DNA from: Marsupella aquatica
Taxonomy: Eukaryota > Plantae > Marchantiophyta
NCBI GenBank assembly: GCA_973895155.1
Contig: OZ316891.1
Span: 16,247,137-16,311,136 of the forward strand
DNA: 64,000 nt
Direction: 5' to 3'
The notes under the pieces: generated by a model
What the model was told of the DNA's origin: nothing
Databases searched by the model: none
Seen by the model: only the letters and a program-made list of their open reading frames with translations
Shown here: piece after piece, positions 1 through 64,000 of the stretch
How the letters are laid out: each line of letters starts with the position of its first letter
Position numbering within the stretch: position 1 is the first letter of the stretch
Program-made: the position numbers and the translations under genes

Positions 1-45
1 TCTTTCAAGCCAATGACCAGGAGAAATGGTCGGGATGGGGCAAGG

Positions 46-193
46 TGTGATGCCTAGCCAGGAATCACTAGGCCAGTTAGGTGGGGAAAACGGAGGTGTA
101 CCCTATAAACACATTAGTATAGTAACAAAAACAAGGAAAATATAAACAATTAAGAGTGACTATGGAACCCGGGCCGAGGCCGGAGGTAAGGAC
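46..193 (+). repeat. 5' end of LTR-like unit family B (fragment)
   Basis: Starts TGTGATGCCTAGCC after purine-rich GGGATGGGGCAAGG (PPT-like). Near-identical to the reverse complement of 50217-50363; similarity fades at about 193-202, where Gypsy gag/pro sequence takes over. Confidence 0.75.
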
Positions 194-225
194 GCCTGGA
201 GAATACCAAAGCCATAGCCAAGGAT

Positions 226-1254
226 GTGAAACGAGGAAAAGCGTTGTTTGCTTCGGAGGATCCAATGGCTGTGGAAACCAACGTGGAAAAACAGGCCGAA
301 GCCAAGATGAAGACACCGCCAGAAGAGAAGCCGATAGTTCCCTGTGACCTGGCTAAAGATGTGCTAGAATCTAGAGTCTCGGCAACCATAGGTCAACTAT
401 TGAAAAATAGCCCATACTTCCGGAAGCAGTTAAGGAAGGCGATTCTCGGCAAGCCGAGATTACCCAAGGTAGCAACCAAATCCGATGTGCTGATGATAGA
501 AGAAGATCAAGGAGCCCCAGCATTACCATTAATGATTCAAGGAGAAATATTATTGCAAGTACCCATTGATGGAGGATCAGGGGTATGTATTATGATCGAT
601 TCAACAGCAAAAGGATGGGGTCTAACGCTGGAGATGACTGGAAGAGTGTTAAACATGGCCAATGGATATCAAGTCATTCCCACGGGAGTGTTAACCGACA
701 TCAAAACGGAGATAGGAGGTATCTTCTTTAGCATTAACTATGTAGTAATGAAACCGGTAAACCCTACGTCGTTCCGGCTATTAATTGGCAGGCCATGGCT
801 GTACCTAGCCAAGGTAATAGAGGATTGGGGTAAGAAGGAGTTCACCTTTGGGACCCCATCTATCACGGTATCCTGGGACACCAAGGATGACCGCAGGAAA
901 AGCATCAGGGAGATAGATGGGTACAACAGTGGACTAGAATCCGCCAATGAGGTACGTTGGCTAGAATGCCTCACTGACCTAACCAAAGAAAGTGTCTTTG
1001 GACCAGAGGTACCCCCCAGTGGATTATGGCAAGAACCTATGGAAGGTGACTTGGAGGAAGGTGAAGAAGAGGTCGAGGACTGCTTTACCATAGAATCCAC
1101 CTTTTTAGCTTCAATCTCGGAGGAAGCACCAAAGGTGGACCAGTTGGGTAAAACGGTTAAGTGGGGAGCTACAGCAAGGACCGTGGATTTTCCTCAGGCG
1201 TTGTGGCAGAGCCGACAGGATCCACAACGCCGTCTATCCCCGACAACAAATTAA
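226..1254 (+). pseudogene. Gypsy gag C-terminus / aspartic protease
   Basis: IDGGSG catalytic motif and LLIGRPWL, typical of retropepsins. Confidence 0.85.
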
Positions 1255-1805
1255 ATGCAAGGGGATCGTCTTACAAGCCGATCTCAAGGGCAGAGCAAAT
1301 TGAGGCCCTACTAGAAGCCAGAAGAGCACGATGGCCTGACCCTCAGGAAGCAGGAATAGATGACATGCACGGGAAGAATCCAAAACCGAGTCAGGAAGGG
1401 AAGCCGACAACTAAATCAAAACCGAGCAGAATGGCAAGGGAACAGTCTATTGAGAACCAGGGACAAATTAAGTCAACCAACTCGGCTAGTACTACCAAGA
1501 TTCCAGTCTATGGAGGTATGAGACTGGAAAGGCTGGAAGCTGAGGTGGACCCAAATTTGAAGAAGCAGATTAATATGATCCAAGCACGGCAATACCGAAA
1601 GCTCAACTTAGGAGAAGGAAGGGAATTGAACTTAGGGAGGGACCTAACACCTGAGCTTGAGAAGGAGATCAGTGAATTACTAATTGAATTTCAGGATGTG
1701 TTCGCATGGAGTCACCAAGATCTGAAGGGAGTAGACCCAAAACTAGGAGAATACCGAATCGATCTCATGTTAGGGGCCAAATCATTTCGACAACCGATTT
1801 GACGG

Positions 1806-3221
1806 ATGAACCCTAAGTATTCCCTGATGGTAAAAACTGAAATCGACAAGCTAGTAGAAGCCGGATTCATCACTCTAGTCCTACACTCAGACTGGGTGTC
1901 TCCAATTGTGATAGTTCCCAAGAAAGCTGGACCCGATGGTAAACCAAAGATCCGGGTTTGTCAGGATTATAGGAAGTTGAATGAGGCTACGTTAAAAGAC
2001 CATTTTCCTTTACCCTTTACTGATATGGTACTAGACATGGTAGCCAGTCATGAACTATACTCATTCATGGATGGATACTCTGGTTATAACCAAATCAGGA
2101 TTAGGCAGGAGGACCAAATCAAGATGGCCTTCATCACGGAATGGGGGATCTATGTCTTCAATCGTATGCCGTTTGGACTCTGTAACGCACCAGCAATGTT
2201 CCAACGATTAATGGTGAACATTTTCCACGACTACTTGAGAAAATTCATGGAAATCTTCATTGATGACTTTGCAGTGTTTGGGAAGGCATCAAAACATGCT
2301 AAATACCTCAGGAAAACCTTCATGAGATGCAGAGAGGTAGGTCTCAAGTTACACCCCGATAAATGTTTCTTTGGAGTAACAGAGGGTGTGCTACTAGGTC
2401 ACAAGGTATCAAAGAAGGGCATTGAGATTGATAAGGGTAAGCTAGCAGTATGGCTAGATATCATGCAACCTAAGAACATAAAGGATGTGAGATCCTTCTT
2501 GGGGTGCATTGGCTATTATCGCCGGTTCATCAAGGACTTTGCCAAACTAGCTTTACCATTAACCAACATGCTCAAAGCAGGTGCAAACTTTGAACCCACA
2601 CCAGAACGAGTAACAGCAGTAATAGAATTGAAGCAAATGTTAGTAGAGGCCCCAGTCATGATAGCACCAGACTGGAACAAGGATTTTCATGTCTTTGTAG
2701 ATGTCTCAGGCTTCTGTATCGGCTCAGTACTAAGTCAGTTGGATGAGAAAGGAAGGGACCATCCCATATACTTTGCAAGCCGCCAACTTGCCGATGCCGA
2801 ATTCAATTACTCCACCACAGAAAGAGAAGCATTAGGAGTCATTTATTCCTGTAAAAAGTTTAGGCATTATTTACTGGGGTACAAAGTAATCTTTCATACC
2901 GATAATGAAAGTTTGAAGTACCTAGTAAATAAGCCGGACCTTATAGGCAGGGTAGCAAGATGGATTTTGCTATTACAGGAGTTTGACTACGAGCTAAAAA
3001 TCAAGCCAGGAAAGCTACACGCCAATGCCGACTTTTTTTCAAGGATCACAGGTGAACCTGCCATGGATTGCATCGATGATCGATTTCCCGACGAGGAGCT
3101 ATTCGTTGTGGAAATAGCTGATACATGGTACCCTGAGATTTTACAATTTCTCAGCACATCCAGATTACAGCCAGGGCTAAACAGAGAGCAAGCCGCAATC
3201 TTTCTGCGGAAGGTCAGATAG
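1806..3221 (+). pseudogene. Gypsy reverse transcriptase + RNase H
   Basis: Canonical RT and RNase H motifs; reading frame bounded by in-frame stops at 1800 and 3219. Confidence 0.95.
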
Positions 3222-4123
3222 TATCAATGCATTAAGGGCATCCTACACAGGTATGGAATCAGCGGCACGATTCAAAGGTGTTTGGAAAAAGGAGAGGTAA
3301 AACGAGTCCTACGGGCTATGCATGGGGAGGAAGCCGAAGGACATTTTTCTCCAGCAACCACGTCTAAAAAGATATTAAATGCCGGTTACTGGTGGCCCAC
3401 CTTGCACAAGGATGTCTACCAGTTTATCAAACAATGAGACCCTTGTCAGCGAGCGGGAGGACCAAGGGCGTCCACAAGACATCCACTGCACCCTATTCTA
3501 CCTCTGGCACCATTTGAGAAATGGGGTATTGACTACTTGGGACCTTTGAAACCATTGACCCATCCTCGAAAAAACAAGTACATAATCCTGGCCATGGATT
3601 ATGCAACTAAGTGGGTAGAGGCCAGGCCGACAACGAAGGATGATGCAATTACTACGGCTCGATTCATGTATGAGCAGATCTTCGCCAGGTATGGCGCACC
3701 CCTAGAATTAGTTAGTGATAGAGGAACCCATTTTTTGAATGATATAATTAGTCGTTTAAATGAGCAGTATTTAGTTAGACATAGGCCTACTACTCCCTAC
3801 CACCCAAAGGCAAATGGGTTGACAGAACAAGAAAATAGAATTATAGAAAAGATATTGAACAAAACCGTAGCTCAAAACAAACTCGATTGGGATGATAAAT
3901 TGTTTGCTGCTGTTTTTGCTTACAATTTAGCCTATAAATCCACTACCGGTCATACACCCTTTTTCTTAACCTTTGGACAGGAAGCCCTGGTACCCATGCA
4001 ACTTGAGATTCCTACATTTCAAGTTACAATTGAGGAGAGAACCTCAGAGGAGGAAAGCCTAAAGGAGCGAGAATATAGGTTAGAAGCTTTAGAGGAGGCA
4101 AGAATGATTTTAGCTGAGAGAGT
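3222..4123 (+). pseudogene. Gypsy integrase (Zn finger + DDE core), truncated
   Basis: H-x5-GH, YWWP, PFEKWGID, ELVSDRGTHF; internal TGA at about 3436. Confidence 0.9.
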
Positions 4124-4481
4124 TGTGACGCCGCCGGTACGGCGGTTAATAAGTGATTCGGTCTAACTGCGCTCAGCACGCGTGTTAGGAGTGTCTTAGG
4201 CCGCTATTATTAGCATAACGACAGTATTTAGGTAATCATTATGGGTAGGATATCATTAGGCAATAAGGGGGAATTTAGGTTCGGACTGGCGGCTGGTCGC
4301 TATTCGCACACCCGGGTTACGAGCGTGGAGGGGCCCCTCCCTCGGGTCCGTATAACGAACTTAAGGAAGCGGCCACTGACATGCGCTGACTCAGACCGGC
4401 GGAGTGGCCGGCACACCACAAGCGTGAGCGGTTCAGCCTATGGGCGTCGAGGAGACGTCGGGGGATCGACAAGCCTCAAGG

Positions 4482-4488
4482 TATAAAA
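4482..4488 (+). promoter_or_regulatory. Putative TATA box for the unit-A ORF
   Basis: TATAAAA about 100 bp upstream of ATG 4590; conserved in copy 2 (TTTTATA at about 43735-43741). Confidence 0.45.
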
Positions 4489-4589
4489 GGGGAGCCAACC
4501 CTTTGTAGTGCACCAGTCCATCAGTCCACGCGCCAGCTTCAACCCTAGCTCTCTCGTTCGCTCTAAGTCGCCACTACTATCTCCTCTGA

Positions 4590-7216
4590 ATGTCGCACAC
4601 GATCCTCTCCAGCTCGGCCATTCGATTCTGGACGCAGTTCCTATCTACCGGAAGGCACTTGGCCGACTCATTGAAACACGCCAACTCGCGTCGATACGAG
4701 ATCGAACGCGAGTACGAGAGAGCCATCCGCCTAGCAGGACGACACCACTACATCCTTAACTTTGACTACCCGTCTCAGAGCGAGCTTTATCGACCAGCAG
4801 AGGTATCCAGGTACTTTTTCAACGGAGACAAATATATCGGGTTCTGGGAAGCATTGCTTCGGCTTCCAGACGAGGTCTTCAATATCTCGGGTACGATCGA
4901 CTTGCAACGACATCACTTTGACCACATCCCTGCTCAGGTTCGGGCTATCATCAACAGCGAGTCCAGCACTACCCGTTCGACAAGGTCGTCTGCACTCGCT
5001 TCGGAGAACTTCTACCAGCACCTACAGAGCTTCATCGGAACTCGGCCAACAACCAACATGACCAACTCAGTCTTACCCGTACCCGTACCTGTACCCATAC
5101 AACCTCAGGCTCAGCTTCAGCCTCAGTCGCAGCCTAGCCAAACCCCACCACCGATCGCCCAGCTAGCACAAGTACGCTCCGTCATCAACGTTGTGGATCT
5201 TAGCGATGATGATGAGGCTACCCTACCCTTGACCAGGCGGCCCAGAGGAACAAGCGCTCAGGGGGCCGACACTATATCGTCCCCACCCCCTGCTCTGACC
5301 CCAGGAGCGGCCCCGACAGACAACATGGTGACCGTGGCCGATCCGGGCCCGTTACTAACGGCAGTGGCACTACCCAGGCCCGATCAGGAGAGTCACCTTC
5401 CCCGAGCCAGTCATGGGGGAAGAAGAGGAAGGAATCCGCCACTGCATCCGGGTTACCGTTGGCCACGGTAGCCGTGGCCAAGGTGACGATGCACCGCATG
5501 GGGGAAAATGTTCACAAAAACATCCTCCATCCCAAGCATGCGGTGTACCTGAAGACTCAGGGATTCGAGCACCTCGCCTCCCTCCCCTGGAACACTTGCA
5601 GGTACTACGGGGAGGATATGACGGAGTTCGTCAGGAATTATGACGACGCGCGTCAACATACTCGGCTGCGGGGAAGGAGTATGTCCCTCACGGAAGAATG
5701 GCTCTGGATGATCTTCAGGTTACCCAAAGGTGACCATCGAGTCGAATCACGGGCTCCCGGGGGCAAGGGAGCCAAGTACCAATCTTCAAGTTTTCCCTCA
5801 GAGGGAGCAGTGGACAACGGGTTCGTGATGAAGACCTGCCTCATCCCCGAGGTAGCTCAGCGACTGGAGTTCCAGAGGTACGCCCTCCACATGATGGCAC
5901 CCCGGGGGGAGATCTCCGCCGCCCAGGTTATCTAGGTCGAGAACTATCGACCTAGGAGGTGGGCGTCATACTTCGCTAAGAAGTTCCATGAAGAGATGGA
6001 GCGGCGAAGGAAGACGCTGTACATTGGCGAGAAGGCGTATTTCGCTAGCCACATCGAGATCATTCTTGAGTGGTACGCCCGGTTTGATCAACGAACCCTT
6101 CCCCGTGTCAACATTACAAAGCTGGTCCCGGCTAGGTGGGTTTTCCCGGCCTTGGAGAGACGGCCCCAACCCGAGGCCCGAAGTCCAGCGGACACACCAG
6201 CTTCACCCACCCCCCCTCCACAAGTAGCTGTAGTCGTAACCGAAGAGGTACCGGATGGGTCGGTTGTCGCAACCGTTGATGCGACCCAACAACCCATGCT
6301 AAGTACAGAAGTCGGTACGACGGAGGTCTTACCCGAGCCAGGGTCTCCCAAAGACCCACCGGTGGCTATTCCGGAGGACCGGGCATGGCTGTAGGAGGAC
6401 ACTCCAGCCCCTTCCAACGTTACGTCCCCAGGGCTGGACGTCACTGCCCCGGCCCCCGCGCGTGTTGATGTCTGCCCGTGCCCAACTCCGGACAGGCACA
6501 ACCTGGATCACCCGGAACTCTTCGTACCGGGTACATTTCTAAACGGGCTTCTGGGAGATTGCTCTCATCAAATTTCCCGGGATACCGGGGAGTTCATGGC
6601 CCAGAAGGTAGCCTGTTTCTTCAATCAGGAGTTGGTTGCCGCTGTAAAGGCAGGTCGGGCCCAGTCAAAGGCCCTTCAGAGGATAGAGCGGTACCGGGTG
6701 GAGTCCGTGTACCTAAAGAACGAAGTTGCGGCTCAAGAGGCTGAGCTTCTGCAACTATGACCCAAGGTTGCAGCCGCCGTTGAGTTGTTAGCAAAGGCGC
6801 ACGCTCTTATCGCCCTAGCCGAACAGGCCAAAGCTGGGAACGAGGCCGAGATTACACGACTCCGGAACCAGATTGACAGTTTGAAGAATCAAACTATCAC
6901 CTGGCACAAAGACCTGGAGGAGGCCGAGGAACGGGCCCAACGGGACACGGCGGAGATAGCCACGCTGCAGGCCGAGGTGGCGCGGCTCCAAACCGAGGCC
7001 GAGAAGCAGGACCAGCTGGCGGGTAAATTGACAAGTGACGCCCAGCAGCTGGAGGAGGCTTGTCAAGAGGCAACAGAGGAGACGAACGCGGCGAAGCGAG
7101 AGAACGAATCTCTGCTGGACCAGGTCCAGCTCCTCAAGGCGGACAATGACAGGCTTCGAAGGCAGCGGGATGGCCGCTCCCATTCGGGCGGCTCTAGCAA
7201 GCGTGCCAGGCATTAG
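4590..7216 (+). pseudogene. Unit-A accessory protein (about 870 aa reconstructed): low-complexity region, plant-retroelement accessory (Transposase_32/env-like) domain, coiled coil
   Basis: Joins ORFs 4590-5471, 5459-5935, 5996-6394 and 6785-7216; the stops here are sense codons in copy 2. Motif EFVRNY..TRLRGRSMSLT..IFGLP resembles the EFYAN..VRG..ILGL motif of Athila/SIRE extra ORFs. Confidence 0.65.
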
Positions 7217-7950
7217 CAGCGGAGTAGGAATAGATTAGGATTAGGACAAGCTTAGTCAGGCTCTTGGGACAGGCACCTGCCTTAGGTACAGCAGCGCTGT
7301 CGTGCTATCCAGCCTGCGTAGATTAGGATCTTCTAATAAGACACAGTCGTTTTCCGGCCTGACTGTCAGCTTAGTTAGGACCTTAGTCAGCAAATCTTTG
7401 GCGAGAGGATACCCTGTCCCTCGTCCCTTAGTATTTAGTGCACCCCTCGGTAGAGGCAGGGGGGTTTTTAGTTGCAGAGTTGGGCGTCCGCGGTATGTGC
7501 GGGGAGTCCCGACCTCTGGGAATGAAAGAGTACCAAGGGGAGGGGGTAGGACTAAGCTCGCCGGGCGAGTGCGGAGCCGGGCTCCATTGTAGTGTGCACC
7601 CTCGGCCTTGAACCTGTTCATTCCGGGGCTGTCGGGTCAACTAAGTGTACGCATATGTTCCCTTTGTAGTAAATCCTTTCCCATCATTTTCCTTCGTGTA
7701 AATCGAGATTGTATGCATGTGCGCGTGTATGTGTGTGGGTTTCTCGTATATGGGTGGCAGCGCCAGGCCGAACGCACTACCCGAGACGTGCACAGGGTGC
7801 AGCCTGTGGGTAAGTGGTTGCGAGCACGGGTTGAGGACCTGTATCATCGAATCCGGATCGAAGGCGGACAGCACGAAGGCTTAGAAGCCCTTAAGCCGGG
7901 GTCGATCCTGCTATCGACTAAGGTACATTCCGGTGGCGGAACACAAACCA

Positions 7951-9033
7951 AGGGCTCAGGTCTACCTGGCAGAAAGGCCAGACCCAAGCCGGGATTACAA
8001 TGGGTACCTCCTCAACCAACTGAAGAAAATCTTGAAGGAGGCCCACATAACCGCCAACAACCGGGCCATGGCGAAGACTCAGAGAAAGGAGAGGGCATTG
8101 AAAGGAGAGCTCGAGGATATCCGCGTAGATCTTGAGCAGAAGGAGGCCGAGTTAGGGAAATCCTATCAAGGGATTATTGCGCTGCAGCAAGAGCTTGCGT
8201 CCCTGACGGCCAGCTTCAAGGCCGACCTGCATGAGAAGGACGACCAGCTCGACCAGACTTATGCCAAGATGAATAAGATAGAGTCTGAGGTCGTAGCGAA
8301 GCTCGACAAGGAGCTAAGAGCAACCCAGGAGGAGAGGGCTACCTTGAAATTGAAATTGGAGGAAGCCAGAAAGGAGCTGCAGGAGGGACAGAAGGACCTA
8401 GAGGAAGCCCAGGAGGAGTTGGAGGAAACCACCAGGAAGATGGAGAACTTACAGCGGTGGGCCGACAACCAAACGGAGCGGCTGAAGAAACAGGCCATAG
8501 TATTTAAGTGCTTAGCTTCATCTGGTCCAATTCCAATTGTGGGAACTCCGTTACTAGGAGGGGTACTGGCCGAAGGACAAGCCAAGATACACACCCCGGT
8601 GCCGGAGGTAGGTAGCAAGGGGAAGGGACCAGCTACCGAAACAGGGAAGAGGAAGAAGCGGAAACCTTCTGGGTCTGGGAGTTATACGGCTTACCAAGCC
8701 GTTGTGACCCAGGAGGTCAACCCGGCACCAACCTCCGGCATGGTCACGGCAGTAGATCCACCTGTTGAAGAAGGTGGGGATGGCAAGGCCGAGGCCGGGA
8801 CAGCTATTGATGAAGCCCAGGTACCGGATCCTCCACTAGAACATGCCGGGAAGGCCGAAGCCGTATCAAAGGCCATGACCGATGCTGAGGCCGAAGCCGA
8901 GGGTGGACCCAGTCAACCCGATGAAGAGTTGACTCGGTCTCGGGCAGGTAATCTGTCAGAGGACGGACCGACGGCAGTGGCTGCGGGGGAAGCGTTGGGG
9001 GCGTCCATTGAGGATCCGCCACCGGTGTCGTGA
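7951..9033 (+). pseudogene. C-terminal coiled-coil part of the unit-B accessory protein
   Basis: Heptad-rich ORF continuing the protein begun in copy B2, followed by a KRKKRK basic patch and an acidic tail. Confidence 0.65.
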
Positions 9034-9695
9034 CAGTGCAAGGGCGTCGTTCCTTTAAGGAAGGGCGGACGTGGAGGTAGGAGGCGTGAGTGGGCAGGAC
9101 GGGCTCAGATCTCCAAGTTTAGGATTAGGATCAAGACCAGGAGACGGCCCTGACACTTAGATTAGTGGGATGGCGGATCCACTGGTAGGAGCAACACTTG
9201 TGCTCTTGCCTCGCTGTATAGTTAGGTAGATTACAAGTAGGATAGATTAAGCTTACGCGGCGAAGTTCTGGACAGATCCGCTACCAGGATAAATACCTGG
9301 GCAGCGGGGAGTCCAGGGCCTCTTCTTTAGCAAGTTTTTAGTTGCACCAGCAGGGCTGGGATCAAGTAGTAAGAGAAGCTCTTGGTTAGTTATACAGTGA
9401 CCCTTGTGTATATTCATGTTTCCTCATGCCTAAGAACTGAATAGAGTTGGCCTCACGGCTTAGTTCGCAAAGCTTGTGTATGAGATGTACTGTTTGTATG
9501 GCAAGTGCATGGTATAACTCAGTCAGAAGGAGTCATTTTGCTATTTGTGTGTCGCATTAACTTGTGTGAAGAGTGCCCACGTACATCAATGAAGGGAAGT
9601 AGCAAGGGAGTGAGAGTTGGATGTGTCGAGCTGAGAGAGGTCTTAGCGGCTTAACCAAGCCAATTGGGGATCATTCCGGCGGCGGAATCCAAACA
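7951..9695 (+). mobile_element. LTR-like unit family B, 3' half
   Basis: 7951-8041 matches the reverse complement of 48917-49007 (AQVYLAERPDPSRDYNGYLLNQLKKILKE). Ends CATTCCGGCGGCGGAATCCAAACA followed by TACCTA, as in units A and C. Confidence 0.75.
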
Positions 9696-10090
9696 TACCT
9701 AATGGAAGACCAAGAGAGGAATACAAGGGAAGGCCTAGAATAGGCCGGCTAAGTATCTCATGACTCGATGAAGCATCTGTCCAGTATATGTGTGTAAAAT
9801 GTTAATAGTAGTAGAAGGAGAGTTAGCAGCGTCCCATGCCGCTAAGCCACGGAAATGGCCTCGCCGAGGACGAAACCTGCGGGAATCGGCTTGAGCAAGG
9901 GGGTTTTCTTGGGTTTGGGGAGCAATGGGACGCACCACACAAGGCCCTCTTGGTATTGGTCCAGTGGAGGTGGTCTCCCAAGCAATGGTCCAAGATTCAT
10001 GCCAGTCCATTTTTTATACTAGCAATTCAAGTTTGGTTATGGAGCAAGGTTTGCGTTCCCTCACTCAGTTTTGCGGGTCTTTAACAGGCC

Positions 10091-11537
10091 ATGTTGGAGA
10101 TTCACATATACCTCCCGAAAATGGACCCATACTACTGGGGCGATGGGGCCCTTCTAAATCAGCTGAAGAGGCTGGATTTGAGTCTTATCTTGCGTATTTT
10201 TAAATTAATTGTGCAGGCATCCGACTTGAACCAATATCATTTTTACTTAGATGAGCAGGAAGGGGTTATTTATATTCAGTGGGACAGATATGTTTGTTGG
10301 TGTAATCGGTTAGTTCTCCTTCTTCTGAAGACTGGTGCAGTGAGGCGTCTGATTCTCCACTGCTGCCAATAGAAGTGGAGCATTCAATGAGATCCAAGAT
10401 ATCATTGATGATCTCCCAGATCCTCTTGCCACAAAGTTCCTCATTGACAGTGGTGGGAAACTTCATTCCTATCGGAGCCGTGAACTACCTCCTAGACCTC
10501 TATGTAGGTTCTTCAAGATGATCTATAGCACTGGTCTGTGGACTAGTGTGCTAGCAAATGGGGAGGCGTGCACTTGCTACGTTAATGCTTGCTGTGACAT
10601 TCCGTCACGTAGGTATTCAGTAGCAGTAGTGGATCCCGCTACCAGAGCAGTGGACTTTCATTGGTTGTGGGCTTATGATCATACGGTCACCCATATCCCT
10701 CATTGGCCCAAGAAGCATCTATTGCAATTTGATGTAGCGCGGTTTGATACTGATATAGAGCCTGAAGATAGTGAGGATGAGATCTTAGTGTAGAGGTGTT
10801 GTAGTTCACCATCCTTCATTTTGAGACATTTTAAGACTGCACAATTTTGTACTTTTAAAGTCTTCACCTGTAGAGACTTTCATTCGAGTGGACATCATTT
10901 GCATTGTATTCCCTGATGTTGTGCCTGCCATTTTCATGTGCCATGCTATCGTTTTGTTGGCTTTGTCTGTATTTTTCCATGGGAAGTAATGATAAAACCA
11001 CAGACTTGGTAACTTGCGGTTTAGAATGCAAGCCAGTTTAAGAAGGCAAACCCGTGTTACTAAACCGTCAACCACAAGTATAGGTTTCTATGTCTCTGAA
11101 CTGAACTTCCTGTGTGAAGAGGTTGAAGTGATGTTGTCATTGCTGGATTGTTTGCAGGGAAGAATTGTCATGTTCTTATGTCATCTGTGCTTGTATATTG
11201 GGTCAACAATGAGTCAGGAGACCAAAAGCATTCGGGGTCCCTTAGTTACAAGGAGGGTTGGACCTTGGTTGACGCTAGGCAAAAGATGGTGGACCTGGAA
11301 CTTTGGGATTTTGAGTTCCAGTTTATTGATGTCAATTTCAATAGTCGAATTAAGGTTGCCTGGGAGAAAGGCAACCTCATTGAGGACTGTGGAGGGAAAC
11401 TCGTCGTTATCCCAAAGGTTGGAACTGCAGTACCAGCGGGAGTACTAGGCACTGGTGTCGACATTGGGAGTAGCAATGCTTCCAATCACTACAAAGAAAG
11501 AGACAATATACACCATAAGGTGTTTGAGTCTCAATAA
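10091..11537 (+). other. Short ORFs of unknown function, probably cargo of a truncated CACTG element
   Basis: Protein-like ORFs 10091-10372, 10518-10793 and 11148-11537 lie upstream of a CACTG-type terminus at 12127; no recognisable family motif. Confidence 0.25.
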
Positions 11538-11559
11538 TTTTAACACCGGTAACCCTGCT

Positions 11560-12127
11560 GTTATGGGACATGTTCTTTGTGATTGAAACAAAGTAGCTAA
11601 TATAGAGAATCTTTATGGTGTAATAGTGTCTCATGCCAAGGTGTAATATGTCATGAGAAGCAAGAAATATAAAGCAAGCGCCCCAAACACTATCTTAGTA
11701 TTTTTGATGTATTTTGTGAATGGTGTAACGTCTCCCATAATGGTGTAATATGTCCCGTTAAAAAAAATACAAGATTTTCACTTGTCCCAAACATCTTCCC
11801 ATAATAGATGTCATCATATAAACTATATATATGGCTAACTAGAGAGACCTGGCATGTTAATGACTTGCAAAATAGTTACTATACTTCATTGGTCCAAAGC
11901 TCTATCCTTATGTGCCTCTACCAGTTTGGTGGAGAGTGACACCATTTAAAATGTGACGGTACATATAAGGCTCTATTTACATTGTCTTGGCCTCTTTACA
12001 CCCCGCTTTACACATCCTGCATTGAAAGATAAACAAACAAATCAGACTTGTCATTCAACTGCACAGTCAACCTACAATTATGATTGGTAATTTAATTGTT
12101 TGGGACATTTGTGTATCTTTTCCAGTG
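11560..12127. mobile_element. Terminal region of a CACTG-type EnSpm element
   Basis: Ends TTTTCCAGTG (reverse complement CACTGGAAAA); short GGGACA/TGTCCC and GGTGTAATATGTC subterminal-like repeats. Confidence 0.45.
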
Positions 12128-12228
12128 GTGTTCTAGGGACATATGTCACATCACTTGTGTTCATGGAGGGTGTTTGAGAGACAATCAAATGGAGTGCAAG
12201 CTAGGGACACAAGCAAAAATGAAAGTAG

Positions 12229-12398
12229 TGTTGTAACCCAGGTTAAACCTACTTACCATAGTTCTACTTGCCTAACTAGAGTTCTACCTAACTCAGTTAG
12301 GATAACTGCCTCAGGGCAACGGCCTTCAAGCCGCATGTACTTATTCTTCTCCTTGGGAGTATACACGAGATCTTTTTCCATCTTGTCATGGTCCAACA
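12229..12398 (+). repeat. Copia 5' LTR
   Basis: TGTTGTAACC...GTCCAACA; one visible mismatch to the 3' LTR. Confidence 0.95.
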
Positions 12399-12412
12399 CG
12401 TTATCAGCACGA
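12399..12412 (+). promoter_or_regulatory. Bianca-type primer binding site
   Basis: CGTTATCAGCACGA directly after the LTR; a non-TGG PBS characteristic of Bianca elements. Confidence 0.8.
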
Positions 12413-12824
12413 GTAGTGCTCTGGTTTTTTTTTTCCTTAAATTTTTTTTTCCTCCGCCCTTCTACGAACCACGCTCACACTTGTCCGATCTTTAGTCACC
12501 GCGTGAAGGTTTTGCACGAAGCGTTGCGTCTCATGAACGTCCAATGCGCACGCAATACACTCGCCGCGTGAAGTTTTCAAGACTACGAACAGAGGCAAGG
12601 CGAGCGTGCAAGCAGCCGTGCACAACGCGATCGGACAATCAGACAAAGCGAGAGGCTGGAGTGCAGCAACCAACGCAAATTACAATCGACCACTCCAGCT
12701 AACACCTCCAATTACGAAAGCTCTTCACATTCCATTTATTCATGTCATCAATTTGTGAATTCATCAATCTAGACAAATTGTATTTCCGCCACTGAAACGC
12801 ATACTACATATAATCATAGTAATC

Positions 12825-15800
12825 ATGCCTCCGGCAGCCATGGAAAAGTTATATTTCCAGCCATTAAGTATTGATGGCGCCAACTATCTTTCTTGGCAAT
12901 TGGACATAGAGGCACACTTGACATCCAAAGACATTGCAGACACAATCACCTCCGACACAGGATCTACTTTACAGGAGCGAGCTCAAGCGCTGATCTTAAT
13001 TAGGCAACATTTGACTGAACCACTAAAGCTTCAATATCTAAACGAGCTCAACCCACGCCGATTGTGGGAAGCACTCCTTTCTAGATTTGACCATACCCGA
13101 ACAATCTTCCTCCCGGCGGCCCTACACGATTGGATCAATCTGAGGGTGCAAGATCACAAAACCATCGCAGCTTACAATAGTGAGCTGTTCCGCATTACCT
13201 CCCAACTCACAGTCTGTCAAAAACCGGTGAATGATCAGGAATAGATCGAAAAAACTCTTTCTACATTCCATTCTACGAACATGGTCATTTCAACACAATA
13301 CCAAAACATGAACTTTACCAAATACTCGGAGCTCATAGCCCATATGCTGCTTGCCGAAAAGCACCAGATACTTTTGCTGGAAAACACCAAGCAGAGGCCT
13401 TCGGGTACCTTACCACCCCAACCCCACACGGAGACCCATTTTAATAATCCACGCACTGACCCCGGAAGTTCCTACAGAGGGCGTGGCAACGGACGGGGTA
13501 GAAATACCTCTAGAGGCCGATGGGGCAATTTTAGGAGTGACGGTCGAGGCCAATTTTGCGCATCAGGCAGGGGCCGCGGCCGTTCACGAAACACCTACAA
13601 TAGCAATACCTGGAAACAGCCACAGCAAGTCAGATCAAATCCTCGCAGCCACCCACAAAAACCAGAAGAAGCCATGACCTGTTACAGATGTGGAACGAAA
13701 GGTCATGTCCAGAAACAATGTAGAGCACCTGCACATCTGGTCGCGCTCTATAAAGCCAGTATCGGCGAAGGCGCACGAGAATCACATGGGGCATTTCTTG
13801 ATTCCACTGAGATAAGACCAGAAATACACTTAGCTCCTATTTCAGATGCACATAATCCATTAGATGATCCTACTTGTTGCATAGTCGACAGTGGGACTTC
13901 CCACTCCATCCTCAGGGAGTGCAAACATTTCAAATACATTGATCCATCCGATAGAAGTGTCACGACTATCCTAGGCAACCATCAATTAGAAGAGGGAAAT
14001 GGCCCTGCGATGGTAATCTTACCACAGAAAACAACCATACACATACGCTCTGCAATCTATGCCCCCCGAGCCACAAGAAACTTACTAAGTTTCAAGGATA
14101 TCCGAGAGAACGGATTCCACATCCAGACAAACACTATTAGTGGCCAAGAGGTGTTGAATATACTAGAGACCACTGCATCGGGAACTACGATCAAAGAAAC
14201 ATTAAAGGCGTTCCCATTAGGCTTTTATATAACAAAAATAGACAATTACCACGTAATATCCCAACTGATTAGCACCACAGAACTATGGCATCGACGTCTC
14301 GGCCACCCAGGCCTACGAATGTTCCAGAGGATCCTCAAAGATTCTCGAGGCATCCCCGCCTCAGTGCACCCAGCCTCATTGAAAGAACCATGCTTACCTT
14401 ACTCGCAAGGGAAGCTAGTCCTTCGCCCATCCCCAACAAAGACTGACAAAAGGATACCCAAGTTCCTAGAAAGAATTCATGCAGACGTATGTGGACTGGT
14501 GGACCCCCCCAGTGGCCCCTTCCGATTCTTTCTGGCCATAGTAGATGCCTCCTCGAAATGGTCTCAAATTTCACTCCTTTCCACCCGAAATTTAGTATTC
14601 TCCAGACTCCTTGCCCATATACTTAAACTTAAGACACAGTTCCCGGAGCATCCCATTAGAACTCTTCGAGTAGATAACGCTGGTGAATTTACGTCAAAAA
14701 CATTCAAAGATTTTTGCATGACTGCTGGAATTGACTTAGAGTACCCAGTCCCCTACGTTCACTTTCAAAACGGGATGGCCGAATCATTGATTAAGCGTAT
14801 ACAAACCGTAGCGAGGCCACTCCTCATGCAGACCAACCTTCCACAAACAGCCTGGGGACACGCAGTCCTTCACGCAACAACTCTACTACAATATCGCCCC
14901 TCCGCATTTAACGATGCATCTCCTCATAGTTTAGCCTTCGGATCCAATCCCAACTTATCACACTTTCGCACCTTTGGCTGCGAAGTCCTCGTTCCGATCA
15001 TGGGTCCCAAATGAACCAAACTTGGTCCATAACGCCAGAAAGGCATTTATGTTGGTTTGGACTCACCGTCCATCATACGATATCTCGACCCGACCACGAC
15101 AGATCTTTATAAGGCACGAATGGCAGATTGCCATTTCTATGAGTCGGTATTCCCTAAACTGGGAACCACACAAAACCTCGAGAATACGAACAACCAACAA
15201 TTAAAATGGCAGATTGACTCCAAATTTTGGAATGACCCTCGGACCCCACTAGCGGATCGCGAGGTACAAAGGATCCTCCACCTTACCAAGGTACTTGGAG
15301 ACCTCCCGGATTCCTTCGCGGATGTAGCCCAGGTCACCCGATCGCACGTACCAGCCGCCAATACCCCTTCGAGAATTGAGACCGATGGACAGCCATCAGC
15401 CGAGGTAGTCCCAAGGCAGAAATGAGGCAGGCCACTCGGTTCCACTGACAAACGCCCGCGCCAAAGAAAACCCACCATTCCTGCAGTCAATAATGCCATA
15501 CTCCAGCCACCATCATTAGAACAAGGAGAGGAAATCTCCATACATTATAATAAAACCGGACACATCTGGGATCGATCTACTTTAAAGATGGACGATAGAT
15601 TCGCTTTCCAAATCTCAAAAGACATCATAGCGGACTTACCCGATCCCAGAACAATTGCAGAAGCCCAGAAACAAGAAGATTGGGAACATTGGGAGAGAGC
15701 CATCAAATCTGAGCTAGACTCACTGATCTCCCGACACGTCTTCGGACCAATCACTCGAGCCCCTCCACAGACACACCTTACGGGATATAAGTGGGTGTTC

Positions 15801-17391
15801 GTAAAGAAACGAGATTCCAAAGGGACAATTGTGAGATACAAGGCCCGATTAGTGGCCAGGGGATTTACACAAATTCCCGGCAAAGACTATGACCTCACCT
15901 ATTCTCCAGTCATGGATGCATTACGTACCGGTATTTAACTGCATTCGCACTCCACCATCAATTATCCATGCATCAAATGGATATAGTCATAGCTTATCTC
16001 TACGGCACGTTAGATAAAACGATACACATGGAAGCCCCACCAGAATTGATATCTAGAGTACATTATCATAGTCAGGGGGAGAATAACACAGAAAATGTCA
16101 GCCAGAACAACGACTACTCATTCAGGCATACTGATCATGCCATACTACAGAAGACTTCAAAAGCAATTGCATTCATTCAGCAATCTGCACACCCCGCCAC
16201 GGGCGCACTTCCTGCTAAGACAAAATTTGCTGTACAAGTTTTACGTTCTCTGTATGGCCTCAAGCAAAGTGGCCGGACCTGGTACTACAAATTCAAGGAT
16301 GAATGCTAGCTATGGGTTTCAAGAACAGCGAGATAGCTCCCTGCGTGTTTATCAAACGCGAGGGCAGTGAACTCATAATCGTCGCTATATATGTTGACGA
16401 TCTTAATCTGTTTGGAACCGCTAAGATTATGCTAGAAACGATACACATACTCAAACGTGTTTTCGAAATGCGAGACATGGGGCAAACTACTTTTTGCCTT
16501 GGCCTACAGTTTGAGCATCTCCCGAGTGGAATACTACTCCACCAGACCACGTACGTCAAGAAAATGCTCCAACAATTCCACATGTCGACAAGCAAAGCAG
16601 TAAGATCCCCAATGGACCTACGGTCGTTGGACAAAGAAAAGGATATCTTTTGCAAAAGAGAGGAAATAGAACCACTTCTTGGTTCAGAGAAACCTTACCT
16701 GTCAGCCATAGGGGCGCTCATGTTTGTTGCCAACCAAACCCGCCCAGACATAGCCTTCGCAGTCAATCTACTCGCCAGGCACAGTTCACAACCGACTATT
16801 CGGCATTGGAATGGAATCAAACAGATCTTCAAATACCTCCATGGTACATCTGATCTGGGCCTCTTTTACCCCCGACAATCTCGCATCACACTAACCGGGT
16901 TTGCCGATGTAGGATATTTGTCAGACCCTGCAGACGCAAAATCACAAACGGGATACATCTTTCTCACAGGAAACACTGCAATCTCTTGGAAGAGCACAAA
17001 GCAGACATTAACGACGACGTCATCCAACCATTCTGAAATCATAGCACTGTATGAAGCGAGTCGTGAGTGCATTTGGTTAAGGAATGTAATCAACCATATT
17101 GCCGAATGCACAGGAACGAATACACTAACTGCGCCTACTGTCATCTTTGAAGACAATCGGCCTTGTGTCGAACAGATAGCAGCAGGTTTCATCAAAGGCG
17201 ACAAAACAAAGCACATTGCACCGAAATTTTTCTTTGCACATGAACAAAATGGACACCAAATCGATGTGCGATGGATTTCGAGTGCAGAGAACTCAGCTGA
17301 TCTACTCACCAAGGCCCTACCACCTGCTATGCATCAGAAATTAACCTTCTCCATTGGAATGCGCAGCCTAAAAGTTTTGTTGCAGCCCTGA
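12825..17391 (+). pseudogene. Copia gag-pol (gag, CCHC knuckle, PR, IN, RT, RNase H), disrupted
   Basis: CYRCGTKGHVQKQC, IVDSGTSH, LWHRRLGHPG, RVDNAGEF, YKARLVARGF, SLYGLKQSGR, IYVDD, FEDN. Stops at about 13242, 15012, 15030 and 15423, plus frameshifts near 15930 and 16305. Confidence 0.95.
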
Positions 17392-17936
17392 TATTCATCG
17401 ACCCCACGTTCCAGGGGGAGCACATCACCTGGAGAGTCTACGTAGCAACATGCACGCAACGTCCGAAAAAGCCACGCTCACGGGCTCGACCAAACGCTGT
17501 GCGACCCACCATCTCATGACCATCCGAAGTATGGCCCACCATCTCCACGAGCCTCGAGCGAATGCGGCCCACCACGACTAACTTTAGGGCTTACGATGCG
17601 GTTTCCATACGACTACTCACCACTAAAATGACACGACTTTACTCACGATACCGTCTCTATACACACATGTTACGGCATACACACCCTTAGTACCCCTGTT
17701 TATTCAGGACATAATTCTTTTTAGGATTCTGATTAGTCTACAACTGTTTTTGGAACATGGATGGTGATACTCTTTCCTCCCATTGATGGGGAGGTTTTAG
17801 GGAGGTCACATCCTATTCCCTAACTATATCATGATGAGAAAATAAAATAGGAGAAAGCAGAAGAATACAGTAGAAACAAAGCAGGTTTTGAATGGGTACA
17901 ACTTTTTCCCTGGAAAATGTCATACCCAAGGGGGAG

Positions 17937-18106
17937 TGTTGTAACCCAGGTTAAACCTACTTACCATAGTTCTACTTGCCTAACTAGAGTTCTACCTAAC
18001 TCAGTTAGGATAACTGCCTCAGGGCAACGGCCTTCAAGCCGCATGTACTTATTCTTCTCCTTGGGAGTATACAAGAGATCTTTTTCCATCTTGTCATGGT
18101 CCAACA
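17937..18106 (+). repeat. Copia 3' LTR
   Basis: Preceded by PPT 17928-17936 and followed by TSD AGTAG. Confidence 0.95.
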
Positions 18107-19459
18107 AGTAGAACATTTTGAATGCATGAGCTATGGATATATCATTCAAAATTTTACTCACATGTAAATCTTAGTTGTCACCATCTCCCTCTGCTAGTGT
18201 ATCCACCATGTTTGCCAGATATGAAAACTTGGATTCAACCGGGATCACAAGAGACCAATCAGGCTCATTGTCAATTTGACAAAGGATACCTTGAGCCACA
18301 TGCTCAATCATGCAAAATGGCTCCTCTTGGAAAGACACAAGGTTGGCTGTATTTACCACTTTGAATGTAGATTCATCCCTTGTCCTCACTGCATTATGCG
18401 GTAGGTTTAATATTCCCCTAATTACATCCTCCTCCACCACAGGTCGATACCATTGAACTCTGAGTAGTTTAATTTCCACTAAATGACCATAGGTCAATAC
18501 AATGATGTCAGTTATGTATCCAACATAACTCAATGTATCACCAGTAGGATTTTGGTCCATCCTACTTGCAACGCTTTGCTGTGAAAATGTGTTAGTCACA
18601 ATAGAATCATAGGTTTCGTGTTTAGTCTCATCATATTCTCTTGTCCTGAAATGAGATCCACCTGCATTGATATGTTTGTATGACAGTGGATCACTGGTAA
18701 GTCCCCGACTGATTGCCCAAGATAAGTCATCAGCCATAATTGTTCCTCTTTGCTCTTCAATGCTGTCGAGAAACCATATGTCAAACGATGGCATTGATTG
18801 CAAAGCAGGAGGGAATCGTGCACATCTATTTTGTAAGCGCCATTGGCGTCGTCCCTCCATGTGCAATTCACGTGCATGCTCATATGCATCTCTCCACTTG
18901 CTCATACATGTGGTATTTTGAAGAACGTACATGTGGGCTTGCTTTCTTTCACGTTCAGACCGAAAGGTATAGACTGAACCAACTCCTTGCAGCACCACAA
19001 CATTTTTACATAGACGAGTTTCATGCCAAGAGTGGGTTGCTCCACTGGTTGGCCTATCACCAATAGAAGCTACACAGGAGTTATAGTAAAAAACTGATTC
19101 CCTCAGGAGATGCCCTTATGCTATACTAGCCTCCGGATGTGCTCTATTTTGCACATGTTGCTTCAACCTACCCATAAATCTTTCCCATGGATACATCCAT
19201 CTAGGAGAAAATGGGCCATGCATTCTGATCTCTTGGACCAAATGGACTACCAGATGAGTTTGAATTACAAAAAATGATGGCGGAAACTCTTTCTCCATCA
19301 AGCACAAAGCTGTAGTAACATCCACCTCCAATCCATCAATGTCTGCCAAAGATATTTGCTTGGCACAAAGTCTCCTGTCATGGGAACCAGTCAAGCCTAC
19401 TAATTAATTAATTAACAGTCACGAACAAAACAAGCCTCTCAATGTACGTACTCTACGTT

Positions 19460-19731
19460 TGTCAATAATATATAGATCTGTGCAATGTAGCTAGAACTAA
19501 TTAAATATGGAAACAATAAGTTCATGAGATAAAGCACCACAGCATCAAGTGAAATATATAATCAATTGTTTCTACAAAATAGATACTCCCTAGCCTCTGT
19601 CAATAATGTATAGATCTGTGCAAAGTAGCCAGAGCTAATTAAATATGGAAACAATAAGTTCGCGATATAAAGCACCACAGCATCAAGTGAAATACATAAT
19701 CAATTATTGTTTCTACAAAATAGATATTCCC
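19460..19731. repeat. Tandem duplication of about 138 bp in a transposase intron
   Basis: GTCAATAAT..AGATCTGTGCAA..AAATAGATA occurs at about 19460-19590 and 19599-19731. Confidence 0.8.
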
Positions 19732-20968
19732 GTGTCTTGAGGAGTTAGACAGTATAAAAGTACAAGAACCTGAAAACTCCACAAAATTTGTATATGGCTT
19801 GACGAACTAATGGAGTTAAAAACCCCGTATAGCTATTGGAAAACCATGATGAAGCAGGCAATGGTAGTCATGAGACTTGAGCCCTCTTGGCGTGTTAGTT
19901 GCAAAAGAATACTTAAACCCTGCCCCATAATATGTTGGAAATCTGATTGAGGATAGTCGTCTCATGAATATTTTCTTCTCTTAAGAGTTTAATATCCAAG
20001 GGGCCTGTTGGAGGTCAGGAACACCAGGAATGCACCAAGAAGCTGGTTGGACATTGTATGCCTCACAATTCAACCGGATAGCACGCCCATCCTTGCCCTC
20101 TGTCCCCATTATAGTTTGCAACAAATTTTTGGATACATTGGCTTCAATATGCATTGGATCCATCAAATGAGGTTTCTTCAGATCCTGCAGCATTAAGCGC
20201 ATTTAGTCAACTAAGCATTTCAAATTTGGGGGTGTACTATAAATTATGTTAATGAAAAATCATCACAGAACCTTCGATCAGAAAGATATATAGGAAATTG
20301 CATTTTTTTAAAGGTTTCATAATAAATTTAGAATATATACTCTACTACGTACAGAGTAGTCCAAATTCTGCCGTGCAAATCACACACACCTTCCAATATG
20401 TGAGTTGGTACCATATAGCAAGTCTCTTCATCCCTGACTGTTTTTGTGTTATATCACCATTTTCAACCTCTTCCCACCTATTTAACCAATCATCCCCATC
20501 CGGCCATATTGGAGCTGATTCTTCTTCGATCTTGCCAAACCAATGGTCTGTATCATATCTTATATAATGTCCCATTGGTAATGAACGTCGATGGCGTCCA
20601 TACAGTGTTTTGGACAGCCCAACCTCCCACTTTGAATCTAGGTCATCATGGCACATGGGACATCCATGTAGGCCCGTTGTTGTTAATCCTGAACAGTACC
20701 CACAGCCTGCCCATGCATTGACATATTAAATACATTTCATGCAAAAGTCTAGTATGGTAGACCATTCACAAAAAATGCCGAAAAAACTCTGAGACAACAA
20801 TATAATATAACATTGCACTTTATCCACCGACGTATTCTTACCAGGCCAATCATGCATTGTGCAGAATAACATAGCATGCAGGGTAAACCTTTGGTCCATG
20901 TTCACTGGAATTGAGCCATCCATTGCCATCACCCCTACCCACAATAGCTTTAGCTCGTCGACTAGAGG

Positions 20969-21307
20969 GAGGTGTTTACAAAAGACAGCAAACAGGAAAC
21001 AGGATTTAATAACAGAAACTGGTAACAGGAAAAAAACTGGTAACAGGAAAATGGGTGGAATTTTTTTTTGAATTTTTTTTTTTTCGGTCGACCAGTTTTT
21101 TTCGCTAGCGCCCAGCGCTGCTAATAGTAGCGCCCAAAGCTAGCCAAAAATGTTGCATTGTTAATTTTTTTTGGAAATAACATGTTTTAGGAGATATTTT
21201 TAAATTGTCATTTTTCCTGGTAACAGTGATTTTTTCCTGGTAACAGCATATTAAAAACAGGAAAAAAAATTCTTGTTTACCTGTTTCCTGTCTCCGTCAC
21301 TATACCC
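20969..21307. mobile_element. Non-autonomous MULE (MITE-size, 339 bp)
   Basis: 9-bp TSD GACTAGAGG (20960-20968, 21308-21316). Removing it restores the CACTA peptide LDVYFQPLV-DELKLLW. Ends GAGGTGTTTACA and (reverse complement) GGGTATAGTGAC; GGTAACAG repeats; two central palindromes. Confidence 0.9.
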
Positions 21308-22941
21308 GACTAGAGGTTGGAAGTAAACATCCAAAAATTCTCTAGGGATCTGGCTTGGACTTGTATGTATTCATGACATCATCAAATTCATCCTTAGTAG
21401 AAAAATCAGATCACAAAGGTGTTTTGTAATTATTCAATGATGAAGAACAGTTAAGAATAATACCTCACCTGGCAGTATCATGACCATCCAAGAATATCCA
21501 TGCTTGGTGGCCAACCAAGGTGCAAGTTGAAGGTGTTGATGATGACAGGCCATATGCTGTAAGGGGTGGAATGTCCCTTCCCTGCAAACGGGCTGACTCC
21601 ATCCATGGCAAGTCCCAATAGTAAGGAGCGAGGGTCAGACATTTTATCAGAAAATTTTGTCCTTGCATGTTCCAAGCTGTCCCATCCACGGGACTAGTCA
21701 GAATCCCATCTGTTTGATTACTGCTATGCCATTGGTACAATTTTGCAAACTCAGGGTTTTGAAATGCCAATTTAAGTCGTGGAATCAATGGAAAATATCT
21801 CATCACCTGAAATACAAACATGCACATGAGTATCAACCATGAGCTATAACTAATTAGGAAGCTCTAGGACAATTCGACATTCATGTCTTAGAGATGATTT
21901 ACACCATCAACTTCACCACAATGACTATTGAATATCTCATGATCCTTAAAAGTTTAGACACACATGAATATTGATCCTGTACGTACACAGACATACGAGC
22001 TATAGCGTGTTAGTAAATTTATACCAGTTCACCTCATTTTCTAAATATTGCTTAAAACAGAGCCTAATAAATAAATGAGTGAAGGTATCTGAAGAAATGA
22101 ATAACTGGATGACGAATACTGACCTGACGAGGGGTTTTGCTGTTAGGATAATATCTTGATTCTCCGCATTCTGGACAACTGGTTATATTGGCGTGAAGTT
22201 CACGGTATAGAATGTGATGATTTGAGCAAGCATGGATCAATTGGTAATCAAGACCAAGTGTAGATATCATTTTTTTTGCTGCATATGATGAAGTTGGAGC
22301 CAGGTTTCCCGGTGGTAAGCTTTTCCCTGCCAACTTGTACAAATCGTTCATTGCAGATTCTGAGATGTTATGGGTAGTCTTGATTTTACTCATCAATAGA
22401 CAATATTTCCCCTTTGACATTGGAGCACCCTCATACAAAGGATCAGATAAATCTTGGTAAGGTAAATGGTTTGGTGGAAAATCTTGAGGGATTCTGTCAT
22501 CATCCCGGTCATCATCAACAAACTCATTTTCCAGTATGTCATCTACATTCAAGTCGGGGTTCAGAGGTGGTTCATCTTCCATTGTATGCTCATCAGGCAA
22601 TTGGAGTTCATCAAATTCATCCAAGTCCAAAGCGTATATGTCTCTGGTTACATGAAGATGTTCTTCAGAACCTTCTGAAATTCCAGGTTGTTGAGAATGA
22701 GCATTTGCAGGGATTGCAATAGGTCGGGCCATAGCTTCAAATTGAAGGCCACCAACAATCTACAGAATGATCCCACGTACATAAAATGGTGAATTGACAT
22801 TTAGTATCCAATTTACCAGCAACCTTAACAATGTAATACATTGAAATAAAAATGATCGCAAAGATTTACCAATAAGCTGTACAACAAGGTCGAATGGATA
22901 CTAGACAACTGCGACTTAAATACAGAGAATGTTGGTTCTTT

Positions 22942-23490
22942 TTATTTAACAAATGGATATAATGCAAAAAGTTCCTCTCCAGCAAGAATGGTTTTATACG
23001 CCATTGTCCAAATATGAGGAAGATCAATTGTCTTATGAAGACGAGTATTACGTTCCCATGACTCCTCCCACTCTACATTAATCATTCCTGGCATCTGAAT
23101 GCCACTGTTGATGTATCCGGCAAGATTCCAGGTATATGCTGGTGTGCCATCAATATATTGGGAACTTCTATAATGTGAAGTACTATGGGCATTGGCCATC
23201 AGAGTGTATGCTTTCATTGAGGGCCAAGTATGCACAAGCATCTCCCAGTTAGCCATTGGATACATTGGTCCAGCATAGGGGAAAAGGGACACATTCTGAC
23301 ATAAACCAGAACGGGTTTCCCGAACAACTATGTCTTCGGAAGCAAATAACCCGAAACCTGCTTGCACCCCAAGGGTGGACGGCTTAACCTCCCATTTTCT
23401 ACCCCAACAAGTAAATATCTCCTGAATGGGGATGGGTTGAGTATAACCATAGTGACGTGGATTATACCCTTCAACATAGACCGTACATGT
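22942..23490 (-). CDS. SET-domain (lysine methyltransferase-like) coding segment inside the CACTA transposase gene
   Basis: WEVKPSTLGVQAGFGLFASEDI, FPYAG, YIDG..NLAGYINS..NVEW, AYKTILAGEELFALY give the SET motifs in correct order. Frame is open upstream of the listed ORF to a TAG near 23500. Confidence 0.8.
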   Translation of the reverse strand, partial: TCTVYVEGYNPRHYGYTQPIPIQEIFTCWGRKWEVKPSTLGVQAGFGLFASEDIVVRETRSGLCQNVSLFPYAGPMYPMANWEMLVHTWPSMKAYTLMANAHSTSHYRSSQYIDGTPAYTWNLAGYINSGIQMPGMINVEWEESWERNTRLHKTIDLPHIWTMAYKTILAGEELFALYPFVK

Positions 23491-26289
23491 GAACTACATA
23501 GTGAACTTCCTATCCCTGGCAACGACAATGTTGTTATAATGACTCCATTTTCTTGGACAACATAATCTCCAAGTGTATTCTGATTGTGAAGCCCATTAAT
23601 ATGACCAGGAAGTGGCACTGCCTCTTCTAATGATTCCTCAACATCGGAGCCCTACACAAGAGGGTAAACCACATACAGCTTAAGGTGCCAAGAATAAGAC
23701 GTTTGCTTCCTATTCTAGTGTTAAATCTATTTATCATTCAAACAGAGTATAACAACCACAACAGATTAATTTATCTACAGTCAATGGAAAATTAAAGTAA
23801 CAAAATTGATTAAATATATAATGCATCTTACCCCTTCTGTGGTAAATACTCCATCTCTTAGCATGTGAGTATCTCTTATATGTTTCTCGCGAGTACTGGC
23901 GCCTTTGCAGGTCATACACCAACAGAGCCATCTAGCACTTGTATTTCCCCCAGGCCATGGGTCACCAGGCCGTGGTTGCCTTCTGTAGGATAAGTCCTCT
24001 CTTGACGAAGCCATCACAACAAAGTCTTAACCTGATCTCAATGCTGCAAGGTACGTAGATAGGAGTCAACAATTGACAAGCTTTGGAATGTGCCAATTAC
24101 AACCTGCAGTCAAGAAATATCTGAGAGGTAAAAAAAGGTTTTCTATTGAACTTAATTACTCTAGATTGACCTTCAGCAAGACCTTGGAGAGTCACCTAGC
24201 TTGGAGACCTTCATTTGTCATTTCAATCCTAACTGTGCTCCGCTTTATTCACATATATCTTGTCTTGTGCAAGACATTCTCCTTTGTCCATTCGATTATG
24301 ATTGGGAACCCTTTTCAAACTAATTGCATCAATTAACAAAAGGGCTGCATGAAAATTTTCTTTTTAACATGACAGACTACGTACGTGGACCTGACTAGAG
24401 ATTTGCTGTGCTCTTAATTTGACTACTACGTAAACTGTGGAGATCTATTCCTTGGACACTACTATATCAACTAGGATCCCAATAATTTGAGGATGAGTTA
24501 CATCTCTATCTAGTCCATCTCAAGTCACTCCGTCTTCCCTCATTACCTGCTAGAACAATTAATGTACTTGACCTCAGACCAAATTGCACCACAATCAGAG
24601 CTCTAACCTGATTCTAACATTGTCTAGCTAGTATATTAGATGATACCGACAAATAATTAACAGTACCCAAGACCTAAACTATTCATAATCTGGAGCAACA
24701 CAAAGGCGGAGATCCAATTATTGATAGACGATGCCCAACCCAGGTACAAAACCTTCGAGCGCGTCATACCACAATCAAGGACTAAGATTAATTAATAAAC
24801 AATCCACATCACACTATAGCTAGCAAGCAAAGTGAAGGAGATTGGAGCTTGGTTGGGTTTAGCCACCATTCCAATGAAGAAGCAAAGGACCAGGTTATTC
24901 CTCAATTCTCACCTGGCCTCTACGTCTATGTTTTAGGTGAGAATTCTCCCCCAATTTCTCCAACAAAGAAAAAGAGTTGATCTGTTGAGCTTACTCTGGA
25001 TTGAACATCAATCTTGTCTTGTACACTGCCGCCGTCTCAAAGAACACATTGTGGTTGCTACTGGGTACTATGCAGCGGGGCTTTGAGGATCTCTTGCATT
25101 GGATTCCCCAATCTACTTTGGCCGTCTCTCTTTGGAGTATGGTCGTAGGTGTACTCCGTCCCAACAATGTAAACATTGTCCTTTGGGATTCCCGGGGCCC
25201 ACTCTGTCTCTCGGGTTTTATCTTCGAGTAAAAAAACAAGTTAAGGATGTGACCTGCTCTCGGGACCTGCTGTCCCAAAGGTAACACTTGTCTAGTTTCG
25301 TTGGGCCCACTCTGTATCTCGGATTATTCTCTTTGAGTAAATAATTGAGAATGAGTCGTAGGATATTGAATATATTCCAAAAGTTAAATAGCTGAATATA
25401 TCCCAAAGATGTAAGCATTGTCCCAAAGTTAACTTTTTGGACCAAGTGTACGTGTGACCGCCAAATAATTCCATGTACCGCTAGATTAGAGCCGTCTTTT
25501 TTCCCTCCCAATAAAATCCATATCAGATCAGGCTTTGTACCTGCATTTCTTTGTTTGAAATTAACCCTTGGAATTCACTGAAAGGTTGCGTGTTTGATGG
25601 TGAAAGAGTGTTGTGGTGTTGGATTACTTTTTGTCACTGAAAGAGATCTAGCATCAATGGTCAAAGAGTGGTGCTCGGCAGTGATGCAATGTCGCCTCAT
25701 TGAGAAAAGAAGTTGCCTCTAGAGAGATATAGCTTCATTTGAATGTCGAGGAGGTGACAACGGCCAAGGATAAACTGAGAAATTTGGGACAGAGCTCTTC
25801 GGGGAGCTCTCTCACTTGGTGCGACAACTCCTGCGACAATTTCAATCATCATGAGGACCCGCGGGAGGAAGAAACTAAGATCTGGACCAACCAAAGATCC
25901 CGTGAAAGGTATTCCGTCGATCGAAGCCTGGCAGTTGAATGTGCTTAGATTAGCTTTGCCTTTGTTCAACTAGTTTAATTTGATTAAGTGTGATAGACTT
26001 AGGTATACATACTGTAACTGGTTTCTAGGTTCACTTGGATGATTCAATAGTCGATATACAGCCTTGGCTTCCATAGTTTTTCATTGAAAGATAGACATCA
26101 AATTGCAATGTTCAGTACGTCTATTGGTGTGGATGAGTACGTGCAACACTAATTCCTAGGCTTTATAGATGATTTGATGGTTGATCCCTCAAACTTCTGT
26201 TTTGCTAGATTCTTTGTAATATCTATCACCAGCCTTTGCGAGATTGATTTTACTAAAAGTGTAGTCTTCCAACATTTTTGGGATATAAT

Positions 26290-26945
26290 TATTAGACATA
26301 GTTCTTGGAGATAGGGAAATTCCATTCATCTCGGGAGCCATTATTGATCTGATCTAGCTTTTCAAAAGGTCCGCAGTAAAACATTCCCGACTATGCAAGG
26401 GGATTAATTTTTTGTAGTAGTAGATTTAATAGATAATGAACTGGCCGGGGTTATTTCACCTACGTACGTAACCTTTGCAGTGCAATTCCTAACATTGCAT
26501 ATCTTTTCCAATATCTTTCTTAAGGAATGTGTTTTTTATTGGTGAAATCTCCATGATTGCTGTGATTTTTGTCTGGTCCTTTAGACATAGTTTTTGGAGA
26601 CAGGGAAATTCCATTCATATCCGGAAGCATTCTTGATCTGATCTAGCTTCTCAAAAGGTCTGTAAAACATTCCCGACAATACAAGGGGATTAATTTTCTG
26701 TAGTAGACTTAGAGTTAATAGATAATGAACTGGCGGGGGTTATTTCACCTATGTACGTAACCTTTGCAGTGCAATTTTTGACATTGTTCCAATATCTTTC
26801 TTAAGGAATGTGTTTTTTATTGGACAGTGGAATCTCCATGATTGCTGTGATTTTTGTATAGTCTCTTTTCCAATATCTTTCTTAAGGAATGTGTTTTTTA
26901 TTGGATAGTGGAATCTCCATGATTGCTGTGATTTTGTCTGGTCTG
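26290..26945. repeat. Local tandem duplications (about 290-bp unit plus shorter repeats) upstream of or intronic to the TnpA-like gene
   Basis: TTAGACATAGTT..GGGAAATTCCATTCAT block occurs twice; CCAATATCTTTCTTAAGGAATGTGTTTTTTATTGG occurs three times. Confidence 0.8.
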
Positions 26946-27535
26946 TGACAGATTATTCAGCAACATGCTATAATTGACAAGATATCACCGTAGTTATATT
27001 CATAACTCAAGTATATGTGATTCTTGTGAATCTCTCTATATAGACTCTACTTCAATCTACACTAATCTTAGACCGTATCTAGTCAACTGATCAATTAAAC
27101 TAACAATATATATCTGAAATTTGGGAGTCAGATCCCACCCAAGTCTATTGTGCCAATCACCATCAAAGTAGATATACTAGTCAATAGCACCTGAGAAAAG
27201 ACAGCCCGGCTCATGCTACAATCTTTCTAGTTGGAATCTAGAATAGTAGGTGATGTTATTGGTCAAATGAATTGTTTTACAACTTTGTGAAATACAAAGG
27301 GATCACTTAAGACAGCAGCCACATAAAGGCTGCAAATAAATAATTATTTCTATTATCTTCTACTAGACTTGCATTAGACTTTGCTGCAGGTCCGACACCT
27401 GGTTCTCAAAGCTCTACTACAGCTCAAGACCACCTACGACATGTCTCACTCTGAACAAAACTTGGCATCTGTGATTGTGTTGTCAGTTTCTTTATTAAGA
27501 TCTTTACTATATTTGTTGTTTGGCTAACAGGGGCT

Positions 27536-30232
27536 ATGAGAGAAGATTCAAGTTCACAAGTATTGCCTCTACACTCGCCTCTACATGGATCAAAGAAGAG
27601 AAGATCACAGCCCTTCGACAATTTGTGTAGGGGAGAAAGATTGGTTCCAGCCAAGAGTTCAGAAGCTATCAATGTAAGGACAGGCCATGAATTGCAAGAT
27701 CCTCATGAAGATGGCCCACACCAAGAATCACAAGATCCTTATGAAGATGAATTTGATGATAGTGATCATCAACGTAGCCTTGGGACCTGTCCATTGGAAG
27801 TGGAGTCAACACATGCTGACTTGTCCTTGCCTGATGACACACCAAGGATTGATATGAGTAAAGTATCAATTTTTGAGTGTTTGAGAATTGTGCCAGATTC
27901 GTGTGAGCCTCATCCTTCTACTGAGTTTTCAGGTGCAGCACAACCTGATCCTGGACCTAATCAGACTTCTCCTCTTTCACCTGTGAAAAGAATCATGTCA
28001 ATCTTATTGGGTAGTGTTCCACCTCCAATCCCTTCCATTAATGAAACCATTCAGTCTAGTGAACTAGATGTACAGCACCCTGGCTTGAAGAGAAAAGTGG
28101 ACTTGGTTTACTCAAGGGCCTCAAAAAAATCTGCACAAGGTTTTGGAGTCCTGGATTCTGATTTCTCATGTCCATCTTTCTCAACTCAGTAAATTGAAAA
28201 TGCCCATGCAAATGTAGCAAATACTATGGAGATTTTGGATGATATAGAGGAGTGTCCAATCAGCCAACAAGAGGAACCTTCATCTTTGAGAACTCAGACC
28301 AGTACACCCTCAAGTACACCAATTTTACAGGCTGATGTTACTCACAGGATACAGGCTAGGAGGAAGTTGTCAGCTCAAGCAAGAGTTCAACCAGCAAGAA
28401 AAACCAGAGGGGGTCCAAGCTCAAGGACCAACACAGCTGAGGTTGCAGTCAAGGAATCTGAGCCCAGGGGACCATCTACTTTGACACTTTCTGATGTTGA
28501 GAGTCAGAGGATTGCAGTTGAAAGGCCTAGTTCAGAGCTTCCCATAGTTGGGGTGGAAAGAAGAAGACTGAAGAAGGGAGGACGAAACACTATTGCAGCA
28601 GTTCAGAATGGGTCAAGTAAGGAAGGTCAGGCAAGGGATGGTGAAGATGTGGACCAGTCCATTTCTCAGTTGAAGAGAAAAGATGACTTGATATACTCAA
28701 GGGTCTCAAGAAAACCTGCACACGGTTTTGGAGACCTTGATTCTGATTTCTCTTGTCCATCTTTTTCAACTCAAGAAATTGAAAATGCAACAAATAATAT
28801 GGAGATCTTGGATGACATAGAGGAGTGCCCTGTCAGTTAAGAAGAGGAACTAGAATCTGCATCTGTGAGAACTAGGTTCAGGCATGAAGCAGAGCTGGTT
28901 GGTGCACCCATTTCCACAAGGGATGTTGGAAGAAGACGGGCCAGGAGGGAGCAGCCAAGTCAAACAACAATTCAGCCAAGAAGAAAAAATAAGGGGCAAC
29001 AGAGCTCACAGATCAATACGGCTGAGGTTGAGGTCAGAGTTTTGGAGCACAGGAGACCTTTGAGTTTAGCACCTCATGATGTTGAGAGAGAAGGGACCAT
29101 GGAACCTGAAAGACCTAGTGTGAAGCTTCCTATACCTGGGGCTCAAATCAGGAGAACTGAACAGAGAAGAAGAGCCACTGTCACAGCACACCATATTGGA
29201 CTTGAAGGAGGTCAAACAAGCTCTGCTGTAGGGACACCTCAACGGCAAGATGTGGAACTTGTACAGCCCCCACAATCAGCAAGAGTGAGGCATTGTGACT
29301 TGCCTCTTTCAGAATTGATGAGAAAAAGAGCATATGAAAGATTGAGGAAGAGAGCACAAAGAGAGAAAATCAAGGCAGCAAAACAAATTGGAGGTGCATC
29401 TGAAAGTGTTTTGATGAAGCCCAAACTTGAATTACGTGAAGGGGTCCCAATTGGTGACTGTCATGGAACAGTAGTAAGAGAATTATCTCTTATTACCAAG
29501 TTGGAGGTAATGTGTTTCACTCCCATACCTGATATTGCAGATGATGTGTATCAGCAGATTTATACAAAGCTTCATGAGAAATATGAGAATGGAAAGCTTC
29601 TTTCATTCAAATGGACAGTGAGAAATGCAAATTTATTGATTGGCTATCGAAGAACTCGAACCAGAAAAGTTGTGCAAGTTTACTTGGAGAATCTACCTCC
29701 AAACTCCCAGAATCCACCACCCCCTCCTGGAGTATTTCTTCTTGAGTTTGAGCATTTTGCAAAACAGCTTTGTAATGAAGAGTTTGCAAAAACAAGGGAT
29801 AGGTTTACAACTATGTCTCATGCAATGGTGGAAAAAAGAGGATGTGGAAATCCTATGGGCAGGGGAGGAGTTGCAAGAGCAATGGCAATTCATGTAAGTT
29901 TTCCATTAAGAATGACTCCAGCATATGTTTATTGCATTACAATCTATGGCAATGAAACTAGTATATAGATTATGTGCACAGCAAAATTAGTGTACAGATT
30001 ATGTGCACAATTTTGTGAATTACTTCTCATTGAAGCTATAAAGGATTTATTGGGTTCAGACTTAACATTCTTTCAGGTTGTTGTTTCCAATCAGATTCTG
30101 AAGAAGGGAGATGTTCCTACCATTGAGGAGGTGGGTGCTTGGAAGGATGCATCCTACAAAAAATACACTCTCCAAAAAAGAGGTCCTACAACTCTTGAGA
30201 TGGATAATGTTGTACAAGGTGAAGATAGCTAG
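27536..30232 (+). pseudogene. CACTA TnpA-like (Transposase_24/Ptta-like) gene with duplicated low-complexity N-terminus
   Basis: GVPIG, PPPPGV..EFEHF, NPMGRGG, PTIEEV; intron about 29894-30076; in-frame stops at 28190 and 28838. Confidence 0.65.
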
Positions 30233-30439
30233 TATATATATGAGACAAGATGAAATGATCTTGGGCTGAACCAGATGTTTCATTCTCACCTTGACATACT
30301 TAGCAATTACTTTTGCTATATAGTATCAGGTCTACCAGAAAGTACCAACTTGATCTAAATTGCATTGTAATAACTCTGTTGTTTTCAATTTGAATAACTT
30401 TTTGAATGGTAACATCATAAGTTTGTTTTCTTTAGATAA

Positions 30440-31428
30440 ATATGATATTGTCCCTACAACATCATGGAAAACGGTGTGCAAAGTGTCCCCTAAAACCGTC
30501 TCATGTCATGTTGTCCATGAACACCTTCTACTAGTCCCCTTAACACCACATCATTCACAAGCTTTTGTCCTACAAACACCATATATATCAATCTATGTCC
30601 CCTAAAACCATCTCAACCAGTCCACCAACACCTTCTACTAGTCTGCTTACAGGTCCGCTTAACATCATGTCCGTTCAATAATGTTTGTCCAACATACACC
30701 ATATCTATGTCCCATAAAACCATCTAGTTGACTGTCTGCAAACACCATACCTATGTCCCTTAACATCATGTCTATTTATCAATTGATGTCCACAAACACC
30801 TTGTACCAGTCTTGTAACATCATGTCAATTCAATCAATTTTGTCCTCTCTACACCATATTTATGTCCTTGAAAACCATATAAGCTGGTTTGCAAAACTTT
30901 GTATGAGTCCTTTAACATCATCTCTATTTATCAATTGATGTCCTTTATACACCATATATATGTCCCCTAAAACCATCTTTGCTAGTCCGCAAACACCTTC
31001 TATGAGTCTCAATTGTATATTCATCAATTTTAGTCCTTCGTACACCATATTTATGCCCCCTAAAACTGTCTCATTAAGTCCATAAACACCTTCCATGTGT
31101 CCCTTTAACATCTTATTTTTGTAAGGAGCTTTTGTCTCGTATACATCATATTCTTGTATATATGTATATTAAGTGTCCTGAAAACACCATAATGTATGTT
31201 TCTAAAATACAGTGTACAATAAATAATACGTAAAAAAGTAATGATGTAAGCTTGTCTCTCCAAGAGAATAGAGGTCCCTCACATCATACATTTTACATGA
31301 GACTGAAAGGTGCTAATGTGACACTTTTTTCCCCAATGTGTTTGCGCCAGTGGTGGGGACAAAGTCCAATATACACCATAGTCAAAGGTGTTGGGACAAA
31401 GGTGTATTTTGTCCATATCCTAGTAGTG
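30440..31428. repeat. CACTA subterminal repeat array and right terminus
   Basis: Many TGTCCCCTAAAACCATCT / ACACCATAT / TTAACATCAT units, then CCTAGTAGTG; an inner CCAGTG end at 31352. Confidence 0.75.
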
Positions 31429-31571
31429 AATGGTACATCTCAAACTTGCAGCCAGGGTGATGACCTTGACACCCAACGTGTTGAGGGTAGTGACTGGCTA
31501 GGAGATGAGCTCCCGTTGCCCAATCCTTCCCTTGTTGACACTCCTTGACCAGTTGAGGAGCAGGTGCTGAA

Positions 31572-32347
31572 GTGAGTCTTAAGTCAACGACTATGCCAAA
31601 GGAACTGGAGAGGCTGCATTGGTTGAAAGAGGTTGATAAGTTGAAGGAGCACATGGTGTCCATCAATGCTGCACACCACAAGTGGAAAGTAATGACTTGG
31701 GACAAAGATGGTGTTCCTTGTGGTAAGATAGAGTGTGTAGAGTGTCAGTGCAATAGGCTGGGAACGTCAAAGGGGTTGATGGACAGAGGGAGCATCACTA
31801 ACTGCTTCACCAATTTCAAACACAAACATCTCATTACAGATAAGCATGCATCAAATGTGGCAACTAATAGGGGTGAGAAAATTGACCAAGTGGAGATCTC
31901 CAAGAGGGCTGCAACATCTTTACTGAGTGATAGAAGCACTCTTGACATTCATGTCAAGATTGTGGAGTGTGTGAATGACAGTCAGGTGGTTGACCATCAG
32001 ACTTTTGAAATCGTAGGTGACCTTAGCAAGGAGCCTGTGGAGCTGCGCAAGTCTAAACTGTTGTGTTATTTTTGCACAGAGTATCTTGTATTGATACAAC
32101 GTAATTTGGATTCCAATTAATTTGCAGTCCCATTGTAGTAGTGTGAACCACTTAAATGCAGTGGCCAGAAGTCAGAAACCACCCACTGGTCAACCAGTTC
32201 TATCAAGAAAGGCAGGCAGGCCACCCAGAAGCGACAAGAGAGATGTTCGACAAAGAACAATTGCAGGATTCTTAAATCGACAAGCTCGAGATAAAGCTTC
32301 CAGCAGTCAGCCTAGGGGTAGCGAATCAAGTGGAGGCTCGAGTAGCC
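31572..32347 (+). pseudogene. Gene fragment with two C2H2/U1-like zinc fingers, interrupted by the MULE
   Basis: CVEC...HLITDKH and CYFC...HCSSVNH across a stop at 32118; cut at MULE terminus 32348. Confidence 0.4.
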
Positions 32348-33009
32348 GGGTATGATAGCCATGACAGAAAACAGAAAACCTGTTACCAGGAAATTTTTTG
32401 CTGTTAACAGTCAAATATAACTGTTACCAGTAAGCGATTCCCTGTTACCAGTTTTGCATCAACCATAGCCCTTTGGTCCGAATGAAAAACTACGCTAATC
32501 ACAAAATTTTTCTGAAGTGAATTAGGTTTAAAACAAACAATTATTGTGTGCCATCCGATGGATGAAGAGTACTAGCAATCCTCCCTTGCAACAACATTTT
32601 GATCTGGAAGATAACTGAACACGGTATGGGGACTATACTCAATGAAACATTCATTCAAATATCACTATTCGTCCAAGCTAAAAAGTGAACCTTAGGGTGG
32701 GACCCACCACAGAACAAGTGAAGAGTAGTGTCCAAATGAACTCAATCAAAATGATTTCACTTAAATGGACCGAGTACCATGACAAACAAATGACAAAACA
32801 CCTCCTAACGATTTATTTCAGAATAATTGAATAAACGTGGCTTGAAAGATAAAACATAATGATATCAACTTACACATTTTAAATAAAACATAGTGTAATG
32901 CTTACACTACACGCGTACATAATAAAAGTAGCGCCCGACGCTAACCAAAAAATACTGAATAAAACAAGTAACATATCCATTGGGTAAAGACAAAATAGTG
33001 ACTATCCGT

Positions 33010-36000
33010 TATATTGAACGACCTATACAGAAGTTTCGGCCCCTATTATAAGCCATTCAAGTTTTGCCTCTCCAAGACAAGCCTGACTTTGCCCACAGTC
33101 AAAATTGGTTGGCTACAAAGAGTCGACTCCTCAACCTCAAGTTTGAAAACATTTATGTACACCCAGTATAGATGTTTACAAGGCATGTATGACTTGCCAC
33201 GCGAATGTCATAGGAAGAAGTCCTCACAAGAGCAAGCAGGGAAGATACAAATTTGCACGAAGTACGTGCTTGGTGATCGAAGGTTCTCATGGGTTCGAAT
33301 TCAAAATTGCTTTCCAAAAGCATTTCCAGTCCGAACATTCCATTCCCCATCCAAACTCATCTCTTCTTGTCGTGCAGACTCCATTCGCTTAGTGTGACCC
33401 ACAGTGAGATTAGACCGAGGTCTTGAGTTCCTCCCATTCCGACTACCCAGCCGGACATTTGGCTCCAAAAACCTTATTGTTTCTGGGAACACGTTCACAT
33501 TTATCCTGAGGTCAAACAAAGATGGCGCAGATCGACTCGATCCTGTTGTTCGGGCTAAGACAAGTCCTTGCTCTTCGAGGAACATGATTTCAGAAGGAGA
33601 TAGGTTCGTACCCTTCAGAACAGGCAAAATTTCAGGAAGAGGAGGAAGCTGATGAACACCACGACGCGGACGACTCTTATAATAGGTTTGGTTTGGGCAG
33701 AACCAAATCATTTTGGAGATCGGTTCGCCCCTGAAGAGACGATGGCCCTTCACGACAATTCCAAAAACACCATCAGACAAATGGAAGCCAACCTTCTTGA
33801 TACGATTTTGACACTCATCGCGATCAGAACTCCCATTGAGTGTCCCATTACACTGGGGACTTGCTCCATACTTGGACGTCCGTCGCAGCTGCCACTGCCC
33901 CAGAGGGACATCCTTCTCGAGCACAATCGTGCGTGAAAGTGGATTCTGAAGTGAGGTTGGTGCACTGAGCAGAGGTTTTGTGGATCTTGTTGTACGGGTT
34001 GTTTGAGGGGTATTGTCTAGTGAATCAGTATCACCATCTGATGTGTCCATACCAGAGAGATTCACCACTCTTGTCACAGGATCATTAGAATTTTAGGGAA
34101 TGGAGGCAAAGTCAGTTCTGTTTAGGTTTTTCCTTTTCAAACCACGAGTATTTGGTGTGGTTGTGAGAACGGTGTCATGCCGATGGGAGTCTTGTGGAGA
34201 GACAGTCCCAGTTGCATGTCCCTTTCTCTTCATTGACTTGGTCATGATATCTCCGTTAAGGGGAGTACTTCTTTCCAAATCGAAGTCCGCCGCGTTGGAA
34301 AGAAGCATGTTGGTCGCATCTTCAAATAACCTTGGCGAACCTGCTTGATCGGCGGAATGGAACGCCAATTCCGATATAGTCGGTCCCTTTCCTCTGTTCA
34401 ACCCTTTTCGATATGCATTGTATCCTGCAACTTGAGACAGGGCTCGGTTTTGGTCCACTTTGCATGCTTCAAAAAGACCAACTTTTTTCTTTGTAGCCCA
34501 TGCCTTGATTCTGACCCTGTACAGTTTGGAATCAAGGCACCTTCTTCTGCACTTTTGCTCTGCCATAGTCCGAATGCAATAATCAGTACTAGCATTGTAT
34601 TACCAGCGCCTGGCGCTGGCTCCGACAAGTATTTATAACATACGTGAAATACAATTTAGATTATGATTCTGGAACTTTATGGACATGCTGGACTCAAATA
34701 CGAGCAAATCATACCAACGCCTAGCGCTAATATAAAGTTGATGGAATTGAAAGACAAGAGAGGAGATGGATGTCATACCACTCGAATAAAATTGCCCCAC
34801 TGGCGCCATCGAACAACCCACCAGGATATCCAGCTTTGTAGCATCATGAGCTTTCCAGGGACATAGTTTCCTGATTGCCACCAAACCAAATCTCTCAGGA
34901 CACGCGATACGCTACCACAACCGTTGGAGCGTTTCTTAGTTTCTCCCAAAGTCTCCGATGTTCCGATTGACATTCTTCAAGTACTCCTTCCTTGGAATGT
35001 CGATGGAAAGATTGATAAAAGTGAAATGCATCAGAGCGCTCCCTCTCCGGGTCTGGGTGTCCACCAAAAAAAACATTCTGCACAGCATTCCATCCAGCTT
35101 GTGCATTGTCCGCCATAAACCCTTGGATGACAACCTCCTGTAATCCATTCTCCTTGCAAACCTCAATCATAACTCTCCAAGCCTTTTTGAAAGACTCAGT
35201 GTCTTCACCTTTCAACTCGCATGTGAAAATTGTACAAAGTGCACGGTATGGTCATAGACATGCGCGCTAAAAGTAAACCAATCGGTTGTGATACGCTGCA
35301 TCACATCAAAACTGACCCAGGCTCCTTCGAGTCTTCCACCAGGTTGCATCTGTCTCAAAAGATCCACATCGGAACCGTGACCCTTCGTGGTCATTTTAAA
35401 GATGTGAGGCCTGTCGTCTTGACATCCCTGACCCGGGAGCAAATACCTTTGGAGAAATGACAAGTTAATCTTCTTTTGCATTTGCAAGAGAAAATCAAGT
35501 TCACCCCGACCCTTTTGGTCTATCCTAATGCTCCGACAAAGAGATGCAAACTTCTGGGGAGTGGAAAGTACCATCAGAGACTTCCATATTTCAGTTTCTT
35601 CGATATCGACCATGTCGTCAACATGTTCGCAGAGAGCTTTCACTATGGACCCTGTAGCAGAATTCAAGATCCCAGCTGGTTTTGCCAGAGGATTGGCTTC
35701 ATGATTTTTTTAAATTAAATCCTCAGCCATCTTCTCCGCACTCCTACAAAAGGTTTTTCTACCTGGATGGTTATGCTCACCTATATGAATCGCCAGGTGG
35801 GACATATGACTACATGTTTCCGCATCAAGTAATACTTGCGGGTACATATAGAACAAACGGGCAGGGCAGTACTTGACACAAAAAGGAATCTGATCACAAT
35901 AATGACACACAACACCGCCCTCTTCGATAAAAGATCCGACAGCATACTGACCACTAAGCTTTGGAGTACCCTGCCATGCCTTAGCATTTGCCTTCTTCTT

Positions 36001-36756
36001 CCTTTGGAAGTACTCGCAGGACTTGTGACATTCAATGAACCCCATACAGGTAACCTTACCGAATTGCCAAAGATTTTTTGGCTGAACGTTCGCGGTAGTT
36101 GGAAATATGCGTGTCCAAATGTAGCAATCTTTGGCACGGTCCATGTCCCTAAGCCTAGAGCCTTTAGAGAGCATCTTGTCAATGGGTGGCAATTCAAGCA
36201 CGACGTTCCCGTTGTACTTAGTTGGCAGACACGAAACTTGCTCATGTCTGAAATCACCCGTTGATATGAACCTCGATAACTCGCTATGACCAGTGGATTT
36301 GAGTAACGTATCCATTGCACTCCGCCGTTACACAACCTCCAACTGGTTAGAGCTTCCTGGAGTCTCACCTTTAATGACAGCATGTTGCGGGACTTTCATT
36401 TTCAACGTAGGACTTGGAGTGTGATCCCCATCTTCACTAGAAGAAATCTCGACAACATCAAATGGAACTTGGGGGACAATGGACGGTCCTTCATGTTGTT
36501 TTACTCGAAGTGAGTACAAAATCCCCGCGTATAGATGCCAAAACCGTTCACCATCATCCACATTGAATGTTGCTGCATCTTCGATGTCATCACTGGTTTT
36601 GAGCTCTCGAACAATGGCCTCAATATCATTCATCCTCAAATCAAATCTCCCGCAAAGGTATCTCTCCCGGACCTGCTTGTACGTGTCTTCCACAGGGACG
36701 GGGATGGTCACAATATCCCCAATCCCGAATCAGGATAGAACGATGGACCGAGACAT
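33010..36756 (-). pseudogene. MULE transposase (WRKY/GCM1-like Zn domain, DDE core, SWIM finger)
   Basis: CHYC..CPAR..HIGEHNHP; VSFDV; GFMADNAQAGWNAV..VF..AFHFYQS; C-terminal YFVQI..PACSCEDF..PCKHLYWV read at 33155-33270. Multiple stops and frameshifts. Confidence 0.85.
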
Positions 36757-37649
36757 TGCAATCGAAAACAAATAACGAGGGCTGTAATGTTTTGAGGAAG
36801 AAAAGTCTATGGTAATATGGAGCTTATATCAGTCGAACATGGGAACTTCACGTTAACAGATCCATTTGTATAAGACATAAAACATAGTCGACATAGGATC
36901 CGTTGGTGACATAAATGATTTTTGTTGTTTTCCCCGATAAGTCCGGATGTCAGATGCATACATAATGCCAAAAAAGACACCACAAAAATCTTTAATAGAC
37001 TCTAAAATATTGTATAGTTGGAACAATTTGAGTAGCGCCTGGCGCTAACTAAAATGTCTCCAACATAATATGCCCCAAATCTCGATATTCCATACTAGCG
37101 TCTGGCGAAAAACCCTCCAGATATCCATCAATACTATGAAATAATTGGATTGAAATGATCAATGAAAATGTGAATTCTTTTAAAACTATGGATGAAAAAT
37201 ACTCGTTATCACTAGCGTCGGGCGCTAGTATAGGATGCAAGTAATGTTTCCCAAAAACCATTAAAACAATAGACATTTCTTTAAATATGGGGTTGTTTTG
37301 ATGAAATTTATGTATTCGAGGCACCATTTAAGACCTATTGTCACGCGATTGACATGGGTCTTAACACCAAAAACGTCACTATGGGTGCCAAAACCATCTC
37401 CTTGTACCTGAGGATCACGAAGGGATGTTATGAAGGTCGGTAAACACCAATTTATGCCCTTAACACCAGACTATCATAGCAAGACTCTATCACACATCAC
37501 CCAAGCTCAATCCCAAGGAACCAAGGTTGGGGATCAGATCTGCACTCATGATAGTTCTGGTGAGAAGGGGTCTTCATATAGGGCCCGTACCCACAGGGCC
37601 TAGCGCTACGGTGCGCATAGGTCTATACGTATGCTTACTGTCATAGGTA

Positions 37650-39674
37650 TGTTTCTATTCCACCGCCGGAATGTACCCATAAACCAGTGACTCCTGACTG
37701 ATTCTCGGCTTAGGGACTTCTAAGCCATTGCCCCACCACTCTGCCATTCCACTCTCAGCAATCAGAGCTATGACAGTCCTCACCCAGCCCGCTTCAATGC
37801 ACCCTGTACACCTCTCAGTGGCGCTGCTAGTCCCATCATACACTCAGATTGCCTCACACACACACACACATCCATGAGAGAAATGAGGCCTGAGAGGAAA
37901 ACTCAATTAGATTCAAAGATGTGCACAATAGTTCATTGAGAACACTTGATCCGAACACTAGGGCGAAGGCTGTCTCCTCCAGATTGTGACGTGCTTGCCC
38001 TGCAAGCCCCATGCTTGCCATGCAAGCTCAATCCTGAACCTGAGCCCGACTCACTCCAGATTGCGACGGCAGATTGGACTCAAACCAATCCCGTACTTGC
38101 CTTGCAAACTCAATCCTGAACTCAACCTCCTTCACTGCACTTCATTCTTGGGGGCACATGCAGATCTCACACCTCCAATTCAAAACGTCAAGTTACGCAT
38201 GCATAGTTGACTCGACTTCAAAGCTGATACCAGGCCTAACGACGATCTATCCCAGACTGCAATGAGGCCCGGCCTCACGCTTGCCCTGCAAGCTCAGCTT
38301 TGGCCATAAATCCCTTAGTGCTCTCTACCAGACAAAGGCCGGGACTCCCCATGGATCACGTAGCCTTGCTAGACTGAACTATAAATGCTCCTCCTGCTGC
38401 CCCTCAATCAGTGTCTCAGCCTCCCTAATGTGCTCACCACAAATCACATTGAAATCCTCCCCACAGTTTACAATCACCAATACATCACCTATCACCAAGG
38501 CTCTGTATCGGGGGAAAAGAACCCAGTTGTGCTGCCCACTAGAAAGAGCCACAATCCAGCTCGCAAACCTAGCAACCCATTGTAGCTGTGAAGCTTGGCT
38601 GATTACTCCCTGAGTAATAGCACAACCAAGATCTCCCCAACACGCAGCGTCCAAGTCCAGCCTTGCTTGCACAGAGCTCCTCCCTGCTGCTCAGTCTAAG
38701 TGAGATCACACAAGTGAAGTCCCCCCCCCCCCCCCATTGCCTCTACCGGGGGGCTGCTCTATATACTCTCATACTGAGCCCAAATGGGTGGATACTACGC
38801 TGCTGGAGCCCCATCCCAGCCCTAACAGAGCCGCCACTATCTCTAACTACTGAACCCTAACTCGCAACTTTATTTCTATCTCGAATTGGCTATGTACTTT
38901 GGATTTGGCCCTCCTCCATGGTTTTTGCGAGCTTGCACCTCCTCTCCCAATTTCTCTATTCAACCATTTGCTGCGTGGATAGCAGCGTTGGAAGCGGCTT
39001 GAGCTCCTCTTTCCAACGAGGTCAATTATAGCCGATTTGGTCAAATACACAGAGAGTTATGCCCCCACAACCGAGAGGGGGTACTCACTGTTGCGCTAAC
39101 CCGAGTTACATAGCTAACCCGAGTTTGGCTAGCCTAGCTATCCTATCCTGAGAAGAGTTAACCCGTGGCCTCGGGCTAAGCCGCTATCCGTGTCCGTTGT
39201 CCGTGTCCGCTATCCGTGTCCGCTGTCCGCTATCCGTGTCCGTTGTCCGTGTCCGCTATCTGTGTCCGTTGTCCGTGTCCGTTATCCATGTCCGCTATCT
39301 GTGTCCGCTGTCCGTGTCCGTTGTCCGCTATCCGTTGTTCGTGTTCTGTGTCCGCTATCCGTTGTTCGTGTCCGTTGTCCGCTATCCGTTGTCCGTGTTT
39401 GTTTTCCGCTATCCGTTGTCCGTGTCCGTTGTCCGCTATCCGTTGTCCCGGGTTTAGTCTAACCCCAATCTAAATCCGCTAGCCACTAGCCACTATCCAC
39501 TATCCGTGTCCGCTAACCTCTATCCGTATCCGCTATCCGTGTCCGCTAACCTCTATCCGTATCCGCTATCCGTGTCCGCTAACCTCTATCCGTATCCGCT
39601 ATCCGTATCCGCTATCCGTGTCCGCTAACCTCTATCCGTATCCGCTGTCCCGGGTTACACACTAACCCGTCACA
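37650..39674 (-). mobile_element. LTR-like unit family C (2025 bp, no long ORF)
   Basis: On minus it starts TGTGACGGG and ends ACATTCCGGCGGTGGAATAGAAACA then TACCTA, the same terminal signature as A and B; TATA-like tract near 38760. Confidence 0.7.
39180..39650. repeat. Complex minisatellite of CCGTGT / CCGCTAT / CCGTTGT units grading into 32-bp units with CTAACCT
   Basis: Directly visible; explains the repetitive ORFs at 39190-39473. Confidence 0.95.
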
Positions 39675-40268
39675 CTAATAAGATCATATCTTTCCTAATA
39701 CACCTCCATTTTGAGAGTGTTTTATATCGATTTTACTCGCCTTGACCAGATCTTTCCAATGCTCTTTACAGATCCGGATTTTATGACATATTGAAAGAAA
39801 TATGGTCGCCGACCACCCGCGACATAGCTTTTTATTTCCCTAACATTCTAAGACTAGACTATGAACCACTAACCTAACTAACAACATGAAGCTACACACC
39901 CAAGACGTTCAGATTTTATCATGAGAACAATCACCATACCACACAGCTTCATATTCAGTTATGGAGACTCGCTTCCTCCTCTCTTCCCCAGCTTCCTCCT
40001 TTGTGGCCTTGACAGTGACTACCTCAACTGTGTCTGCCTTGGTTGTGCAGTCTTCAAGCTGAAATACCTTTATCCCTACTCTTAACGCCATGATTGCCCT
40101 TATTCTTTGTCACGTCATCGGCTGCGGCCTTAACTCAGACTTCAGCTTAGACGGGCACATCCCTCGTAAATCTGAGGGTTCGGGCAGGAAGGGAAGCACG
40201 TAATGCACCTTATTCTCATAAACTAGCGCTAAGTGCGCATACTGCTAACTACGGACACCTCCTAGGTA

Positions 40269-43200
40269 TGGTTTGTGTTCCGCCGCCGGAACATACCTTA
40301 GTCGATAGCAGGATCGACCCCGGCTTAAGGGCTTCTAAGCCTTTGTGCTGTCCGCCTTCGATCCGGATTCGATGATACAGGTCCTCAACCCGTGCTCGCA
40401 ACCACTTACCCGCAGGCTGCACCCTGTGCACGTCTCGGGTAGTGCGTTCAGCCTGGCGCTGCCACCCATATACGAGAAACCCACACACATACACGCGCAT
40501 ATGCATACAATCTCGATTTACACGAAGGAAAATGATGGGAAAGGATTTTACTACAAAGGGAACATATGCGTACACTTAGTTGACCCGACAGCCCCGGAAT
40601 GAACAGGTTCAAGGCCGAGGGTGCACACTACAACGGAGCCCGGCTCCGCACTCGCCCGGCGAGCTTAGTCCTACCCCCTCCCCTTGGTACTCTTTCATTC
40701 CCAAAGGTCGGGACTCCCCGCACATACTGCGGACGCCCAACTCTGCAACTAAAACCCCCCTGCCTCTACCGAGGGGTGCACTAAATACTAAGGGACGAGG
40801 GACGGGGTGTCCTCTCGCCGAAGATTTGCTGACTAAGGTCCTAACTAAGCTGACAATCAGGCCAGAAAACGGCTGTGTCTTATTAGAAGATCCTAATCTA
40901 TGCAGGCTTGACAGCACGGCCGCGCTGCTGTACCTAAGGCAGGTGCCTGTCCCAAGAGCCTGACTAAGCCAGTCCTAATCCTAATCTATTCCTACTCCGT
41001 TGCTAATGCCTGGCACGCTTGCCAGAGCCGCCCGAATGGGAGCGACCATCCCGCTGCCTTCGAAACCTGTCATTGTCCGCCTTGAGGAGCTGGACCTGGT
41101 CCAGCAGAGATTCGTTCTCTCACTTTGCCGCGTCCGTCTCCTCTACTGCCTCCTGACAAGCCTCCTCCAGCTGCTGGGCGTCACTTGTCAATTTACCCGC
41201 CAGCTGGTCCTGCTTCTCGGCCTCGGTTTGGAGCCGCGCCACCTCGGCCTGCAGCATGGCTATCTCCGCCGTGTCCCGTTGGGCCCATTCCTCGGCCTCC
41301 TCCAGGTCTTTCTGCCAGGTGACAGTTTGATTCTTCAAACTGTCAATCTGGTTCCGAAGTCATGTAATCTCGGCCTCGTTCCCAGCTTTGGCCTGTTCGG
41401 CTAGGGCGGTAAGAGCGTGCGCCTTTGCTAACAACTCATGGGCGGCTGCAACCTTGGGTCGTAGTTGCAGAAGCTCAGCCTCTTGAGCCGCAACTTCGTT
41501 CTTTAGGTACACGGACTCCACCCGGTACCGCTCTATCCTCTGAAGGGCCTCTGACTGGGCCCGACCTGCCTTTACAGCGGCAACCAACTCCTGATTGAAG
41601 AAACAGGCTACCTTCCGGGCCATGAACTCCCCGGTATCCCAGGCAATTTGATGAGAGAAATCTCCCAGAAGACCCATTTAGAAATGTACCCGGTACGAAG
41701 AGTTCCGGGTGTCCAGGTTGTGCCTGTCCGGAGTTGGGCATGGGCAGGCATCAACACACGCGGGGGCCGGGGCAGTGACGTCCAGCCCTGGGGACGTAAC
41801 GTTGGAAGGGGCTGGAGTGTCCTCCTGCAGCAATGTCCGGTCCTCCGGAATAGCCATCGGTGGGTCTTTGGGAGACCCTGTCTCGGGTAAGACCTCCGTC
41901 GTACCGACTTCTGTACTTAGCCCGGCTTGTTGGGTCGCATCAACGGTTGCGACAACCGACCCATCCGGTACCTCTTCGGTTACGACTACAACTACTTGTG
42001 GAGGGGGGGTGGGTGAAGCTGACGTGTCCGCTGGACTTCGGGCCTCGGGTTGTGGCCGTCTCTCCAAGGCCGGGAAAACCCACCTAGCCGGGACCAGCTT
42101 TGTAACGTTGACATGGGGAAGGGTTCGTCGATCAAACCGGGCGTACCACTCAAGAAGGATCTCGATGTGGCTAGCGAAATACGCCTTCCCGCCAATGTAC
42201 AGCGTCTTCCTTTGCCGCTCCATCTCTTCATGGAACTTCTTAGCGAAGTATGACGCCCACCTCCTAGGTCGATAGTTCTCGACCTGGATAACCTGGGCGG
42301 CGGAGATCTCCCCCCGGGGTTCCATCATGTGGAGGGCGTACCTTTGGAACTCCAGTCGCTCAGCTACCTCGGGGATGAGGCAGGTCTTCATCACGAACCC
42401 GTTGTCCACTGCTCCCTCTGAGGGAAAACTTGAAGATTGGTACTTGGCTCCCTTGCCCCCGGGAGCCCGTGATTCGACTCGATGGTCACCTTCGGGTAAC
42501 CCGAAGATCATCCTGAGCCGTTCTTCCGTGAGGGACATACTCCTTCCCCGCAGCCGAGTATGTTGACGCGCGTCGTCATAATTCCTGACGAACTCCGTGA
42601 TGTCCTCCCCGTAGTACCTGCAAGTGTTCCAGGGGAAGGAGGCGAGGTGCTCGAATCCCTGAGTCTTCAGGTACACCGCATGCTTGGGATGGAGGATGTT
42701 TTTGTGAACATTTTCCCCCATGCGGTGCATCGTCACCTTGGCCACGGCTACCGTGGCCAACGGTAACCCGGATGCAGTGGCGGATTCCTTCCTCTTCTTG
42801 CCCCGTGACTGGCTCGGGGAAGGTGACACCTCCCCATCCTCCCGATCGGGCCTGGGTAGTGCCACTGCCGTTAGTAACGGGCCCGGGTCGGCCACGGTCA
42901 CCATGTTGTCTGCCGGGGCCGCTCCTGGGGTCAGAGCAGGGGGTGGGGACGATATAGTGTCGGCCCCCTGAGCGCTTGTTCCTCTGGGCTGCCTGGTCAA
43001 GGGTAGGGTAGCCTCATCATCATCGCTAAGATCCACAACGTTGATGACGGAGCGTACTTGTGCTGGCTGGGCGATCGGTGGTGGGGTTTGGCTAGGCTGC
43101 GGCTGAGGCTGAAGCTGAGCCTGAGGTTGTATGGGTATGGGTACGGGTAAGACTGAGTTGGTCATGTTGGTTGTTGGCCGAGTTCCGATGAAGCTCTATA

Positions 43201-44099
43201 GGTGCTGGTAGAAGTTCTCCGAAGCGAGTGCAGACGACCTTGTCGAACGGGTAGTGCTGGACTCGCTGTTGATGATAGCCCGAACCTGAGCAGGGATGTG
43301 GTCAAAGTGATGTCGTTGCAAGTCGATCATACCCGGGATATTGAAGACCTCATCCGGAAGCCGAAGCAATGCTTCCCAGAACCCGATATATTTGTCTCCG
43401 TTGAAGAAGTACCCGGATACCTCTGCTGGTTGATAAAGCTCACTCTGAGACGGGTAGTCAAAGCTAAGGATGTAGTGGTGTCGTCCTGCTAGGCGGATGG
43501 CTCTCTCATACTCGCGTTCGATCTCGTATCGGCGCGGGTTGGCGTGTTTCAATGAGTCGGCCAAGTGCCTTCCGGTAGATAGGAATTGCGTCCAGAATCG
43601 AATGGCCGAGCTGGAGAGGATCGTGTGCGACATTCAGAAGAGATAGTAGTGGCGACTTAGAGCGAACAAGAGAGCTAGGGTTGAAGCTGGCGCATGGACT
43701 GATGGATTGGTGCACTACAAAGGGTTGGCTCCCCTTTTATACCTTGAGGCTTGTCGATCCCCCGACGTCTCCTCGACGCCCATAGGCTGAACCGCTCACG
43801 CTTGTGGTGTGCCGGCCACTCCGCCGGTCTGAGTCAGCGCGTGTCAGTGGCCGCTTCCTTAAGTTCGTTATACGGACCCGAGGGAGGGGCCCCTCCACGC
43901 TCGTAACCCGGGTGTGCGAATAGCGACCAGCCGCCAGTCCGAACCTGAATTCCCCCTTATTGCCTAATGATATCCTACCCATAATGATTACCTAAATACT
44001 GTCGTTATGCTAATAATAGTGGCCTAAGACACTCCTAACGCGCATGCCGAGTGCAATTAGACCAAATCACTCATTAACCGCTGTACCGACGGCATCACA
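40269..44099 (-). mobile_element. LTR-like unit family A, copy 2, followed by a short leader (about 39675-40268)
   Basis: Reverse complement of 4124-7950; continues past AAACCA into TACCTAGGAGGTGTCCG. Confidence 0.8.
41003..43633 (-). pseudogene. Unit-A accessory protein, copy 2
   Basis: ORFs 43196-43633, 41678-43165, 41360-41677 and 41120-41338, with lesions mostly different from copy 1. Confidence 0.65.
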
Positions 44100-44579
44100 T
44101 TCTTGCCAGCTTGCTAATTGTTATGCGGTATCAATAGCTACTCCTTGCATACAGCAACCTAGTTACTCAGATTATAGAATAAGGACCATGTCATCGGCGT
44201 CACACCTATTCTATAGCTATTGTTTTTACTAGCGCCGGGCGTTGCCATGACAATCATCCAAATTATCTACTTCAAGGGAAGTTGTTTATAATAGCGCCCG
44301 ACGCTAGTGTTCCGAGTGAGGGAGGAAAATGGTCATAACGGTAACATTTAACGGTAACTTCTGAGTTCCGTGTGTGTTACACTTCTTCTACCGCTTGATT
44401 TAGCTAATTAAGTTCTCAGGATACATACGTTGGAATCCGCCAAACTTACAAGCTTCTCGCTTTAATCGAAGAGTTCCGCTGAACTCCACCCTCCTTCTAG
44501 AATATATTACACATTGAGAGTTGATTAGAGTTCCATAATTTCATTGTACGATAGTTCGTACGCTTCTAGAAGGAAGACG

Positions 44580-47500
44580 ATGGAGGTATTCTCCTCTTCA
44601 TCCAGAGGGTATAGTGTTGTTCCTGACCAAGAGCGAGCTTATTCTGAATCCTTGCAGTCTTTGTTTACTGGTTCAGTTTATACACGTCGTGTAACTCGTT
44701 CCACAAAGTTGCTGCCTCCTACTTCTGTTAGCGTTGTTTTGGTTCCTAAATCTCTGTGTAGAAAGATGGAAAACCTTGACACGATTGCGATCCAAGATGT
44801 TTCGGACTGCGCACTCGCAGAGACTGATCTCATCTCAAAACATGTCATGTGTTTTGGAAAGGATTCTCGTGGATTTGACAAGGAGCCGCCTCGAATCCCT
44901 CTATGCCGATTGGTTCATATGGAGGTGGTTCGTACTTTGCAGAAAGATAGCTCTTCCATCGAGAAGCTGAAAGACTCGTTTTGCAGTATGGGTTACAATT
45001 CATCCATAGGAATGCGTTTCTATGTGCAGCCAACGGATGAGAATGGAATTGTTCTGACCTATACCCAGGAAATTTGTGAGTCATGGGATCCAATTTGGCA
45101 ATTGGAGAACGAGAAGTTTAAGGCTGAATGCGAGGCCGATCCAGATTTTCTTGTGTTGAAGGATAAGATGTTCTCTATCTTCGATGGAAATCACAGGCTG
45201 TACTCATGGACGCTTGTTACCAAGGAGAACCCTGACAATCCAAAATACCATCCTCGAGTGCTCTGCACAATATTTAAGGGAGACAAGGGATCTCTTATTG
45301 AAATTGAGGCAGCTATGCACACCGTGAATCAGTAAGTTCTCGTTCTTTTTCGGTACCTTCTTTGAATCTTGCGAGTGTTCTATTTAAGAGCGCTCGGTGC
45401 TGGTTATAGATAAATTGTACTTTGACTCTAACTCGCTGCATCTCTTCATGTAGGCTTGGCCAAGCAGTTGTTGAGCCATCCTGGATTCTCGATGCAGATA
45501 GAATTAAACAAATTCTGGCGCATGACCTTGAGTATTATAGTAAACTGATTGACCCAGCTAATTTCAAGAAGTTTAAGAGCATTTGGCTAAAGACTCGGAA
45601 GGGGTCATGGTATACAAAGAAGATGCCACAGGAAGCTCTTGTTTACATTCTATGTGAGAATAAGATAAAGTCCTATTCTCACCAATTCAAGCTTGACATG
45701 GAGGCAGCCGAGGCTCAAGGGAGTCCCTAGTAGGTGGACGAGATTTCCAAACGCCATGCGGCCATGATGAAGGACGCAACCAAAGACTGGGCAGTGAAGT
45801 CATCAAAAATTACGCCCTTGTTAAGTCCTGAATTTGAAGATTTTCTTAGTACATGTGCAGAAATGTATGTTGTCACAGAGAGAAACAAGAGAGAGAAGAA
45901 GCCTGACGCCGTCGTATGTACAATGGACCGCGCCCAATTGTTCACTGCTGTTTCTGCCCTAGACCCAAAGTTGCGGAGCATCCTACTTGTGGCACATTGC
46001 AATCCTGAGCTGCGGAGACAGTTTTTCCACCCGACAAGTGTTAACGATGACCCAGTCAAACAATGGTGTCATACTTGGATCACTTGGAATAGTGTAGAGG
46101 GAATTGCTGTCGGCATGTTACATTCATGTCTGCGTGAAGTAGAGCAAACTATGCCCGCCACTAGATTGGAAGAGTGGAAATGTGGTTCGTTTGATGATCT
46201 CGTTCAGTTTGTTACAAATAATTCAAGAGATATGGTGATTCTGTGAAGAGTAAGTTCTTTCACACTATGTGGCCTTCAAAGTATCCAGACAAAGAAGACT
46301 ATACCCAGAAAAACCAGAAGCGGGCTAAAAGGTATCTTTACAGGTTCTACATGCACATGGAGGTAACCAAACCTGATTACTTCTGGGCATATCCTGCAGC
46401 TTTCATGAAGTGGATTACAATAAGTGAGGATGACGCCATAGCTGATTTGTACTCCATGTACCCAGCGGAGGGCATATTTCCTCCAAGACTACGACAGAAT
46501 GGGAGAGAACTCACTGCCCCTGGTATCTAGATACAGATAGATGGGATTCTCCTTTTGATCAAAGGGAGAAAGATGCATTCCATAAGCTTTCAAAGTCCCA
46601 CATACCAGCAAAAATTGTGTCCGACATGAAGCAGGGCCTGCTAGACGATGTAGACAAGTCTGCCACTGACTTGCAAAGTATTTATGAAACGACTATTGTT
46701 CATGTGGACCGAAGTCGCAAACCTCAAGCGAAAGCAAAAGCGGAGTTAGCAGCACCAAGCGAGTCAATGAAATCTGGGAGGAAAAGTGAGTATAGTGTTC
46801 CCTAGTATGGCCAGCACTTGGCGCTGGCTTGAACTATCATGCGAATTCACATTTCTTTCTACATTCTTAGGCCTTTGTTGTAACCTAAGTGATTTGCATT
46901 TGGTTAGCGCCTGGCGCTAGCTTGTTTGAATACTCAGGATTTACTTGTTCTAACTAGGACCTATTGGTAATTTAGGAGGGAGGAAGTCTAATACTGCGGG
47001 AACAGGAGATACTAAAGTGGATGCTACACCTGAAGTTTCTGAGGCAAACACCGGAGCTCGATCGGACCCCATTACTCCTGTCGACAAGGGGAAGGTAATA
47101 GTTCCGGTTGACGCCACAAGTACCAAGAAGAAACGAAAGAGAGCTATCGAAGGTGGACCTTCTTCAAGGGAGAGTGTTGCAGCATCTGGTGTCCAAGGTG
47201 AATTTGGAAACTTCAAAACTAGAGTGTCTCGTCATGCCATGGTTGAGACAAGCATATCCGAATTTTTTGACTCGACTTTCAACAAGGGGGAAAAACCTGA
47301 ATGGGTTAGTAATGTGGAGAAGTGGGGGAAGGATCTCGTTAAGTCGGGATATAAAGAGAAGGGTGTTGTGTGGGGAGGAAAAGAAAGATTGTTTGGAGTG
47401 GATGCGGGTTTCATTTACCTACCAACCGGGTTCAAACCAACGATCATAGATAAGAAGGTTCCTAAATGGAACACTCCAAATCACTCCATGGCTAGATCTT

Positions 47501-48761
47501 TTTTCAAGTCCATGGATCCATTTCTATCAGATGATGGATTCTTTGCAATTCTACACAATGGGGAGTATGATCCCATGTCTCAAGTCATTGCTGCTTGTCA
47601 GGAATCGAGAAAATTTCAGTGCATATGCACGCATAATGTTGTAATGTATGTCCCGATGTACGCGGCAAAGACAGACCGTCAGGTAATCATGTACTCTTAA
47701 CTATGTCGCATTTTGAAATATAACTCGTTTAACCTGGAGTTGCCAACTGACACTTGGGATTGCTTTCCGCAGATGTTTACCCTCAGGCTGGACATATTTG
47801 GTCGAATTAATGGGAAATGCAAAATTCCCAAAGACCCTAAATTCCGTCCACTCTCCATCAGTGAGGACCCCTCGGTCACCAATTTGATCGGACTCCCTTC
47901 TCTCAAATCCGATCCATTCCCGCAAATGGAGTTTTCTGGAAATGCTCGCCTGTCTGTTGGGTTTATGCAATCTGTCATTGAGCTTGTCACCCGACCTCGT
48001 GATATTTTTATGGATTGGACTGCTGGGGCTGGAAGCTCCTTCATTGCTGGAGACTTCTCCGGGAGGTTTGTGCTCGGGATAGAACATAGAAAAGAATTTA
48101 TTGAAACCACTTCGAAGGTTTTCATGGATTTGTTATCTCCCAAAGAGATTGCGGTTTTACCTCCACCTATTCCTATTGTCGACAGAAAGAAGCGAGATAA
48201 GCTTCGGTCGGTACTCAATTTTGATTCTGATGATGAGTCCAGTGAAGGTGGAGATGGAGAGGAACAAGGTACAGGGGACTCGGAGGAGGAAAAGGAAGAA
48301 CCTCGTCGATCTCCTGATGAAACCGATAGTGATGACTCTTCCGAGTAATGTTCATAAACTCGTAAGCTTCTTTCTCCATTCCCATCAATTTATAACATTG
48401 ATGTGTTGTTTTAGAGAAAGGCACCTAACTTCTTGGATTTTGTTTGATCAGGTCAGAGTGGAATGCGAGGAGACGTTTGAAACTGCGAAGGAGGGTTGCT
48501 AGACACAACATAGAAACACCAGACAAACCTTTTGTTCTTCCCTCCTATGCAGAGAAAGCCGCAAGGAAAGCTGAGAGTACAAGGACGCTTTGCTGGGAAA
48601 ACAAAGGTCTTCGGTTACAAAGGGGTGTTGACAGGAAGTTCATTAAACATCCTTATGTTGATGACTTCTCCCGCAGCCAGTACGTAGATGACGAGGCTGT
48701 GTCCACGGACAAATCCGAGAGTACAGATTCTGGTTCCGAATCAGAGTTTGTAGAATTGTGA
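44580..48761 (+). pseudogene. Spliced gene: ParB/Srx-like N-terminal domain and beta-class N4C/N6A DNA-methyltransferase-like C-terminal domain
   Basis: IPLCRL..VR..IEKLKDSF..GY and FSIFDGNHRL (ParB-type GxxR); VDAGFIYLPTG..W..FFKSMDPFLSDDGFFAILH; FMQSVIELVTRPRDIFMDWTAGAGSSFIAGDFSGRFVLGIE (motifs X-I-II). Predicted introns 45332-45453, 46786-46957, 47683-47772, 48345-48451. Stops at 45728 and 46528, frameshift near 46243. Confidence 0.75.
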
Positions 48762-48916
48762 CACGTATTGAGGAATTTAGGGAGTAATTTTTTACCAGCG
48801 CTTGGTGCTAGTACCAACTTGTATTCAAATCCTCTCATTGAGTCCTTATAAATTAATGTCTGATTCCTTGTGTTTTTTACAACGGGACACGCTTCCCACG
48901 CCAATCACCTGCTGTT

Positions 48917-50363
48917 CCTCCTTCAAGATCTTCTTCAGTTGGTTGAGGAGGTACCCGTTGTAATCCCGGCTTGGGTCTGGCCTTTCTGCCAGGTAGACCT
49001 GAGCCTTGCCGATCTTTGCCCTCGGCAAGTTACAATGCATGGTCACCCGCAAGAAATCGATCATCTCTCCGATGTGCGGGTTGGTGCAGGTGTTCCGGAA
49101 GAAGCCATTCTTCATTGATGGTCCTAGGAATGACCGGAACTCCTTGTCAGGTAAGGTCTTCCTGGTATCAACCTTGGTCTTATTACCCATCGGCAAGCCA
49201 AACACCTCGGCAATCACCTAGGGAGTGAGATAGAAATCCTTCCCATACACCCTCGTGGAACTGGTCTCGGGTTCCCATGATCCTGTGAATTCTAATAAGT
49301 CTGAGTTCGGCACCTCCGGCTTCAGCCATGATAATCTTACGAAGGCTTCCAAGCCGGATCCGGCCATGAAGCCCTGGTACTTCTTTATCTGCATGGCCGT
49401 AAAGCATGCATCCTCCTCCCGTGCAAAATGTAATTGCACTTCCTCTGGTAGGATCGCCGCCCAGCCTTTCCAGGTGTCATCCTTTGTTGGAATGGCATTG
49501 ATGGGATCAACCTCCTCCTCTTCGGCTTCTCCCTGCCTCCTGTTCTGCTGCTCTGCTGGCTTCCTTGGTGCCGCCGACCTCGTTCGTTTTGCCGGGGTGG
49601 CCTCTTCGTTGTTGTTTCCTTTCCTCTTCATCTCGGCTGCCATGGATGTTTCTCCTAGCACAGTTGCCTTTGTCCACCCCTCCGTGCTACCCTTCAACTC
49701 CCAGTGCGCGTCGTTGCAGCAGTTGATGGCTTCCCAAATGCCGACGATTCTGTCTTCGCAAAACAGAAGGTCATCGAGCTGATTGGCAGTAGGAGTCCAC
49801 AAGAACTCAGCCTTGATGAGTTCTCCTCCTAAGAAGGCGGACTTCTGCAACTCCCACAGTCGAGCGAGCTCCTGCTATTCTCGAGCTGCTCTCTCCGATT
49901 CTTCGTCCTCGTACGTAAGTCCTAATGTACTTAGTTGCCCGTTCAAACAGGCATCCCCAAAAATGTGCCGCTTGATTGACGTTGCTCATACCCTCCTTGA
50001 CTCGATCGTTGGTATTTGCTCCCGCCCTGAGTGCTTGCTTAAGCAGCTGACAGTAGTTGGCCTTCCATAGTCGTCTGCCCAGTTTGTGCTTGCAAATGAG
50101 CCACCATTCCTCGCGAGCGGTCCTTACCCCTCTCCTCCTCTGGTCTTTCCTCCCGTTGGTTACCTAACCACCGATGCTTAGCGCGCCCTAACCCTAATCG
50201 TGTTTTCTCCCCCGATGTCCTTACCTCCGGCCACGGCCCGGGTTCCATAGTCACCCTTAATTGTTTATATTTTCCTTGTTTTTGTTACTATACTAATGTG
50301 TTTATAGGGTACACCTCCATTTCCCCACTTAACTGGCCTAGTGATTCCTGGCTAGGCATCACA
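48917..50363 (-). mobile_element. LTR-like unit family B, 5' half, with N-terminal part of accessory ORF
   Basis: Starts TGTGATGCCTAGCC on minus. Encodes GLEAFVRLSW..DLLEFTGSWEPETSSTRVYGKDFYLTP*VIAEVFGLP, which aligns with the unit-A domain. Confidence 0.75.
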
Positions 50364-51249
50364 CACCAGTTGAGGTGTTGACTTATCAAGGAACTGAGTT
50401 CCGTGGAGAGTTTGAGAGTTTGTGCAAGCAAGCTCTAATTGATCATTGTACTACTTCTAGTGACCATCCTGAGGCAGATGGATTGGCTGAGAGAGTAGTG
50501 CAAACTATAAAGAGAGGATTGTGCAAGTATGGCTTGCAGGTTGGTCATCTAGGAGATTGAGATCTCCAATTACCTTGGTTAGCTATGGGCTACTGTTTTA
50601 GTCGGCAAGCATCACTTGCATCCTTCTCACCTTATTTCTTGCTCTATGGTTGAGAGCCAGATTTGCTAACAGCTATTTGTCATGATACTGCATTGGTTGT
50701 GAACTTGGATAATCCTGATGTTTGGGTCAAGGTTTTTTCAGAGAGGGCAAGGATTCTTGAGAGAGTCATGCCCATGGATGGCCTTTGACAACCTTGCCAT
50801 TACCCAACATCGTGATACTTTGCGGTATGCCACTATTCGTGGAGGAGGTTATCATGTGAGGATTCAACGATTTCATCCTAGTGATTATGTTTATTTGCAG
50901 CGGACAACACCAACTACACTTGATGTGACCGTAGGTTGGACCATTTTACATGTGCGTGAAGTGTTGCATTCTGGTGTCCTGATGTTGGAAGGGCATGATG
51001 GTATGGTTTGGAAGGATCATGTGCGCAACTGTGCGCCATGCCATCTAGCTTCCAAACATTGATGGTACGGTGGATCCAAGCTTAGCACATGTTTGTGCTA
51101 GTTTGAAGTGTATGTTGTGTGGATCTACTCAGGGAGAAACTACGTACTATGTTCATTGTGATAAGTGTTCTAGAGGATGACACATGTTGTGTTTGACACC
51201 ACCATTGCAAGTGATTCCTAGTGGATCATGGTTGTGTCCTGAGTGTTGA
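50364..51249 (+). pseudogene. Gypsy integrase C-terminal part ending in a PHD finger
   Basis: QGTEFRGEF, DHPEADGLAERVVQTIK, FSPYFLLYG, then CMLC..[30 protein letters not shown] at 51109-51246. Confidence 0.85.
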
Positions 51250-53189
51250 TGAATCCGACTAGTTATCAGTTTGTGTTCTCTTGGAAGATATGGATTACAG
51301 GTAGGTGATCGATGGGGCTCACTTGCACTCGACCTCCTAATCTTCACACCTAAAAAGGTGTATATCAACCTTGTACAAATCATGGCTAGCTAGAGTTAGG
51401 GGACCCTACTCCCAACTAGGGGGGCGATTGTGGGAATTGGACATGAGTTCCACTTGTATTTCATTATCTTGTGTTTGCGATGTGGTAGTGTGACTATGTT
51501 TGGATGTATGTGACAAGCGATCTATGTTGTGTAGCGATGTGTATGCACATGACAGCTGTCACACCATTCTAGGTAGTGTTAGAGTGTACCATACGATCTA
51601 GATTCGTAGGGTATAACTACCGTGCCAGGAAATAGGAAAAAGAAAACAATAAACAGTAAATAGTAAACAACAAATGGATGATAATTTTTTGAGATTTTTT
51701 TTTGGAATTTTTTTTTTGTTGGTTTGTATTTTTGACATTTTTTATTAGTACCCAAAGCTAGTAATAGTAGCGCCTGACGCTAGCCAAAAATGATAGTTTT
51801 TAAAAATATTTTGAAAAATTTGAGTTTTAATGAGACATTTTTTATATTTCATTTTTGCTCGTAATAGTAAAGTTTTGCTCATCTACTTACTATAATATAC
51901 AATCCCGCCTTTTTGTGCTCATCGTCCGCTTACAAAATTCACTTTTGGAGGGAACTCATTATTACCATTGGATTTTAAACTTAAATTTTCCTGCCCATCA
52001 GATCTGTGTAAGGAAGAATAAAGAGTTTGTCCTAGCCTGAGGCACGGATCCATGGGCTTCCACCCACACCTAGACTCATATACAAACATCTAGAAAAAGG
52101 TCATTGGGAGTTGAGTTGACATGTGGCTATCATGGGTAGATGGGTCTGACAAGAAAATCTAAGTAGACCCCACTCTAAGTAGACCCCACATGATTGCCCC
52201 ATTCACGTAAAGTAAGAAGTATAGACAACGTACAATACAAATTAAGTTGTGAGTTCAATAGGGATGATTTATAGGAAAGTGGAAAAAAATTAAGTCTACT
52301 ACGAGTAGTGAAAACATTGTTTTTTTCTAATCTCTATAAAGTACTTTTTCCAGGTTACATTAACATTCAATCCTATATTCTTTATTGCAACAACCTTATT
52401 GACCAAAGACACAATGGCCCCAAGAATAAAATGGCCCCAACAATGAAATGGGCGGAGTGACAAATGATTGTAACAATAAAATGGTTATAAGGACAAATGT
52501 GCAATGCAAGTTAGGGCAATGGGATGTCATATTTCAAATCACATTATAAAAACCTATCCCATCTCAAAGAGTTAGTGTAATCTACAAAAGTGGAAAAGGA
52601 AGGAACAAACCAATACCATCAATATATTTCAATGATTTTGACACCCTTGGATTGAGTGAAAGGGATCACCTATGGAAGTGAATACCATGGATATTTTTGC
52701 TCTTTTTTTGGGGGGGTGGAAATTTTACATTTATTCCGCGTGAACCCCACGGATGGGGGAACCAGCAGGCCAAACGGCATCATAAAACCTCAACGCCCAA
52801 AGGAGGCAATAACAAAGAGTTACTCAACCAGGGTCACCAGATCAGGCAAAGATTGCGAAGCCGTTCTTCTAGTGGTCTATGCAACAAGTAACAGCTAGGG
52901 AATAAGCACTAAAAAGGCACGGTAGGTCAGCATAGTGAAAGTATAAAGTGTCAAAGCATTGTCTAGTACTGAAGTAATCCACCTAATCAGTAAGAAGAGG
53001 GTGTATACTGTAACGGGAAAAAGGAAAAAACCAAGGCATGAGCAAGGGCCACCAAGAGTGGTGCAGCTATAAGCTACAGGGATTGAACACAGTGCGGGGG
53101 CAGTGGCACTGTGAATGAGGAAATCACGGGAGTAACGGTGTCAAATGAGAAGACAAAACTCCCAGATAGCCACACAGTATAAATCAATC

Positions 53190-56100
53190 TCACAGAAGGC
53201 CGCCATCAATGGAGGAAGCAATTCGACACGACCCACGTTTGAGAGTGTGAATTCGCTCAATCTCCAGCAGTTCTTTGGCACTCAATAGACGCCGGTGCTT
53301 TCGGCTCAAAGATGAAGGAGAAAGCACGGAAGCAGCCACAGCGACAGCAGTCAGGTGGTCTAGGGTCTCCGAAATAATCAGCATCTGATCAAAAATCCTA
53401 TGTCTTGTCTGGTCAAAGGTCTAAGCATTCCTAGCCAACCAAATGTTCCACAAAATCTGATAGGTAATGTAGATCCGAAGGGAGTGAATAGGTAATTTTC
53501 CCACAACAGACTTGATAAGGCCAATCAGGGATGGCGTTCCATCGCAGAGTGCACCATGCATCCACCCGTGAGCATCAGTCCAACACCTGCTAGCGTGCCT
53601 GCATGAGAAGAAAATATGTGGGATAGACTCAAGGAGTCCCACACAAAGCACACAACAACCATCAGATTTTCCAATTCTTAGAGCCCTAGAGCCAGAAAAT
53701 AGACCCTGTGCAAGAATACGCCATAGAAAGGCTTTTGCTCGGGTAGAAAGACCAGATGTCCACACAACCCTCCACACTTCACTCCATTCCTCATCTGTGA
53801 GGGCCTCCGTCCAGATCCGGTTCAGACGAGCAGTATCAGTGCCTTTTGGGCGCAAAAACTCATAGGCACGAACATTAGTTAATCCAAAGCGATTAGCTCC
53901 AACCGCCTGGTCCAGCCAAAGCCATTGTCGTGCAAGAGGCAAGGTTCCAATGCCGCCAAAGGGAGTTCCACGAATGACTACCGCCAAAGAGAGACAGAGA
54001 GCCCTACAAGGAGATATAAGGCCTCTCAACCGTTGTAGTCGTGATTCAACATTCATCCATGTGCCATCAGCAGCAGACCAGAAATCACCAATTTTTCTAA
54101 TGCCCAGCTTACCAAACGTTCTGGTTAACTCCATAATTACTGAGTCAGGTAGCTCATAGAATCCCTGTAAGCAGCGGACAGTATCTTCGAATCCCCAATG
54201 GCCAGGGATAGGGTCAGAATTAGTAGGGTAGAAGATCAAGTGTTCTCTCAACTGTTCCCAAGCACTCCACAATTGGCTAGTATATGACAATCTCCCAAAG
54301 CTACGAGGGGTGCTAAGAAGTAACTTGTCAGTCATGGAGTACACATTCCTGTGAACAATCTTGTAATTCCGCCATTTCGTCAATCGAAGATTTTCAGAGA
54401 ACATGCAAGCCCATTCAGAGTCGGGGTAATCCAAAGCCCCGGTGAACCATTTACTCAAGAGGGCGTCCGAGTGACTTTTGAGGTCCTTCAATCCGAGACC
54501 ACCGTCCAGCTTGGGTCGAGTCATCTTGTCCCAAGCCACAAGAGGGATTTGTTTTCCCCCCAATGGGTTGGAGCCCCACAGAAAAATCCTGTTTAAAGCA
54601 ATCAACTTTTTAGTCAAGGTAATAGGTGAAAGTAGAAACATCAAGTGATAAACCGGTATGGCCTGAAGCACGTGCTTGATTAACAATAGGCGACCTGTGA
54701 AAGAGAGGAAGCGAGTAGACCAGGATGCTAGCCGTGCATTGATCCGATCCAAGCAGAAGCAATGCAGTTGCTTCTCAGAAAGATTAGAACCAAAAGGGGC
54801 ACCTAAGTATTTCTGCACAGTGCTTGCAGCGCTAATTGTACACCCCGTTTTGTGTAGCCAGTCAGGGATCTCATCAATTGCCAAAGGTATAATGATAGAT
54901 TTGGCCAGGTGAAGCTTAGCGCCAGTTGCACATTCGTAGCAAGTGATAGTGTTTCTAGCCTGTGTAAAAGCAATCTTCGTGGCAAGAATGAAGAGGCCAA
55001 GATCATCGGCAAAAAGTCTAAAACAAATAGTTAAAGAGGGAGAGATTTGTAGTCCCTGGAGTCGACCAGCCGCAATTTCCGCATGGCAGAAGTCCATCAA
55101 TGGCTGGGTGGAAATAGCAAAAAGAAGAGGAGAAAGGGGGCAGCCTTGGCGAACTCCCCTGCACATCTTAATATCATCAGTCCAAAGTCCGTTGACCAGA
55201 ACTTTAGAAAAGGAATTACTTAGCAGAGATCGAACTAAGAATATGTAATGTGAGCTCAGGCCCAAAAGATTCATAGTTTCCCAGATATAGAGATGATCGA
55301 CCTTGTCAAAAGCTTTCTCAAAGTCAAGCTGCAAAAAGAGAGAGGGAGTCTGCGTGAATTCAATCCAGTTGTGTGTCAACCATGTTAGTGAGATATTTTC
55401 CAGTATATGACGTCCGGGAATGAAGCCTGTTTGTTGCGGACTAATCATGTGGGGCAGCAGCACCTTCAATCGCAGGGCAAGTAGCTTCGCCAAAATCTTG
55501 TATGTGGTCGTTAGCATGGTCAGCGGCCTCCAGTCGCACAAACGACGCTTGTCAGTCTTCTTGGGGATAAAACGGATCACGCCATCTTTGATCCCATAGG
55601 AAATGTGACCAGTCCTCCAAAAGTCACAGATCATGTCATATAGGTCAGCTTTCACAAAATCCCAGCAGGCACGTAGAACTTCAGCAGTCATACCATCTAT
55701 CCCTGGTGCTTTATCATTAGGTAGCAATAGTAGGGTGTCATGTACCTCCTTAATAGTGGGTAAAGCTTCCAATCGGTGGTTCTCAGCGGCAGAGGGGGGA
55801 AAATGAGTGTGCTCGCAAAGTTTTTGTCTAGCAGCACGCATCGCCAAAAGTTCCTCAGCATTGAGTTCCTGCGGAGAATACAGCGCCTCACAGAAATTTT
55901 GAACCTCCTTGATGATCAGATTTTTGTCATGAATCTCTAAACCATCATCTCCAATTAGGTACTCCATAGTCTCTCTCAAACGTTTTGCTTTGACCAAAGA
56001 GAAGTAGAACTTGGGAGGTTCCTCACCCTGGCCAAGCCAGTTGATCCGGGACAGCTGCCGGTAGTGATGTGCATTCTCAAGTTCCATTTTGCGGACACTG

Positions 56101-57149
56101 TTATCAGTATAGGCAAATTCCTGCAAATCATTCAGAGCATGCTCGTCCATGATAGAGATTTTGAGGAGGCGAAGTTTGTTCCTAAGGATCGCCAGCTCTT
56201 CCTCCCGGGGCACCGGCAACGATTGCAGCTCCATAAAGCACTTCCGAAATCTTTGGAATGCGTTGGCAAAACGTAAATGAGGATCCGCAGAGGGCACACC
56301 ATCACCCCGCCAGGCAGCCTCTAAAAGAATCAGGTTTTTTGCCTTCCAAAGAACAGAGGGGTTCGCCTTAAAATAAGTAGCTCTCTTCTTATTAGAGGCC
56401 AAGCGGGGTAGAGGAATCAGACGGAAGGTAATGAGTACAGGATCATGATCAGAGAGCGCCGATGACCCGTCATGAGTGAGATCCACAATCTCAGCAGTCC
56501 ATCTCCCTTCATCACTAAAGTAAAACCGGTGAAGCCTAGATTGAAATAATCTACCATTTCGGACCCTGCGCTAGGTAAAGGATGCACCAGTTACCTGGCC
56601 CAGAATGGAGATAACATCCACGAGGTCAAATTTAGTTTTAAGAAATCGCCAGAATTCTAGCTCGCGGCCATAGATAAGAGGGGAAGCGCCAGTGGAGTCT
56701 TCAACCCTTTCGGTCATATTGAAATCACCACAGATAATCCAACAGGCTTGCAGTAAAGCATTGAGCAAATCATTCCACAGCAGCAATCTTTCTCCAGCTG
56801 AATTAGGCGCGTACAAACTTACCAATCCAAAATTGCCCTCCGCATGTTCCATCTGGATCCACACCGCCCTTCCACCATCAAGGAGTCCAGATGAGGTCAC
56901 CTTGAAAGAAGGATGGATTAAAATAGCCGTTCCGCCCCTGCCCTCATCAGGGGCGGAGAAAAAGTGCTGAAAAGAAGGTAGAATTGTTCGTAGCACTGTG
57001 TCCAGTCTGAAACCCTCCACCTTAATCTCCTGAAGGGCCAGCGCATCAAGGGGAGGGCGTAGAGAGGAGGCCCACTTGAGTACAACATGTTTCCAATCTG
57101 GATTACAAAGACCACAGACGTTCCAAGAGGCGAAATGGAAAATACCCAT
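53190..57149 (-). pseudogene. LINE ORF2 (AP endonuclease, RT, zf-RVT)
   Basis: SWNVCGL, LQEIK, GDFN, SDHDPV, KAPGIDG, WRPLTML, LDFEKAFD, GVRQGCPLSP, LFADD, CVLC..ESIPHIFFSC; only two in-frame TAG stops (56571, 53421). Confidence 0.95.
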
Positions 57150-57206
57150 TCTCCTAGTAAATCCATCACCTCAGCTCCCTCCTTAGAGAGAGCGACTAGA
57201 GCATCC

Positions 57207-59416
57207 TCATAAAGGAGTGAGCGGGGACTCCGTAGGTCCCAGCATCAGCAAGGTCAAGACGAGAGGAGGACTTAGAATTGAGTCCGCAGATAGAGATTCA
57301 AAAGTCGCTGAGGCAGCACCAATTCCTTCAGCATCAGCCGTGGATAGCTTCTTCGATTCCCGAGAGAGTCTCCTCTCAGGTGTGACCCAACCAACTGCAT
57401 CCTGCGATTTAGAATCCAAAGTGAAATGTAAGGAGCATTGTTTTCGGGCTTTTTTCTTTCCCTTATCTTTCTTTTTATCTTCAGGTGGGGAACGCCGAGC
57501 CAATTTCCTTGCTCGGTCCTTCTTAATGGCAGAGCGCGAGACAATGTCTTCGTATTCTGATAATTCCATATCAGAAGGTATATCAGAGGGCGACAATTCT
57601 TCTTCCATGACATTTAAATCCTCAGATCCACCATGGGAAGACGGTACCAAAATCTCCGCAACAGGAGCACCTGAATTTGTGGTCAAATCAGGCATGGGAG
57701 TCAAAGGTAGAGGACACAAATGAGTCTCAGAGGGCAGCACCAAATTTTGAAGCTCATGGATGACTCTTGGGAGTTCAGTATTGCACGCTAGTAGAAGCGA
57801 AGAGGGGTCGCAAGGAACTATATCAATAGCTGCCTCCTCAATCTCCCGAATTGTCACCACAGAGCAGGGATCAGCATCCACGCCTCCAATGCTACCAAAA
57901 AGTATAATCTCAGAAGATGTAGCCTCTACGGGGGGTGCCTCGACATTTGCAGCAGGTTCCTCAACGGGGTTAATTGTAGCATCGGGAGCAGGTGGGACTA
58001 ACAACGGGTTCGGCATTTGAGTAGCTCTTTCTGGACTGGGCGCCTTCAAAGGGCAATCTAAACCCGCGGCAGGGGGGAGTCCGCAGTGCGGTGGCTCGGG
58101 GCAGGTGTCAGTTCTTCCTCATCGTGGGCTCTACAATCTCTCGCCAAATGGCCCTTCTTGCTGCACCGAAAGCAGTGAAAGGGAATGTTCTTAAAGATCA
58201 CCGGTTGCCATATAGAAAGCCCGTTCTTGATTAGTACCTCAACACTCAGTGGTAATTCTCGTTGTGTATCCCACAGGATGCAGGCACGATCATGGGGGTA
58301 CAAGCTTAACTCCTCACCTTGGATATAATGTAAAATGTCACCCAAAGATGCAGCCAGCTTCCTGTGGCACGGTTCCAGAACTAAAGCCTGAAAAGGAATT
58401 TCAATCCAAACCGGAAGAAGGGTGTACGATTCACTGTTGATATCAAAAGAAGGATCCCACGGAAAGGTGAAAATGAACTTTCTATCCAGGAACCAAGGAG
58501 CTTCAGCAAGAGCCAAGTCGCGGTGAGCAGGGTCCTTGAAGACGATCATGTAGAAGTTTTTCCCCACAAACTTAACTTGAGAGATTGGCCATTTCAAATC
58601 CACAACAAAGGTCTTGTTCACCCAAAATTTAAATGTCGGAAGCAGAGGCGGGCAATCGGTGAAGTAACACATCATTGTGCAGTTGAAAAGTTCTTTCACA
58701 GTCTCAGTTGCTTCCTCTAGGGACCACTCGATGGTGGTATGCAGTTTAGAAGGCCAGTCTTGAACTGACAAGTCTGCAATTTGCCTCAGAATGGGGATAC
58801 AAGCTTCGGCTTCTTCAGCACGATGATCTGCCTGAGAGCGACTCAAGGGTGGGGCACTCGAAGCACCAGGATCAGCAATTCCAGGTGGGCGAGTGAATTT
58901 ACCAGCTCCAACACTGGTGCGCACCTCATCGGCAATCCTCCTGTCACCAATGTCATCCTGAAAAAGATTCTCATAAGGATTCATCAGTCTTTCCTCCAGG
59001 ACCTCCATTGGCACATGTTCTCGACTATGGGAGTCCCACCGTGAGAAGCCATCCGCCTCAGTGCCGGATGGACGAAGCCCATACCAACTTCGTAATTGAT
59101 TGACTGGGGCGCAAATCCCAGGAGTGCTATTAGGAACAGCATTGGAGGGACCGCCAGGGCCCGAACGAGCATCCTGATCAGAGAAAATTGCACCAGAGTT
59201 GATTCCTCGAGGTGAAGAAGGCCTAACAGCCAAAGGTACAAGCGGGGAAGAAGAGGACGAGTTAGCCCAGTGGCCAGCCCCCCCCTCAGCGTCTCGCAAA
59301 GACTGTGTATCTCTCATTGCCTGCCCATCACGTAAGTAAGCTGGGCCAAAAGCAAGTGCTCCTCGACCAGTCATGTGAGCGCCAAATCCCGAACCACCTC
59401 TCCGATTAGAATTCAT
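57207..59416 (-). pseudogene. LINE ORF1 (DUF4283-like + CCHC knuckle + low-complexity tail)
   Basis: APWFL..WDP..PVWIEIP, CFRCSKKGHLARDC; apparent frameshift near 58060. Confidence 0.88.
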
Positions 59417-60559
59417 CCCAGGTCAACACCGGGTCGAAGGCAGAGGCGTCCAACAACAAATGCAAAGTGAAAAAGGAACGAGAGTAAAATTATTTAGAAA
59501 GTGTCGCATTCAGCAGCCCATAACAGGGACCAAAATAACTCACCGCTGAAAGTAATACACAAGAAGAAGAAGAGGGGGTCCCACTTCAAGTCTCCAATTG
59601 TACGCAGCGTGAAAAGCGACTCTCCAAAGAGGCAAAACACAAACCAGGAGCCGGGAGCATATTCAACTTCAGCGCACAGACACACATCCAAAGGTTTGCA
59701 TAAATCTCATCCGTCGACGGGAGGGAGCAGGGTAAAATGCCAGTGAGTAAGCAAAAGATTATGATGCAGTGTAAAGTAGTATCGGTATCCAGAAGGAGCA
59801 TAAATCAGCAAGTAAACTGGCACCGATTCGATGATAACGCTGTAATCCAGAACTCTACGAGACGGTTAAGAAGTCGTCAAGCCCTAATGCACTTAACGCA
59901 GACCATGAGCATCATTTAGATAACCAAAAGATGCGTTGATCAAATCAGCGCACAAAGTAAAACATCTTCCGGAGGGAAGCAACAGTGATCAGCATCCAAG
60001 CAGCGACAATGACAGGTCAAGACGAGCCAGAGAAACTAAAAAAATCTAAAAAACCTAAAACGCAGAGCTCTGCCAGGTCTCACAGTCCATTAGGTCTCAC
60101 AGTCTCTCCGGATATTTTTGCTCTTAAAGTAGGTGTTTACAAAATACATGTGCTGGCTAACTACTTTCAAAAATGACATGTGCATAACATTGGTATCATA
60201 TTTGTTTTGTTTTTTTGCTAAGGAGAAGAGAAATTTTCATTTTTCTGAGAGATCATTTATCTTTTGCTCCATGTTGATTCTTCTTCTCTTTCTTCATCAT
60301 GTTGGAAAGGGAGGGAGGGTGCCAAAGAGCGAGGATGGGAGACTGGAAGGAGAGAAAGGAAGGGCACACAAGAGGAGATTGAAGAAAAAAGGAAAAAAAT
60401 TGTGAATTTATCTCCCTCCATATAGCTAAGGGCAACCACACTTGACCCTGTAACACCCCAGCCGCCCCCTATCTTGCGTTCCCTCCCATGCTCTCACCCT
60501 TGCCACAACATTGCTTTCACAATAGCACCTTGGGACATACATTGCCTCAATATCTTTGC

Positions 60560-61892
60560 CTCAACTTGACAATTTTTCTCGCCTTGACATATTTTTCTCA
60601 GTTTGACATCTTTTTATCTCCTCAACTTTTTATCATATTGACATGTTTTCTCTCCTTGAGATATTTTCCTCACCCCAATGTTATTTTCAATTTCACATTG
60701 ACATCTTTTTCTCACCTTGCCATCTTTCCTCTCTGCACCTTTTTTCTCCTCAACATCTTTTATCACCTTAGCATTTTCTCATGCACCTTGATATAGTTTC
60801 TCTTCTTGAGATATAATTTTATCTTTGGCATCTCTACTCATCTCAGCATCATATTTTCATTTTCATATTTTTTTCTCTCATGGACATGATTTCCTCACCT
60901 TAATTTTCCATTTTCCATTTTCCTCACCTTGACATTTTTTTCTCTCATTTAACGTTTTTCTCACCTTGTCATCTTTTTCTCTCCTCGACATATTTTTCTC
61001 ATCTCAGCATCTTTTTATCTCCTTGATATCTTTTCCTCACCTCAATGTTTTTTTCTCACCTCAACATCTTCTGGGCAACGAATGGGCATCAGGCTATTTG
61101 TATATATATATATATATATATTGTGCCAAAATAATGAGACTTCACACCCATAAACTATGACAAATATTTCTATGGTTTTTCATCACAATTGTCTCACAAA
61201 ATTTGACTTTTATTGTCCCAAAGAAAGCCTTGGAAGCAAAGCAAAGAGGGGGAGAGGCAAGGAGAAAGGGGAAGGGGGGGCACATGGATGAGAAAAGAGG
61301 GAGAGGCTTCATCTTGCCCCATCCGGTCGCAGGTAAGGGGTGGAAAAAGTGTCAAGTTTATTTTCTCACCTCAAAATCTGTTGCTCTACTTTACATCTTT
61401 TTCTGCTCAAAATCTTTTTCTCTCCTTTGCACACGTTTCTCTCCTCAACATCTTTTGTTCACCTAGACATATTTTCTCTCCTCAATTTTTTTCTCATCTC
61501 AACATCTATTTCTCTCCTCAACATCTTTTCTCTCCTGGACATATGTTTCTCACTTGGACATCTTTTCTCTCTTTGACATCTTTTTTTCTCCTCTACTTCT
61601 TTTATCATCTCAACATCTTTTCCTCACCTCAACATTATTCTCTCCTCAACATCTTTTCGCTCCTTCACATCTTTTATCGCCTCAACATCTTTTCTCTCCT
61701 CGACATCTTCTATCACCTCGACATCTTTTCTCTCCTTGACATCTTTTATCACCTCGACATCTTTTCTCTCCTAGACATCTTCTATCACCTCGACATCTTT
61801 TGCTCACCTCAACATCTTTTCTCTCCTCGACATCTTTTATCATCTCAACATCTTTTCTCTCCTCGACATCCTTTTTCACCTCGACATCTTTT
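60560..61892. repeat. Degenerate 16-17 bp tandem array (TCWCCTCRACATCTTT) in two blocks, with (TA)n at 61101-61121
   Basis: Directly visible; 33-bp higher-order period at 61660-61800 (peptide repeat DIFSLLDIFYHL). Confidence 0.9.
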
Positions 61893-64000
61893 GTGCAACG
61901 CACGGGCATTGGGCTAGTAACAGGAAATAATTTTCCAGTTTCCTAGCACGGTGTAAAGACTCAGATTCGTATGTTTGGTATGTGTGCTATATGAGCCAAT
62001 AAGGTTCCGTTAGGTTTGTGTGAGAGGATAGTTCTCTCTTGTGAGACATTGAAAAGTTATCTTTCAATGTTGAGCCTTGGAGAGGAGAGCTTGTGTGGTG
62101 GCTATGGTAGCTGAGAGCTCTCTCTATGTAATGTGGATTCCTTGAGTGCAAGGTGCGTTGGCTTGACATACGTGTGTGATCGGATCGGACAGGATTGAAT
62201 GCGTATTGTTGGCATTGATCGTTGTTTGGATTCTATTGAGATTATTGTGGGTTTTGGACATGTGTGGACATGAATTCCACTTGTATTCCATTCTCTTGTC
62301 TTTGTGATGTGACAGTGTGACTATGTTTAGATTCATGTGACAAACAATATATGTTATGTAGCGATGTGTATGCGCACGACATCACAGTTGCCTTGCACAA
62401 CTCCAAACTGAAACGACCAGGTCAAAGAGCCGACAGCAAGGCTGGCCTATGTATCCGAGACCACCACCACACGCCAAACTCTTCGCTGAAAAATGGGCAT
62501 GTAAAATTTGGGATGCCACAAAAATGTTGCTGAAGAAAGAAACTGTTCAGGTATCTCTATAATTATCCACTTCCGGACTATCTACTGCATTGCCTTTCTC
62601 CTAACACACCGGATTTACCGTTGGAGCAACGCGGTGACACCGAAGATAGAATTCCAAACCAATAAACGGAAGTACATCTGCCTCAACAAGGAGGAAATTC
62701 TGAGATGTATTTACTTTGGACAAAAATTAAGAGGATGGTATGGTGATTGATCTCCTCTTGAAAATTCCTTATCGTACATTGCACGCTCCGGTGCTCAAAG
62801 CAAAGCCAGGTCCACAAGTTTGTGTAGTCTTAGTCTGATGCCAAAAAAGAAACTAAAACTTATATTTCCCAAACATAAATCGATCAGAATACATGTGAAA
62901 TGTCACAGGAGTTCATCATGCCACAGTAATGCCCAATCAGTACATTTTGAGGAAAATACACTTTTATACTAATTTAAAGCCAACTCGAATCCTCGCCAAA
63001 CATGAGCAATCTCAGCATTTGTCAGGAGTATGGGGAATGACACACAATCTAGCTGATCCCACTTGACGGTATTAAACAAACTCAGCTGCAACAGAAACAC
63101 ACAATTCCCCTCAAATCCCTCGTTGTTGGATGATAGTGGGTTTGTTCCAAATCCTCCCGTGTTCCGACAGACCTGACCACACGAACTGAAGTCCAGCTCT
63201 CCAGCTTACCTCCTTCGGTTAGGCTATCCCGCATTCACCGCTGCCTCCTTTTTCTCTCTCATTTCATTTCTTGCTGTTTCTCCGCTCCTCCCGCTCTTCA
63301 CGAGCTGACAAGGGTCTTCAATTACACCGCCAGGCCTACCAATCAAGCAAACAAAGAGCCCTTTCGGACCAATTTGTTCTGCATACGACACGAACAATCA
63401 AAGGCTGTCGTGAACCAGGTCATTGAAACTTACAGCTTTGGGGATTAACATCTGATCGAAATAAAGTAAGGAGAGATATAGCCTTGGTCAAGCTTCATGC
63501 CCTCCACACTGCCAGGCTACAGACAGTGAGACCTAAACTCAAAAGACTCATTCACGACACCCATCTGCCATCCCAACTTCATATGCACAACAGTTCAGCT
63601 CAACTGCGATCGAGCGCAGCTCAGCTTTCAGCCCAATTCTGCCCAAACGCATACGCATCGACAATCTCCAAACATTCTCTATTGAAATCAGATACAATCC
63701 AAAGATCCACTCAGATGCAGGTACTCTGCCAAACACGTTCGTTTGCCTTTGTTCAACCTTCGAGTATCGAGAACTGGCACCACTCGTTCCCCTTTGCACA
63801 CCGTTAGCCAAAATCCTCACACTGTCGTTCAACACCCGGTTACAGTCAGTCTATAATTCACCCTCATCAAATGATGCGGGCGCCATGGAATGAGACTCGG
63901 ACTTGCCCTCAAATGCACCTCGGGGTGACGACAGTTTGAGGGTGAGAGCCAGGTCAAGGGCTGATGGAATATTACTCTTACACACTCGTAAATCCTGTCA

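Follow-up and report, generated by a model that had tools for sequence, protein, structure and literature searches.

A 19-bp palindrome, consensus RCYAGCGCC-N-GGCGCTRGY, recurs in the non-coding DNA of a two-gene Mutator-like element (MULE) and in its short non-autonomous derivatives (MITEs) within the 64,000-bp stretch of the Marsupella aquatica genome analysed here (the window). We propose, with a probability of about one half, that the palindrome is a candidate family-specific double-stranded DNA site for the passenger protein of the element, encoded by gene B, and serves a VANC-like self-regulation. We infer that gene B, and not the transposase encoded by gene A, binds the palindrome, and that its effect on the element is anti-silencing. 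The features on which this reading is built are collected in Table 1.

Table 1 Features of the palindrome-bearing element and its derivatives (window coordinates)
Feature	Position	Strand	Remarks
MITE 1, 339-bp non-autonomous derivative	20968..21306	.	degenerate inverted arms, palindrome pair at centre
Four CTGKTAMCAG copies in MITE 1 (21019, 21037, 21217, 21237)	21019..21246	.	candidate transposase sites
Palindrome pair in MITE 1 (15-mers at 21106 and 21128, 22 bp apart)	21104..21144	.	scores 24.2 and 19.6
Left end of Mutator-like element (GGGTAT...)	32348..32451	.	similar to MITE ends
Palindrome 3' of transposase gene	32927..32945	.	score 23.5; 25-bp core in common with MITE centres
Gene A, MULE-type DDE transposase pseudogene	33301..36757	-	stops and frameshifts; predicted intron 34778-34560
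Two palindromes (34604, 34715) in predicted gene A intron	34602..34731	.	joint 34567-34764 in run X3
Three palindromes upstream of gene A (37033 perfect, 37096 weak, 37213)	37031..37229	.
Nested LTR-type insertion	37339..44204	.	TG...CA, 5-bp duplication CCTAT; splits divergent promoter
Two palindromes upstream of gene B (44230, 44292)	44228..44308	.	centres 343 and 281 bp from predicted ATG
Gene B, accessory pseudogene	44580..48761	+	predicted ParB/Srx-fold domain (DGNHR), helical region, degenerate β-class N6/N4 methylase fold
Palindrome 45388 in gene B intron 1 (45332-45453)	45386..45404	.	score 16.7; intron position common to relative L001
Two palindromes (46812, 46905 perfect) in predicted gene B intron 46786-46957	46810..46921	.	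conserved in related copies
Palindrome 3' of gene B	48794..48812	.
MITE 2, related to MITE 1 but decayed	51609..51906	.	69% over 191 bp; pair 51746 (weak) and 51768

The window holds 14 matches to TAGCGCCNGGCGCTA with at most three mismatches, against 0.75 ± 0.91 expected and a maximum of 4 in 100 shuffles of the window, and 12 matches to the extended 19-mer RCYAGCGCCNGGCGCTRGY, against 0.06 expected. A symmetric weight matrix was built from the 16 sites of the original prediction, and leave-one-out scores were also computed. Fourteen of these sites score 16.7–27.3 (13.9–26.6 leave-one-out); the top score across 60 shuffled windows is 15.7, and that of any unlisted site in the window is 11.1. 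The estimate of about 16 copies was sound, as the word or a decayed form of it is present at all 16 coordinates, 14 of them strong. Each of the other two is at background level on its own: 37096 has three mismatches and a leave-one-out score of 7.7, and 51746 has five mismatches and a leave-one-out score of 9.4, its only support being the matching place in the second MITE. Sites 45388 and 46812 carry four mismatches each. Confinement to the element family was likewise borne out within the window, although the claim that LINE sequence is free of the palindrome depends on weighting. At a plain four-mismatch threshold, seven unlisted matches appear elsewhere in the window, three of them in a LINE (54917, 56559 and 56658); the weight matrix gives 54917 a score of 3.7. 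An unlisted three-mismatch match at 37594, with a score of 5.2, sits inside the nested LTR element and was rejected as a family site. Apart from those of the MITE pairs, site flanks have at most 24 of 50 bases in common (mean 15.2), and the possibility that the sites are fragments of a larger inserted repeat was rejected on this ground. Most changes in the palindrome arms affect one side only, and they are strand-symmetric, with C>T or G>A making up 21 of 35; among variants at T1 and A15, T1C occurs together with A15G in two sites, and a change on a single side in four.

All 12 sites within the element lie in non-coding DNA, which makes up 28% of its 9,669 bp (P = 2.7e-7), in agreement with the original prediction. 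Five of the 12 are intergenic, and five fall in a single 951-bp divergent promoter when the nested LTR element is discounted. The centres of the sites upstream of gene A (37033, 37096 and 37213) are 283, 346 and 463 bp from its predicted ATG, so that the two promoter-proximal pairs mirror each other, at 283/346 bp from the ATG of gene A and 281/343 bp from that of gene B. Two predicted introns of gene B (47683–47772 and 48346–48451) are without a site, and the weight-matrix scan found no strong site in the remaining ~54 kb of the window, almost all of which is transposon DNA. The nested LTR-type insertion, which is outside the palindrome family, contains a second insertion (~40102–44098); empty-site joints were found at 37332–44204 and at 40101–44099, each in three of four runs. 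The Mutator-like element itself is cut short at ~48886, where an LTR-type repeat starts.

Gene A was assigned to the MULE transposases from a D...D...xxxH pattern visible in its translation, which we take to be the MULE-type DDE signature, and from Atlas, in which 25 of 30 matches are PF10551 MULE clusters (best 0.94, 163 shared features); Pfam gave no MULE match on its broken pieces. The termini carry a word of their own, CTGKTAMCAG, all eight exact copies of which lie within ~100 bp of the termini, including four at the left end with a period of ~21 bp (32380, 32401, 32421 and 32442). Judged by sequence, this word is a candidate transposase site and a likelier one than the palindrome, whose copies sit inwards of the termini by distances from 135 bp to over 4 kb, in introns and the promoter. 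Because the termini are marked by a word distinct from the palindrome, the transposase is the less likely binder of the latter. MITE 1 has G-starting termini and a 9-bp target-site duplication (up to 10 bp; 20959–20967 and 21307–21315); no matching duplication was found for MITE 2, and the right end of the long element is outside the window, as is its second duplication. The palindrome pair said to be kept in both derivatives is clear in MITE 1, but one of its members is weak in MITE 2, and the MITEs may simply have inherited it passively, at the centre of a fold-back.

The best-surviving alternative, which we consider unlikely, is that the internal palindromes are secondary or regulatory binding sites of the transposase and that gene B is incidental. 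The AtMu1c transposase is described as binding cognate motifs alone, also in the non-autonomous BRODYAGA2, with resulting hypomethylation, but its peaks on its own copies are at the TIRs (bioRxiv 10.64898/2026.08.24.746577). Transposase binding would also suit the palindrome pair in the MITEs and the failure to find a DNA-reading domain in gene B; against it stand the terminal word and the internal position of the palindromes.

The product of gene B (predicted exons 44580–45331, 45454–46785, 46958–47682, 47773–48345 and 48452–48761) had been described as a ParB-methylase-like protein. Its folds were modelled on Riccia homologues, ~25–40% identical over matching parts, and not on the broken gene B of the window. 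Residues ~77–257 of model P0062 form a single range over which the predicted fold matches six ParB/Srx-family structures (KorB, Pnob8-like ParB-N, PadC, SerK, Srx and SbnI), with Z of 4.8–7.5, below 8 throughout; the best match, to KorB (Z 7.5, rmsd 2.9, 95 aligned), ends at chain residue 150. The P-motif GxxR reads GNHR in the family, D-G-N-H being invariant and R present in at least 90% of 11 sequences. The region after the ParB fold is all-helical and confidently modelled; no HTH was found there, as no ParB-family HTH row or HTH family covers it. Pfam found no ParB match and no VANC-type family (DUF1985) on the gene B exons or on eight homologues, the predicted folds being ParB and methylase instead. 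A scan of 31 of the 125 ORFs found no ParA family; the visible element, with its right end missing, comprises genes A and B only.

The methylase part of the Riccia-based model has CcrM as its best Foldseek match (E = 6.5e-4) and aligns to M.MboIIA with Z 7.6 (rmsd 4.3, 157 aligned). A β-class methylase fold and SAM-binding motif I are predicted in the gene B homologues, and PF01555 reaches E = 0.0017 on the window exon, weaker than the cut-off. Two profiles searched against PDB sequences had no meaningful match, and matches to ParB and methylase structures in a viral-structure library were weak, none of them reaching E ≤ 0.001. Catalytic motif IV of β-class methylases is (D/N/S)PP(Y/F/W). It reads YLPT in the gene B of the window, FLPN and ALPT in the close relatives from Calypogeia and P0019, respectively, and D/N-[MIL]-P-[TS] in Riccia, where the first Asp is kept in the homologues. 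Since motif IV is lost, an active methylase in the clade of gene B was rejected, and its methylase fold is probably inactive. The earlier description is supported as to the predicted fusion of a ParB/Srx fold to an N6/N4-methylase fold, as modelled in Riccia.

Related copies point to selection on two of the intron sites. In public contigs from four runs, the two sites at 46812 and 46905 have a diversity of 0.009–0.010, against 0.046–0.049 in the rest of the same intron, a roughly five-fold difference (P = 0.013–0.03) that refers to non-independent sites in one intron, picked after one variant had been noticed, and to depth-weighted contigs from two studies, one of them possibly the source sample. 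At two mismatches of site 46812, the copies carry the consensus at 100% of depth in all four runs. No RNA run was among those listed. This conservation counts against a neutral palindrome.

A relative, L001, encodes a 64% identical protein on a single 1.9-kb contig, with no transposase on the contig. The intron that it has in common with gene B contains 14 AGC-N6-GCT and 5 AGC-N7-GCT palindromes, with 0.6–0.7 of each expected, and its exons contain no AGC-N7-GCT. The array forms a degenerate 20-bp tandem repeat with spacing mostly 1 bp shorter, and insertion of a satellite could account for it. By its own terms, the original prediction would be refuted by absence of the palindrome from related elements with the ParB-methylase gene. 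Formally this is what was found, as the contig, which covers one intron, has no match to the 19-bp palindrome, but that intron is occupied by another palindrome array, which is more in keeping with a site specific to each family than with the lack of one. One of 117 candidate stretches in metagenome contigs was confirmed as a related locus; none was found in viral contigs (palindrome scan included) or prokaryote genome contigs, and there was no phage match.

Recruitment by the palindromes of a host transcription or chromatin factor, exploited by the element, appears improbable. Transposons can amplify host factor sites, and the mirror arrangement close to the promoter would be in keeping with this, but the lack of strong sites in the other ~54 kb, almost all of it transposon DNA, and the different word used by L001 tell against such a factor, and we know of no plant factor for a 19-bp odd-spaced palindrome. 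Still less probable is that gene B binds the palindromes as a KorB-like autorepressor or copy-number brake, or as an N4C/N6A marker, and not as an anti-silencer. The plasmid repressor KorB is the closest fold match and five sites lie in the divergent promoter; however, for the intronic and 3' sites a role in spreading or protection is a better fit than that of a simple operator. Marking could draw on the motif IV Asp of the Riccia homologues, but the clade of the window has lost this residue too, which makes marking unlikely here. Least probable of all is an RNA or single-strand hairpin that signals splicing or processing, or a neutral relic left by slippage and template switching: the perfect 19-mer folds as RNA at −14.7 kcal/mol, the L001 array is a tandem repeat and the pairs in the MITEs occupy the centre of the fold-back, but the intergenic sites, the one-sided, strand-symmetric arm changes, the lack of any Rfam family at the gathering threshold in 20000–53000 and, for a relic, the conservation among copies all speak against it.

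We return to gene B as the likelier binder. We hypothesize that its protein would occupy the palindromes of the shared promoter, the introns and the flanks in dimeric form, and that this occupancy would protect the expression of both element genes from host silencing, much as VANC acts for VANDAL. The role of the palindromes as cis sites for this protein, put forward in the original prediction, is consistent with their non-coding position, confinement within the window and conservation, but no parS-reading HTH was found. VANC21 binds motifs in non-coding DNA of VANDAL21 in Arabidopsis (PMC5735166). As in VANDAL21, a MULE with an accessory gene carries short motifs specific to its family in non-coding DNA, be it intronic, intergenic or terminal, and such motifs differ between related families (PMC5735166; PMC10398659), as does the word of L001. 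In contrast to the 19-bp palindrome, VANC motifs are 8–9 bp long, non-palindromic and tandem (PMC5735166; PMC10398659). VANC binding and demethylation were shown experimentally; gene B has no sign of VANC homology.

Like ParB-parS, KorB-OB and VirB-virS, gene B combines a predicted N-terminal ParB/Srx fold and GxxR P-motif with palindromic sites, and VirB is a ParB-like anti-silencer that loads and slides (bioRxiv 2023.06.01.543266). Nucleotide-gated loading and sliding of the gene B protein is conceivable; nucleotide preference is described as not predictable for orphan ParB folds (bioRxiv 10.1101/2025.10.10.680097). Unlike the CTP clamps, gene B has no detected central HTH, no ParA was found, its motif is GNHR and its sites are 19 bp long and odd-spaced. 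An unlikely reading is that a land-plant transposon lineage might use a bacterial-type nucleotide-switched ParB clamp that would load at its own 19-bp palindromes and spread along the element, taking with it a methylase fold without catalytic activity; by reading or shielding cytosines, this fold would block host silencing. The system would be a eukaryotic counterpart of VirB-virS, with an address co-evolving by family and pirated by MITEs.

Two 2025 papers propose self-binding and modification by ParB-type passenger genes of algal transposons; no binding test of these proteins was found in their available text. The accessory gene of Sola1-1_Ec32 in Ectocarpus, for which binding to and modification of the element that carries it have been proposed, is described as encoding a ParB-like domain fused to an N4C/N6A methylase domain, ~1,100 aa in all, on the strand opposite the transposase, as gene B does (PMC12477816). 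The accessible part of that paper yielded no target motif, and the element is a Sola in a brown alga, not a Mutator in a land plant; loss of motif IV also sets gene B apart. PAG3, from Plavaka, Mutator and Zisupton elements of red algae, is described as a ParB-like accessory protein whose gene adjoins inverted-repeat arrays, its proposed own binding sites (bioRxiv 10.1101/2025.02.11.637652). It is fused to a 2OG oxygenase, the methylase being on a separate gene, PAG2, whereas gene B unites ParB and methylase folds; its arrays are tandem and adjacent, whereas the palindromes here are single and dispersed over introns, promoter and flanks, and tandem only in L001. The algal pattern of a ParB-like domain, a DNA-modifying fold, a DNA transposon and inverted repeats is found here, and algal ParB-type proteins are absent among the named homologue matches of gene B. 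MpDN4MT1a/b of Marchantia, active host 4mC enzymes, are by description also liverwort proteins related to prokaryotic amino-methyltransferases; the text available to us has no mention of a ParB domain or transposon origin (bioRxiv 2021.02.12.428880).

According to the Bostrychia paper, no transposon other than VANDAL is known to bind its own sequence and modify it (bioRxiv 2025.02.11.637652). Because a ParB passenger with palindromes has already been proposed for algal transposons, the combination is less new than first implied. No land-plant description was found in titles and the opening lines of abstracts, and preprint supplements may list motifs or families. The present element extends the algal ParB-passenger pattern to land plants and offers an exact 19-bp candidate site with evidence of selection on it, CTGKTAMCAG as a built-in specificity control and, in L001, a related element that uses another word. 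Should the gene B protein prove to bind and spread, eukaryotic chromatin would have a ParB-type clamp acting on it, one that might also be turned into a tool for sequence-directed unsilencing.

We put at about 0.5 the probability that the palindrome TAGCGCC-N-GGCGCTA serves its family as an address for gene B, the accessory gene of a broken Mutator-like element (MULE), whose product would be a putative dimeric binder in promoter, introns and flanks that shields the element from silencing. The window consists of transposons nested in one another. Among named proteins, those closest to gene B come from the liverworts Riccia sorocarpa and Calypogeia fissa, which makes a bryophyte host probable. 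For gene A, the transposase gene, MULE clusters account for 25 of 30 Atlas matches, and no Pfam match was obtained with its pieces. The right end of the element is absent from the window, where an LTR-type repeat starts at ~48886 and no second target duplication was found. SET accessory genes, to which the SET-domain-like ORF of the window may be compared, are described from algal Plavaka and HarbingerS elements (bioRxiv 2025.02.11.637652).

Features of the window, in order of position
Feature	Position	Strand	Details
Further LTR-like ends	45-193 and 50217-50364		begin TGTGATG
3.8-kb LTR-type element, inverted copies	4124-7950 and 40269-44099		96% identical; long ORF without Pfam match
MITE 1 (non-autonomous derivative)	20968-21306		target duplication 9-10 bp
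SET-domain-like ORF	22942-23493	minus	PF00856, E 6e-4, below cut-off; just upstream of CACTA Tnp2 transposase pieces (20345-22759)
Second CACTA-side gene region	27000-32000		CpG observed/expected 0.06-0.20 vs 0.2-1.3 elsewhere; internal duplication of 585-bp period; ~95-bp degenerate repeat array at 30480-31110
Left start of element	32348
Gene A, broken MULE transposase	36757-33301	minus
LTR-type insertion between genes A and B	37339-44204		6.9 kb; duplication CCTAT
Tandem array, 13/20 bp	39135-39660		within nested element
Gene B, broken, divergent from gene A	44580-48761	plus
Tandem array, 18/19 bp	60500-61930		~1.4 kb; unrelated to palindrome finding

When the window was searched for TAGCGCCNGGCGCTA with at most three mismatches, 14 matches were obtained, compared with 0.75 ± 0.91 in 100 shuffles, which confirms the palindrome observation. 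Thirteen are among the 16 sites of the original prediction, and the other, at 37594, is unlisted and lies inside the nested LTR element; the remaining listed sites carry four (45388 and 46812) or five (51746) mismatches. A symmetric weight matrix built on the 16 listed sites widened the consensus to 19 bp (RCYAGCGCC-N-GGCGCTRGY), for which the window holds 12 matches against 0.06 expected. Fourteen sites, scoring 16.7-27.3 (leave-one-out 13.9-26.6), stand above the maximum of 15.7 across 60 shuffled windows; the remaining two, 37096 and 51746, are weak, with leave-one-out scores of 7.7 and 9.4, and the top unlisted sites in the window score 11.1 and 10.2. The reported absence from the LINE holds by the weighted matrix; a plain four-mismatch threshold yields background matches in the window, three of them in the LINE, and the absence of the palindrome from other elements of the window therefore depends on weighting.

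The LTR-type insertion between the genes is bridged by contigs from three of four public runs; thus, five sites are common to one 951-bp divergent promoter. The promoter sites are near-mirrored: measured from the predicted ATG, they lie at 283 and 346 bp for gene A and at 281 and 343 bp for gene B. The other seven sites of the element comprise one 3' of gene A, two in its predicted intron, three in two introns of gene B (one and two, respectively), and one 3' of gene B. Intron 1 of gene B has identical splice junctions in L001, a related locus on a metagenome contig, which confirms it; splice signals, stop codons and gaps in homology underlie the prediction of the others, and in one run a contig joint falls at the gene A intron. 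As originally claimed, the element sites are non-coding (12/12, with 28% of 9,669 bp non-coding; P 2.7e-7). The last methylase-domain intron of gene B (47683-47772) is bridged by contigs in three of four runs (joint 47678-47771), which points either to copies lacking the intron or to an origin of some contigs from spliced RNA. MITE 1 and a second derivative, MITE 2, which is without a target duplication, are similar to the left end of the element, and each has a site pair 22 bp apart, centred between inverted arms. Retention of the palindromes there may reflect exploitation, or passive inheritance at the fold-back centre.

Flanking sequences, apart from those of the MITE pairs, show no relation to one another (no more than 24/50 identical, mean 15.2), which rules out that the palindromes are pieces of a larger repeat. 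Contigs of four runs (two studies, possibly including the source sample) were mapped on 46770-46970, and the full list of variants had 31 rows. At two of its mismatched positions, the 46812 site shows the consensus base in 100% of depth in each of the four runs; a single contig retains the perfect site beside a diverged flank. For this one intron, picked after one variant had been seen, with linked sites and variants of at least 5% only, depth-weighted diversity at the two sites was 0.009 (15-mers) or 0.010 (19-mers), compared with 0.046-0.049 for the remainder of 46795-46940, a ratio of 0.2. For 15-mers and 19-mers, respectively, site permutation gave P 0.026 and 0.013, window pairs 0.029 and 0.018, and a Fisher test 0.094 and 0.033.

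A separate word, CTGKTAMCAG, has eight exact copies in the window, four at the left end of the element and four in the MITE 1 arms, with none inside the element and five more one-mismatch matches elsewhere in the window. It is itself an imperfect palindrome (32380-32451; 21019-21246), with a ~21 bp period (two helical turns) at the left end. Transposases usually bind subterminal repeats such as these, and the internal palindrome is thus a second class of site. That the palindromes are transposase sites nevertheless is unlikely, even though the AtMu1c transposase is described as binding and hypomethylating its family at TIRs by itself (bioRxiv 10.64898/2026.08.24.746577). We regard recognition by a host factor as improbable and a role of gene B as repressor or marker as slightly more so; a hairpin or neutral relic is the least credible explanation.

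The structure of the gene B protein was modeled on Riccia homologues in place of the broken window gene. The N-terminal domain model matches, over one range, KorB (Z 7.5, rmsd 2.9, 95 aligned), Pnob8-like ParB-N (Z 6.4), PadC (6.1), SerK (5.7), Srx (5.5) and SbnI (4.8), and another structure comparison gave similar matches. Singly these Z scores are middling, and the agreement of six superfamily members points to a predicted ParB/Srx fold; ParB/Srx clusters were also among the matches of an Atlas search. In 11 sequences, D-G-N-H never varies and R hardly does. The C-terminal domain model resembles beta-class amino-methylases (CcrM, E 6.5e-4; M.MboIIA, Z 7.6). The window (YLPT), close relatives (FLPN or ALPT) and Riccia (D/N-[MIL]-P-[TS]) all depart from methylase motif IV, (D/N/S)PP(Y/F/W), and the methylase of the window's clade is therefore, judging from sequence, probably catalytically dead. 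The proposed ParB-methylase-like protein is supported by both predicted folds, with motif IV lost and, in structure comparison of the Riccia models, no HTH match behind the ParB/Srx domain. Orphan ParB folds are described as binding CTP, ATP, GTP or no detectable nucleotide, unpredictably (bioRxiv 2025.10.10.680097). That gene B is a clamp-and-spread anti-silencer is doubtful.

L001 (1,931 bp; protein 64% identical) was the sole related locus found among 117 candidates. Absence of the palindrome from a gene-B-bearing relative, named in the original prediction as refuting, was observed in its intron 1 (818 bp, compared with 122 in the window; best matrix score 9.8), yet this intron is packed with another palindrome array, of 14 AGC-N6-GCT and five AGC-N7-GCT (~0.6-0.7 expected each; no AGC-N7-GCT in the L001 exons). 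The array is partly a degenerate 20-bp tandem repeat: at 415-1010, AGC-N7-GCT palindromes at the 5' end grade into a 20-bp unit with AGC-N6-GCT. It is possibly a motif caught while its spacing changes, and would agree with family-specific sites sharing outer AGC/GCT bases; it could also be an inserted satellite, L001 being a single contig without transposase.

The element would resemble VANDAL/VANC in its working, VANC21 being described as binding VANDAL21 non-coding motifs (PMC5735166; PMC10398659), but gene B is no VANC member and no canonical methylase, and the element is no ParABS system. VirB is presented as a ParB-like, load-and-slide anti-silencer (bioRxiv 2023.06.01.543266). Iyer et al. 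(PMC4738411) report phage-derived methylases with a ParB-HTH fusion from chlorophytes and chytrids, in passages where the gene B family goes unmentioned. Marchantia DN4MT1 (bioRxiv 2021.02.12.428880) is not linked to that family here. Our literature search, of titles and abstract openings, found no land-plant description of such an element. Opposite its transposase, Sola1-1_Ec32 of Ectocarpus is reported to carry a gene with ParB-like and N4C/N6A-methylase parts, for which both binding and modification of its own element are proposed (PMC12477816), and red-algal PAG3, ParB-like, adjoins inverted-repeat arrays (bioRxiv 2025.02.11.637652).

The proposed self-recognition is partly supported, by enrichment, placement and conservation in one intron, alongside the distinct terminal word and L001's different word; the binder and the effect of its binding we infer. 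The element fits with the proposed class of ParB-type transposon accessory genes. In it, the gene B protein would dock as a dimer on palindromes in promoter, introns and flanks and, once docked, would guard the element against silencing.

Follow-up and report, generated by a model that had tools for sequence, protein, structure and literature searches.

A SET-domain exon within the transposase gene of a liverwort CACTA transposon

A window of 64,000 nucleotides from the liverwort Marsupella aquatica (the whole stretch analysed; contig OZ316891.1, positions 16,247,137 to 16,311,136 of the forward strand) contains a CACTA/EnSpm DNA transposon with an exon that encodes a SET domain. This exon sits in the first intron of the transposase gene, between a finger-encoding exon 1 and the next transposase exon. 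The element copy in the window is dead. A distant second family of elements has the same layout, and we consider it very probable that the SET exon is conserved functional cargo. As to its function, the reading we tentatively prefer, at somewhat less than an even chance, is that alternative splicing yields a finger-SET lysine methyltransferase, which would mark the histones of its own element against silencing.

The element and its transposase gene

According to the cited description, EnSpm elements are recognized by 5'-CAC..GTG-3' ends with terminal inverted repeats, a 3-bp target duplication, and a Tnp2 transposase in which the motifs D, D, C(2)C, H(3-4)H and E occur (PMC12730594). In the window, CACTAC occurs at 11487 (+) and 31428 (-), the duplication is the 3-bp AAT, and the terminal inverted repeats are imperfect, matching at 21 of the 30 outermost bases. 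The transposase motifs DGVSP, HDWPG, CPMC, HLMDPMH and YPWER are all present, in a frame that is broken in this copy; we take the acidic residues of DGVSP, HDWPG and YPWER to be the D, D and E of Tnp2. In its ends, duplication length and transposase motifs, the element is thus a CACTA/EnSpm transposon. Its features are as follows.

11487 to 31428 (unstranded): whole CACTA/EnSpm element, CACTAC at both ends and AAT flanks, about 14 kb once the nested copia element is subtracted
11487 to 11516 (+): terminal inverted repeat on the 3' side of the transposase gene, with the AAT target duplication at 11484-11486
12229 to 18106 (+): copia LTR retrotransposon nested near the element end, with 175-nt direct repeats 99% alike and gag-pol ORFs
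18171 to 22759 (-): remaining transposase exons (Tnp2), matching PF02992 at E=2.7e-9 and PF13960 at E=5e-27, both above cut-off
22760 to 22941 (-): AT-rich spacer of 182 nt, from the SET stop to the transposase acceptor
22942 to 23651 (-): SET exon of 710 nt, comprising a linker, a pre-SET segment, the SET domain and TAA
22957 to 23358 (-): SET core, Pfam match to residues 46-179, GxG at 23358-23350
23463 to 23476 (-): one-base frameshift upstream of the SET core, where tblastn alignments of relatives P0006, P0007 and P0084 change frame
23652 to 23831 (-): predicted intron of 180 nt separating exon 1 from the SET exon, 70% AT, GT...AG ends
23832 to 24014 (-): exon 1, encoding a CxCxxC...H finger in 61 codons, ATG at 24014, 183 nt, phase 0
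27455 to 30232 (+): second gene, divergent from the transposase gene, seen as ORFs
31399 to 31428 (-): opposite terminal inverted repeat, with the AAT target duplication at 31429-31431

The nested copia element is flanked by its own duplication, AGTAG. The second gene gave no significant match in Pfam or NCBIfam, and no similarity to one ORF of the corresponding gene at L011, a locus of the second family described below. CACTA elements have a TnpA-like second protein, and this gene may encode it.

The splice sites that define the layout are the exon 1 donor GTAAGA at 23831, the SET-exon acceptor TGTGTAG/GGC at 23652/23651 and the transposase-exon acceptor TCTGTAG/ATT at 22760/22759, and all three are in phase 0; the stop TAA of the SET exon occupies 22944-22942. 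An earlier note on this DNA had placed the donor at 23831, the acceptors at 23652 and 22760 and the stop at 22942, and each of these is confirmed in the sequence. Its claim that the SET exon lies inside a CACTA transposase gene, on the same strand, is borne out by the CACTAC ends, the exon order and the Pfam matches to Tnp2. It had also given the SET exon an acceptor and a stop of its own; both sites are present, but that reading had missed a one-base frameshift near 23466.

The frameshift is apparent from the length of the exon, which at 710 nt is 3n+2: the frame opened by the acceptor ends at a stop at 23328, and a second frame, 22942-23493, holds the SET motifs. When aligned by tblastn, P0006, P0007 and P0084 follow the first frame as far as 23466 and pick up the second at 23475; the alignment of P0084 begins at 23648, the second codon of the exon. 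Since these relatives bridge both frames, the segment is best read as a single exon in which one base near 23466 shifts the frame, and the window copy is therefore unable to make a finger-SET protein. An acceptor at 23494 would skirt the frameshift, but we reject it, since homology to relatives extends beyond 23494 as far as the exon start. The transposase of the window copy is broken as well: its frame shifts near 21678 and again near 21535, a small insertion occupies about 20967-21315, and a stop interrupts the frame at 19116-19118; it is from these lesions, together with that of the SET exon, that the copy is recognized as dead.

Exon 1 resembles the transposase-associated domain PF13963 at E=0.027, below the cut-off. 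A finger profile built from relatives only ranked the window exon first of 1532 frames, with E=0.001 (the next frame had 1.5), and the predicted structure is strand-strand-helix. A structural search with this model found no significant match, the best E being 0.87, with many C2H2 fingers among the weak rows, and a wide structural search reached a best Z of 2.0. We call the domain a zinc finger on the strength of its motif, the weak Pfam matches and the predicted strand-strand-helix.

The SET domain and its relatives

The 183-residue frame at 22945-23493 matches the whole Pfam SET profile with E=6e-4 and 20.6 bits, below the 22.4 cut-off. The motifs GFG, FPYAG, GYINSG and GEELFALY are all found, in agreement with the earlier reading of INSG at the NHS site and an intact ELxxxY, and the key positions are Tyr73 (23277), Asn129 of INSG (23109) and Tyr179 of EELFALY (22959). 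A sequence search of 1.84 billion representatives returned 80 matches at E<=0.001. For the alignment (A2) we used the window protein and 50 of the 84 matches from this and one further search; those excluded were P0050 and P0082, which by inspection are unrelated repeat proteins, and others that are mostly short or partial. Pfam SET matches 43 of the 51 aligned members at E<=0.05, no other Pfam domain occurs in more than one of the 51, and a methylase domain occurs in none.

Structural comparisons point the same way. The SET model has a pLDDT of 89.5, and a Foldseek search of the PDB gave 332 matches at E<=0.001, the best 40 of which are all SET domains. With the Pfam match, these supply the SET profile match whose absence the earlier note had named as grounds for refutation, and on these models the domain can be assigned with confidence to the SET fold. 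In a wide structural search the best Z, 12.7, was that of SET8 (rmsd 2.2, 124 residues), with SET8, Set1, PR domains, EZH2 and SET7/9 tied between 12.7 and 12.0 at 16-25% identity, a tie from which no subfamily, substrate or donor can be assigned. As modelled, the domain belongs to no clear host subfamily (SET1, SET2, E(z), SUV39, SET8, PRDM). The window sequence alone found nothing in the PDB; the family profile did find matches, the best being LegAS4 (E=2e-5), which is also the best match in Foldseek.

Across the 51 aligned sequences, with a mean identity of 37%, Asn129 and Tyr179 are each kept in 44 and Glu174 in 48; Gly46 and Gly48 are kept in 48 and Gly75 in 49, position 73 is Tyr or Phe in all 51, and Tyr78 and Asn139 are invariant. 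The signature of the SET superfamily is therefore present in GxG, YxG, the cofactor Asn and the catalytic Tyr of ELxxxY. The post-SET region is scant in the family.

The family departs from the canonical motif at the NHS site, which in the cited text is of the RFINHxCxPN type, NH(S/x)C with a His (PMC3980110). Here the His is replaced by Ser in 49 of the 51 members and appears in none of the residue counts listed. Its loss does not preclude activity, since in PRDM9, as described in the cited passage, only the Asn of the NHS motif is required for cofactor binding (PMC9861158), and LegAS4, which has N-F-S at this motif, is nevertheless described as methylating H3K14 (10.64898/2026.05.29.728679). 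By language-model features, the Atlas clusters closest to the domain consist of SET proteins from giant viruses, haptophytes and bacteria, a lead on its possible origin. Pattern scans of viral contigs, GTDB genomes and phage records, which reach only fairly close relatives, found no relatives there.

A metagenome scan recovered 25 loci (L001-L025) from 68 pattern matches, all belonging to one further family. Its copies are 92-100% identical among the 20 compared, at about 35% protein identity to the window. Their layout runs from a CACTAC end through a divergent gene, finger exon 1, a 117-nt intron, the SET exon, its stop and a 136-nt spacer to the Tnp2 transposase. Counted over the copies that cover each site, the GT of the exon 1 donor is present in 16 of 16, the AG of the SET acceptor in 17 of 19 and that of the transposase acceptor in 13 of 14, all in phase 0; the SET stop is found in 16 of 16. 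Of the 25 loci, 16 extend into the spacer or the transposase, another six stop within 30 bases, and in the remaining three other DNA intervenes. The CACTAC end is common to all four loci that are long enough, at three different flanks. The layout has thus been read as DNA in two families, the window element and this one, and in each of them exon 1 has a match to the transposase-associated domain. The earlier note had also named a one-off capture as grounds for refutation; what we find is a family, about 35% identical, that keeps the order, the phases and the stop.

The same note had suggested comparing the presence and dN/dS of the SET exon across family copies. The exon is indeed present across the copies of the second family, but its crude ratio is near 1 (0.86 for singletons and 1.03 for shared changes), and the transposase, as a control, gave the lower values of 0.72 and 0.56. 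These ratios come from crude counting among copies 92-100% identical and in a near-star pattern, which makes dN/dS within this family uninformative; they give no sign of recent purifying selection on the SET exon and fit the decay of dead copies.

Protein and gene models from other genomes link the SET domain with the same partners. Seven of 198 proteins, six of them seeds picked by eye, combine finger and SET in one predicted chain; two Riccia sorocarpa gene models contain both SET and Tnp2 transposase domains, and liverwort gene models attach SET either to the same finger or to a CACTA transposase. The proposal that a SET protein could share the N-terminus of the transposase is supported by these natural proteins with finger and SET in a single chain. 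Of 30 relatives looked up, six have a species, namely Riccia sorocarpa (three), Calypogeia fissa (two) and Ginkgo biloba (one), and further models of Riccia and Calypogeia were also found; most of the 80 relatives, including that of Ginkgo, are without known genomic context. In a tree of 59 rows, the window protein and P0006-P0008 form a separate, fully supported clade. Members linked to the finger or the transposase are spread over five branches, and the linkage label is not clustered beyond chance (167 of 500 shuffles were as low), a scatter that is consistent with an ancestral link between SET and the element, among rows most of which have no known context.

What the SET exon may encode

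In intact copies, exon 1 would be joined to the SET exon to give a finger-linker-SET protein of about 297 residues, ending directly after the catalytic Tyr; skipping of the SET exon would join exon 1 to the transposase exon and give the transposase. The SET form would use an alternative last exon with an early 3' end. We regard it as likely that exon 1 is shared by two splice forms in this way, and also that the SET product is an active enzyme. Given activity, the chances of a histone substrate and an anti-silencing role are about evenly balanced. The finger-SET protein, a predicted lysine methyltransferase, would then mark histones on the element's own copies and so keep them expressed. The way in which the enzyme finds its own element is the weakest step of this mechanism: a single finger is unlikely to read a DNA sequence alone, and recruitment by way of the transposase, or of the other protein of the element, is a guess.

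The anti-silencing reading draws on published background. In the cited account, Spm elements make the transposase and accessory regulators by alternative splicing, and one of these, TnpA, counters silencing (10.64898/2026.08.24.746577); bryophyte transposons, those of liverworts, are described as bearing H3K27me3 (10.1101/2022.10.24.513474).

Distinctly less probable, though the most probable of the alternatives, is that the same exon logic serves another job: the protein could methylate a target other than histones (the transposase, the other protein of the element or a factor of host silencing), or it could be a histone-tail reader with little catalysis that steers insertion or excision. Many SET proteins modify non-histone lysines, and such a job would agree with the failure to match any histone-specific subfamily, with the loss of the NHS His throughout the family, and with the giant-virus, haptophyte and bacterial proteins in the nearest clusters. 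The catalytic Tyr and the cofactor Asn, each kept in 44 of 51 sequences, speak against a dead enzyme, and LegAS4, the best PDB match of the family profile, is a histone H3 methyltransferase.

It is unlikely that the gene instead holds two cistrons, with exon 1 always joined to the SET exon and the transposase translated from its own Met on a dicistronic or separate transcript. Both the window and L001 have a Met near the start of the transposase exon, 8 to 10 codons in, and P0117 has a similar one. The spacer of the window also contains GT sites (22869, 22816 and 22780) from which a 3' untranslated part could be spliced to that exon. The Met is missing at the same place in P0021, P0046 and P0113, as expected if the transposase exon is internal. 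Furthermore, the spacer is only 136-182 nt and intron-like, ending in AG in 13 of 14 copies and in phase with the exon 1 donor, and the match of exon 1 to the transposase-associated domain in both families ties it to the transposase.

Still less likely is a single fusion protein, in which a donor late in the SET exon would remove the stop and produce finger-SET-transposase, like a mobile SETMAR. Four gene models (P0070, P0107, P0113 and P0117) have such a structure, and the window has an in-frame GT at 22950, directly past the catalytic Tyr. That site is weak (TT/GTTAAA); in L001 no donor-like site around the end of the exon scores 6 of 8 or more, and all 16 copies of the second family that cover the stop have it. 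The Riccia models leave the SET exon at varying points, and P0117 loses the catalytic Tyr, a pattern that resembles noise in gene prediction. Fused forms of great length (882-2515 aa) were absent among 4943 candidates, an absence that is weak evidence. The distance from the catalytic Tyr to the stop has a median of 7 in the 41 proteins, out of 81, that show the whole motif and a median of 10 in intron-like DNA, and does not separate a true C-terminus from read-through.

That the exon is a neutral captured host fragment of the Pack-CACTA type, with no function for the element, is very improbable and largely refuted: CACTA elements are described in the cited text as picking up host DNA (PMC8616336), the window copy is frameshifted and the ratios within the second family are near 1, but position and phases are the same in families about 35% identical, the motifs are conserved across 51 sequences of 37% mean identity, and the best PDB chains are just 18-25% identical.

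Known SET-bearing elements and significance

SET cargo in DNA transposons is already known. One case is PAG2 of the red-algal Plavaka elements (EnSpm superfamily), which in the cited part of the preprint combines SET with an adenine DNA methylase and is proposed to be a chromatin modifier (10.1101/2025.02.11.637652). Both are SET cargo on elements of the EnSpm/CACTA superfamily; PAG2, however, is a separate methylase-SET gene, whereas the SET domain of the window is an exon of the transposase gene of an element with CACTAC ends and a 3-bp duplication, joined to the transposase finger, in a family with no methylase among 51 members. HarbingerS and the SET-bearing MuDR elements of Phytophthora (Kojima and Jurka 2014, as cited in PMC12730594) and SET-bearing Helitrons (mentioned in 10.1101/2025.02.11.637652) are likewise DNA transposons that carry SET, but they belong to other superfamilies and hosts, and the cited descriptions present the SET proteins as accessory genes. 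In these descriptions, assays of the SET cargo of oomycete, algal and red-algal elements are not reported. Our literature search, conducted outside Repbase entries and preprint supplements, found no description of a land-plant CACTA element whose transposase gene contains a SET exon, and the cited portion of PMC11982613 makes no mention of transposon-borne SET.

In its gene logic the element resembles En/Spm, of the same superfamily, in which the cited text has the transposase (TnpD) and an anti-silencing accessory protein (TnpA) arise from one gene by splicing (10.64898/2026.08.24.746577). TnpA is described there as a helix-turn-helix DNA-binding protein that needs host demethylases, whereas the alternative product of the window element is a predicted enzyme, and the element has an additional divergent gene. 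VANC of VANDAL elements (Mutator) is likewise an element-encoded counter to silencing, as covered in the cited text, but is not a SET enzyme, and an anti-silencing role for the window protein is inferred (PMC8616336). For both VANC and TnpA, the anti-silencing described consists of a loss of DNA methylation, in the case of TnpA by way of host demethylases (PMC8616336, 10.64898/2026.08.24.746577). SETMAR also combines SET and transposase in one gene, but according to the cited passage it is a fixed host gene with a captured mariner transposase (PMC8616336), whereas the SET exon of the window ends in a stop and is carried by a mobile, multi-copy element. The minimal SET enzymes (SET8, PR domains, LegAS4/RomA and giant-virus SET) share the fold and a non-canonical NHS motif with the window protein, at an identity of only 18-25%.

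In its most far-reaching form, our reading would describe an old land-plant CACTA lineage (liverworts, mosses and perhaps seed plants) in which one gene acts as a switch: inclusion of the exon would yield a finger-guided histone methyltransferase, drawn from the giant-virus and bacterial pool of minimal SET domains rather than from the host, that writes a protective and possibly non-canonical mark on the element's own copies. We regard this full version as doubtful.

The window adds to the known SET family a distant branch, and an element copy with both ends and its target duplication. Some genes annotated as SET domain-containing in bryophytes are transposon exons. If the reading that we prefer is true, a land-plant transposon would write chromatin directly, and not by recruiting host enzymes. 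The family is present in liverworts, where chromatin work is practical, and the question is therefore testable.

A candidate second large DNA transposon

Two groups of ORFs lying outside the CACTA element were considered together.

44529-48348, plus strand, together with 33301-36400, minus strand: ORFs showing a weak methyltransferase match and a DGNHR motif, minus-strand ORFs lying nearby (profile matches, motif)

These ORFs matched an amino-methyltransferase profile weakly in the profile search (PF01555, E=0.0017), and their matches to the DpnA adenine methylase (E=6e-4) and to NF010253 (E=4e-4) were likewise weak. Their ParB-like DGNHR motif is accompanied by a weak DGQHR match (E=0.05), and a palindromic motif occurs about eight times, spread over 32922-51785. 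This region is possibly a second large DNA transposon carrying DNA-methylase and ParB-like cargo. Such cargo would resemble PAG2 and PAG3 of Plavaka, the EnSpm-superfamily elements of red algae, PAG2 being an accessory gene described as SET fused to an adenine DNA methylase (10.1101/2025.02.11.637652).

Insertions and other repeats in the window

The CACTA element has itself received insertions, and retroelements and tandem arrays are present elsewhere.

12229-18106: copia element nested in the CACTA element (short, near-identical LTRs; 5-bp duplication)
20967-21315: insertion of about 350 nt in a transposase exon (flanking duplication, inverted ends)
4124-8041 and 40269-44099: retrotransposon segment of about 4 kb, present twice in inverted orientation (repeat comparison, ORFs)
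53421-59422, minus strand: LINE-type element (ORFs)
39135-39660 and 60548-61928: tandem arrays, the repeat units measuring 13/20/27 nt and 18-19 nt (repeat analysis)

The transposase-exon insertion, presumably a Mutator-type MITE, is flanked on either side by a 9-10 bp duplication and has imperfect inverted ends; a related 35-nt stretch lies in the opposite orientation at 32399-32433. The 4-kb copies are 96-98% alike, and both contain long ORFs adjoining gypsy-type pol ORFs. The LINE-type ORFs correspond to ORF1, an endonuclease and a reverse transcriptase, the last in a 1049-codon frame.

Interrupted SET exons and further family members

Later insertions have split the SET exons of three metagenome loci of the distant CACTA family (L015, L020 and L021), one identical insertion being common to L020 and L021.

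L015:520-2463: SET exon interrupted by a gypsy-type element

Among the protein relatives of the window SET protein, P0074 (Gb_21150 of Ginkgo biloba) is a seed-plant member with a Cys-rich N-terminus, which may be either transposon-borne or domesticated. A short branch of about 190 aa (P0030, P0058, P0068, P0118-P0129) includes many variant copies, and its host may be another type of element.
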